A stretch of 64,000 nucleotides of DNA from Leptogorgia sarmentosa (GCA_964658305.1 OZ210885.1:11284001-11348000); one strand, 5' to 3'. Positions 1 through 64,000 are shown, numbered from the stretch's first letter. The notes: a model not told the origin generated them from the letters alone. Translations and numbers: made by a program.

Positions 1-98
1 AGATAAGCCGGGATTGCACGTGCACGTGTATGATCCAGGATAGATATTGCAGGTGGCATTCTGATGACAAACTGATGTATTTTGACATTCGTGGGTAT
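1..98 (-). CDS. Calcium-binding EGF-like domain exon (runs off the window edge)
   Basis: Acceptor ctgtttag at 99-106. The phase-1 exon translates (D)THECQNTSVCHQNATCNIYPGSYTCTCNPGLS, matching the cbEGF pattern DxxEC...C...C...GSYxCxC. It is in phase with the Ig exon ending at 2420. Confidence 0.85.
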   Translation of the reverse strand, partial: MPTNVKIHQFVIRMPPAISILDHTRARAIPAY

Positions 99-1340
99 CT
101 AAACAGATTTTTAAATTTGTTAATAATAACGGTCACAAAAATGAGCGGTGTTGTAGGGAGGATTAAACCAAACTAAACTAAACTTTAGTCTGCTATATGC
201 GTAATGAATTTGTTGTGCTTTGTTTTCCATGTATAATGCCTTGATTACCCTAGCTTTGAGCACTCTTTCAAAATGATTTTATTAACCAATTAACCTACTT
301 GGGCACATTGTTATAAAAGTTTGCCTAACATAAATTATACGCAAACATATATGAATATTAGATAAATATTGATCACGTAAAAATGGCTAAATTTTCTCGA
401 TCATACCCTCCTACTCGACCTCATGTAGTAATTTTATAGTTATTTCAGTATTTTATAGCTTCGAAATAATTTTCTATATAATGTCAATAGCTTACAAAAT
501 ACACTGACGTAGCGAGTTACAGCTCGAAGTTAGTATTCTGTTATGTAATGGTTTTTTAAAAATTAATCCTTTAATATTTGAGATCAGTGGCTATGCTTTA
601 CCATATTTGTAGTGTCCATGATCCTTTGCGCGTACGCGTGAGCAGCTGAGAGCACAGAATGAGCGCGTCCTTTTCAAATTTTTAAAATTAACACTAACTT
701 ATCGGTGCTTAATTTCGCGTGACATTATTTTTGCGATTGGAAAAACATCGCGAAATTAAAGTCACGCTAATAAAAATCCCCGCGAAATTTACACACGCGA
801 AATTAAATAGCCTAGTAAAAAAATTGAAATTATTTAATTATAAAAGTCTTAATAAATACGCCCAATCACATGTTTAATTAAGAAGTTTGGAATAGCGAAC
901 GTATAGTCATCGGTACAAAAGAGCTTTCCCTTGAAGATCAGTTTCTAAAATCTTGATGTCTCCAATGAGTTTTATATGAAAAGAAAAATCATTATGGACT
1001 GCTTAAAAGTAACCTATACATTCTGTTGTGGTTCTGACTTTCTTAAAAAGCTGTAGTTTATTATATTTTTTTAATTTCAAATAGCTAACTGTGATAAATA
1101 ATGTTCAGGAAAAACAGTATTTCGCGAAAGTTAATGCACAATTATCGCATATAGGTGAACAAAATAAATTTCAGACGCGAAGTTTAGGTAAATTTGAGCT
1201 CACTATTATACATGATTTAGGCCATATTTATACTGCCATGTGTTCTTTTGCATTTACTGATTTACAAACTATTTTTGTTCAGGATTTTTGAAGGAAAGTG
1301 TGATAATGGTATGGCAATGTAAACACAGTATCGGTATAAT

Positions 1341-1471
1341 AAACAATTATAGAATGAGGTCGAGTAGGATATGAGGAATTATTAAGGCCGAGGTTTCTGT
1401 TAATTGCCGAACACAAACTGAGGCCTTAATAATTCAGCGAGTCCTGTGAGAACCGAAATTAATAATTGTTT
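1341..1471. repeat. Hairpin interspersed repeat (AACAATT...AATTGTT ends); related copies at 27813-27968 and 59337-59400
   Basis: Imperfect palindrome aaacaattatagaatgaggtcgagtaggatatg...aataattgttt shared between the copies. Confidence 0.7.
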
Positions 1472-2063
1472 TATTATTTCATTAGTATCTTCATCCGACT
1501 TAGCGTATAAACGGTTGCATTATATTATAAACAAGAACTTGCATTTTTCGCCCTTTTAATCTAAGGAGCATAAATTAGTCGACGTCGTAATATCAACGCT
1601 AAAATTCCTGTTTTTTTTGTCATTTACATTGTCAACTTTGATCAAAAAAGTTTATTGAACGTGTACTACAATGATATTTCGCCAAACACGCGTGCAATTT
1701 TTCATTAATACTTCTCGAAGCGTGTAATTTCCTATACTAATTGAAATTATAAAATTTTTAAAAACTCATTCGTATCTACAAACGACGTAGCTACAACTCT
1801 TATGCGCTGATTAAATAAGAATGAGAATTGTTAGAGTTGATAAGCAAGAGTTTGTACAAGATTTCTGTTAACACTCTCACGCGGGCCAAACGAGGGTATA
1901 ATTAGAGTTGATGAGCGTTGACTAGTCATTGATGTTAATGACTGATCAAATGAGCACGAACTCTCATCAACTCTCTTGAACCAGTTCAAGGTCGATGACA
2001 GCGGATGGGATTTGGCATTCAACGCAAACGGGAGTTGCAACTCTCGTTGCAACCCTTCTACTA

Positions 2064-2099
2064 ATTCCCGACGAATGCCCTTCGGTCGAAACGTCGAAT
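2064..2099 (+). ncRNA. Degenerate minimal type I hammerhead-like motif, copy 1
   Basis: ATTC CCGACGA A TGCC-cttc-GGTC GAAAC GTC GAAT. Stem I ATTC/GAAT pairs; the core is CCGA instead of CUGA; stem II is imperfect. Confidence 0.45.
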
Positions 2100-2298
2100 C
2101 TGTTTTATCGTTTAGGTAGTGAGATTATCCTAGCTGCTCTTGTTCGTCATCCTCAAGTGCTACCTACGCTGGCGACGTATGCTGTTGTTTTGCAACTCTC
2201 ATCCTCCTTCTACCTGACCACCATAAATAGCTGTAACTATATACATCAACAATCACCAAAAGTTCTCCTTACTACCTAAACGCCACAACGAGATTATA

Positions 2299-2334
2299 AT
2301 TCCCGACGAAGAGCCTTTGCTCGAAACGTCGAAT
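2299..2334 (+). ncRNA. Minimal type I hammerhead-like motif, copy 2 (CCGA core variant)
   Basis: ATTC CCGACGA A GAGC-cttt-GCTC GAAAC GTC GAAT. Stems I and II are perfect and there is a GUC cleavage triplet. It lies 235 nt from copy 1; truncated relatives sit at about 10398-10427 and 35194-35227. Confidence 0.55.
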
Positions 2335-2419
2335 CATTTCTATCGTTCAGGTTGCTGGTTTTTGATGTTGTTTTCGGGACTACCCTTACTGCCGACATAT
2401 ATACTACATAGGCACCCAC

Positions 2420-2814
2420 CTGTTATTTGCAGACGTGCCATTGAATATATGATATCCAATTCGTTCACCGCAGTGCACTGGTACATGCCGTTGTACTCCA
2501 GGGTGATATTTTTAATGATCAAATATGACCTACTGTTCTTGTACTGTATTACGACGTTGCCATTTGGAGAGCTGTAAGAAATTAGAAGCGACGTTGAACA
2601 TGCGCACACTTATATGCGCAAATTATGTCTATTAGGGAGCTTAAATCCTCGTGGACCAGGGTGAGTTTTACTATATACCTTCGAGGGATTCTAACGCCGT
2701 TTCTGAACCAATTGTAAGTGGGACCGCCAAACGCTGCACACGGCCACTCAAGCCGAATGCCCAACGGTTCATAACGATCCTCTATTTCGCCACCAAGCAT
2801 TCATTGTGCATAAT
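2420..2814 (-). pseudogene. Two exons (2814-2679, 2571-2420) encoding an Ig I-set domain, with an in-frame TGA near the start
   Basis: Spliced translation (D)YAQ*MLGGEIEDRYEPLGIRLEWPCAAFGGPTYNWFRNGVRIPR/SSPNGNVVIQYKNSRSYLIIKNITLEYNGMYQCTAVNELDIIYSMARLQIT. Shows C...W...GxYxC I-set hallmarks, GT-AG junctions and consistent phases. Confidence 0.75.
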
Positions 2815-3924
2815 CTGAATGGAAAACAACATTGAAATTAAAAATATCAAGCTTCCTGTTCTGTGTTTTAGTATTCTTTAAATTTTAATATGACGCAATG
2901 AACTACTGAAAAAGATAGCTGAAACGTGGAAGTCCAGTGATTCTAAAAACACCCGGTTTAATTTTAACCCGAATAACATTTTTTAAAATTATATATAGGT
3001 ATAGTAATAGCTCTTTTTTATCTAGTATTTTATATATCCTAAATAATTGTTGTATATTTTAAATATTTTTAATTGTAATACCACCGTAATTCTTTGCAAA
3101 AGGTGGGAAATAAAATCAATCAATCGATTCCGATCAAATCCAACCCAGTATATCCTGGTCAATATGAGCCCGACGCAAGTTGAGTCAAATTGACCAAGAA
3201 ATCCTGGTCAACGTATTTGACTTTTGGAATATATTTGGAATTCTGGCTCAAGGTTGAATTTGAAATTGGACAAGGTCAAAATGAACCCAAGTTTTAGGTT
3301 ATTAAGCCCCAATTTGAGACGGCTGCTTTTCAGCAATGGTTGCGATATTCGGACAGTTTTACAAAGATCATAATAAAAGAGGGTTTGATAGTTGTCTAAT
3401 GTAGCTATAACTTTGACATCCAATAAATAGCTATATATGCAAATTAAAACATTTAAATATGGTTTATATAGAGATTATAGTTTAATTTACCGCCAATTTG
3501 AATTATTCAATATCAGGCGCGGATCCAGCATTAAATCTGACCGTGGCAGGGTCAAAAACTCGCATAACCAGGGGGGTCCGGGGGCACACCCTGCCCCCCC
3601 GGTAAATTTTCGAAATTTTAACACATTTCCTGCGTTCAGAGCATCGAATTCTATCATATAATTCGCCATTAATTCCGCCATATTTTAGAGAGAAAATTTA
3701 TATTCTATTGGCAAATGGTCATCGCCATGTGCTCGAGATCATATTACTATTTGACCAACTTCAAATATTATTTACATATAAAATGTGCATACACAAATAT
3801 TCCCTGGCCCATGTTGATGATTACTTCTTTAAACATATTATACTTGGATTCAATTAGTACTTATTATCATCCCAGCAAACACACGACGTCGTTTCGACGT
3901 CGAATTTAGGTTGATATTTGGTCG

Positions 3925-4830
3925 GGACGTCGATCGACTATATATCGACGTTGAATCGACGTCGATAACCTGACCTCATATCGACGTCGACAAATTGACC
4001 TCGTTTCGACGTTGGATCGACGTCGTTAACCTGACTTGATATCGACGTCCACAAACTGACCTCGTTTCGACGTTGAATCGACGTCGTTAATCTGACCTCA
4101 TATCGACGTCGACAAACTGACCTCGTTTCGACGTTGAATCGACGTCGTTAACCTGACTTAATATCGACGTCGACAAATTGACCTCGTTTCGACGTTCAAT
4201 CGACGTCGTTATCCTGACTTAATATCGACGTCGAAAAATTGACCTCGTTTCGACGTTCAATCGACGTCGTTATCCTGACTTAATATCGACGTCGAAAAAT
4301 TGACCTCGTTTCGACGTTCAATCGACGTCGTTATCCTGACTTAATATCGACGTCGACAAATTGACCTCGTTTCGACGTTCAATCGAAGTCGTTATCCTGA
4401 CTTAATATCGACGTCGAAAAATTGTCCTCGTTTCGACGTTCAATCGACGTCGTTATCCTGACTTAATATCGACGTCGACAAATTGACCTCGTTTCGACGT
4501 TCAATCGAAGTCGTTATCCTGACTTAATATCGACGTCGAAAAATTGTCCTCGTTTCGACGTTCAATCGACGTCGTTATCCTGACTTAATATCGACGTCGA
4601 CAAATTGACCTCGTTTCGACGTTCAATCGAAGTCGTTATCCTGACTTAATATCGACGTCGAAAAATTGTCCTCGTTTCGACGTTCAATCGACGTCGTTAT
4701 CCTGACTTAATATCGACGTCGAAAAATTGACCTCGTTTCGACGTTCAATCGACGTCGTTATCCTGACTTAATATCGACGTCGACAAATTGACCTCGTTTC
4801 GACGTTCAATCGACGTCGTTAACCTGACCT
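3925..4830. repeat. Tandem array, 60-61 bp unit, about 15 copies, very CpG-rich
   Basis: Unit cctgacttaatatcgacgtcgaaaaattgacctcgtttcgacgttcaatcgacgtcgttat recurs every 61 nt. Confidence 0.95.
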
Positions 4831-6292
4831 GAACATTAAAACAACTAATTAAAAATATATATATTTACGTTTTGGGCCATATAGCTGACGTTGAATATGG
4901 ATCAGCATATTTTTATACCCCAACATACAATTGCATATCAACACTTTATAAACTGATCTTTTGGGCAAAGTTCGTACCGACGACTACGTTTGCTATTTCA
5001 ACCTTTTTCAACATGTGATTGATCGTATTTATTAAGACATTGATAGTTTTTAAATAATTTTGAACTTTTGGGTAGGGTTTAACCGTATTTGTATAGGAAA
5101 TTACTCGGCTCGAGAAGTATTAATGAAAAATTGCACGCGTGTTTGGACTTTGGCGAAATACGAATAAGGTGTCGCGCATTCGGCCCAAACTCGGTTCGGG
5201 CCGTTCGGCTCGGCATACAATCGGCGATGACACGAGGCTGAGAATCATGGGAAGTGTTGTCATAGACGCTCACAAACCGCGTGTATTCAAAATTTCACAC
5301 AAAGGATTTCATTGCTTGTCGTTGTTCTTGTCTTTTGGGGATAATTTCCCGTTCATTTAGTTGATTTAATTCAAGACTACAGAAAAGGTTAGTATAATAT
5401 GCAACTTGTTTATTTTTATTTTGTGATATATCGCTTTATATTTCGTTCAATCAGTGTGCACTGCGATGCGCTTCGAAGTTCGAAGTGCTCGTGCTTCAAA
5501 AGTGCTGGTTCAATAAACTGAACTGGAACACTAGTGATCAGCACTATAATTCACAAAATTAATCGCTTCTACATAAAGGTCAATTCTGTATCATATATTC
5601 TTATACTATGCTACAGAAAAGTCGATTTCTAGCTCTTGCCTCGACAATGATGTGTAACGTTTGTGTATTTGATTAGTAGAGTTACATTTTACAATCCAAA
5701 TCAATCTAGTAGTTTAGTTAGACTTTGTCAGCCTGGTTTCATCAGTGATATATTAAAAACCGAGTATTTCTGCGTAGGAAATTTTTTGTTATTGATTTAG
5801 GCTGGTTTTCAATTTTTTCAAATAGAATTTCAGACAACCAACTAAGCAGACTGAGCATACAAAGAGGCAGTGGAAGCGAATTTTTTAAGAGGGGGGGGGG
5901 GGGGCTTTAAGCAAAAAATCACTAGTTAGTATGGTCATGCATAACTCATCTGGTTTGTTAAGCAAATAATCACTAGTCAGTAGGGACATAACTCATCAGG
6001 TTTGGCAAAAGCAATTAAGCAAACTGATTTTTTTGATATCCTTTCAAAATTTGTTGACTTAAACTGGCTACAGTAGATCGAGACTATAAACCTGAACTAG
6101 AATGCCATTGCTATGCTAATTCCATACTGGCTGGCACACATATTGTGTTGAAGATGAAAATTGAGAATTACTTGCTTTCAATAAATCGATTAACAAAGCC
6201 ATCAAAAAGATAACTGCTTAGTTATGTAGAGGGATATACTGTAGCTACATTAGAGAGACAGGCTTAATTAATTGATATTTTTCACTTATTAG

Positions 6293-6370
6293 AGCACCAA
6301 AGTGATGTTTATAAAGCAATGGGACAGATTTTAAAGTATGCTCCGGACAGGAAAGGGGGAAGTAGAAAGT
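6293..6370 (+). pseudogene. Remnant of a transposon accessory gene (DUF4806-like C-terminus)
   Basis: Translates HQSDVYKAMGQILKYAPDRKGGSRK just after a ttag acceptor. LKYAPDRxGG resembles the end of DUF4806-type proteins associated with CMC elements (recall, not searched). Confidence 0.45.
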
Positions 6371-6789
6371 CTATCTATAATCGATCATTATGGGACATTT
6401 TTCATAATAAACATATAGTCCATACACAAGATTGATAACTGTAACTGCAGAAGAATACAAAATTTGCCAGGATTCTACATTTCACAGCCAATCTTGGCAA
6501 TTTTACCAAACTTGTAAGATGTTCTTTCAAATAATATCGTGGTAACAAATTAATTAACGTATAGCTAGTTGATAATAAATTAGTGCAGATAGTATAATAT
6601 ATATAGGTCCAAATTGGAATCGCCTAATTACAGTTCGGTGTTTGTAAATAATCAAGTGTATTAAAGTATGTAATATGTAATATGTAAGATACTGACTGAG
6701 TTCGGAAATAAATATATCATCAAAACAAATTGCAACAGAAAATTTATTAATTTTGATCAATTTGCAACTTCGTCGCATTTTCCAACGTA

Positions 6790-7110
6790 CTATCGACGTC
6801 GAAAAGTCAACGTTGAATCGACGTCGAAACGTCAACGTTGAATCGACGTCGAAAGTCTAACGTCGATTCGATTTGCGTTTTCGACCTGTTTTTCGACGTC
6901 GTATCGACGTCGAAAAGTCAACGTTGAATCGACGTCGAAAGTTCAACGTTGAATCGACGTCGAAAAGTTAACGTTGAATCGACGTCGAAACGTCAACGTT
7001 GAATCGACGTCGAAAGTCTAACGTCGATTCGATTTGCGTTTTCGACCTGTTTTTCGACGTCGTTTCGACGTCAGGTAGTAACGTCGATTCGACGTTGAAT
7101 CGACGTCGGT
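6790..7110. repeat. Right subterminal array, about 21-bp unit cgacgtcgaaaagtcaacgttgaat-like
   Basis: Repeated aacgttgaatcgacgtcgaaa, inverted relative to the motif in the left array. Confidence 0.9.
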
Positions 7111-7699
7111 GTGCTTACTGGGTACTAGGGGCCCAACCTGGCCGGGGGCCCTGGGAAGAGGTTTCTTCAGGGCCGTGGCTAATGTGAAATTCAAACAATT
7201 TTTATTGAAACTGAAGATGCAAAAAAAGTTCGAAGTTAACAAAATGTTTGATATCATTCAGTAGCTAGCTGAAACAATTTTGTTGCCTTTTAAATTGTGC
7301 TTGGATGTTGACAGTATATTAATTGTTGTATATTACAGTCAAACTTTTACTGTTGTCATTGTTTCTGCTTTATAGGAACTTATTTTAGTGTGCTTCTTTT
7401 TACGGAACGTTTTTGTCTTTTGGGTATAATTGAAGCAGAAGAGATGTTAAATAGCTATAATATGTTCGATAAGAAATAGCAGAATTAAAATGCATATCAT
7501 ATGCAGAATTCAGAAGAATATTTCGTAAAGTTAGCATAGTAAAAATGTGAAGCGAAGAGGTATAACTAAGAGGCAATCCACAACAGTTCAACCGAGGGCC
7601 GACACTGGAGATTTACGCCGATGAACTGATTTGCAACGTAAAACAAACATTTTGTGAATGTACTTTCAAGTATTTTTATTTGAAGAAAAAATAATTATT

Positions 7700-7860
7700 T
7701 CAATTTAATAAAAGTATTCCAATATTCAATTTGGTACCGGCGGGGTAACATTTGCGGAGTTGTTTGACAAACATAGTATGAAAAGGATTTAATTTTTTCT
7801 CCAATGGCATCGTTGCTAACGTTTCTTCAGAACCGTTAAATCCGTACACGTCAGCAAAAT
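7700..7860 (-). CDS. Candidate terminal exon of the STAND gene
   Basis: AG at 7862-7861, then a phase-1 open frame (D)FADVYGFNGSEE...ILLLN*, with AATAAA at 7680-7675 just after the stop. The polypyrimidine tract is weak. Confidence 0.45.
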
Positions 7861-10800
7861 CTTATTTCTTATCGAAACTCGGGCACTTTAATACTAACTT
7901 TTAAGCAGAGCGGAAGTCGAGAAAACGTTTATGCAAATTTTCGTTTACCTATTCTGAACAACATTTTGATATCCTTGTTTGATTTGTGTTTAAGATGCTT
8001 ACCATCGTCTGTTCCAATAAACACTCGCTGATCATCTGCACTGAAACCCAGAGCATTAACTGCACTCTCCACTTGGAACACAACAAGCTGTTCATAATTA
8101 TCCATTCTCCAAAGGATTGTACTTCGGTCCCACGACCCTGAGGCTAGTATTGTCCCACTTTGTGAAACAGCCAAACACCTAACATCGTCAGAATGTCCCA
8201 GTAGTTGTTGAACTTCTCTACCTGTTTATAAAATAAGATAGCACGTATATAAAAGGGTGTAATAGGTAATTTTCACTCACATCGTTACTACATTGGCAGT
8301 ATTTTTCAAAACATTGCGGCGATAAAATAAATGATTGAGACAAGTAACTACATTAACTAACCCATCAGCTACACTCTGTTTACAGCGCTAACTTCCATTT
8401 ATACTATTACGTCCCTATAGCAACTTAAACAGCAATGTAAGCGATAGACAAACACCGAAACGATCTTCATTACTAAAAACAAAATAACTGTAATTTTGCG
8501 GAATTTACTGTAGCGTGTTTTACAGGCGTGTGTTTTCATTTGATTACTTCTTGGGATTTCATAAAAGTATGCCCTCATCTTTGTTGTGCAAGTCCATAGA
8601 TATAGGTATCGAGCCAACTTGAACGCTTGGGTAAGACTCGCTACCGGTCCCTTTTGCCTCGATAACTAAAGTGGTAGAGTAACGGTCAATGCCGAACAGT
8701 TTACTGAAACTTATAATATATTTACTGGTGTTTAAAATTTAGTGGTTGATGTTGATGGTAGAAGAGAAAGTAGATAATTGGAAAGCATGCATGAAGCTAT
8801 AAACAGGAAATATTCTATACAGTGAATGCCAATGATTGCACATGAATGTTGTCCTACTTGTATTTGTAATTACTGAACTTTCACATTTTAAAATTGGCAG
8901 ATATCATTTATGCATACGATTTCTTAATAATTGTATGTTTTATTGTTTAGAAGAAATAATATGTCTCTCTGTCCGAATTGATTTTTATACTTTTATTAAT
9001 ATGTTGCAGACAAAAGCATTCCCTCCAGCCATTTGTGAGATTTTTTAATTTTTTACCCAGTAAACATTGATCCCGTTCAAGAAATGACTGAATTAATTTT
9101 TATCCCAGCGTAAATCTGGATACATGTCTCTTCAAGCATCTAATCCAAATTTCAAATGTCATCATATGACGACGACTACCGTACATGATTGGCTAATTTT
9201 CTATTGAATTATCAATTACTGTGAGTGTAAACTTTTGTTCCCTCACCCATATGAACTGCATTTTAACTATATTCTCATTTCAATGAATAACCAAGATTAA
9301 AGCTTTTGTTTATTAGCTAACTTGAAAAAGGCAAGTATGAATATATTTAAAATATAGTCATAATACATACGCTATAATTCAATTTATGTGCTTCCAAAAC
9401 TGAAACTTTTCTCAAAATCCGTGGCAGTAGGTTACAGGTTTAAAAAACTTGGATAATTATCCGTGTAACGAAATGAGATTTGGATGGCGTAATATTATTA
9501 ATACTTACAACGCGTTCCAAACTATTTTCAACAATTCCAAACTATTTTTTTCCCCGCAAAATTATTAAAAAAATGTAAAAAGTGCGAAGATTTGTTTCCC
9601 CAAATCAAAATACCATTTATTTTGCAGAAACTCTCCAAAAAAAAGCTTTTTTATTTAAATTAGACACCATTTAATAACAAAACTGCATATTTGAAAGTAT
9701 TTATCAAAATCGTGAGTTTGTCAAGATAAATAAGGTGGCTGAATTTCAGACACCCAAACTGTTTCGATTCTGTCAAAATCGTATATAAATACTGATCAAA
9801 GATAAATTAGGTGGCTGAATTTCAGACACCTAAACTGCTTCGAGTCTGCCAAAATCGAATATAAATACTGATCAAAGATAATTTAGGTGGCTGAATTTCA
9901 GACACCTAAACTGCTTCGAGTCTGCCAAATTCGTACATAAATACTGATCAAAGATAAATTAGGTGGCTGAATTTCAGACACCTAAACTGCTTCGAGTCTG
10001 CCAAAATCGAATATAAATACTGATCAAAGATAAATTAGGTGGCTGAATTTCAGACACCCAAACTGCTTCGAGTCTGTCAAAATCCTCTATAAATATACTG
10101 ACCAGAGATAAATAAGGTGGCTCGATCAAAACATAGAATTCGAAAGTTTTTTCGCTATGTCATAATATTCACGACGTTAGTATGTAATTACACGATAAAA
10201 GTTGACATCTGAACAATTTATTGAATTTAACTCATTATAGATGTAAGTATAATTTGCTATATACATTCAGCAGTTACAATAACTGGAGCAATAGGCTAGA
10301 TATAATTCGTATGCGAGAAATATGGCAGTGAATCAATGCAGTAACAATACGAGTTGCTTCAGTTATATCGTTTTTAGTTTTTCGAACAACAGCAAGGGAC
10401 GAAGGGCCTTCGCTCGAAACGTTGAATGTTTTTGTGTCGATCGCTTAGGTACAATTTAGGTATTGAGTAAAACCGTTGCTGTTGGTGGACTTTTCCAATC
10501 TTTTACATTCTCGGATGCACGCATTTTGTCGTTAAGCTGAATGAAGAAAATTAAAATAAATGCAAATGGATACATGAGTAGATATATTAATTGACATGAA
10601 TTATTACACGTTAGTGTATGCGCCGATATATTCACATTACACTGATTGCCGGCATAACAAAATATCCGACTCCAACACAAGTACAAGCCACATGTCTATT
10701 GTAAAAGTTTATACCAAAGGAATTCTCAATTCAATATGGGCAAGGTTTACTTATGGATATCTTACCCGCGTCCCCATCGGCGTTGCGACAGCCATCCTGT

Positions 10801-13800
10801 AACAGTGTGACGGGCAAAGTTGCTCTGTTTCTCATATTAGCTCACATAGGATTGAATAACCCAGTTGTCACACAAAATATGATCATTACGAACACTGAAA
10901 ATATTTCCGTAAAGCATTATTTTAGAGCGTTTATGCCCAATTCTATATAAACTCGCTATGCATTGAGTACGTATATTCATATATTTGACAAGCCGGTCTG
11001 TAGGGAAACCCGATATCCAAACTGTCTAAACATTATTTTTGCGCCAATTGGAACGCTATACGCGGCTCGTTTCTCGTCGCACATTGGTCCGTTTCATGTT
11101 TATAGTGGTTTTGAAATATAAATTCGCCGCGGTGGTCTGACTGTTCTCTACAGTTTGCGCGGATCGCCTTGTCTGTAAACGTTGATCGACTTGCTCATAA
11201 CAACGTTACGGTTGGCTTTTCTACATGTTTACTCATTCGTTGTTAACAAAAAGTATTTCATACGACCTTCCGTAAATCAGATTTATCCTTTAAGTGGTGG
11301 GATGGATGATTGCAAGATTCGTCGGAGTTCATATTCTGCGCCGAGAAGGTATATGTCGCAATTACCTGTTTATAATTATATGAGTATTTAATCTATATAG
11401 TGCCCATCTGCTTGGTTAAGGACATGCATGCAGGGTAGTTGAGCGTTATAAAATTTGTCATATTCATTTTGGCTGGCGTTAATATTTGCGCGCTGAAATA
11501 ATATAGCGTTAAGTCAGTTATCCAAGCCCAGCAATAGCGCGGGTTAAATCTAATGAAGCGAACCCTAGGCCCACGGTACAAATTTGAGATTAACAACGCG
11601 AATTCGGCTGGATCTCCGTCTGCTTGGACATTGAATATTTAGCTAGGTTTCTTTCCATGCAAGCACTGGAAGAAATTTGCAGCAAATTTTAAAATTGTTC
11701 TTTCTTCCAATTTCAGCTCCAACCCATACCGGTGGTAATCCATACATTACGAGAAGCACGTCCGACTCGTAACAGAAGTTACGTCGAAGCTTGCAGTAAC
11801 AAGAGTTAGATTTTAGGACAGCCAGAAAGAAATATGATATTCACGTTATAATACACATTGTCCTAGAGAATTTCTGTATTTGAACTTCTGCATCACATTT
11901 ATTAATGAAAAAATTAGTGTTTGAAATTCGTACTCTCTTGTTGTAATCATTCCGTTAGAATTATTTGGTGTATGAAATTCAGCCACCTGATTTGTCATCA
12001 TTCTGCCATTTTGTTAAAATTATTCCACTTCGTAAAATTTTGGGTGTCTGAAATTCAGCCACCTGATTTGTCATCATTCTGCCATTTTGTTAAAATTATT
12101 CCACTTCCTAAAATTTTGGGTGTCTGAAATTCAGCCACCTGATTTGTAATCATTCTGCCATTTTGTTAAAATTATTTCACTTCGAAAAATTTTGGGTGTC
12201 TGAAATTCAGCCACCTGATTTGTAATCATTCTGCCATTTTGTTAAAATTATTCCACTTCCTAAAATTTTGGGTGTCTGAAATTCAGCCACCTGATTTGTA
12301 ATCATTCTGCCATTTTGTTAAAATTATTTCACTTCGAAAAATTTTGGGTGTCTGAAATTCAGCCACCTGATTTGTAATTATTCCGCCATTTTGCTAAATT
12401 TATTCCACTTCGAATACGTTTTGGCGTTTAAAACTCAGCCAGCAGAAAGTCAACTCAAAAGTTAGCAAAAGATAGTATTTTTATGGACAAAATTGAACCT
12501 TTCCCCTGAAATCTCAAATATCAATTGATTTCAAGCTTGTAATATATGAAGTCTGCAAGAAATGTGCTAAACAACTACTAAAAGGAGCAGTAAGCTTTGC
12601 TGTCTCCAGAATTGACGTAAATTATTTTTCAAAATTTGCTCCAAAAATGAATTATATTTTAAGTTTAGTGGAAAATAATACTGATTTAGTCTATTTAGTT
12701 AAATTTTGCAGAAAAATCAGTAAAATTCTGCAAAATTAATCAAAATTTGTGTCGATTTGATAGTTTGGAATTGTTGAAAATAGTTTGGAACGCGTTTTAC
12801 TTATTTGCGCGAAATATGACGTGTGTATACAGGGGTTTATTTTACACTGCATAATAGTTTTTTTTAAATTTTATCAAACTGTAACTATCACCAGACTTTT
12901 CTGTCTTTCCTAATAGAAAGACAACTGCATTGTCGATAAGTTAAAAAATGGTTTCACATTAATTTGTAGCAGAGGATTGGGGATTTTATGATCTACGACG
13001 TGACCAACTCGACGACGACGAGCTTTCGAAGAAATTTTAATGCTGAACAAAAACCAAGCATACACCGTGGTGTCTACGGCTTTTTTGTATCTGCGCACGC
13101 AGTGACGCAGATATATTGCTATCGGGTCCGTGTGTCTGTGTGTCTGTGTGTGTGTTTGTGTGTAAGTGGAAATGTTAAACACTAGGGCAAAGCAAGTTCT
13201 TGCGGGCTAAATATTACAAAATGGCGACTGATATAGGCGCGAGCTAAAGAGTGGTGATGTGTTTGATCGTGGATTTTATTTCGCATGAATAGCCAGATAA
13301 AAAGAAAATGTGAAGGCCGCAGCGACGAGTATTTTGACAGAAATAGAGGTTAATTTATAAGCGTTTACGCCGTTTGGAACACTATTTACTAAGGATATTT
13401 ATACACAAAAATATTATGACGCAAATTATACATTGGCATTGCTTTTAAAGATATATTAAAGAGGTCTGCTATAGAATTTTGATCATCAAAGAAAAAATAT
13501 CATGACGCAAATTATACATTGTATTATCTTGAACACAGCGAATATTTAAGATTATGAAATTTCATGTCTTGACAAAATTGCGCGTATATTTTCCCAACGA
13601 TTCTTCAGCGTGTCGTACATGTTTGGAATGCCCGCGGACCCGCGGTGTCATTGTGAATTTGTGATCACGGAATATCTACTATATGTTGACGCTTCGTCAT
13701 ACAGAATGGTTGAAACATTCAATCCCAGGAAAACAGATTTTGTATCTTGTAATAAAACTAGTTTGTGCGTTTATTAAGCCCGAGACAATAACATGAAAAG

Positions 13801-16800
13801 CGATATCATATGTCGTCAAGTTTCAATTCCTTATGCAATTTGATACATAGGCGCAGATACATGTACACTTTGTGTACCTATTTTTTTTATCAACGCAACG
13901 TAAAGCTATAAGCATTATAACCTCTTCAAAGCAACGTGAAGGCTGATTACAACGTGAGAGCTGTAACTTCAAGTTGACTACGCAGCAACGATCGCATTGC
14001 TTTAGCTGAATCTGTGTAACTGTTTCTTGAAAAAATTCCAACATCTATTTAAAGCATAAAAAGGTCAGCACTCATTTTCAAGCTGAAATTTAGACCCCGT
14101 TGTCGAGTTTGTAGCGTTGTAGATCTTAAGGTCCCTACTATCAATTATTGGACGACGTCGCAAAGAATACCGCGATTTATCGTTGGCGAGCGGATCAATT
14201 ATTGGCCGATTTCGAAAAGCGAAGCAGGCAAGTAATCTGAGAACAACCGATGATATATAACTGAAGCAAAGCATAGCCACACTACGTAGAGTGATGCGAA
14301 GCATATTGGGAAGAGCCCTGAGGCCATTGGGTTCCAGTGAGCTCCCTGAAATTATAGCGCCGTAAATCTCCGATGTAATCAAGATAGGTCTACTGCACCA
14401 AGCCAAACCTGTACTTTATTAAAATCTTTCTATCTATTTAGTTCATTATCAGCGCTAAAAACAAGAATTAAAGCTGAAGGCTCGCAAAAAGTTATTTGAA
14501 AAGGATCATTTGCACATCAAAGTTTTGTTAATTAAAATGTTACTGCAACGATTTTTTCGACCTCATTTTTTTGCGTTAAATATATACTCAGGTCGAAAGA
14601 CGAAATTTGGTGTATAAATGACTTTTGTACGTTGACAGGAAGTAGCTAAATTTCGCCTCCAAACTTCGATATCGGATGCGAACAGAACAGCCGCCATCTT
14701 GTCACCTTGTGACGTCACAAGTGTAACACGTTTAGCGAAGCTACTAGTAAATTCTAATACGTTAGAGCTATACTCTGTGTTTCTCTTGCTTTTTTGGCCG
14801 GAAAAAAAATTCTTTTGAAACAAAACTTGAACATAGGCATTTTAAGACAATATATTTTGCTCATGTCGAGTAACGAGTCTGGCGGGGACCCGCAATCGTG
14901 CGAAAGTTCCAGTGAAACTGACCCAGTGTCGGATGGCTCAGTTAACTCGGGTCAGTTGGGCGGCTCGTTAGTTCATGTCACATCGCACTGCTTTGCTTAC
15001 GACGCCGAACCTATATAGCAGAACCTGGGGAAACGAGTTGTGTTCCAGAAGATCAAGATGGATTGTTGCCAGCAACTATTGAACAAAGAAGCGACGGTAG
15101 AATAACTCTGGAACAGTGGTAAGAAGATTCAAGACTTTGAAGCCTAATTAAAATAGCCGACGTATGCTAAATTTAAATTTATATTTCATTGCTTTTATTT
15201 AATATTCATATGTAGTGATATATTGTTAATTTTGATATCAATATCAATATATTGATAACAGTATAATTATTGTTTCCACATTACCGTTTCCACATTCTCA
15301 TTTTCAATTATTAGATTTGTAAATACTTAAGCTGTGGCAGAATAAATTCATTCGATTTGATATGGAAAATTCATAGGAAGTTCATTTACCTTGTCTGTAT
15401 GCTTAGTATTACAGTAGTTAGGGTTATGAAATTTCATCTGCGTTTGCTTATACGGTATAAACATTCATGTAAATCGTTGCGTTTAAGGTATTTTATTTTG
15501 TTTTTCAAACCAGCGCAGGAAGTGCACGAACTACGAGTTGTAGAAGTTGTTGTTGTCACATCGGGCATGTCGTCACTGGGCAAGTCAAAGGGTGTATCAT
15601 CGTCAATATCGTGACTTGTCATTGCTATCTCTTCAACTTTTGCTGGAGAAGACACCAATTTCACTGGCGACAATCTTTCACTGCCACGAATTACCTAAAA
15701 ATATACGAATAATTTAAATATAAAGTGCTTCGCATATTAGTAAAATTTACCATGTGCATGGGCGAAGAATGCGCCTTTGCACGCATGATATAATTAATAC
15801 TCGTGTTATTTACCTGTAATCGTTTTCGCTCTGTGATTTGCTGTTCGGCTGGTGGTATAATTCCAGCTACATCAATCGTAGGAACTGCATCTTCTTTCAA
15901 TCTCCTTTTAATATTTAGCGATTTTGCTAATTCTAGATTCATATCATAGCTACGGATCTTCGGAGTGGGCGGCTCAAAAATACTAAGAGGTCGCCGTTGC
16001 GTGAAAACCCTGTCTATGTTTCCGGACAAATTTCACCCACTTATTCCGTCTCTGAGCATCTGTTTCTTCATTAGGGAATAGATGCATAGATATTCCTTCA
16101 GTTTTGCTATCATTGACGCAGCTAACTAAGTTAGGACCGCCAGCAACGCAGAGTTTTCCTCCGCGAGTAGCTTTACGTCTATTAGAAATATACGCCATGT
16201 TGAAAATGTGTTACACTTGTGACGTCACACGGCATTAATATGGTGGTCGAAAAGTTCGCACGGAAGTAGCCAAAAATCGCAACTTCGAAAGGCCATAAAA
16301 TCCGTTTGAAAAGAGCAATTTTAATTCTGTTTGCGGTAAACATATTCGGAGAGTAAATACTTTAAAAAATGCCAATAAAAAGTGGGTCGAAAAATTCGTT
16401 GCAGTAACACAGTTTAATAACCAACCAAAATAGTGTGACTATGTATCAAATTTAAAAAGCTCTTAACTTGGCGAAGCGAGTGAGAAGTTATTGATTTATA
16501 TACATTGTTTGGGTACTTATAATAATGTAGAAAAAACAAAAAAATGTTTAAATTTAAATTTTGAAAATGGAGGGATATGTGTCTTTTCCAACAAAAAATG
16601 CCTTGCATTTGAGAAGACGAAAACTTTGTCGAGTTGTGTATTGCTGTTAAAAATTTCAAGAACACTGGTTGAGTTTAAGCCCTCTAAAAGGTCGCACAAA
16701 CTTAATTGCGTTTTTTAGAATAATTAACTTTTCGCATGCTTAATTTAGGCTTGCATAGCATACCTGTCTCTTGGTCTAAGACGCTGATTGAACCGTTGTA

Positions 16801-19800
16801 TAAACCACAAATGGCTAGAGTACAGCCTGCAACATTGGTCGTGGCTAATGAGGATATGGCCGTATCTAACGTCTTTCGCGAAATCTCAGAGCCTCCGAGA
16901 TCCAGACACGAAGATTCCGGTAAAAGATAGCAGGTCTTCGTGCATGTTTCACGGAGTTGCTCTGATATCTTCTGTATCCACGGATACTCTTGATACGATA
17001 GCAGTCTACCTGGAAAATAAATATACACAACAGTCTTATGATATATCCTCGCAAAATCATAAAATTAGGCCTACATATTATCGTTCTTGCCTTTGCAACT
17101 TATTTTTAACATCGATAACTTTTTGATAGAAAAAAGTAAAACTTATAAAACTAGTCGCCCTTCCTAATTTACATTATATAATAAAATTACGATATTATTT
17201 CTTTGAAGAGCTTTGATTGGTTAAGAGCTGTGTATGAAATGGTTATATCCGTTCGCCAAAAAACGTATATGGCATTTGGACGTAATTTTCTCGTATATTG
17301 AAAACTCACATACGACATTATTTTCATTTTAAATCTCGTCTATAATGGGAAATGTCTATTATATTATTGAATTCGGCTCTCGTAGGACATGCGGAGTTAT
17401 CAGCTCTTTGCGTCTGCAGATAACACAAATCTCTGCTTCAATAATTGAACATTAATAGTAGACGAATTTTCAAAACCTTTCATTTGTAAACGTCGTCGCG
17501 ATTTAGTGATTTTCACAAAATGGGGCCATAGGAAATTTCAGTTTAAGAATTGAGTAGATCTCGTGCGAATATCAGAGTTGGCTTTTAAAAAATTCCTAAT
17601 GTAAGACATACATAAATGGTGTCAGCCCGTTTATTATCTTATAAGCCATCGAGGAATCTCAAACCGTCGAGTCGCTCTTCTCTGCAATCCATAATACCCT
17701 TTGAAGTATATTTCTACCGCACGATTGTTTCACGGAACTCAATTACATCATTACTGGTTCTATTATCGCACAACATGAAACATCGGTCAGGCTTCGTTAA
17801 TAGTTTATGGTTCTAGAAAGCCAGGTTAAGGTGAAGTAAAGTGCCAGACTTGGGCAGATGTTTTCCTTTACCCGAAGATGAGTACAGTATGGAATTCCCA
17901 TGATTACGCCGGGTTTGTTTTTTTATATTCAGTCTGTAACCAAATAATACAGGTTCTGGTTGCGCGTGACGCAATGTAAGACAAGACAAGGCAAGGGAAG
18001 GTAAGACAACACAAGAAGTGTGCATGCACGTTAGGGAAAATTACGGGGCAAGAAAGGCCAAGAAAGAACATTCCATAGCAAGCTGAGGCATACAATCCTG
18101 GACAAAAGTTGTTGTAAATCCAACTCTTTCCTCCAGAATTCAATGTTGCCACGTGAAATCGCAACAAAACATTGCAGGGCTTTAGCAAACACGACGCGAA
18201 GTCAGCGGGGACGTGAAAATGGCGCGGCATGAGAGATTTTTTACTTCCGGTTTAGTCCTGGACGTCGCACATGTTCCGTTGTCCGTTGAGGACGGCATCT
18301 GGGCTGTTTTTACCTCCTCTCCAGAACGTCACATATGAATGCTTTATTTCAAACATATTTTCCTTGCTATTTCTGAATTTTATTTTGATTGACAAGCTTA
18401 CGTCTAAATAACTCAACGGGTTTCAGCTGCGTTAATTCTTAGCAAACATTTTAATCGCCATAATAAAATGACACAAATTGTATACGTCGTTAAAAGGTTC
18501 AATGTTACTCGTTTTTTACCAAACGCCACATTTTAGAATACAAAAGTTGGATGAAAACAACCTGACGTTAAAATGAACAAGTAAAAATAGAAATAAGATC
18601 AATTTGAACCACTTGAACAGAAGAAAACGGATTTCATTTTATTTGCCTTAAAAAACTGTCTATTGATACATGTTCAAACACACGACGAAGAAAAAATGGC
18701 AACATTGAAATCACTTTTAAATATCGTTAAATTGCATCCAGTTGGACCTAAATATGGATATTGATATCGAACAGTTTTACTGAACGGAAAATGAAGTATT
18801 TAACTTGCAAAAATTACTTGCAGCTTTGCGATTTCAAAATCGCGAAAAGACCGATAAAACTGTCTTTTCCAAAGAAACTCATTAAGTGTTACTCAAAAAT
18901 CTTCTTGCTCGCTTTTTGCCTACTTTATGACAAATTTAAAAAGACATAAACTACGCTTGATCCCAACCCAGATCCCAAACCCGAAAAAGAAAAGTCGGGA
19001 AAATATTGGGACAGAGTTTTAACTTGAAGTCACTATAGCACGAATAAGCGTCGAACCGGGGCCTGAACTACAAAACTGCGACAGACACATCGCGCGCCTA
19101 TCCGCCTGAGCAAATTTCGAGCTCGCTGAAATTCTTCGAAAACAAAACTATTTATAGTGGAAATGCATTATGTAGCATTCAAATGTGAGCAGAGAAGGTA
19201 TCGACCGTTTTGGAAGCCAACGACCGTTTACGAAAAGGAAATAAGCAGCGGGCGTAATACAACATTGATTTTGGGGGGAGGGGATTTACAACGTTTTTGG
19301 TCAAGATTGAATCTTGGAGAAACGTCGTTGTGACACCAACGCCCCCCCCCCCCCCCGAATTCAATGTTGCCACGTGAAATCTCCCACCTTGATTTTGGGG
19401 CTGTTACAAAACTTTTCCCACAAAAATTTTCCCACGACTGTGGCATAATGATAATGCAAAGGTAAACTAAACTATAGGAAAACTGGATAAAATAAAGTTC
19501 ATTATTTTATTACCTAGCAGTTGTGGACAGATTGAATCAGCATTCTTCTCGATAACGGGGAAAGATAACATTAATGATGATTTGAGAAGTTGGGTTTCCT
19601 GTGACAATGTGCCCAAAAAACGAAAATCTGATACAACGGAGGGTAGGTCAACGTGTTTGACTTTTTGTTGAAGCCAGTTTAAATCGAAGAACAGTTGAAG
19701 TAGCTCGCCATGTTGTTCTGAGGAGGAGATGTGATAAGGTAGGAACTTGAAGTAATAGTCTTTTTGCGCGGTAGTTGAATTACTATTCCATTCACCGTTC

Positions 19801-22800
19801 ACGCATTGGCCACGAAGTGTCTCCACAAACAAACGCTGAACACCAGTTAGGGAGCCCGTGACCTTAAGTTTTCTCCGGGCAAAATCCAGCAGTAAATCAT
19901 GCACACGGTAGCTTGTCTTCTCTTGAAGTTGAGGTCCTGAAAAAAAAGATTATTGGGACGTCAAGCATCAATCAGTTACTGACATTGGTGCATTGACAAG
20001 CGATATCCAACGGACAGTAGGTTTTCGTTTTTCTAAAACTGACTAATAAATAGTAATACAAACATAAAAACTGTTTTGCAACTTTACTTCTGACTTAAAG
20101 GACAGTTATTCAATGCACGACTTGCGGTTTGGAGTAATTTTAATGCGAGGATTTACTAAAACATGGCTTTCACATAACTTCCTTAATTTAAAACTCGCTC
20201 GTGTACCTTTTTGAATCATGGATTTTCTTTCAAGAGCATCAAGTATGCGTCTTGTTTTCCTAGGTTCACACGATGTTCTACCGGCTCCTTCTGCGGACCA
20301 AAACAGCTCCAGTACATCTGAAGGTATGTTTGTATCTTCTGGAAATATACCAAAATCTAGGAACTTTTCTTGTTCCGATTGTTCTAAGCGTTCAAAGCTA
20401 ATATTAATGGCTGTAACGATGTTATCATAAGGATAATTGTCGGTGGCAACCATTGAATGAAGTTCTTCCAAATCAGTAGTAAATCCATCTAAAATATCTT
20501 GCCAAGCCTGCTCCGACCGATTGCCGTTTAAATTTGAGCCAACAAGTGAGAGGGCCAGCGGCAGGCCTTTGCACTGTTTCAATAGTTCTTCAATAATTTG
20601 CTGCATTTTTGGACTAAAGCCAGGCAGTTCATCTTGCTTAATCCAAGCACTTTGAAAAAAGAGCTCTCGAGATTTATCCTGTTCCATTATATCGAGTTCG
20701 TAGACAAAACCTCTTGAACCTCGGACAACATTGACATCCCTGGTAGTTATCAATAACTGACATTTTTCAGACAAGGTATCAAACACAGCAACGTCGTTAA
20801 CATTCCAAACATCATCAAGAACTACAAGACATTCTTTATCGCTCTGCAATAGATAGAAAAATATTAGATGTAAGATACTGCATGGTCTTTTTGCTGAGTG
20901 TCTTCACACTAGACAGCCTGGAAATGACTTCACCGCAGTGCGACTATACCTTTCAGCTTATTAAAACTTTAGAGAGTGTTTTTAAGGAATGCGCCACGTA
21001 CATTATTAACCACTATGCAAATCCGATTAAAGATATATTAAATAGTACTTTTAATTCAAGGGTTACACAGCGGAGCCAAGAACCTCGAACAGCCAAGCGA
21101 AACAAGGATTGAATACAGGGCGTGTCAAAAAGAGTTTAGTGTAGGAAATATTCCCTAAACTAACGTGCGTTAACGAAATCTGTGAAAACGTTGAGTTAAC
21201 CTATGCAGATTAACACCCTCTGGTACATCTCGCACTGAGTTTATTAAATCTTTTTTCTATCATTTTTAGAGTAGGAAATGTGCTGCTGAAGGGCATTTTA
21301 AAACTGACTTGCGCACAGAAACTAAGCTCTTTTCACGAATTTTGATTCAATCGACTCGAATATGGAGCATGTTGTACAAGTTATTAAAGTTTTGTGGAAT
21401 TTGGTGCCCGCAGTGTTGTCACTGCGAGAACTGGATTATGCGCTGCTTCCTGCGTGATTACCGATTGACTTAATGCATAATTGGATATTCATTAATTTTC
21501 AATGCAAATTCCAAGCTAATTCCCAAAGGTCTTAATTGCCGGAAGAAATTGCAGGAAATCCACTTTTCGGACATTGCGTGTTCGCCTCAGCGTGCACCAA
21601 ACCCATGGATGACCGAGCGGCCTCCAAGACAAGTAACAGGTAAAGTAATACCATATTATTTGAATAATTATATGCATGTACCTTTTATAATAATCTAAAT
21701 AATATGCTAATGATTTAACCTTAAGCCCGTTTTGCGCTCCATTATTTCGCCAAAGCCGGCGAACAAAATTGACAAGGATATGATGTTTTATATTCAAATA
21801 CGTGAGTGGAAAACGGGCTTTACGCGAGCTTGTCCGGGAAGAATAAAAATAAGGCTTGTTTGAAATTGCCTTTGAACCCAAAAAATTCGAATGCATACAT
21901 ACTGTGTTCTTTTTAATCCAGTCTTGTGCTTCACGGATAACACTGAAAGGTTTTGCTCCACCAAGAACTTTTATTAAGGTGTTAATCAGTGCTAAACAGT
22001 CAGGAGTTTCCCCAACATCAAGCCATATCACTTGACGTGAAACTGAAACTTCCCATGCGACAGCCAGAGCTAAGATGGTCTTACCCAGACCCCCCATACC
22101 ACGGATACCAACGACGTCACCGCTGCGACTTCCCACCACACCAACTTTACTATTTCCCTCCGTAAGTAACTTCAATATCTCGTTCACTTCTGATGGTCTT
22201 CTCACCATGTCACGAGGTAGACTGCGTAAACCATACCAATCTGAGATAGGAAATAAACGAGTTATGCTGGATGAGTGCAACTGAACCTAAAAAAATTATA
22301 GTAAATGCATGGAGATTATTCATTCAAAAGATATCTCTTCACAAGTTTTTAAACAGTTCAACATGACTTGATATACACATGCACGAAACGAACATCAGAA
22401 CTACAAAAACAAAAAGTTGTCCTGTCATCTATTTTGGTCAAATATATCTTTCATGGCGAGTATTACAAGAAGTGTCAAACTTTGTTTTTTTTTATGACTC
22501 ATTCGAACACCTCAAGACCATTTGACGCTTCATATAAACAAGCCCCAACAGAAAGCCTTATTTTAGCCGACAACTTATGGACTTGGTCACGCTAACCTAT
22601 GCCATTGCATTGTATATGGTAACAATGCGTTGCGTGTTAATTTCTCGCTTAATGTATGTTGATTTGCTAATTTTCGGGGCGTATCGAAATTTTACATATT
22701 CTTTGTGGTTCCAAAGCCACTGTTCGAATCTTGAAATGATTTTGTTAAGACTGGGTGGGGAGCAGAACTTTTGCTCTTTGTTGATGTTGTTTTCTGCTAC

Positions 22801-25800
22801 CGACACTGGCCACAAAATGAAACATGTTGTTATGAATTTTAATACATTTATTGTCACAAAGCATCCCAGAGATGGACGAGAAATATGAACTGCACAGTCC
22901 GCAGTTCTTGCCCACAGAAAGTAGTCATTCAATATAGAACAAAAAGCTTGTGCTACGAAGCTTGGATGGATGGAAATTGCGGAAAACATAAGTGTACACT
23001 AGAACACAACGCATAGTACAATTACGCTCTCTCTGTTCCATCAGTTCTCATAATTTGTATATTTGAACTATGAAATCGAGTCACATGACAATAAAAATAA
23101 ACGAATTCGGTATTTTGACATAAATGGAAACTTAAATATCTGACAAAGGAGAAACTGGACGTTCGAATCCAGAATTGGAACCAAAATTTTTAACGAATTG
23201 ACAGATCCTGTTACTCAGAAAGTTAATATTGCTGCATAACATGTTTTGCATAAATACAGTTTCACTAGTTTCTAGTCATCAAAACCATACTTTGTTTCTC
23301 TGCATAGTCTGAATGCTCCGTCCAGATCTTTTTATGAAGAGATTCGATTTCATCCGTGTTCCGTTCAATTTTCTCCGCCTGACGTTTAAGCTCCTTTGAA
23401 TTATGTTGAAGTTTTTCTGAGTTATCAGCTGCACATCTTGCAACCTCTTCAATTTTGCAAAACAGTCTTGACTTTAAATTGTCAAGTTCTTCCACCACTT
23501 CATCCATCTGGGAAGAGAAAAGTGACATGTCACATATATAAGTGATATATCTTTACAACAAGTATACAGAGATTTCGGTAAGTAAGTAAGCATTAGTATG
23601 TAAGCATGCATTTTTAAGTGCCGTACGGTATGTGAACAAGAGTATATGAATATGCCCCCTCCCAATTATCGCTATTGCTACGCCACTGGCATTTTTAGAG
23701 TTTTTTTCCTCTGTTGTCAACTACCCTTTTTTTCTGCTTCAAGATCTGTCAAAAACTATGAGCATATACCTCACAGTGAGGACGACATATTGAATGCTTG
23801 GTTGCTAAAGAAGTAAAGTCGAATACCAGGTAGAATTAGGTATTGTAATTTAAATGCTGCGAGCAGAACTGGAATCCCAATTGGCTGCATCTTTCGCAGT
23901 CGTCTCTTGGTTAGTTGAGTGGTAGTCATGTCATCAATCGCACTAAACTGTCGACGCGCTTACGGTTTTCAGGCGTAATCGATCAAAAGTAAACAGCTGC
24001 GTGGTTTCTATGCGTATTCGGTCAAAACTAAAACGCTTTCTGGGCGTTATTGATAAGAACTAAAGGGCAGTGGAGCTTTCTAGACGAAATTCTGTCAACT
24101 GCGGAGGTATAGGTAAAACAAAACGACTGCTTGGATATGCATTGATGGAGGTCGATATTGGGCTTTCTAGTGTCGTGAATTTAAAATTGTTTACCAATGG
24201 TGTGTACGTAGCCATACTCCATTCCCTTCGGAAAATGCGCCAGTACAGTTGACGGAAACCGCAACTTCTCCTCGAGGACAAACGCTTGGCAAGCGTCTTC
24301 TTTCACATTTAAAGTACAATTCCAGCTATTTAGAATTTTGTATATTTTAGCTGCTAAGTACATTTCAAGACGAAATACAATATATTTTTAAGAGTAAGCA
24401 TTCGATTCGTGGTCTCCTGCGGTGTTTAATGGTGCCTGAGTTAAGGATCACTTAAAAACACTTAAAGCTATTTTGAGCGTGTTATCACTAAACATCCAGG
24501 TGATCTCGATACACGGAAAAGGACTGAGACTAGCTGTCGGATAGAAATCCATTTTTCGATTGAAACAACTGAATATCTCCCATAAAATATTTTATTCCGA
24601 TTCCATATTTTTGTCAGAGCTATAGTTGTCATAACCAAACATAATTACAAAATTTCAACTAGTTTCATAAAGAATAACGAAAGATATCATTGCGTGAAAT
24701 ATAGCAAAGTGGATTTCTATTCGGACAACCCTTTCTGGGCGCTGATTGGTTGAAACACGAACACGAGATCACCTGGATTGTTATACGTAATTAGGTGCGT
24801 TTTAAATCGGCTGAAAAACAATCCACCTCTTTATCACGCAATAACGAGCACCGTGCATACAATCAATTACAACTCCTAAACACCTCCGGCAAAAAAACAA
24901 CCTTTACGAGAGAACCTGTGGGAATAGCTTCATGATTTTTGATGCCGGAGGGATACAAGTTCCCGAAAAGGGGCCAACTTTCCTGTAACACCCGCGGGAA
25001 AAGCAAAATATCGTCTGCTTGTTGAACGGGTCCATATAATACTAATTTAGCGATTGTTCGGGGGAATATTAGATTTTTCTCAAACCTTTTTGTCTGCTTC
25101 AAACTGCCAGGTTTCACCACTTCGGCGAAGTTCGTCAAGTAATTTTAAGTAACGACCATCAACAAAAACGTCCGAGACTAAGAACGAAAAAGTATATTAT
25201 TAAATCAAGCAAATAATACAATAGCACAGGTAACGTATTTGCAGTTATAAGGAATTCCCAGAGTTAGTACTGTTTGGTATGAGAAATTTCCGGTATGGGT
25301 ATTCGGGGAAATTATACTGATATTATCGGTAAACCAATTTCTAACGAGTGACATCAGCTAAGGGCTTAAAAACCTTTAAGTCTAACGCTGTAATCGCATG
25401 ATGAGAATATTTACCAATTCCAAGCATGTAAAATGTTGTGTTCAAGCATAGCCTTAAAAACCGGACTTAATTACAACAACCATTTAACTGATAAATTTCA
25501 GCCTATAACTACACTCGCACATAGTAGCAACAATACAGAACTATCACAGTTTATTGAAGAATTTCGGTATATATAAAACTTCGATATATGGGTATAACGA
25601 AAAAACCTATACAGATATACCGATATATTAGTTTTCATACCGATATTTCGGGATATCGGTATACCGAACAGTCCTTCCCAGTACAACATTCCCTCGAACA
25701 AGACATTCAAGGTGTCGTATTTAAGCACTTTTGACGACAGAAAAAAGTTGTTCAGTAAGCTTTCTAGTTTCCTTCATGCAGTTCAAATTTCATATTACAT

Positions 25801-28800
25801 TTTGTTTTTAATAAATCAAAGCACGCACAGTAAATTTTGGGGGGTAAAAATTACTCTGAAGCTGGGTAAATTTTACCCTTTCTACTGTAGTAAATTAATT
25901 TAGGGTAAAAATTACTCTAATACTTAGGGTAAAATTCAACTGTCATCGTGATCTCACCCCCTTCAAAGGTGTAGTTGTGAAATCATCACTAACTACCCCT
26001 GCTAGGGTAAACGATGGGGTAAAATTTACCCCAATTTACAGGGTGAAGGTACCTAGGTAGAGTTACCCCATACGGGTTGGGTAACATGAAAACTTTCAAA
26101 ATGGCGGATTTCAAGGAGTTACACTACGAGTGATCTTTTATATTATAAACATGAAAGTCAAATCAACATGGAAAGACAAAATTAAATACCAATTTTGCTA
26201 AGGCTTGATGTATTATTGAATCTGAGAAAAGGTAGGTTAACAATTCTACATTAAATAGACAAAATATTACAGGTGTATTACGGAGAATGGCAGTTATATA
26301 AACTAATAATTAAATTTACACAAACAAGTAAAGTTTCCAGCTTTGTACTGTGAAACGACCACTTTGGCATTAATTATTGTAGAATACAATTACACTAACA
26401 ATATCCTTGTACAAAAAACAAATAGTGAAACAAAATCTTAATTGATACAGCCTTATTTATATAATCACAATAAGCCTTAAAAACCAATATATAACTATTT
26501 CGGAATGTTCATGCTCCAATTTTCTGTACTAGATTGATTTATATTTCATGGTGGGAAAAAGAAGGCTTTAGGTTGTTGAATTGCACAATTTTGTATAAAA
26601 TTTGACAAAACACAAGGACATGAGTGCCGTGGTATGATTAGAAGTTATTATCCAGAATCAAATTTTGTGTAACTAGGTAACATGCAAATTTAAGTGATTA
26701 TAAGTTCTTTAATTTTGCAACACATATTACATCTTGAACTTATCCTTATAATTGTTGTAGAATGTTAAGAAGAAGAATGAAGAATGTTAATGTATTTTTG
26801 AACATTGTATTTATGTAACCAAAAACTACCAGAACTTTACATATGACTTAGCCATGGAGGCAGAGTCTCCTATCAACCTGCACTCAACTAATTATGTGTA
26901 ATTATAATAATCACTTGAAAAACGTTAGATGTACACAATGAGGACTGCTAGACAGTAATCATGCACTGACATTCACCTTTGTCTGCTGGTAATATGCTGT
27001 TCATTCAAGTGGTAATGAAAGCAGGAATGCCACCAGAAAATTTTAACCAAAAGTTCCAATATTGCAAGAACTTTATATACATCTCTCAGGAACTACTGGT
27101 ATTAACTGCTAATCCTCCTAATATACTGCAAACACAACACCTCCCTGAAGTGTGGGAGACTTTAAAGGCTGAGTGGATCCCTCTCCCCTAAAGAAGAATT
27201 CTGAAAGTATGTGAATGATAATAGCTGGGTGTGAATGATAACACTGTACCATTATTATTTTAGACAATAAAAGCAAAAGTTCTAGAACACTAGCACACTA
27301 GTAGAACTTTGGTTGCCTATTGTTGTCATCTACTGAATACACTTGTTACACATTTAGGATTACCAACATAGCTATCATCACATTTAGGTCCGTTTTAGGG
27401 GTTTTAGTGCATTTCAGCAAATTCCGGATTCCGGCAAATTCCGAATTCCGTAATTCGGTTTTTTCAAACCTACCTATCCAAAGGCTATAAAGGTTGCAGG
27501 ATTTAAATTAATAATTTCATCTTTATAATGTTTGTAATAATTTTCTATGCACATGTATAGATACGTCATGAATTTAGCCGAATTTTCGAAGACAATGACT
27601 CAACTAAAGATATGAAAGATAAGTTGTCATCTTACCAACGTGCAATAGTAAAATACAGCGAAAATCTTCAACGAAAGAACTCCTTTTTGAAAAATGCCTT
27701 ACAAGACCTTCAAGAGGCAATTGCCCAGGACCCAGGAAAGACTCAAGGTATAGACTTAGCTAAGTTAATATATATATATATATATATATATATAGCTACT
27801 TTAGTTTATATTAAACAATTATTCAATGAGATCGAGTAAGATAAATTATATGGGGAATTATTAAGGCAGAGGTTTGTGTTATTTGCCGAAGCCGAAGGCT
27901 GAGGCAAATACAAACCGAAGCCTTAATAATTCAGCATATCCTACGAGAACCGAATTCAATAATTGTTTTATTATTTATTTGTATCTTAATCAGACTTAGG
28001 GTAAACGCATCGTACATATGAACATTTCTTTGAGAAAGCCATTTGTATTTTTGAGCTTTTGGCATAAGCAACATAAATTAGTCGACGTCATAATGTCATA
28101 TAATTTTCAATATACGACATAACTACGTCATAATGTCGTACATGAGGATTTAATGCACTGCTCTTAACCAATCAAAACTCTTGAATTATTTGAAATAAAT
28201 AATAAATCTGATTATGATTAGCAAATTGCTGAAGTATAAACGCAACGGATTCGAGAAATTGCATTCATTTCAAATAACAGAAACGTTATACTGAATAAAG
28301 CAACAAAGCCTGTTGTTTTTATACCACTGTTATCCCCGATATATATAACAGTATGTTCATAAGACTGAATTATTTTTTCTTTTACAGCATATGAAAATAC
28401 GTTTGCGTTGATGGTGCTTCCTAAATTACTAGAGAAAAAAGCTGGAAAACAAGATAATGAATTGATCAAATTATTATCGGTCAGTATAATACCCTTTACC
28501 TTCGATATAGACGGCCTGTTCACACCGCGGTACTGTTTATTTTTGTACGCCACCAACCTCACAATCTATAGCTATACCATTTTAATCAACACTTGCATGC
28601 GTAATACTGGTAGCCTATACCTATTTACGTACTAAGATAATGAACACATATAGGTTCGTAAAATTAACGTATATTATTGTATTCCCTGTACTATTTATAG
28701 GAAGATGATGATTTTGAGGACGAAATAAGGAAGACAAAATCCCCTACCATCATAGGTATAGCAGAAAATGTAATGAAAGTTGATCGTTTGGCCCTTGCCA

Positions 28801-30776
28801 TTGAAGGGCAAACACTTTTGAACGGAACAGGTTTTCCGTTCGAAAGCGTTTTTTTCGCATTACATCAATGCTTCTACGTATTCAACTTGGAATACCCTAG
28901 GGAGTACAAAAATCTTTTCGGTTTCCTCGACAACGTGCTTCTCGGGTTGAGTACCTCAGGTCGAGTTGGGTGCTCATCCATAGCCAATTGTATAACATTA
29001 CAAAAATTTGTGCAAAAGCTGAATGATTTAACAAATATAGATTAAGTTAAGCTTTATACACACCGTTCCGTCGATGAAAGTACGTTTTAAACTTGTAACT
29101 TACAGCAGGCACGTTAACCTGCATGCATGCTATTGAAATAAGTTATTGCATGTAACTATGTGTATATATCATGTAAATGAAAATAATTGTGTGTAAATAC
29201 CTAAATTTATATATTTTTTATCTATATTTTGTTAATGTATTTATAGAAGTAAATACCTAATTTATATATTTTTATCTATATTTTGGTAATGTATTTATAA
29301 ATAAACTACGCGTTAGCATTTATCTTATTCGTTTTGTTATTGGAAAAAAATCCAATCAAGTAATTTCACCCCTAAATGTGGTGAAAAATGTTTCACCCCA
29401 AATTGGGGTAGCTTGTGAATAAACCTCTGTATATGGGGTAATTTTTACCCCACTTGCGAATTGCCCACCAGGGGTAATTTTTACCCCCATAAGATTTTCC
29501 CTCAAAAAACGGGGCGTTCTGTGGACATTCAGTTGCCCTCGTTTTTCGGGGTAATTTTTACCCCTAAAAATTTACTGTGCGGCTCTAGGAATATGAATTG
29601 ATACAGCACTATACCATGCATGGACTGTGTATACTGATAATACTACAGTCATATTGAAACAGTTGTTATGTAAGTCCATGTACATGTAGGCAGTAATGTA
29701 TTCGCATTTAATCACGAATTTTTGTCAAAAAATTCCCCTTGAGCAAGATATCGATTGATAGTGGATAGATAACAGAAGCCTATCTTAGGCCCGTTTTAGA
29801 CGTCGAATTTCCGTCGCGTCGAATGCAATTCAAACAATAGTTAATGAGCTGTGTTTTCTCATTATCTATTGTTTGAATTGCATTCGATGCGACGGAAATT
29901 CGACGTCTAAAACGGGCCTTAGGGCCAGAAAAATATTATACATGAATGCAATATATCTTTCGATGGATTATAATTATAGAATTATAACACAAGGATTTTT
30001 TATGGACAAACTGCAATGGTTTTTTATCAGCCTCACGCTACAGCCGCGTTTAACACAAATTATCGGACTTCAAAAACAAGTTATTGAAATTTGGTGTAGT
30101 ACGTGATATCTACTCCAAAATTCTGAAGCTCCCCGCCAAAACGTCAAACCAAAATTCATAAGCAATTTAAACAGATACCTTTTTTCTTCCATTCCAGTAG
30201 ATCATCACACGCCTGTTTTTCAAGATCAGGTGATAACTTAATGTTTTTCATCAAGAATTCCATGTCTTGAATTGCATCATTGAACATGGCATTGGTCCAA
30301 TTGGAAAAATTACAATGAGCCCACTCATTTCTCACTTTTGACCTTACATTCTTTGCGTACACTGAGGCACCAGATGTTATGAATGGATCTGCTTCACACA
30401 TGATAGTCAGTAAAGCAGAAAGATCCATTGTATCGTCAAAACCTGTAAACTTTGCCATGAAGGGTTGAACGAACAACTTTGCCAAAGACAGAGCATCTTT
30501 CACCGCGTAGTCATATGCACGGGGAGATTTGTGTACATTATTACCGTTGATGTTTTTATATTGTAAGTAAAAGGTTGATGGCGGAAATGTTCTCTTATAC
30601 TTTCCAGAAGTTTGTTTATCAATTTCAACAGGTGGTTTACATAAGTCTTGATACCAGCTCCGCAATTCTGCATCGACAACTTTCCTCAAAGTGGTAGTTA
30701 CAACTTTGGTAAGGCAAATACCCGTTACAACCCATCTGGATTCTTCATCTGTTGTGTAACTGGCACCGCTTGCCAT
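7700..30776 (-). CDS. HEPN-like / coiled coil / NB-ARC (APAF-1-type STAND) / helical domain / WD40 protein, whole gene model
   Basis: Exons 30776-30179, 23804-23770, 23507-23291, 22240-21903, 20843-20207, 19936-19514, 17009-16764, 8221-8003 and candidate last exon 7860-7700. All junctions are GT-AG with matching phases and no internal stop; 957 aa if the last exon is real. Confidence 0.85.
8003..8221 (-). CDS. WD40 exon
   Basis: (G)REVQQLLGHSDDVRCLAVSQSGTILASGSWDRSTILWRM...AVNALGFSADDQRVFIGTDD; 219 nt, phase 1-1, donor gtaagc. Confidence 0.9.
9720..10125. repeat. 76-bp tandem array, about 5 copies (left subterminal)
   Basis: atcaaagataa recurs at 9795, 9871, 9947 and 10023; core ggtggctgaatttcagacacc. 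Confidence 0.95.
11965..12440. repeat. 76-bp tandem array, about 6 copies (right subterminal)
   Basis: gggtgtctgaaattcagccacc recurs at 12042, 12118 and 12194; the core is the inverse of the left-array core. Confidence 0.95.
13081..13888 (+). mobile_element. Helentron-associated interspersed element (HINE/DINE-1-like)
   Basis: T-run, subterminal IR GTATCTGCGC (13087), short hairpin, (GTCT/GTGT)n tract, 3' IR GCGCAGATAC (13851), hairpin GTACAC-ttt-GTGTAC, T-run. Confidence 0.75.
14863..15018 (+). pseudogene. Possible N-terminus of the Kolobok second (KolX-like) gene
   Basis: MSSNESGGDPQSCESSSETD...FAYDAEPI*. Serine/acidic start ending in a YxxEP-like motif, convergent with the THAP ORF. Confidence 0.35.
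15434..16198 (-). pseudogene. THAP-domain transposase N-terminus, disrupted
   Basis: CVAGGPNLVSC...SMHLFP...RRNKWVKFVRKHR, then a stop/frameshift removing the CxxHF segment, then RLKEDAVPTI. Intron at about 15812-15695; no DDE domain remains. Confidence 0.8.
16764..17009 (-). CDS. STAND gene exon: linker and first WD40 blade
   Basis: (G)RLLSYQEYPWIQK...LLPESSCLDLGGS...AICGLYNGSISVLDQET; 246 nt, phase 1-1. Confidence 0.85.
19047..19113 (-). mobile_element. tRNA-derived SINE-like head (degenerate)
   Basis: Minus strand carries A-box-like gctcaggcgg and B-box-like ggttcgacgc, but no full cloverleaf. Confidence 0.35.
19514..19936 (-). CDS. STAND gene exon: MHD-like motif and APAF-1-like helical domain
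   Basis: (G)PQLQEKTSYRVHDLLLDF...YYFKFLPYHI...LFFDLNWLQQKV...VVSDF; 423 nt, phase 1-1. Confidence 0.9.
20207..20843 (-). CDS. STAND gene exon: NB-ARC Walker B to winged helix
   Basis: CLVVLDDVW (Walker B), LLITTRD (RNBS-B/sensor I), CKGLPLAL (GLPL), FPED; 637 nt, phase 0-1. Confidence 0.95.
21903..22240 (-). CDS. STAND gene exon: NB-ARC P-loop
   Basis: VVGIRGMGGLGKTILA (Walker A), VIWLDVG; 338 nt, phase 1-0. Confidence 0.95.
23291..23507 (-). CDS. STAND gene exon: coiled-coil linker
   Basis: MDEVVEELDNLKSRL...KELKRQAEKIERNTDEIESLHKK; acceptor cttttctcttcccag, donor gtatgg; phase 0-1. Confidence 0.8.
23770..23804 (-). CDS. 35-nt micro-exon of the STAND gene
   Basis: ttctttag|caaccaag...tgtgag|gtatat converts phase 1 to phase 0 as required; encodes (A)TKHSICRPHCE. 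Confidence 0.6.
24494..24778. mobile_element. MITE with 15-bp TIR
   Basis: atccaggtgatctcg at the left end, cgagatcacctggat at the right end. Confidence 0.55.
25826..29579. mobile_element. Non-autonomous EnSpm/CACTA-like element in coding intron 1 of the STAND gene
   Basis: TIR cacagtaaatttt...ggggtaaaaattac and its inverse ending ctgtg; 2-bp TSD CG; repeated ggggtaa/ttacccc subterminal motifs. Confidence 0.85.
27561..29045 (+). pseudogene. Three in-phase exons (27561-27747, 28388-28479, 28701-29045) of an EnSpm accessory (SAMD3-C-like) gene, 5' part missing
   Basis: GT-AG junctions, open spliced frame, C-terminal CFYVFNLEYP..LFGFLD..LLGL motif typical of these transposon accessory proteins (recall). 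Confidence 0.65.
29788..29918. mobile_element. Palindromic PIF/Harbinger (Tourist-like) MITE, 131 bp
   Basis: Nearly whole-length hairpin ggcccgttttagacgtcg...cgacgtctaaaacgggcc; TTA on both sides. Confidence 0.85.
30179..30776 (-). CDS. First coding exon of the STAND gene: HEPN-like domain (DZIP3/hRUL138-like)
   Basis: Helical domain with DLSALLTIM and the Rx4H motif RNEWAH; acceptor ttgtag before 30787; donor AAAG|gtatct, phase 1. Confidence 0.8.
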
Positions 30777-30920
30777 TATTCAGGGATCTACAAATAAAAT
30801 ATACGTGAATTAAATATACGCAATTTAAAAAGACTTTCAGCTGCAATCAATGAACTTCATAACATTTTTATGCACAGCATATTTTAAATATGCAGTTAAC
30901 ATCAAAATACGTGGCACTAA

Positions 30921-32061
30921 AGGCCCGTTTACACTACACAAGAATTGGCGCGGCGCGGCTAAAATTTGCCGGGTTTTATTGACACGGCACCGTGAAATTT
31001 CTATGTGTTAACAAGTCGTCAACATTTTAGTTTTTGGCACTCGTGCCGTTTTTCTACCCGTGCCGAGACCCAGAACATACGCATGCGCGGTACGTTTTCA
31101 AAATCGCGGAAAAGATAGGTGAGGCAAAATTGAAAAATAATAGAGGCATTACATGGCCAGAGACAGTAGCTCTGTTAAAGCTAAAGTTAAATCAATATAT
31201 TGCCCATTAATTCCTAAAAAAAGGTTTAATGTATGTTTAAATCGTTGGGCAAGGCTTGAGTCACATGCTCTGCATGAGTATTTGTTTAGGATTAACTGTC
31301 GTTCTTCTCCTCTATGTCACTGCGGCACAGACATTGAAAGTATAGAGCATTATTTCTTACACTGTCCCCGATTCGCTGTTCAACGTGCCTCTTTATTTAC
31401 CTCTGCTGAGCGGATATGTGGTCATATGTGGTTGGCGAGTACTAATCAAAATAAGGTATTCTATTCTTTAAACAATTTTGATAATGTTAACTATGAAATT
31501 AACGTTTTCGAGGAGTCCAAATTTAGTTTCTACAAACCGTTTCTCTCCTGTATTCGTGTAGTATAGATTCTGTGTTTTTGTCCTGTCTTATGTCTTGTAT
31601 TACGTATATCATTGTCTCATTGATTGCTTGTCTCAAGTATTCTGTTTCCAATTAACTCTCTCTATTTTGTAATTTTAGTGTGTGTTTTTTTATTCTAACA
31701 TTATGTGTGCATGAGCCCTCTACTTAAGCCGTATGTGCTTTTGGGGCGAATGTTTTAAATTTAATAAAATTTGCTTATACGAAAGACACAAGAGCAATTA
31801 CGGAATGGTAATGGATAATCCAGGGAAAACCAAAATAACACTTCGATGAACGCATGTATGATTTTCCATTATAGATGAAATTGTGTGAGAAAAGATTTAC
31901 GGACTACACCATAGACAACGTGATTAACAAAATGAAAAATCGCCGTAAAAATGGTAAAAATGCAAATGTAAGTGGCTATTGCCGTGCCAATAAAGAACGC
32001 CACAGTTCCACATTTTAGTCGTGGCGCGCCAAATTGAATTCTTGTGTAGTGTAAATAGTCT
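30921..32061. mobile_element. Non-autonomous Harbinger-like element
   Basis: TIR aggcccgtttacactacacaagaatt and aattcttgtgtagtgtaaatagtct; TAA/TTA flanks. Confidence 0.65.
31153..31780 (+). mobile_element. 3' fragment of a LINE (CR1/L2-like ORF2 C-terminus) nested in the Harbinger-like element
   Basis: LFRINCRSSPLCHCG..ESIEHYFLHCPRF, a CCHC-type C-terminal motif, followed by an AT-rich 3' UTR with aataaa. Confidence 0.75.
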
Positions 32062-35000
32062 TTAAAGGTCAGTTCTAATATTTTTATGAAAATTGGGACC
32101 CCTCGAATATGTTGGCAATTTTGTAAAACACCTTTCGCCCCAGCACATCTTTACAACATTTGATTGAAGAATGTGCTCCACCAATGGGAAGAGTCCAGAA
32201 CAGTGCTCTCACTTTTAAGGAATTATCCTTAAAAATAGGAATTTTGAACGGTTTTAAGGATTTTTTTAAGGAATTAAGGTTTTTGAGGAATTTTTTAGGG
32301 AATTTCAAAAACATTTTGTCGTGGACTGAAACATTGGACGGAGGATAACCAAGCTCAGCAAATGAGATTTAAACTTAAAGTAGCAACATAGGCACATAAT
32401 CATATATATTGGTTCTGTATGTACATATGATACATATTAGTTCGCAAGCTGTGGTTGTTCTACATGTAAGACCTCTAGACTCTATTCTGAGTGTTAAGGC
32501 TTAGGTTAACACTCTGAAATGGCGTTTCCGGCGATCTAGAAGCTCTAAATTCTCAAAATTTTCTCGCTCGACGCCAACCATGGTGGCGTCTTGTGAGACT
32601 CAGCCCCCTAAATTTTCAAACCGTTCTTACGGCCCTGCGTCTGATTCTGAGTCAGACATTTATAATGCATGTTGATGTATTCTTTATGGATGTATGTTAA
32701 CAATCAAGTGATTTAAAATCAAGTTGAAAAACAGCAAAAAAGAAGAAAATTACACTTTTGCAACTATGTGACCAGGCTTGTAGTAATTTTACCAATTTAA
32801 GGAATTTTATGGAAATCTGAGGAATTTTCGAGTTTTTCCTAAGGAATTCGAAAATTTGATTGTGAGAGCACTGGTCCAGAACACATTCTTTCAACAACGC
32901 TGCGCACAGTTGTTAATAGTGAAAACATCCTAATATCTCACTGATTTCTGTAGTTCCAGAAACGTTGTTAAGGTCTAATTGTTGATCTATCAACAGTAAA
33001 CAATGTTGGATATGAACCGTAAGCAATACGTATATGTACATGTACATGTAACTTGCATGGGTTTAGCGTGGTGTATTTTCGTAATGATATCTACGCTGCA
33101 CTTTCAGATACAAAACATGAATAAATCTTGCATACAGGGTGTATAAAACAAGTACGATCCTACAATCGCACTACCGCGATCAGGTATTGTAACGTTCAAT
33201 GGCGTAAGCGTAAGAGCGCACTTTTTTTCGGGGGGGGGGGGGAGTTTGGAACGTTTCTACTAGAGTGAAGCAAAGCATCATTGGGCGAGCCTTGAAGCCA
33301 TTGAATAGCAGTGAGGTTTCCGAGATTATAGCGCGGCAAACATTGTCATAAACATAAGGCCTACATGTGACAGTACGCATAGTCAAACTGGAATTTTATC
33401 AAAACTTTTTTCAACCATTAGTACGTTATCAGCGTTAACAAAAAGAATTAAAGCTGAAAAATAGTAGAAAGCTTCTGACATGGGAAAATTTTGCTATACG
33501 TTTTGTTAATTAACAACCATCTCAAATACGTGAGAAACTTCCTATTTAATCCCGATTGTAGCAATTCAAGTCTACTGTCATTTCGTTGTTAGCTTTACAC
33601 ATAGTGGAAGTTCCCTTAGCTAATATGCACAAGTGAATGAAAGCTAGCGTACGAATAATCTCATTAACTGAGCGATAAACTCCCCTCTAGTCACATAAGC
33701 TCTGTTGTTGATTGGTGGAGACGACAAAATATGAATTTTCGTCAGTCAGACGTATGTGATAATGACATGCTGTTCGAAAACAAACATACTTGTGCAACGA
33801 TATGCGTAAAACAGGCTTGCTGATTGCATGGTTGAGAACAGCATATTAGAATTTTATTCCATTGATTATAAGTAATATATCATTCTATTGTCTATCGTAG
33901 AGACTGTACTGTATATGCCGTACACACATGAGTATATAATTAATGTCAAATCGTCATCTGAAGAGTAGCTTTATAATAATTCATACAATCCATACAGATC
34001 TACAGTACAAGTCAAGGATCAGAATTAGCCTGCGGTACATGCACGAGAGCTATGAGCTGAGCAAAAAGTTACTAGTGCCTGTTAGCTCAGCCGATAGTCG
34101 AAATATAGAATTGTCAAACAATATACAGGACGGGAAAAGTTGCATGGTACAATCGTAGAAACTATTGAGCATACGATGCAGATCGAACATCCAAAATTTT
34201 ATTCGCGGTATAGCAACGTCTGTTTTCTAGCTTGTCCATTCCTTCGCTTTCTTCTTTCATTGTGAAAGTGCACATATTGACTGTGCACAGCAAATTCCTG
34301 TCGACTAAGTAAGATTCATGCCACACAGCACGCGAAGTCAAACTACTGTACGCAAGATTATTGAAATTAAAAGCCTTTAAAGCATTAAATATGCGAATAT
34401 AAGCCAACCGAAAGTTCTATGAGTAGTCACTAAAGTTACGAGACATGCTGACACTGCAATAAACAAAATGTAAAAAGTCGATCAAGACATGCGCACAAAG
34501 AGCCTGCACTCGTGACAAAAACAACTGAAGGAACAAACTGCATAGTATACGTATGTATGTTACGTACGTAAGACAACGTCGAAAAAGTTTTTCACGGCAG
34601 GAACGACGCCAGAGAGGGGACTGGGGGGGGGGGGAACGAGTCCCCCCAGTTATTTCATTTTCGTTCTAAATCTGAAGTTAAAGCCCCCAAATCACCCTGG
34701 AAATATCACGTCCTCGATGCTCGTTCAACAACCGGGCGATGCCCCTGTTTCACAGTATGACCACGAAAAGAAGAGGCGACCCCCAATAAATTTACCCAAC
34801 TGTTTGGCGAACTACATCAACCCTCTAATTTTCCCTTTTGTCATGAAGAGAAAAAAAGGGCGGGGCTTATTGCCGCTGTCGTTGCATGCTAACAGAAATG
34901 AGACAGAGGGCTGGAATTGCATGTGAAAAATGCTATGACTACCAGAATTAAAATATCTGGCCACAGGTTTGTTTACATCGTTGGCACTAACTGCATGACA

Positions 35001-35468
35001 ACGCTTGCCAAATCTTCTCCTTAACTTTCTTCCAGTTTTCCCATATACAGTAAATGTAATGGGGAAACTTAATATAGTATGATTTGCATTTTCGTTTACT
35101 CCTTGTTTTCTATAAATCTGTCTGCTTGGTTTTTATTTTGTCATGTGTCCTTTTGTTTTCATATTTTCATTTACAAGTATACAAACAGGCTAAACCCAAT
35201 AAAGGGCCTTTGCTCGAAACGTTGAATCTTATTGTATCTTTTAGGCAGTGAGTAGAACTTCTCCAGGTTGCTAATGTAGTTAATATTACATATATTTCAT
35301 ATATATACTCAACAAGGCAATGCACCCTCTGTTCAGTGAGCAAACCAAAAAATCTGCCAACATTTTTAGCTAACCAGTCAAGCTAGCAATGGCTCTGACA
35401 CATTTTGCACTATTATTTTATTCATTTTCAAACCAGATCATTTTACTCATAGTGCTACAACTTAATGG

Positions 35469-35727
35469 TAGTGGCGCCAGGAAGGGGGGCCAAGGGGGGA
35501 CCAGGCACCCCCCCCCCCCCAAATATTTTTCTAAGTATAATTTTGATAGAGAAAAAAGACCAGTAGGAGATTATCAAGTTTTGCACAAAGTATAATTGTC
35601 TTCCATTTCAGATAACCCATAATTTTTCATTGAGGGTATGTAGAAAAAATTCCCCAGACCTTTTAGCAAGGCCCGACTTCACAAATTTTGTATTTGAACC
35701 CAAAATAAAATCGTGCCGGTGCCACTG
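35469..35727. mobile_element. hAT-like MITE
   Basis: Ends tagtggcgcc / ggtgccactg; 8-bp flanks cttaatgg and cttaatgt (7/8 match). Confidence 0.7.
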
Positions 35728-37623
35728 CTTAATGTGTTAATGTCTCAAGTTCATCAATTTTCAAAATTCCAAAAATTCTGAAGGAATTTTCAAAAGCACA
35801 TAATGCAGGGAGTTGTAGAAATTCCACCAGCTTTGATCAAATGTTGCAGATATATTTCAGTGGGGTGGATCAGAAACGCTTCACGTGCAGAAATTCCTCA
35901 GGGTGGAATAAATAAGGCTGGAATCTTCAGAAATTCCAATATGGAGGTGCCAAAATTATTTACTATCCTTACAGTGTATTTAAAACAGTCGATTGAAGAA
36001 CCTAAAAAACTCATGAAATTACTCAAAACCAGACAGAGACAGTACTTTGAGAGATTGTTAGAAAGCTGATGTGCATTTAAACATGCATTTATTGCTGTGT
36101 TTTATATTTCTTAGTATGCTTATATATTTATATTCAAGTATAGGAATACATTCACGTTTCCTATCCACTGCAAGCATTCAAGTATATATCTACATGAACA
36201 CACTGCTTGTTGGCAATGGAAGTTGAGTTTCAAAACACTTTGCCGTAATTAGTAAATAATTTCACTAAACTGATAAGTGTGACAATAAATGCTACAAGCA
36301 TGGCAAGAGTAGTTATGAAAAAAAAAACAAAACCAATTGTCAAGCAAATTATATATGCTATATGGAGAAACAATCATCACATATGCTACATTTACAAGGC
36401 ACAATAATATGCAGCAATGTATTAAAATCTTCCAAAATGTCTTTTTGTCAATTTCTGGTTGTGTAGTTTTTACTTTTTGATCTTTTTAAAGAGAAGCAAA
36501 ATGCATGTAATATGGGGGTCACATATTGTGTCCCTGCTACTAATAAATCTTGAAGGGATTGTAATTTAATTCATCAGCTCAGGAGATTAACATCCTTGTA
36601 ATATCAAAACATGATTGAATTCTTGTGGTATAAAACAGCTATAAATATATGTAACACAAAACTTGTTTGCTGGGCAAATAATAGAATTGTCTTCACAATT
36701 TAACAAATTTATATTAAGCATAGTATAATTGTACTGAAAGAATGTGGGTTAGCAGAGCAAAAGCTAGAGGTTTTGGTGGTGTTTTTAGAGCAAGTGAAGG
36801 CACTGTGTAACAGGGAATGTTCTGGACTTATTTGCCATGCTAGGAATCACCAGCTAGGTCACAAACTACTGATGCAATATACAACTTGATGCATGCTGTA
36901 CTACAGTATAAAGTCAATGATGATAGGGTTAGAGTTTCTATATCATTTATTAATGTTTGTCTGAACACAGCTCGGCAGTCACTGCCAAGAAATTTGTATG
37001 GAATGGGCTGGAATGCCTTAGAGAAGCTATGGGAAAAATCATTAATGAAGGGGCAAAATTAGCCACTGAATTCACCAAAGTGTACAGTATATGTTGTAAT
37101 GAACACCCTGTTTAATGAGAAGGTGAATTTTGATAGACTTCTATCAGCCTACGTAATTGCTGATATTATTTCACTAATATTAAATCATGATTGTAACCTT
37201 GTCATATGAAATGCAGCTATAAATATTTGTAAGCAAATCTTGCTTAGTAAGCCATATCCTCTCATGAGGAATTTCTATTAGCATTAGTAATATCAGTATT
37301 GAAAAATTCCGTGTTAACATAGCGAAAACTTTTAGGTTTTGGTGGAGTTTTCAGCAAATAAATTCTGACAGGGATATAAATACGCTTGAAATGGCGATCA
37401 ATACAATCATGTATGGCAAAATATAAACGTACAGCATGAAGATTTAGCTTCCGGCTTTGGTCCTTCGCAGTTCGTTCATTATTTCGAGCATATTATACCT
37501 ATTTGTAAACTTATTACGGTTGAATATATTTGTTCCGTCATTTGTGTCGTTCATGTCTAACGTATTTTCCTTTCAACGGGTATATTGCTTTCCTAACACA
37601 CGGCATCTTCGCAGCTCTGTGAC

Positions 37624-37860
37624 GGGAAATCCTACGGGAATTTCTTTGGTTTACTAGACATTTAAATCAAACTCACCTCGTTTGTTATTCCCTGCCCCGC
37701 TTTCAATTACTCGTCAATGTAGTATGATTACGATTATATTGACAGAGAACGAAATACATGAAACTCACTGCCACAATAAAGCACAGACTGGCTAAAATAT
37801 TAAAACTCTGAGTGTAATCAGAACATGGCTTGAGAAAAGGGGAAATCCCTTTCAATTTCC
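37624..37860 (-). promoter_or_regulatory. Candidate promoter and non-coding first exon of the STAND gene with NF-kB and IRF/ISRE-like sites
   Basis: Strong minus-strand donor GAG|GTGAGT (exon end 37677); GGGGAAATCCC at 37839-37849 abutting TTTCAATTTCC (GGAAATTGAAA on the minus strand); GGGAAATCCT and GGGAATTTCT at 37624-37645. Confidence 0.45.
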
Positions 37861-40800
37861 GGCAGATTAAAATTCAGCCTGCGAGAACTTGAGAATGCCT
37901 TGGAAAATAGTTTTAAATTCCTTGAATTTTCCTTTAGTTTCTATCAATATGTCACTTCGATTTCTCTATCGTGCTACCATCAGACGTGAAAGTCAAACAT
38001 ATTTTATAACCATATTGTATACAAAGAGAAAATGACGGTAACACATCTATCTAAGGCTTAAAATGTCGTTTGTGAAATTCAGGTAGAGTTATGACTTTTG
38101 CTATTTCACTAAATACATCACAGTTGCCAACATTTCACTAAGACTTCTGCTCTATAATATCATCTTGGAGGCTCAAAATGAAAGTGGAGATTAATCACAG
38201 TCTACGTAGCCAAGAGCTTTGCGATACTATCCCCATTACAATCTCTAAATTTTTATCCTAACTACAGCGCGCAACTCAAACTTCATCTGATATACCAGAA
38301 TATGATTTTTAATTTCTGCACATTCACTGCGGATCAGTATAGATAGTATCCTGCAAAATATAACGCGAAACCTGCTCAGCATAAACAATTTTGCGTGCCA
38401 TTCTTGATCGGTAATCCCTTCGATTTGTATGCGTGGATTATACAGTCTTCCTATATTCTTGCTAGCATATTATAACCCAGCAAAAAATTGAGGAAGCTAC
38501 AGCCCACTCTGGGCCATGGGCTCTGCTGCGCTTGTAGAAAATAGTTCGAATTTCTCGTATGATATTTTTAAAGAGTCTGTATTCTACTCTATATTGCAAA
38601 GGCATAGGAAAATATCCGCGAGTACACGCAGTCTGCATTCCGCAGTAATCGCATTGGCCGAGTCAAGCTAGGAATGTTACATTTCGATGGAAATATTTTT
38701 AATACAGCAAATATCGTTTTGTGTCATAACGTACAATCTTTACCGTGTAAAATTACGAAACATAAAAGCGCAAAGATTTTTGTTCCATAACAATGATCTT
38801 CTATGAATTTAATTGAGAAGAAGAACGCGTGCTGAACCCATGAGTAAACACACTAATTTGCAATCCATCTTGATACTGTAGGTCCTATTAATTCATTATT
38901 CACATTTTCTGATGCCATACAATTTTATTGATCAAATGGAAACCACTTTCTTGTTTACTCATCCTAACTTAATGTGAAACAAATTTCATACGCAAATCTT
39001 AATCAACGTATTTTTCAAGTTAAATCCTCACTACAATATCACTTGAGTGGCAAGCTAAAACATTACATCTGGCAAATATCTGTCTCAACGCGTCTTTGCG
39101 CACAATAGCTAATCTCAATGGCTTTGAAGGTCAAGTATGTTTTGATATTATTGTAGCTACGATCTTTTCAGTGATGTGAGATAAAACAAAACAGAAAAAC
39201 GACGTAATAGATATTCCGGTGATTGTAATAAAGGTAGTGGTGTCCAAAAGAATGAGGCCGTAGTTGTTATGGAAAATTCGGATTGGGAACATTTCTTTGA
39301 AGACGCGACACATATAAAAAGAAATAGTGATATTTGATACGAATTGTGTTTATAATGTGCTAGACTGACACAGTGACACAGCGAGCTAGCAACCGAAATG
39401 TTTTCAATTGCATGAAGCGCATAAAATGTCTTTAAGGCAATATGAATGCTCACTCCAATAGCTGCACTTAGGGATGGAAAATAACCACTCATTCAATGTC
39501 GTCCCTATCAATCACGTTATTCATTTATAAGTGGAACTGCTAAATCTTCTAGTCCGACTCATTTCCTAAGCCTAACCTCGACCTCCATAAGTCCATAAAG
39601 TTCCGCGTTTTTGTATCGCAGCTTTTCAAAGCCTGATTTACGCCTGCGTTGTGGATATTATATTAATTTATAAAATTTACTGTCATTTCTCGGCCATTTC
39701 TTAGTACACACCCCACTTCGTTAATTCTTGAGATAGTAACTTCGAAGCCAAAAAATATACTAGTGTAGCATGCTACTCAAGTTCAGTGACCTGGTCTAGC
39801 AGAAACATTATCTAATCTGTATGTATATTAACTATAACTCTGTGTATAGTAAATCTGTGAATCTATAAATCAGGATCAAGACCTTTCGGTGATTTCAACG
39901 AACAAAGGCAACTGATACTTGTAGGTGAATCAGCAGATATCTCACATCATAACAGTGAGAATATTTCAGGGCATATTATGAAATTTCACACTAATAATCA
40001 GTCATTATCAGTGCATTATATAGGACCGATATGTAAAAATTATGTTAGGTTAACCTTTTCAGTTTTAAAACCTACAATATTGTTGCAAATCATTCTGAGT
40101 CATGTCTCGTATTGCATATTTCAATAAATATGAGTAGACCTTGTTTGTGCTTTTGCCTTGTCTTATGGTATTGCAAGCTATAACAATAACATGTGTAGGT
40201 AGCATTATACAACACGCTGAAACGGGAAAATATTCAATTCGAATCCATACATTTATCCATCTTAGAATATTTCATATTTCTCGTATTGTATAGCATATTT
40301 GAAGATCATTTTGCGCCACATTCCAAAGGCATTTGCGAGTGTACACTGTCTGCATTCCACAATAATCGCGTTGGCTAATTGACACTAGAAATATGATGTT
40401 TCTTACCTTTATTTGAGTATGTCTATCGCAACATTTTGAATAAATCTTTTCTTGTGCTATATCGTACGGACTTTACGTTCAAAGTACTAAACATAAACGT
40501 GTAAAGACTTCGGATCCCAAATAGATAATCTTCTTTTAGTTTCAAAACGAAAGCGGAAATAAATCATTAGGTTGTACGTATGCCAAGAGCAATGCGAGAA
40601 AATATTGAAACCTGACACGTTGAAAATACATGGCATTTTGCTTGGGAAAACAAATAAAACTTCTGTAGATTATCGAAAGGGGGTTAACATACGCAGTTTA
40701 ATTTCCTCACTGTTGACTATGGCCTCTTTCTACTACGTACGACTTGTGTTAATTATATATTGCATTGCACATCATTTTGGCTGCCTGTTATAATTTAGTT

Positions 40801-40997
40801 GGTGTAACTGTAAAACTAGGTTACCCACAGGGTAGGAAATGCTGCCTTGGCGCAAGCTGTAGTCATCGAAAGTATTACAACTCAAAAATGATATCAATAA
40901 AAACAAATGGACTGTTTAGGTCTTTTTGCCTGACCGTTTTGTCGGTCTACTTGTATGAATCGACTTTAATAGGATTGAAATAGCTCTTTATAAACAT

Positions 40998-42215
40998 AAA
41001 AATAGGTACACAATGTGTACATATATCGGCGCCTATGTAGCTTGGTTAGCAACGGTGATCAAATCTTATTTGTTTTCGGCTTTTCGATGCACGCATCTTA
41101 TCTGTCCCTAATACGTGATCTTGCATGTATGAAATGGTTTACTGCTGGGGAATAGGCGAATAGCGCAAATACTAATTCCTTTCAAGACGTGAGGTTGTGC
41201 ATGGTTAAAACGTGAGACGTATTCAATACTTGATATAAGCTTTCATGACTATCTCGCATTCCGGAATTCGCGCGATCATCTCAAATTGCGTAAGGAATTG
41301 AAATTGACGACATATGATATCGCATTTCATGTTATTGCGTCTTTAAAATAGAGACAGCGCTTTGCGATAATGCGATTGTTTGTGAAAAATGTGGCTTTCT
41401 AAAAACCAAATTACCCTTTTCAAAACCATATATTAATAATGATACATTTATATACAGTATATTCTGTCCATTCATGCAGCATTTGCCTAGTCGCTATGCG
41501 CGTAGGTTCAGAACAGAATAGCTACTTGAAACTATATATTATTTCGTTTGTTTTGTCTCGCGCTTAATAAACGCACAAACCCGTTTTATTACAAGCTACA
41601 AAATCTATTTTCCTGGGATTGAATGCTTCAACCATTCTGTATGACGAAGCGTCAAAATATAGTAGATATTCCGTGATCACGATGAGACCACGGGCAGTCC
41701 AAACATGCATGTACAGTGTGTCAGTGCCGACACACTAAAGTATCGTAGGGAAAATATATGCGCAATTGTGTGTTGTATCAAGACATAAACCTTTTTCATA
41801 ACCTTAAATATTCACTGTGTTCAAGGTAATACAATGCATAATTTGCGTCATGATATTTTTGCTTCGATGATTCCATAGCAAACCTCTTTGATATCTTCAA
41901 AAGCAATCAGCAATACGGTGCCAATGTATAATTTGCGTCATGATTTTTTTGCGTATAAATTTCCCTTGTAAATAGTGTTGTAAAAACGTAAATTCTTAAA
42001 AATTAACACTTGTCGCTGCGGCCATTATATTTTCTTCTTATCTGGTTATTCATGCGAAATAAAATCCACGATCAAAGTGATCAAACGCATCACCACCTTC
42101 AGCTCGCGCCTATACCAGCCGCCATTTTGTAATATTTAGCCCGCAAGAACTTGCTTTGCCCTAGTGTTTTCCAGACACGCACAAACACACACACACAACA
42201 CGATAGCAATAATAT
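40998..42215 (-). mobile_element. HINE, same family as 13081-13888
   Basis: Reverse complement of ctagggcaaagcaagttcttgcgggctaaatattacaaaatggc and of the terminal gtacac/gtgtac hairpin plus T-run. Confidence 0.75.
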
Positions 42216-43928
42216 TGACGAATTGTCGTCTTAAATAACAACGGTAACTTTGTGTTAAAACCTGTGATCAGATTGGAATGGATTATAAAAAATATCCATG
42301 CGGCCGTGCCGGCCATTCGTATACTGTAGTCACTGTACGAAACGGGAAGAATTAACAGCTGAGAGAAGTCCTGCAAATGCGGGTCGAACACCCTAAATTT
42401 ACTGGTACCGTCATGCAATGCGCCAATAGAAAATTTTGATTTTGATCCACATGATAAATTTAGGATCTGCTGCCTTGCTCGCTCACTTCAGGCTCGCTCG
42501 CTGCGGCAGCAATTATGACTTTAAAAACATTCAAAATTAGTAATAGATACCATATAGTGTCATAGATTAACTCGGAATAAAAATAGGTGTGGAAATCTAG
42601 CTATAAAATAGTAAACCAGAATATATCGCCAAACTCCCAACGCACTCGTGAATACCGCTGGGTTACATTAGTGCATGATGAAAATGTTTATTGGTACTGA
42701 AGCAGATAACATTGATTGTCAATGCTTGAACTCATTAACTCCAATCCATGTACTTTATTATTTTACTCTGATGTCAGATGATATTACGTACTGACAAAAA
42801 GAAAGCGATGATTATCAATGACTTACCCATTAAATTGAAAATACATACACCTTGATCAGTACTACTTTATCTTCGGACACATTGTAATGCCCGACAATTC
42901 ATATTTCATTTGAGAAGCGAAAACCACTGTGTTTTTAACGAGTTAGCAAAAAAGTCATCCAGAATGCTCAGTTAGAGCATTCAACTGCAATATGGCCTGA
43001 TACAGCCTTCTCAATCAACCAATAACTAATGGCGCAATTTTAACTCCTCCCCGCCCCCGTTGAGACTGCGCCACTGAGCTAAAGAATTACTGGAGAGAAT
43101 GCACGGCATCAAAAAGTGAAGCCAAAATTATGGCGTGGATTCATGCATGGCACGTCATATCCACGCAACTGGTTCCTAATTTTCATTGGAGCACCACTGA
43201 CCACAACTAACTTTGAGCCCACTAAAGATTTGTTTTGGCGAAAATATTTTGTTTTTTACACAGGATTTTTCGGTTTTTCTTCCTTTTTTGACATTCTGAT
43301 ATCATTTGCTGCCTTCAAGACGACTGAAGAAGTGGCGACATCTATTCTAGTTAGTTAAAAATCAAGCGACATAGATATTCAGAGCTCGAAAATCTCATTT
43401 GAAACTTGAAAGGTAGTCTTTTTAGAAAATATTTTATTCATTTTTTTGCATAAAAAAGGGATTACATATACCTTTCTGGTTGAAAAAAACTCTGCTTTTA
43501 TATAAGGATTGTGAAACCGTTTCAGCCGTGCAAATATTCTACCTTTTCGTGTTGATTTTTTCAACATAAAAACAAAATTTCGGCTTTTTTTACAAAAACA
43601 AAGAGGGAAAATCGTCGTCGGAAACATGAGACCGCTGTTGGTCAGTGGAAATTATATGAGAAATAGGAACCAGTGGCGTCAGCAACGGTAAAATCCGCCA
43701 TGTTTCTGGCTTCACCCCTTTGTATGGAAAAAGTCGAGTGCACTCCATTGAACTAAATAAAACTGAAAGGCTACTTCCGGCTGGAAATTTGAAGTTCAGT
43801 CCGATTACTCCATGCAGATAACTTAATATGGCAGCATGGCAAGGACTCCCAGGAACGATTCGTATTGTGGAATATTATCTGAGGAATCAATTTTTATTGA
43901 AAATTGAAGTGTTCTTTTGCTAACACAG

Positions 43929-44285
43929 AGCCCAGACCTCAATCCCATTGAGAATTTGTTGCGGAGCCAGGAGAAAAGACTAGATATGAAATGTTCATCT
44001 CGAATTGAGGAGTAGTTATTTGAGGAGTCAGGGTTGGAAGAATAACAACCATGAATACGTTCATAAACTTGTCTAGAACATCCTTGGGTGCAGTCCACAG
44101 ATCATCAAAAGTTGCGGATGTCATATTGCTTACCAAATGTTGTGTTCTGAGAGTGAAATAGGACTATTTCTCTACATCTCATTTGTTGTGCAATCCTTTT
44201 TTTACGACATAAGGAATATGACTTGTATAAACCTTGTTTATTTCTGTGTGAGACAAGGGGGCTCTTTTTTTTTGGCAACCCCCTG
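43929..44285 (+). mobile_element. Tc1/mariner 3' remnant
   Basis: SPDLNPIENL motif at 43929; right end ...ggcaaccccctg followed by TA. Confidence 0.65.
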
Positions 44286-44616
44286 TATATCATACAGAAA
44301 TGTAACTGTTGTACCCACTATTTTTGTGCGCATGCTCGGCAAGTTACTAGATGCGTGCATCTGATTGGATGACGACCTGATGACGACTAAATTTAAACTT
44401 GCCAAGCATGCGCAGTTGATCATTTTTTGCCGATCGCATTGAAAAAAAGTGGGTACGTGAAAATGCGAGTTTTTTCATATTGATTTACATCAGTTATATC
44501 TCTGTATGAAATATACTCTGTGATATCGGCCCCAATCTTCTCACGCAATGTAAACACGGCCAAAACAAATCATTCTTTGTTTTCCGAACAAGCGAGAATG
44601 TCGCGCAGCTGAACTC

Positions 44617-44662
44617 GCGTGAAATTACCCCCAGACACGCGTGTCTGGGGGTAATTCCACGC
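44617..44662. repeat. 46-bp near-perfect palindrome
   Basis: gcgtgaaattacccccagacac-gc-gtgtctgggggtaattccacgc, one mismatch. Confidence 0.9.
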
Positions 44663-45535
44663 AAAATTTTGGCTTCAGTTTTTGCTCAGTTGTTAATATT
44701 AAGGTAGCCTTCCAGTTATATATAGTTCAATGGTGCACTCTCTTCAGTCTTTCTTTAGCTCAGTGGACTGCGCGCAGGCTACAGACAACCCGGCTGGCAG
44801 CCGAGCAAACGGTGACATTTTTTGCGGCTATCAGCCGGCGTGAAATCAAACATGCTGATCGGGTGCTGCGTTTAGTTTGTTCTTCTTGCCAGCAGCTAGA
44901 ACTGAAGTATTTTACAACCTCAAAAGGAAATTTATTGCTTATCTTTCGAGCAAGATTCAAAATCGTTTCACAACCCTTCGTTGTTCCGCTTCACGGACGT
45001 AGAAAAGTCGCAATTTAAGGTAAATAATGTCACAATATTGTTATAGTTATATTTTGCCAACTTGACTTCTTGAGACCATTATCGTGTGATCATTGGAGTA
45101 TTTTATTATATACATTCATGCGATTTCATATTTAAATTTCTCTGTCTGTTACCAACTTGATTGTGGACACTTTAACATTTGTTTCATTTGATGAAATCAA
45201 AATGCTTGCAAAATATACAGTTATGTGTAGATTTTGTTGAATACCAATGTAGACATGCATTTTTTTCATGTGTCATTAAATTTTTATGGTTTGTTATATC
45301 ATAGATGATATTGATTGCCACTATTTTTCACATTAAAAAGCTGAGCCCTTTGTTCTTCTGTGTCGTCCAAATGATTTAGTGCAAGATGTGCAAGCTAGCC
45401 CACAATAATGTCATGCATTCTGTTGTGATGCTCAAATATGGAAATTTACTATCATCATAATAACCACTATTCAATTACAATTTACAATTCAATATAACAT
45501 ATACTGAGTGGTAATGTGTTGATTGTGTTTAAGTA

Positions 45536-45887
45536 TCGATGAAAGCCGTATACAGCTAGTATCCTAATACAATATGTCCATAACTGCAATCAGGAACATT
45601 TGAGAAAAATTCATCAACTATAATGCCCTTTTAGACAAGTAACACAACCAAATTTTCTTTGACAAATTTCCTGTCTCAAATGCAATTGCTCAAAAGCTAA
45701 CCAACCAGCTTTCGATGAAAGTCGTATACAGCTAGTATCCTAAATAGAATATGTCCATAACTGCAATCAGGAACATTTGAGAAAAATTCATCAACTATAA
45801 TGCCCTTTTAGACAAGTAACACAACCAAATTTTCTTTGACAAATTTCCTGTCTCAAATGCAATTGCTCAAAAGCTAACCAACCAGCA
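45536..45887. repeat. Direct tandem duplication, 2 x about 176 bp
   Basis: tcgatgaaag.cgtatacagctagtatcc starts at 45536 and 45712; the copies are nearly identical. Confidence 0.9.
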
Positions 45888-47324
45888 TTTGAACACATGC
45901 ATTTGTCAAAATAATTTTGTCAAAAATTCCCAATAAACATGGTCAGGAAAACATTGCTGTGTAAAAGGGGCTTTCGTCCCTGCCCTAACATTGCAGGGTG
46001 AATTGATTTTTCAACGATTTTGTTAAAAAACACATGAAATGCCCCTGAAACTTCTCTGGTGCCCCTGTATGTGTATAATTTTCACTCAATAATAAGACAC
46101 AATAACTCTCCTGAAAATTTTCACATTAACTCTCCTGAAAATTTTTCACATTTAGTGAAGTTCTATTAAAGCTTATTGATTTACCCCAAACCTATACTGA
46201 TGTTATATTTCACTGCATATTTCAAGTGACAATTGCATTTTGTGTCTGTTTACCTGATTTAGATCAAACGTATTTCATTTCTGTTTTGAAATCATAAGGG
46301 ATTGGATTAGATTAGGGTACATGAACCTGTATTAAGCAACTCATTCTGGATTGAGTCCATTTTGAATTTGGTTTTGCTTTCAAACATCCAATCTTAATAG
46401 ATTCAAATGCTAATCCAAAAAAATGCATTGAACATGAGATCCAATTTTATTGCAGAACGAAGTGTGACTGGGGAAACTGCAAAGCAAATCATGCATGTTT
46501 TTGTGCAGCACATTTTCCCATTTCTTAAATCCCATTTTGCATGTACATAAACTGTCGAACTAAAAGTGAGTTTGTTTCTAGATCAAAACTTGATCTGGAC
46601 TGATGTAAACCATCCCTTACTAGGAAAGTGATCCCAATCATCCCATCATGCAATACATGTGTCAAAAGTCCTCAATTATCCATAAACACTCACCATATAC
46701 ATGGTCGATCCCCCAGCATTTTATAGTTGGAATTTTCATTGTCAGATTTGATAGCTAATGATAAATTTATAAACTGTTTCTATGAAACCTGATTGTCAGG
46801 AATTGAAATATCTTGTAACCCTGAGATTCCAGTCCGAATTCTGACATGGAGGTCAGTTGTTGAGTAATAACTTCAGGTTCATGAAGATATATCTTGTATA
46901 CACTGATATTTTGGTTTGAACCATGTTATACAACAACATTTAGTTGGTCTATAAAACAACAATAAATTGTCAAAATTAACCGCGGCTTTGCACCTTTTAT
47001 TTCCATATAGAAATGTGATTGTTTCAGCTGTTGGTATCTTCTAACAAGAATTCATAGTTCGGGAAATTTGATTTTGAACCAGAATTAAGGCTGCCAAATT
47101 GGTCTGGTACATTTAGTTTCCTTGGATTATAAAATAAAATAAATTAAGGTAGGTAAGTTAATTGTCTAGTAAAAAACTTAAGTATGTGGTCAGTATTACC
47201 TGCGGGTTACGAAATCGACAAGCAGCAAGTGACCCTTATTGGTCGAGAATCAGTGTTGAGAGTTAAAGAGAAACGCAATATTTTTCGGAGAGTTGACATA
47301 TTAACATCCTTGATATATAATAAG

Positions 47325-48070
47325 ATATATAATTGCTATCGTGTTGTGTTTGTGTGTTGAAATGTTTGACACTGGGGCAAAGCACGATCTTGCGGGCTGA
47401 ATATAACAAAATGATGACTGATGCAGGCGCGATCTAAATAGTGGTGATATGTTTGATCGGGGATTTATTTGGTTAAAAAAGCCAGATAAGAAGAAAATAC
47501 TATGGCCGGAGCGATGAGTACTTTAGCAGAAATAGAGCTTTATTTATGAGCTTTTACGCCGTCTAGAATACTATTTACTATGGAAATTTATATCGTCGAT
47601 CATCGATGCAAAAATATCATGACGCAAATTATACACTGTATCATTTTGAACACAAGCTTAAACAGCAACGAAGCATAAATATCATGTGCAAATTATACTT
47701 TGTGTTACCTTGAACACATATTACTGTCTTGACAAAACTGCACGTATCATATTTTCCGTACGATACTTTGAGCGTGTCGGCATTGACATGTTTGTACATG
47801 CTTGGACTGTCGGCAGTGTCACAGTGATCACGCAAAATGTTCATTATTTTGACGCTTCGCTATACAGAACAGTTGGAAGATTCAATCCCATTCCCAGGAA
47901 AACAGAAAAATACCTTGTATTTTGTAGTTTGTGATGAAACGAGTTGGTGCAATTTATATTACGCATGCACATACGCAAATGCTACGTAAATGAACAGAAT
48001 AATGAGATATAATATGGTTTTAATTCATACAAAAGGTAAACTTGGTCTTTGGAAAGCCGCATTTTTCACC
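47325..48070 (+). mobile_element. HINE, degenerate copy of the 13081 family
   Basis: attgctatcgtgttgtgtttg...ggggcaaagcacgatcttgcgggct...catgacgcaaattatacac shared with the other copies. Confidence 0.7.
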
Positions 48071-48469
48071 AAAAATCGCAATTTCCCTATTCCCTAGCAG
48101 TATATCATTTCATACATTAAATATCGCGTATTAGGGATTCGCGTTGAACAAATTTTAAATTTGATGATCGTTTGTAAGCTGGGCGCAAGCTGGTGGAAAA
48201 CTCGAGAAATATGTAAAAGTGCCAATAATGCGCAGAAACTTAGTAATTAGCAGCATAAACGCATTTATGTATTGTTGAAAATATGTACATCTCATGAATA
48301 GCTACAAAACCGGAACCAAATACAGTACGTATGTGGGGTCGAATGACAGTGTTCGCGGCCCATTTGCTTTCCAATGAATACCGCGGAAGGTAAAAAACAT
48401 TATTTTCGCATAACATATGTTTTGTTACTTAAGTTAAAATGTTTATATGTGCTTAGGAATTCGGGATAC

Positions 48470-48931
48470 TTTTTGCGTCTACGTTGCTATAGCAACGTAG
48501 AGGCTATGTAAGCGTAAAATTTCTGGCTGGCTGTGTTTCAACAACTAATATGACGTATTTTGACGTTACGAGCTCTCAAGGTAAACACTAACACTCAAGC
48601 GTTGTTTTTACTACCGATGATGTATCGAACTGTCAACTAAATAACTGGTGACGTATGTGATTTACTGTGGCGTGTTTCACTGACAAGCTGTGCCAGTGTG
48701 CGTTGTTCTAACATTCATTCGAAGGACTCATTTCAAAGCTTCGGTAAAGCGATTTCTAAAGCATTTTCACTCATCCAGCCTGGAGGGGGGGATTTAGAAT
48801 AAGAATAACATTTGAAACTTTGTTGCGTCACATACCTATATTTTCGGATTGCAATATTTGTATCGTACAATGAGTTTCAAAATGTATAGCATCAACGTAG
48901 ACGTATGCACGCATTGTGCATGCTTATTTTT
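48470..48931 (+). mobile_element. HINE, second family
   Basis: T-run, IR cgtctacgttg ... caacgtagacg, hairpin atgcac-gcatt-gtgcat, T-run. Confidence 0.7.
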
Positions 48932-48939
48932 AATATATC

Positions 48940-49808
48940 TTTTTGCGCAGATATATTGCTATCGCGCTTGTTAAGTTCGTTAAATACTTTTGAGATGACG
49001 TAACGACAAGATGGCGGCCGTGGAGGAGCGGAGGCGATGTTGCATTGCTTTTGCCGAAAAAATGTAAAGTGTAGTGTTGAAATGCGAACGTTTAGACAAA
49101 CAATTTTGTCTTTCTGATTAAGTATTATTAAATGTACAATTGCAATTATAGCAGCAGCGTGTTATTTCGTCGAATTAGAAGTTGCGATTCTGTAAATTTA
49201 CTCTCGTAGCATTGCGGTTGCATTGCGAAATATAAATCCCAGTAAATGTGCCATTACAGTTCGAAAAATCATTCAAAACAACGGCATGTTATGTTGCAAT
49301 GTTTGCCCCAATAGAATGTAAAGTGTAGCCTTCAAATACGAAAGTTTAGGCAATCAATTTTCACATTCTACATCTCAGGAAGTGCGCAATTATATTTTAA
49401 AACGACATGGACAATTTAAAAACATGGACAGAATATGTTGCATGTAAGTGGTCTTATACAAAGGGTAAACTTGGTCACTAGAAAGCCACATATTTCGCGA
49501 CAACGTTAACATCAATAAAATTGAAGGTCTTTAAAATACGCCATATCGTAGCTATGTCGCCCAGTTTCAATTCCAATGCAATTTGATATTCGCAGAATGT
49601 ATTTATGAAAGCTTATATTAAGTACTCAAAGCACAACCTCGCGCCTTAGGAAGCACTATTTTCGGGAAAATAGTCGCGCTATTTGTATGCTATTTTATAC
49701 ATGCAAGGTGACACATATGCGGGACAGATTCGACAGGTCGCGCAATGACAAGTTTGTATCAGCTGGTAACTTGCGCGCAGATACATGTCACTTGGTGTAC
49801 CTATTTTA
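48940..49808 (+). mobile_element. HINE related to the 13081 family
   Basis: Starts ttttgcgcagatatattgctatcg, ends gcgcagatacatgtcacttggtgtacctatttt. Confidence 0.65.
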
Positions 49809-51060
49809 TATATTTCGAATCTCAGCTTTTCGGTGTGACAGTGCCCCTTTAATGCACTTGTATACGTATATAAAACATGTGTCCCTCACCTCCCACAATA
49901 ATTCCTGGCGAAGTGGGCAGTCGTTCGAAATATCAAACCTTTTTGTATCAATTATGTAGGTCATGAGCAAAGAGTTTTGCTGGTTGTTATCTATCTGTTA
50001 CATGTTTAGTCATCACCCTCAGACATTAATGAACCCATTAAAGTGTATACAAGATGAACATTTCGAATTTTTTTACATGATCTGAAAATTCCATCTTTGC
50101 GGAGCATATTGATACCAATCTTGTTGACAACGTCGAACGAGAAGTTTGTGAATTTTAGGCTAAAGTTGGGCTATAGGACATTTTACATGATGAAGGACTG
50201 GTACCAAAAATTCCGGCCTTGTGACGTGTGCATAGTAAGTAAGACATAGAATGAATAACAACAAAATTCACTGATCACAAGACATTAGCTTGTATATTTC
50301 TTCTTCTAAATGCGAAACGTATTCAATAATGGAAGGTTTTAATAGAGATACAGAACAAGCAACAAATAACACGGACGTTGTTAAACCATCGTCTGTTAGA
50401 GCCATGCAGTTGCTGTATTAAAACTATAAGGTAGACAAAACAGACGGGATTGGTGGGCTATATTTCGTGGAATAACCTTTGAAGTGAGAAAGCAAAGCTG
50501 TAGATAGACTTTGTAAAGAGATTCTTGATTCTCGAATGTATGACCAAAAATATGCAACGGGAATATCGTTTCATGACGCACCGAGCAGATACGATCAAGG
50601 TAAATACAGCTGACTGCAGTCATTGCAATGCCAAGGGCTTTTATACCTGATAGGACAGGGAAAATGATCTTGAATCAAAAAGCAAAACGTATGATCCCAA
50701 GAGTTGTATTCTACAAGGTTGTATTCTATTCTTCACATTATTCTTCTATTACCTGTATTCTGAATTTTAATGAACTTGGACAATATACTAGCTTGCTTAA
50801 TCGGTCAGCGTACAGGTGTGACGCGAAATTCTTGACTTGCTAAATACATGATAATCGCAGTGCTGCACATTCGCAAATGATGCGCGACAGCAGAAATTTT
50901 TTTTTGGATCACTTTGCTCGGGAGGTACTGGGTCGAGAATATTATATGGCAATTCTGACTGTAAAAAGAAAATATTGTCTTTTCTTTTTCTTTTTGTTTC
51001 CCTAACAACAAAATGTCGAGAGAAAAATTTTGAAAGAAAAAAAACAAAATTATACAAAAA

Positions 51061-51133
51061 ACCAACACACGAGACTCGAACCTGCGGGGTCGCTGCTGGC
51101 GAGTCGGGACCATATCCTCTGAGCCAACGAAGC
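51061..51133 (-). mobile_element. tRNA-like / Pol III SINE remnant
   Basis: A box tggctcagagg, B box ggttcgagtc, followed by a T-run; the acceptor stem does not pair. Confidence 0.35.
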
Positions 51134-54100
51134 TCGACAAAATTGCCGGTAAAAACCTTTTATATGAATAGATTTTGCAGTACAACATATAAAGTACGCG
51201 CGGTTACTAAGTATCCCAAAGAAAGTGATCCCAAAATAAATTTCTGCTGTGCGACATCCACGTTAGCTCATAAATTTTGCAACTGCTGAAGCTACAACGA
51301 CATGTTTTCCTTCGAAAGCTATTTTTAAGTAATTTTTCTGTAAATGTTCTTTACGAATGGCTACAAATTCATGTACGGCATCTATTACTATAATTTAATA
51401 ATAATATACTTAAAGTATATCTAATTCTAGGCGAATTAAAAGTTGTCAGACGGCCGCCGCCAAATGTCAAGGGGAATTCGTATGAATATCTACCCTGTAT
51501 GTATTGTTATGGGTTTCTCCATAAAGGACAGCTGTGCCGCAATGTACGGACATGTGAGTTTGCGAATAAAGAACATGTGAGTTTGCGAATAAAGAACATT
51601 TGCCCGATTTGGAGCCAAGACGTTTACGTTATAACTGCAGCCTCTTGCTCTCAACAAAGCAAACATAAAAAGTCAAGCCTTGGCTGATCACGTGTTTCCA
51701 CGAATGAAACAGGACGTGATCAGCTTGGTTGCGAATGAAGATGAAGTGATCACAATATATGGTGGTGCTTTACTCCTCAAACATGGTAGTGAAAAGGTCA
51801 AGTTAATTTCGCAACATATGCGGGATCTGGCACGACTGCTAATGCAGCTGAGGCAGTTGTGCAATGTGCCTGCATTGCAGTTGAAGCAGCCAGTTAAACC
51901 AGAGTTTTTTGATAAATTCGTGGAAGCGACCCGAACAGTCAGCGGCTTTGACAAAAAAGAGCGTAATTTAAATCAATACAAAGCCCCATCGAGTGCCCAA
52001 AAATCGGGTATGCAACAAAAAAAGCAGCACTCATAGGGAAAGGGCAGGCCATTCGCTGTCGTGATTCCAACATCAAGAAAGACGTTGATGATTTCCTCAG
52101 TCTCTACGACGGCGAATGGTCGGAGAAGGTATCCAGTAATGCCCTGAATGCTCTGGCTTATAGGAAACATAAGAAGCCAGAGACACTGCCCCTTACTGAG
52201 TACTTAGTCAAACTCCGACAATATCAGATGAATAAGGTTAGCTACTTAACATTAATTGATAGCGAAATCGTTTAATACTCGTCAGGGAAGCAATATGCTT
52301 AGAGAATTAGCCCTTAAGTCACTCAGTCAGCTGGGGCTTGTCTCGACATTCGACAATGAGAAACCTCGATAAAACGTTGTTTAAATTATTTCCTCAATAA
52401 TAATTAAGAATTATTAATAATAATAATTTAATAATTATTTATTAACTCATTGTGGTATTTTCGTCACAAACTATGCAAATACCCATATTTTCGTGAGTAT
52501 GTATGTTTAATCCTTTGGTGGAAAATATTGTTTCGTTCTCAAATGCGTTTTTATCAGGATTTCTAAGCCAGGAAATAACATGTATAGGCTAATAGGCTAC
52601 CATTTCTAGTCTCTAATGTTTAACGCCAGGTTTAACAAAGATATTATTTTATGATTTTTTTAAGATCGGCGAGTTAGCCGAAAGTTTAGAGTCATGTTCG
52701 GATAAAGAGGTATGGCGAAATTTGGCCGAGTTGTGCTTAACAAGGATGATCATTTTCAACAAAAGACGATCAAGAGAGGCCTCACGATTGCGTGTGGATG
52801 TCTACAACAGCAGACCTGATTGGGCATCGGCACAAAATCAAGAAATTGAATCATCCTTGTCCCCACAAGAAAAGGAACTTTCTAAAAGGTAATCAATTGT
52901 TTACCCTGGCCTCCGTTAGAATCGAGCGATGGTGTGAAAATGAACTCTTCAGGAGTGCGTGCGTCCTCGGACTGAAAATGAAGAAATACTAACATTTCCT
53001 CATTGCGATGCAAGGAGTCAAAACTGTATGGGTACAGGAGAGTCTTTGATCAAAATTTGGACCTCTTGAAATTTGGGCCTTTTTTTAAACTGAAACCAAC
53101 GACTTTAATTAACAACTTCACTGAAGACACATGCTTATCAGCTTTCCAGCGTTTTTTCAGATTTGTTTGCTTTACAACTACCAAGTGTTGATTATTATTT
53201 AAACATCATTAATAATTCATAAACCATTTGTCATTTCAATAATTGGCTAGCATGTTAATACGGCTACATAAAAGAGCTAAAATTTATTAAATTTTGTGAA
53301 TTTCATAGTTTTGAACATCATTTCGGGTTGTATCAAAAGGCCTAAATTAAATTTTGAAATATGACGTGGAATATTTGAGCGAAAAATACCTAAAATTTGT
53401 TAATGTGGAATCGTTCTATGAAATTAGCATTAATTTTGATAAATTGCAAACGTACAAAGACCTTTTCATTTTGGTTTTGCAAATATTACGTTTGAGAAGG
53501 ACTAATATTGATATTTACAGTTAACATAACCAATTTACATTGCTTTCTGTCAAGGTTTGATCTCGTTGAAATCGTGGGGAAGCGTAACCGAAAGGTTCCC
53601 ATTATCATTACCCCAGAGGTACAAAGAGCAATTGAAATATTAATTAAGACTCGTGATGAAGTTGGCGTTCATCCGGATAACCCATATGTCTTCGCCGTCA
53701 ATAATGACAATTCTAAGAATAACATCAGAGGATGCCAAGCCATTGCAAATGTTGTTCGCCATGTCGAACTCAAGTATCAAGAGCAGCTTACCTCGACAAA
53801 GCTGAGGAAATACGTGGCCACCGTCTCGCAGATTGTGGACATGAACGAAGCAGAAATTGGATGGCTGGCCAGGCATCTTGGCCATGACATCCAAATTCAT
53901 AAAGATTTTTACCGGCTACAAGAGATATAACTATCCAAATGGCAATCGTTGGGAATCTTCTTGTAGCTGTGGATGAAGGGAAGGCTGGCCAGTTCAAGGG
54001 GCGGAATTTTAGAGACATAAAGTTGCAAGGTATGAAAAATTCGTATCTAATATTATTACAGGACCATATAAATCCATGACATCAATGTAGCAACATGGCA

Positions 54101-54156
54101 TTGGTTATATGTTCTAAAACGTTCTTTTAATTAGCTATTCTAGTACAACGTCTATT

Positions 54157-55377
54157 TAACAATTAGACAATGAAGCCGAGTTGTCTAATTGTTTTAGTAT
54201 ACACTCTATGCGCAGAATGATTTATATAAAGAAAATTTTTCAGAAACCTTAGCAAAACGCGAGTTTTCTGCAGTAGCCATATTGTTTTCCTTTACTTTTT
54301 CACGAACCGTGGTCTATCACAGAATAGCTAGCCGAGTAGCCAATCAGAATGTAGCATTTCTAATAGACGATGGTTGGGTGTATACTAAAATTTATTAGTA
54401 GAATCATACTCGTATACTATTGCAAATGCTGCAATTTGATTGGCTACTCTACTCGCTATCTATTTAACAATTAGTCGCCTCAGGCTCGGTGATTACAAGC
54501 CTATATTCACTTCGCCGCGAATTTCCAGGTCAAACTGATTTGATTCAAACTGTCTGTTAAGTAGAAATTCAAGTTTTGTTTACTTTGTTTACATAAAATA
54601 ATTCACGCTCATATCACCACTTTGCTAGTGAAAAAAGCCAGTTTTGTTGCATAAAAATAACACTAAATAAAATATTTTACTTTGAAAGATTTTTAAACCA
54701 TATTTTGTCGCTTGTTTGGTTTTCTTGGGGATGCTTACTTGTTTAATTTTGTCAATTTCCTCCAGCGAAATTCAGCAAACCGAGCGGCCATTTTGAATTT
54801 TAATTACGAAAATTGTTATAGTCACCTCCTAGGAGGTGACTATGACAAGAGAGAAATCAATTCTTGTCCAATCAGATTGCAGGAAATGTTATAGTCACTT
54901 GAAAATTTATACTAATCCTCGATAGATAGCGAGTAGCAAAATATGTGAATTTTCGTTCAAGAAAATGTCTTCTGAGACGCGGTTATAAATTATTTTTTGC
55001 AATATTTTCATGTTTGATCTCTAATTCTACTAAAACAATTAGATTACTCGCTATCGATTTCTACGAGATGATAGTTGATTCGGGCTTCGCCCTCATCAAC
55101 TATCACCTCATAGAAATCTCGAGCTCGTAATCTAATTGTTAATTAGTATACACCCAACCATCGTCTATTACAAATGCTACATTCTAATTGGCTACCAGTC
55201 GTTGTCTTTTGCGTGATACACCGCGGTTCGCGAAAAACCAATGGAAAACAATATGGCTACTGCAGAAAACTCGCGTTTTGCTGAGGTTTCTGAAAAATTT
55301 TCTTTATATAAATCATTCTGGGCTTAGAGTGTATACGAAAACAATTAGACAACTCGGTCTCGTTGTATAATTGTTAA
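54157..55377. repeat. About 230-bp inverted arms (54157-54388, 55143-55377) enclosing further hairpin repeats
   Basis: gcaaaacgcgagttttctgcagtagccatattgttttcc and its reverse complement; hairpin at 55032-55140. Confidence 0.8.
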
Positions 55378-56692
55378 TTAGTAGCTACTATGAAGTAAAG
55401 GAAATGGTTGAGTTTTTACAGTATTCATGAACTAAATTATTTGTATTGAACAAACAATAAACTGGAGGGTATTTTCATGGAAATTACTCCAAAGTGACTG
55501 AGCAAACAATTGAAACCCCCTTACCCAGAACTAGGTTTTGCTAATGAATAAAACTTTTTCTCTAAAACGTTTTTTAGTGCAAAGTTTCAAAGAAACTTTG
55601 CAGTATTGTGATGAGTGGCAAAAATTCACATCAGTCATGTAGTCATTCAGTCATTCATAGTGTAAACTCCGGGGGGAGCGTCCCAAATTCTCCTGACATG
55701 CGAAACTCAGTAGTTGACTGATATCCTTGGAATGTTTGAACAGAAATGATTCCATTGCAGTTATATATCGTTGCTCATCATTATTTGCAGTTGTTCTCAT
55801 TGATATGAAAGTTTGTTAGATGTGAAATGTGATCGAAGAAGCGCAGAAATACAGTACACAATGGCGGACGCCCCTCCGGAATTTCAGTTTTTGCAAAAAT
55901 TGCAACTCAGCACTTCTGGGGAATGGGATTACACAATATGGCGGACGCTAAGAGTGGGGCCGTGAATCAGTAATTCAGTATGATGATAATATAATGTGGC
56001 CAACATGTTTGAATGCGTTATAAAGCAGTTAAAATGTTCTTTATATATCAGCAATGAATTTAGAGATTTGAATTTATTATCATTATCAGTAGAAAACTTG
56101 TATTTGTCATGGACAATTTAGTATTGTTAACAGCCGCCGTGCGTATTTATATTAAAAATTTAGTTGGCCGACATTGCGGGCAAACTAAGATGTGTAACAC
56201 AGTAGAACTCGTCACATATTTTAAATTGGTTGATGATAGGCAACATATTTGCGAGCTTTCGCATTTATAGCTTTCGTGTTTGTTTTTGCCGTCTCCGACT
56301 CGACAACACTGGTCGACGGCATCACCAAGCTTGGGCTGTTTGTTTGCCCGAAAATACCGGGGATTTACAGAATTTTCAATGCTAAAAGAACTAAACCACA
56401 TATAGGCATACAAAAGTAAATTTAACGTTGGCTGATACTGTGAATAAACTGGATATTTTATTAAGACGCAGAAGTAACGTGCCACATTGTGATTTATCTC
56501 ATTTAAGATCATTTGTTCAGTACGATCACTACGATGTGTATATAATTTCAAAAAGGTCAGAGGTCAGAGATTTATCTGATTTGCTTCTGCGATGGCAGTT
56601 GCTGGAAGTGATTATTTTCTCGTATCACGTCTGACACGTCAACAATGTTTCCTTAGTTTTCTTTTAAAAAATATGATTTTAATGCCTTCTAA

Positions 56693-56812
56693 GGCCTAGG
56701 TCAAACGTCGAACTTTTCATGTGCCGAACCTAATGTTAATGAGCCAAGTTCTTTGTTTGAGCTCATTTGCATTAGGTTCAGCGCATGAAAAGTTCGACGT
56801 TCGACCTAGGCC
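56693..56812. mobile_element. Palindromic Harbinger-like MITE, 120 bp
   Basis: ggcctaggtcaaacgtcgaacttttcatg...catgaaaagttcgacgttcgacctaggcc; TAA/TTA flanks. Confidence 0.8.
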
Positions 56813-59629
56813 TTAGAAACTTTGCACTATCCTTGGATCCCTAGTTTGGTTTCGAGATAAGACGACGTAAAAATTATTATTTTTGCAGAACAATTTTTAT
56901 TCTTTTTCAGATTTCGATGGTACCAATAAGGAAGAATCCTTTAGTAAGTACAACTAAACATTGTTCTTTTAGTCTATTTGTTATATAGACAATAAGATAC
57001 AACAGAATTCCTGGTGTTGGTAATCCAGGAAATCGGATTATCGTTTTGGCGACAGTTGAAAGAATTTTAAGTTTTCCTTGTGTGCAAACTTGTTTCGGAC
57101 AAAAATACACAGCAGTCGAAATCTCGCGCTTGCCTTCCGATCACACAACTAAGATCATAGCTTTATCTTTAACATTTTAACTTAATTAAAATTTGCAATT
57201 GTTAATGTTGATAATTTTTAAATTTAGTGAGTGATCAAGAAGGACGGACTGGGAACTTAAGCAACGAGCCTTCTACTTCCAGCCAAGGTAACAGGTTCAG
57301 TTTGCAAACAACTAAGTCTTCGATAAGGTGCCAGCTTACCAGCAAACTGCCCTGTGCAAGTTTATGTTTTGCTATTTTCATATACTTGAAATATTCATAA
57401 TATTCATAATAATATATGACACAAAATGGGAGAAAAGGCTAGAATATGGAACTTTCCCGGGAGAGTGGAAGATAAGATATAATTTTTAGCAGGACAGAAA
57501 ATAGCTGGCATAATTGAAAATTTTGAAGGTTTCATGTGTTAACATTACCTTTAAGATAGTAACATGCAAATGTTTATTACTGTTCAGGAATGATGGATGA
57601 TCTCCCTTCAGGAACCACCTCAGCGCACAAAACTGTGACTGCTACTAACGGTAATTGAATAAAAACTGATTTCTAAACAAAAACTCAATAATTCCATGAT
57701 ATTCGATGATTGGCTAGCAAGGCTCAAAAACCGTGCGAGTTACATGTTCACTCATTGGATTGCTCATCCCCAACCAATTTGATATAAAAAACGGCGGCGA
57801 ATGATCAATGAAACCCGCCAACTGACAGGAGATTACACTAATTAGATTAATTAAGAACGTGCCATTCGTGTTAAAATGATTTTTTTCTTGTGTGTTGCCC
57901 TACCTTAAAGCAAGTGGCTTCGCGGAAGCATGCTGGGACCAGTGACATGATTCTGCAGGCAACGAAAGAAGGCCTTAAGTCACATTATGGTTTGAAATGT
58001 CGAACTTATAATGTATTATTTGTTTCTTTTATTATAGTGCCAAAAAGAAGAACATTTAAGACGCAGGCGTGGACAAAGAGAGAGAAAGACAACATTTCAA
58101 TATATTTCGCTTAATATATAAGTGTTGGAAAAGCCCCCTGGAAGCGTGCGATGGAAAAATTCCTAGAAGGAAAAGAGCATCTATTTCCAAACAGAAGTTG
58201 GAAGAACATTAAGGATTGCGTGAGGAACATGGGGACGAAAAACAAATGAAAAAAATTTAAACATTGAAAACCGCTTTAATTTTTTCATAATTGTTCCGTT
58301 TTTTCAAAAACACTGTATTAGAAATAATACAACAGTGCGAAATTCACAAACCTCGCAAGTGCTATTAATTGACAATAAACTCTACCGCTTATTCTCGTTT
58401 ACCCAATGGCCTCGTTTTGCTGATAATGTTGATAAGCTAAAATGAAGGTTATTTTCCGACTTTTTCCGAATGATTTTGTTTGTTGAGCTTAAACTCAAAA
58501 ATAAGCTTACTTAATTTTGACCTTATTGTGCGCGAAATACGAGTAAATATCCAGCATGAAAACGAGGCCATTGGGTAAAATGTGAATAATCGGTAGTCTA
58601 TTGTGCGCAATAACTCGTGCATTATTAGCATGGAATAGTAATTGTTATTGTCAATATGTAATATTCTGTCGCTAAAGCCTATTCCAAACAAACTTTGAGG
58701 AATTCCTCTGGGCCAATTGCATTCATAGTTTCGAAATTCTGTTTCCTTTCAGAAAATCATCAGCTGTACAGCAGTACAATTTTGACCTTTGGAGTGCTTA
58801 CGTCACACGGTTTTTCCATAGATGTAAATACAGTTGAATTGACGCCCACATGCATCATGTTTCCCACATTTCATTTAGACACCGACGTGTATAGCACTTC
58901 AAACATTATTAATTATGGTGCTCTTCTCAGCCAATCAGCATCCAATCATATTTCATAATTATGCTAGTAATAAATGATGAGCTGAAAAGACGTGTAATGT
59001 AAATATATATTATATAATCATAAGGATATTAATTAAAATGATACATTGTAGCATAATAAAAATAAAACGACCTATTTGACAGTATTTGTTATATTTTGCG
59101 AGTGGGAAGCCTAGTCGATCAAGATTATTTAATTTAACATGCATTTGTCGAAAATTAGCATGAAACTTGTTATAGAATAATTCAAAGCAAACTTACCTTA
59201 AAGCAAAATGTAAAAATAAGAGATTATTTGCACTCGAAGCAATTATACTGAATCAGCATTCCACAAAAGGTCAGTAACTTTTTCTGTTTTAACACTGCTC
59301 TTGGCCAAATAACATTCATAATTTCAGTACAAATAATAAACAATTATTGAATGAGGTCGAGTAGGATATGTTGAATTATTACGAGGCTTAATAACTGGAT
59401 TTATTATACATTGTAGTTAGTAAGCTTACAGTTGAATCGCTCAATCACGCAACCTGCAGAAAATCCAGTTATGCAGGGGCAGACCCCCTCACATCTCTTA
59501 ACAGTAGAATTGTGATGCAAGTTGCAAGAAAAATTCCATCGTGTAACACGTCTTTACAGATCCACAGAACTTGTTACTGCTCTAACGCTCTCAAAACAAC
59601 GGAACATTTATTATCAAATTTAACAAGTG

Positions 59630-60065
59630 AACTAAGTCGTTACACAGTGTTTCATGCTAGGCAATTATCAGACGACTGGTTACATTCAATTATTCGTCTA
59701 TTTTTATAGTCTACCCAGTTGTTGTTATTCTGGCGACTATTGTTCTTAATTGCTTTTTAATTATCCGGTGGCGTCTCTTTGAAGTTGGTAAGGAGAAACT
59801 TGTTTTTGTGACGACATGTCGAAAGAATTTCACTTCTTTTGTTTAGCAAGTTCTCATTGCTGTGGAAGATGATGTGGAACTTTTCTGAAAGGCAAAGGTT
59901 GCATGTTTTGGAGCTTTTCTGATGTGGAACTCAATTAAAAAGCAATTAAGAACAATAGTCGCCAGAATAACAACAACTGGGTAGACTATAAAAATAGACG
60001 AATAATTGAATGTAACCAGTCGTCTGATGATTGCCTAGCATGAAACACTGTGTAACGACTTAGTT
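59630..60065 (-). mobile_element. 5'-truncated Penelope-like element with inverted terminal repeat copies
   Basis: Minus strand about 59921-59761 reads QKSSKTCNLCLSEKFHIIF...LLNKRSEILSTCRHKNKFLL...*, a PLE ORF C-terminus. It is flanked by about 133-bp inverted repeats (59630-59762, 59933-60065). Confidence 0.85.
60018..60060 (+). ncRNA. Type I hammerhead ribozyme (PLE-associated)
   Basis: AGTCGT CTGATGA t-TGC-cta-GCA-t GAAAC actgt GTA ACGACT. Perfect 6-bp stem I, intact CUGAUGA/GAAA core, GUA cleavage triplet (cut after 60054). The inverted copy at 59635-59677 has CUGAUAA. Confidence 0.8.
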
Positions 60066-60217
60066 GTTAAATTTTTGAATAAAATATCTATCTATCTATA
60101 TATATAATATATATATATATATAATATATATATATTCATAATATTCATAATAATATATGACACAAAATAGGAGAAAAGGCTAGAATATGGAACTTTCCCG
60201 GGAGAGTGGAAGATAAG

Positions 60218-61436
<1,219 letters not shown>

Positions 61437-62283
61437 TTGGGTACGAGTATGATAGAAATAGAGCGAGTACGATGGAAATATATACACCTGTTGATTAAAA
61501 AAATGGAATAAACCACAGAGATGCAAGTGGGGTTTCATACCTTCAATTTTACCTTTGGGATCCGTGATCCTCAAACAGATATCACACAAGTCAAAATTAC
61601 ACATTCGACAATGGTTTGGATATTTGTTTGGCGAAGGATTTGCATTTTATGCCAAAAAAATGGGGGGGGGGGGTAATTTGGTATCGAAAACGTTCCTACT
61701 GATAATTGTAGGTGAGATAGATAACAGCAAATTTTATTTTCAACAAGGCTATACACTAATTATAGCAAAGCATCATTATGAAATATGGCGTGCATTCCTT
61801 GCAAACTATCCTGGGATGACAAATTACAAATTTACTTGATATTGTTCAAATAGTTCGAACTTCGAAAATGTTAAATCCGTGACCCTGAAAGCGAATATTT
61901 CGAGCCTCAGGAAAGCGAATATTTCGCATTTTCCAAGGTTTTCTGGTTTTAACAGAAATTTTACTAAAAAAATTACCAAATCCTTGAATTTTACCAAAAA
62001 TTTTACCAAAAAATCTGTTTTACTAGATTTCTATAAAATTTGCCGAAATTTTACCAAAAGTAAAAAAATGTACTGAATATGGTCACACTGGAACCGCGCC
62101 TGTAATAGTAAACAAAGAGACGTATCGTTGGTACAACACAAGGGAACAATAAGGGCAAGTGAAAAATTATCAAGTCCGATTTGACTCGAGGCGTTAGTAA
62201 ACACAGTCGACAAAGACAGACTACAAGGCGTGTGTTCACAGGAGTTTTTTTGTTGGGCTTCGAACGGAACAGCATAAGGATAT

Positions 62284-64000
62284 ATGCCTCGAGGGATGCC
62301 TGGCTCAAAGATTCCAGTACTTTGCTTGTTTGTTATTGTCACTATAACGAACGTAGCGATGGGTAGGCTGAATTTTTATATTGAAAAGCTAGTTATACTG
62401 ATAATTCTATTCTTCATGTCATGAATAACTTTGAATTTTGGCGGTTCGTCAAATAGCCAATTTTTAAACGGCTTAAAACGCAGCGCGCTTGTCATTGAGC
62501 GATGAGTGATAACTTATAACAGCAGATAGCGTATGGTTTGCTTGTTTACGACTTTGCGTTTACAATCATCAACGTATGTATGGCAGACAATTATAGCGTG
62601 TCTGACAATAGCTATATAATATTCATGCTTATTTAAATGCGGCTAAACACGCTTTGAAAAGAATAAACAGTAATTAGAAAAATCGCCATATTATACATAC
62701 AAGTACATATGCGTTTTCAAACATATACTGCGACGCACCGTTTCAAAGTAAGAAATACTTTGGCAGCTATAGCTCTGTAGATATTAGTCCTATTATGCAG
62801 ATGTTTCCCTATATATTTTTGTTTTGTAGTTTGTGTATACTAGCAACTACTGGTCTGCTACAAGCATTTAGAATTTCTAAATTGTTCACTTTTTCAATTT
62901 TCTCATTCATGAATTCCTGCTGCTTAATTGATTAGCCAACGACGTGAACTTATCGTAGCGTTAGTACGCTGTTTGAAAGATTTGAAAGTGAAAATGATAC
63001 GAAACAAAATAACATGGTTCGGTACAAGAAATTCCGTTTTGACCAAAAAATTAAAAACGCCTTCATTAAACTGAACAACATTCCACTGTTTGTTTTTTTT
63101 GTTAATTATACAAACATATATTGTTTACGTTATCAACAGGTGTAAGGCTAGTTCAGACGTCGAACCGAACTTTTCGCGCGAACAATTCGCCCTGTAGAAA
63201 AAACGGCTTTACGGTGCAAATTTTCGCTTATCCCACTGACCCTGCAGTATTCTAACCTCGAACCAATCATTTTCTCTCTCCTTAGGTCGTGAGGACTTTG
63301 CATGCTCTTGGGACGAGTTCGAGTGTACAAAATCTCAGACGTGTACTCTTCTTAAGTGGAAATGCGATGGAGAAGACGATTGCATGGATGGCGAAGATGA
63401 AATGGATTGTAAGTATTATAATTAGAAAGAACGAGTGACGAAAAGTACGAGAGCGCAACTGAAGGAGTCCGAGTGCCCAAGGGAGGAATCGTAATTGCAT
63501 GTTGATTCATTCTAGGTCCACCTACGACGTGCAGACCAGGTTACTTCAGATGCAGAAATGGACGTTGCATTGAAGAATCTTGGGTCTGTGACAAACACAA
63601 CGATTGCCCTGACGGAGATGATGAAGCTCCTACTCAAACGTGTAAGTTACATTCACTCTAATGTTGATTAAGGTTTTTGATATTGAGACTCTGTATGCAA
63701 GTATTTTGATGAATCACATGAAGAGGTGTGTCCTTATCTTACATTTGTTTACCTTACTTGTCGGGTGGGCAACAATTTTTCGCTCGTTCCCACTGGGATA
63801 TATACATAGCAGTCTTATATCATGTGATCTTAAGCCAGCCAATCATGTAAGGTGCTCACCCTGGCTATACAACAATGTGTTGAATTTGGTTTAGGTAATA
63901 TGACAACGTGCAGACCAAATGACTTTCAATGTCGGAATGGCGACTGTATTCAAGGTTCATATCAATGTGACAGAGAACATGATTGTGAGGATCAGAGTGA
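62284..64000 (+). CDS. LDL-receptor family protein, 5' part: signal peptide plus tandem LDLa repeats (continues beyond the window)
   Basis: Exons 62284-62362 ([27 protein letters not shown]), 63286-63408 (CSWDEFEC...[15 protein letters not shown]), 63516-63641 ([13 protein letters not shown]...[13 protein letters not shown]) and 63895-end ([13 protein letters not shown]...QCD..HDCEDQS). All phase 1, GT-AG. Confidence 0.92.

What the first reader, a model, noticed from the sequence alone, without database searches (positions are those of the whole stretch)
7700..30776. Animal STAND receptor with a HEPN RNase-like effector in place of CARD/Death: HEPN - coiled coil - NB-ARC - WD40
Seen: 8 exons (plus a candidate 9th) splice in phase into one open frame with RNEWAH, Walker A GMGGLGKT, Walker B LVVLDDVW, ITTRD, GLPLAL, VHD, an APAF-1-like helical domain and WD40 blades. 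Established: APAF-1/NLR-type STAND ATPases oligomerise on ligand binding to cluster their N-terminal effector, and HEPN RNases use Rx4-6H motifs that form an active site on dimerisation (RNase L/Ire1 KEN, Csm6, Cas13). HEPN-STAND fusions have been noted computationally in some invertebrates, so the architecture may not be new. Inference: this is a ligand-gated RNase ('apoptosome nuclease'), logically parallel to prokaryotic Avs antiviral STANDs; I know of no functional characterisation in animals.
Basis: partly seen in the sequence, partly recalled or inferred. Interest (0 to 1): 0.88.

Follow-up and report, generated by a model that had tools for sequence, protein, structure and literature searches.

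The report
Soft-coral APAF-1-like receptor with RNase head
This spliced animal gene, probably from a soft coral, encodes an APAF-1-like immune switch whose front domain is a predicted RNA-cutting HEPN domain where its closest paralogues carry a death-effector domain, so it likely destroys RNA when triggered; HEPN-tipped receptors are already catalogued in corals, but this combination was not found in the papers searched.

Summary
Observation confirmed. Eight minus-strand exons (30776 to 8003, all GT-AG) join into 923 codons without a stop. Public contigs that skip the introns back the junctions: five as joints, two (including exon 1 to 2) only by short overhangs. An intron-free contig of a relative holds the same domain order in one frame.

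The N-terminal domain is not the DZIP3-type HEPN. It belongs with the CXorf38 (DUF4559)/Swt1 HEPN group. R-N-x-x-x-H is kept in 246 of 257 relatives, and the confident model puts the motif at the end of helix 3. The fold search alone is weak.

The NB-ARC core sits among octocoral APAF-1-like paralogues, three of which carry DED domains, so the effector was swapped. The direction of the swap is not proven (AU p 0.17).

Only about two WD40 blades are in the window, so this copy may continue outside it or be truncated.

HEPN-NACHT-WD40 and DUF4559-NACHT receptors are already listed for corals, and human SAMD9 is a proven STAND-gated RNase. This is a new variant of a known kind, with activity untested. 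The scan had not noted this sequence before; one looser protist HEPN-NB-ARC note exists.

The parts
30179..30776 (-). Coding exon 1: whole HEPN domain (aa 1-199), RNEWAH at aa 149-154, conserved D118
   Evidence: 66% identical to P0001
25086..25177 (-). Coding exon 2 (92 bp), start of the linker; needed to keep the frame
   Evidence: tblastn to P0001 residues 201-238, E 8.5e-6; joint to exon 3 in 3 runs and overhang matching the end of exon 1
23291..23507 (-). Coding exon 3: predicted coiled-coil linker (aa 231-302)
   Evidence: only weak hits, many to coiled-coil families; matches P0001 and P0012 linkers; no dedicated coiled-coil predictor was run
21903..22240 (-). Coding exon 4: NB-ARC start with Walker A GMGGLGKT
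   Evidence: Pfam NB-ARC 1.2e-5; joint 20843/21903 with 184 letters on the short side in 3 runs
20207..20843 (-). Coding exon 5: Walker B LVVLDDVW, sensor TTR, GLPLAL, winged helix
   Evidence: Pfam NB-ARC 3.3e-22; best solved match APAF-1, E 4.7e-15
19514..19936 (-). Coding exon 6: VHD (MHD-type) motif and APAF-1 helical domain
   Evidence: Pfam APAF1_C 1.9e-11; the only solved matches are APAF-1 chains
16764..17009 (-). Coding exon 7: linker into the first WD40 blade
   Evidence: tblastn to P0001 and P0012, E 6e-19 and 3e-20; joint 17008/19513
8003..8221 (-). Coding exon 8: WD40 blades; last exon found, ends on a phase-1 GT donor
   Evidence: Pfam WD40 1.7e-13; 18-letter overhang at 16761 matches its start exactly

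Best explanation
The gene encodes an APAF-1-like STAND ATPase with intact NB-ARC motifs and an N-terminal predicted HEPN RNase, and it likely works as a ligand-gated RNase: binding of an unknown ligand to the WD40 part would open the switch, the subunits would assemble into a ring, and paired HEPN domains would then cut RNA. Shown: exon chain, splicing, domain order, intact motifs, strong conservation of R149/N150/H154/D118, DED-bearing close paralogues. Established for the families: APAF-1-type STANDs oligomerise to cluster the N-terminal domain, and HEPN RNases build one active site from two R-phi-x-x-x-H motifs. Inferred: catalytic activity, ring formation, the ligand, the RNA target (host or viral) and a role in antiviral defence or cell suicide. 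The 100-residue linker would let neighbouring HEPN domains pair above the ring (inferred).
For: Splicing: joints with CT..AC ends at 17008/19513, 19935/20206, 20843/21903, 23507/25086, a frame-keeping joint at 22236/23295, and overhangs for exon 1-2 (14 of 15 letters, the only match in the window with one mismatch or fewer) and exon 7-8 (18 of 18). Intron-free contig L003 encodes P0012 in one frame, and its blocks match exons 1, 4, 5, 6, 7, 8 in order; P0012 is 63% and P0001 58% identical along the joined protein. HEPN: 39 of 91 aligned members match HEPN_Swt1 and 25 of 91 match DUF4559 at E up to 0.1; P0095 (E 6e-26 to exon 1) passes the DUF4559 cut-off over residues 14-203; language-model neighbours of homologue P0003 are DUF4559/DZIP3/Swt1 HEPN clusters (family shares 11-39%, a lead only). 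AlphaFold2 with 91 rows: pLDDT 96, helical bundle, motif at the end of helix 137-153, as the HEPN definition requires. R,N,H together in 246 of 257 relatives spanning the motif; D118 in 258 of 268. In 27 of 33 long relatives scanned the same domain is fused to an NTPase or GTPase switch: nSTAND3 15, NB-ARC 5, NACHT 3, Roc-COR 2, NPHP3_N 1, AIG1 1. That is how a mobile effector behaves.
Confidence: 0.68

Rival explanations
1. This particular copy is a 3'-truncated duplicate: HEPN, NB-ARC and two WD40 blades without a full sensor. It would be a decaying copy, or a sensor-less helper or decoy that co-assembles with full-length paralogues.
For: No further WD40 exon in 1-8002 or anywhere else in the window. 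Exon 8 can read through to a stop just after 7932. Ig and EGF exons of another gene lie on the same strand at 2814-2420 and about 100-1.
Against: 923 codons without a stop, intact motifs and spliced contigs through exon 8. Exon 8 keeps a good GT donor. Intron 7 is 8.5 kb, so a next exon more than 8 kb away is plausible. The first Ig exon carries an in-frame stop (read by eye), so it may be a dead fragment inside an intron.
Confidence: 0.15
2. The domain has a HEPN fold but serves as an RNA-binding or protein-binding adaptor, as proposed for the motif-less Swt1 HEPN, and the receptor signals through partners.
For: Swt1 is the nearest solved HEPN and is listed as inactive. The canonical E-x3-R is missing. 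It stands where an adaptor (DED) stands in paralogues.
Against: Swt1 lost the motif, whereas this family keeps R,N,H in 246 of 257. The CXorf38 group is predicted active, and a preprint proposes an upstream Asp as the acidic partner in CXorf38 (D134 with R162-H167), a spacing close to D118 with R149-H154 here (my comparison by spacing, not by alignment).
Confidence: 0.11
3. The N-terminal domain is not a HEPN at all but an unrelated helical bundle with a look-alike motif.
Against: Three separate lines point to the same HEPN group: Pfam hits above cut-off in full-length relatives, motif position on the model, and language-model neighbours.
Confidence: 0.06

Closest known systems
CXorf38 (DUF4559) / Swt1-like HEPN family (Anantharaman et al. 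2013, PMC3710099; passages read)
   Same: R-N-x3-H motif; relatives pass the DUF4559 cut-off; the family is reported fused to NACHT, ankyrin, CARD and Death domains in cnidarians and cephalochordates.
   Different: Here fused to an APAF-1-type NB-ARC-WD40. The window's domain is itself below Pfam cut-offs. The Zn-ribbon insert described for CXorf38 is not evident: the conserved-column list shows only one conserved Cys, C155.
Coral and bivalve HEPN-NACHT / HEPN-NB-ARC receptors (PMC10236652 passages and supplement rows; PMC8260672 and PMC9646362 passages)
   Same: N-terminal HEPN, central STAND NTPase, C-terminal repeats; expanded families. DZIP3-HEPN-NACHT-WD40 and DZIP3-HEPN-NB-ARC-TPR are listed, as are 27 DUF4559 rows.
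   Different: Mostly DZIP3-type HEPN on NACHT. None of the 7 APAF-1 rows has a HEPN, and none of the 27 DUF4559 rows has WD40 or APAF-1 (one has NB-ARC alone).
APAF-1 / CED-4 family with swapped N-termini (Zmasek et al. 2007, PMC2246300; passages read)
   Same: NB-ARC, winged helix, APAF-1 helical domain, WD40; invertebrate paralogues replace CARD by paired CARD, Death, DED or TIR.
   Different: The swapped domains reported there are described as protein-interaction domains; here it is a predicted nuclease. Exon 5 scores higher against some bacterial NB-ARC-WD40 proteins (about 100 bits) than against human APAF-1 (59 bits), so one-to-one orthology with APAF-1 is not shown.
Human SAMD9/SAMD9L (PMC10246899; passages read)
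   Same: Animal STAND-like protein with an intrinsic N-terminal RNase, held off by the C-terminal half and switched on by virus infection.
   Different: Its nuclease is not a HEPN (the paper says it differs in structure from HEPN-type PrrC), its NTPase and sensor differ, and its activity is proven.
Bacterial Avs / NACHT defence STANDs and bacterial Apaf-1-like proteins (PMC13581612 and 10.1101/2022.07.19.500537; passages read)
   Same: Effector-STAND-sensor logic with enzymatic N-termini; HEPN is listed among bacterial NACHT effectors; bacterial Apaf-1 homologues carry a protease in place of CARD.
   Different: No prokaryotic relative of this HEPN family turned up; spliced animal gene.

Membership tests
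HEPN superfamily | R-x4-6-H motif with polar residue (N/D/H) after R | tested here: met
   RNEWAH 149-154; R,N,H in 246 of 257 relatives
HEPN superfamily | Motif at the end of helix 3 of a four-helix up-down bundle | tested here: met
   Model pLDDT 96: helices 10-45, 119-128, 137-153, 162-177, plus 183-198; R149 in helix 137-153, H154 just after (definition). Judged from secondary structure; the large insert (46-118) lies after the first long helix.
HEPN superfamily | Structural match to a solved HEPN | tested here: inconclusive
HEPN superfamily | Upstream acidic residue, often E-x3-[KR] (optional) | tested here: inconclusive
   E-x3-R absent (T27); D118 at the start of helix 119-128 kept in 258 of 268
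HEPN superfamily | Metal-independent RNase activity from a dimeric composite site | not testable with these tools
   needs biochemistry
HEPN_DZIP3 (PF18738) | Profile match on the N-terminal domain | tested here: not met
   No hit for exon 1 at E up to 1. In P0013 the DZIP3 hit is a second domain at 263-407; the position of the other 6 of 7 DZIP3 hits in alignment A2 was not seen.
CXorf38/DUF4559 and Swt1-like HEPN group | Profile match above the curated cut-off | tested here: inconclusive
   Window protein below cut-off (HEPN_Swt1 16 bits against 27.5); relatives P0095 (31.4) and P0096 (28.8) pass DUF4559's 27, so membership is transitive
NB-ARC (AP-ATPase) STAND, APAF-1-like | Walker A, Walker B, sensor 1, GxP and MHD motifs in an NB-ARC domain | tested here: met
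NB-ARC (AP-ATPase) STAND, APAF-1-like | APAF-1 helical domain followed by WD40 repeats | tested here: met
   APAF1_C 1.9e-11, WD40 1.7e-13
NB-ARC (AP-ATPase) STAND, APAF-1-like | Complete double beta-propeller sensor | tested here: inconclusive
   Only about two blades in the window; the relative P0001 runs on for about 790 residues
APAF-1 orthologues | N-terminal CARD | tested here: not met
   No CARD or other death-fold hit in exons 1 or 3
APAF-1 orthologues | Groups with vertebrate APAF-1 on an NB-ARC tree | not tested
   No vertebrate APAF-1 sequence was in my trees
NB-ARC (AP-ATPase) STAND, APAF-1-like | Ligand-induced ring formation | not testable with these tools
   full-length joined protein could not be folded; needs experiment

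The most novel reading that the evidence does not exclude
Octocorals turned a DED-tipped, caspase-recruiting apoptosome scaffold into a self-contained RNA-destroying machine by exon shuffling of a mobile CXorf38-type HEPN cassette. The same cassette, missed by standard Pfam annotation, arms a large hidden set of invertebrate immune switches (NB-ARC, NACHT, nSTAND3, GIMAP, Roco), giving an animal counterpart of bacterial abortive-infection STAND nucleases.
Probability: 0.5. Interest if true: 0.72.

Novelty: new variant of a known kind. Interest (0 to 1): 0.5.

Why it matters
HEPN-tipped STAND receptors are among the most expanded immune genes of corals and bivalves, yet my ten literature searches showed no functional test of one. 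This gene is a good test case because the APAF-1 scaffold has a well-understood switch and DED-tipped sister paralogues for comparison. A positive result would show caspase-free, RNA-level cell defence on an apoptosome scaffold in an animal, and would give a first activity for the CXorf38 HEPN group, which includes an uncharacterised human gene. The sub-threshold domain also means that published counts of HEPN receptors are probably too low.

Tried and rejected
No whole genome is held, so paralogues were not counted genome-wide.

Single-sequence folding failed (pLDDT 35). Foldseek gave no match, and a profile search of solved sequences gave only coiled-coil noise. The two-copy complex job gave 'no answer' (score 0.01; my alignment was not used), which is evidence neither way.

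No RNA holder was listed by record. Laying X1-X4 at 85% likeness was too noisy to show the exon joints.

Prokaryotic relatives: PADLOC gave no family for the window protein. The genome-contig scan gave 1 locus of 33 pattern matches (L001), a 27-residue match in a 103-aa frame among unrelated housekeeping genes, which I rejected as chance. This pattern scan is too narrow to exclude distant bacterial kin.

Direction of the domain swap: DED members branch off one after another below the HEPN members (supports 87-88 / 88-95), but the AU test does not reject a single DED clade (p 0.174). The 35-row tree was the quick version; P0002 was dropped for lack of a core match. The careful tree used 14 rows.

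Allele-like differences shown that fall in exons were 17 synonymous and 17 non-synonymous (three of them share one codon; 36 more rows were not shown). I draw no conclusion on selection.

A ninth exon near 7700-7900 and further WD40 exons in 1-8002 had no homology support.

Literature searches with no paper. A phrase search of one supplement gave 0, probably because of table formatting. I saw only 30 of its 180 WD40 rows, and files 13-17 of that paper were not searched, so a HEPN-NB-ARC-WD40 row is not excluded.

Full report
1. The gene is there. Reading the minus strand and aligning the two best full-length relatives gave eight coding exons from 30776 to 8003. All seven introns have GT-AG ends, and the phases fit (1, 0, 1, 0, 1, 1, 1). 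The small exon 25177-25086 is essential; leaving it out gives a stop at codon 202. Pfam finds NB-ARC, the APAF-1 helical domain and WD40 above cut-off. The best solved relative of exons 5 and 6 is APAF-1.

2. It is spliced. No run is on record as RNA, but contigs of three runs of one study (X4-X6) have almost no cover in most introns and skip them. The exon 4-5 joint has 184 letters on the short side in all three runs. Exons 2-3, 5-6 and 6-7 each have one run above the 31-letter bar (67, 62, 45). Exon 3-4 is seen in one contig (side 29) that differs in the eight letters at the junction but keeps the length, so it is an allele or near paralogue. Exon 1-2 rests on 15-letter overhangs at 25179 in two runs, which match the end of exon 1 at 14 of 15 letters; no other place in the window matches with one mismatch or fewer, and two match with two. 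Exon 7-8 rests on an 18-letter overhang that matches exactly. Independently, L003 is an intron-free 4084-base contig that encodes P0012 in one frame, with blocks matching exons 1 and 4-8 in order.

3. It is incomplete in the window. Relative P0001 continues for about 790 residues of WD40 repeats that match nothing in the window. Exon 8 ends on a phase-1 donor. Downstream on the same strand lie an Ig exon pair and an EGF exon of another gene; the first Ig exon has an in-frame stop (read by eye). Either the rest of the gene lies beyond position 1 or this copy is truncated. I could not decide.

4. Source. The nearest named relatives are from Dendronephthya gigantea and Paramuricea clavata, so the window is probably an octocoral (inference). 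More distant relatives are named from a stony coral and from bivalves.

6. It is a mobile effector. In 27 of 33 long relatives scanned it is joined to an NTPase or GTPase switch: nSTAND3 with ankyrins, NB-ARC (some with TPR), NACHT (two of three with LRR), NPHP3-type, AIG1, Roc-COR; one more carries a kinase and a KEN domain. None of the 33 had a HEPN Pfam hit on this domain at 1e-5, so standard annotation misses it. Several hits share a longest-contig length (six of the 120 listed share 738,537), which suggests clustered copies.

7. What it replaced. The closest NB-ARC relatives include P0283 with two DED stretches and Dendronephthya 'APAF-1-like' P0285 and P0286 with an N-terminal DED (6e-9 and 3e-6). 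In the careful 14-row tree these and the HEPN-bearing proteins form one clade (100/99), with the DED forms branching first at moderate support. The AU test does not reject a single DED clade (p 0.174). So HEPN and DED alternate on the same scaffold, with the switch at the exon 3-4 boundary; DED-to-HEPN is the likelier direction but not shown. The same HEPN-linker module sits on a distant NB-ARC-TPR clade (quick tree), which implies module shuffling.

8. Mechanism. From established STAND and HEPN biology (APAF-1 ring formation is recalled knowledge; the HEPN dimer requirement is stated in 10.64898/2026.05.28.728550, passages), the likely course is autoinhibition by the WD40 part, ligand-triggered nucleotide exchange, ring assembly, pairing of HEPN domains through the linker and RNA cleavage, ending in translation arrest or cell death. 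All these steps are inferred. The ligand and target are unknown.

9. What is known. HEPN fused to NACHT in cnidarians is in print since 2013, for the CXorf38 group itself. DZIP3-type HEPN is the most common NACHT partner in nine cnidarians, with 83 such proteins in D. gigantea (PMC8260672, passages), is frequent in stony corals (PMC10236652, passages) and in pearl oyster (PMC9646362, passages). The coral supplement lists HEPN-NACHT-WD40 in 19 of the first 30 of 180 WD40 rows, 27 DUF4559 rows without WD40, and 7 APAF-1 rows without HEPN. Swaps of the APAF-1 N-terminus for DED, Death or TIR are known (PMC2246300, passages). SAMD9 already shows a virus-activated RNase on an animal STAND-like protein (PMC10246899, passages). 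Bacterial parallels: PMC13581612 and 10.1101/2022.07.19.500537 (passages). PMC8195603 (passages) lists HEPN and STAND among shuffled invertebrate effectors. Ten searches (listings only unless named above) showed no paper on a HEPN-APAF-1-type fusion or a functional test of an animal HEPN-STAND; the library lacks most subscription papers.

10. Verdict. A real, expressed-looking gene with a well-supported architecture. The class (HEPN-STAND-repeat) is known; the pairing of a CXorf38/Swt1-type HEPN with an APAF-1-type scaffold beside DED-tipped sisters appears unreported and is directly testable. New variant of a known kind, interest 0.5.

Noticed in passing
window 25826-29579, + strand, inside intron 1-2: A spliced, alternatively joined transcript on the opposite strand (GT..AG joints 26229 to 26759, 27262, 28386, 28699; 27745-28386; 28478-28700). 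Coding-looking pieces at 27595-27747, 28386-28479 and 28701-29042; the last has no Pfam hit. By recall it resembles transposon-derived SAMD3-like C-termini; not tested.
   Followed up: partly
window 15440-16210, - strand, intron 7: Broken THAP-domain reading frames (THAP E 2.8e-4) between 57-base inverted arms at 14677-14733 and 16204-16260: likely a decayed DNA transposon.
   Followed up: partly
window 2814-2420 and about 100-1, - strand: Split Ig (I-set 4.8e-5) exons and a calcium-binding EGF exon (5.9e-6) of another gene; the first Ig exon has an in-frame stop.
   Followed up: partly
window 51635-53927, + strand: Fragmented frames that by recall resemble a tyrosine-recombinase (Crypton-like) element; Pfam gave no clear hit.
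   Followed up: partly
window 31144-31563, + strand: zf-RVT-like frame (E 7e-4), likely a LINE remnant just upstream of the first coding exon.
   Followed up: partly
window 3945-4828, 6792-7032, 9723-10122, 11959-12412: Tandem arrays of 61, 25 and 76 bases; the two 76-base arrays are inverted relatives of each other.
   Followed up: no
window 30789, upstream of the start codon: An acceptor-like site just before the ATG and a loose end in run X6 that matches nothing in the window suggest a 5' non-coding exon elsewhere.
   Followed up: partly
proteins P0013, P0157, P0053, P0089, P0073: The same HEPN occurs in tandem with a DZIP3 HEPN (P0013), in front of a kinase-KEN (Ire1/RNase L-like) module (P0157), behind Roc-COR (P0053, P0089) and in front of an AIG1/GIMAP GTPase (P0073).
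   Followed up: no
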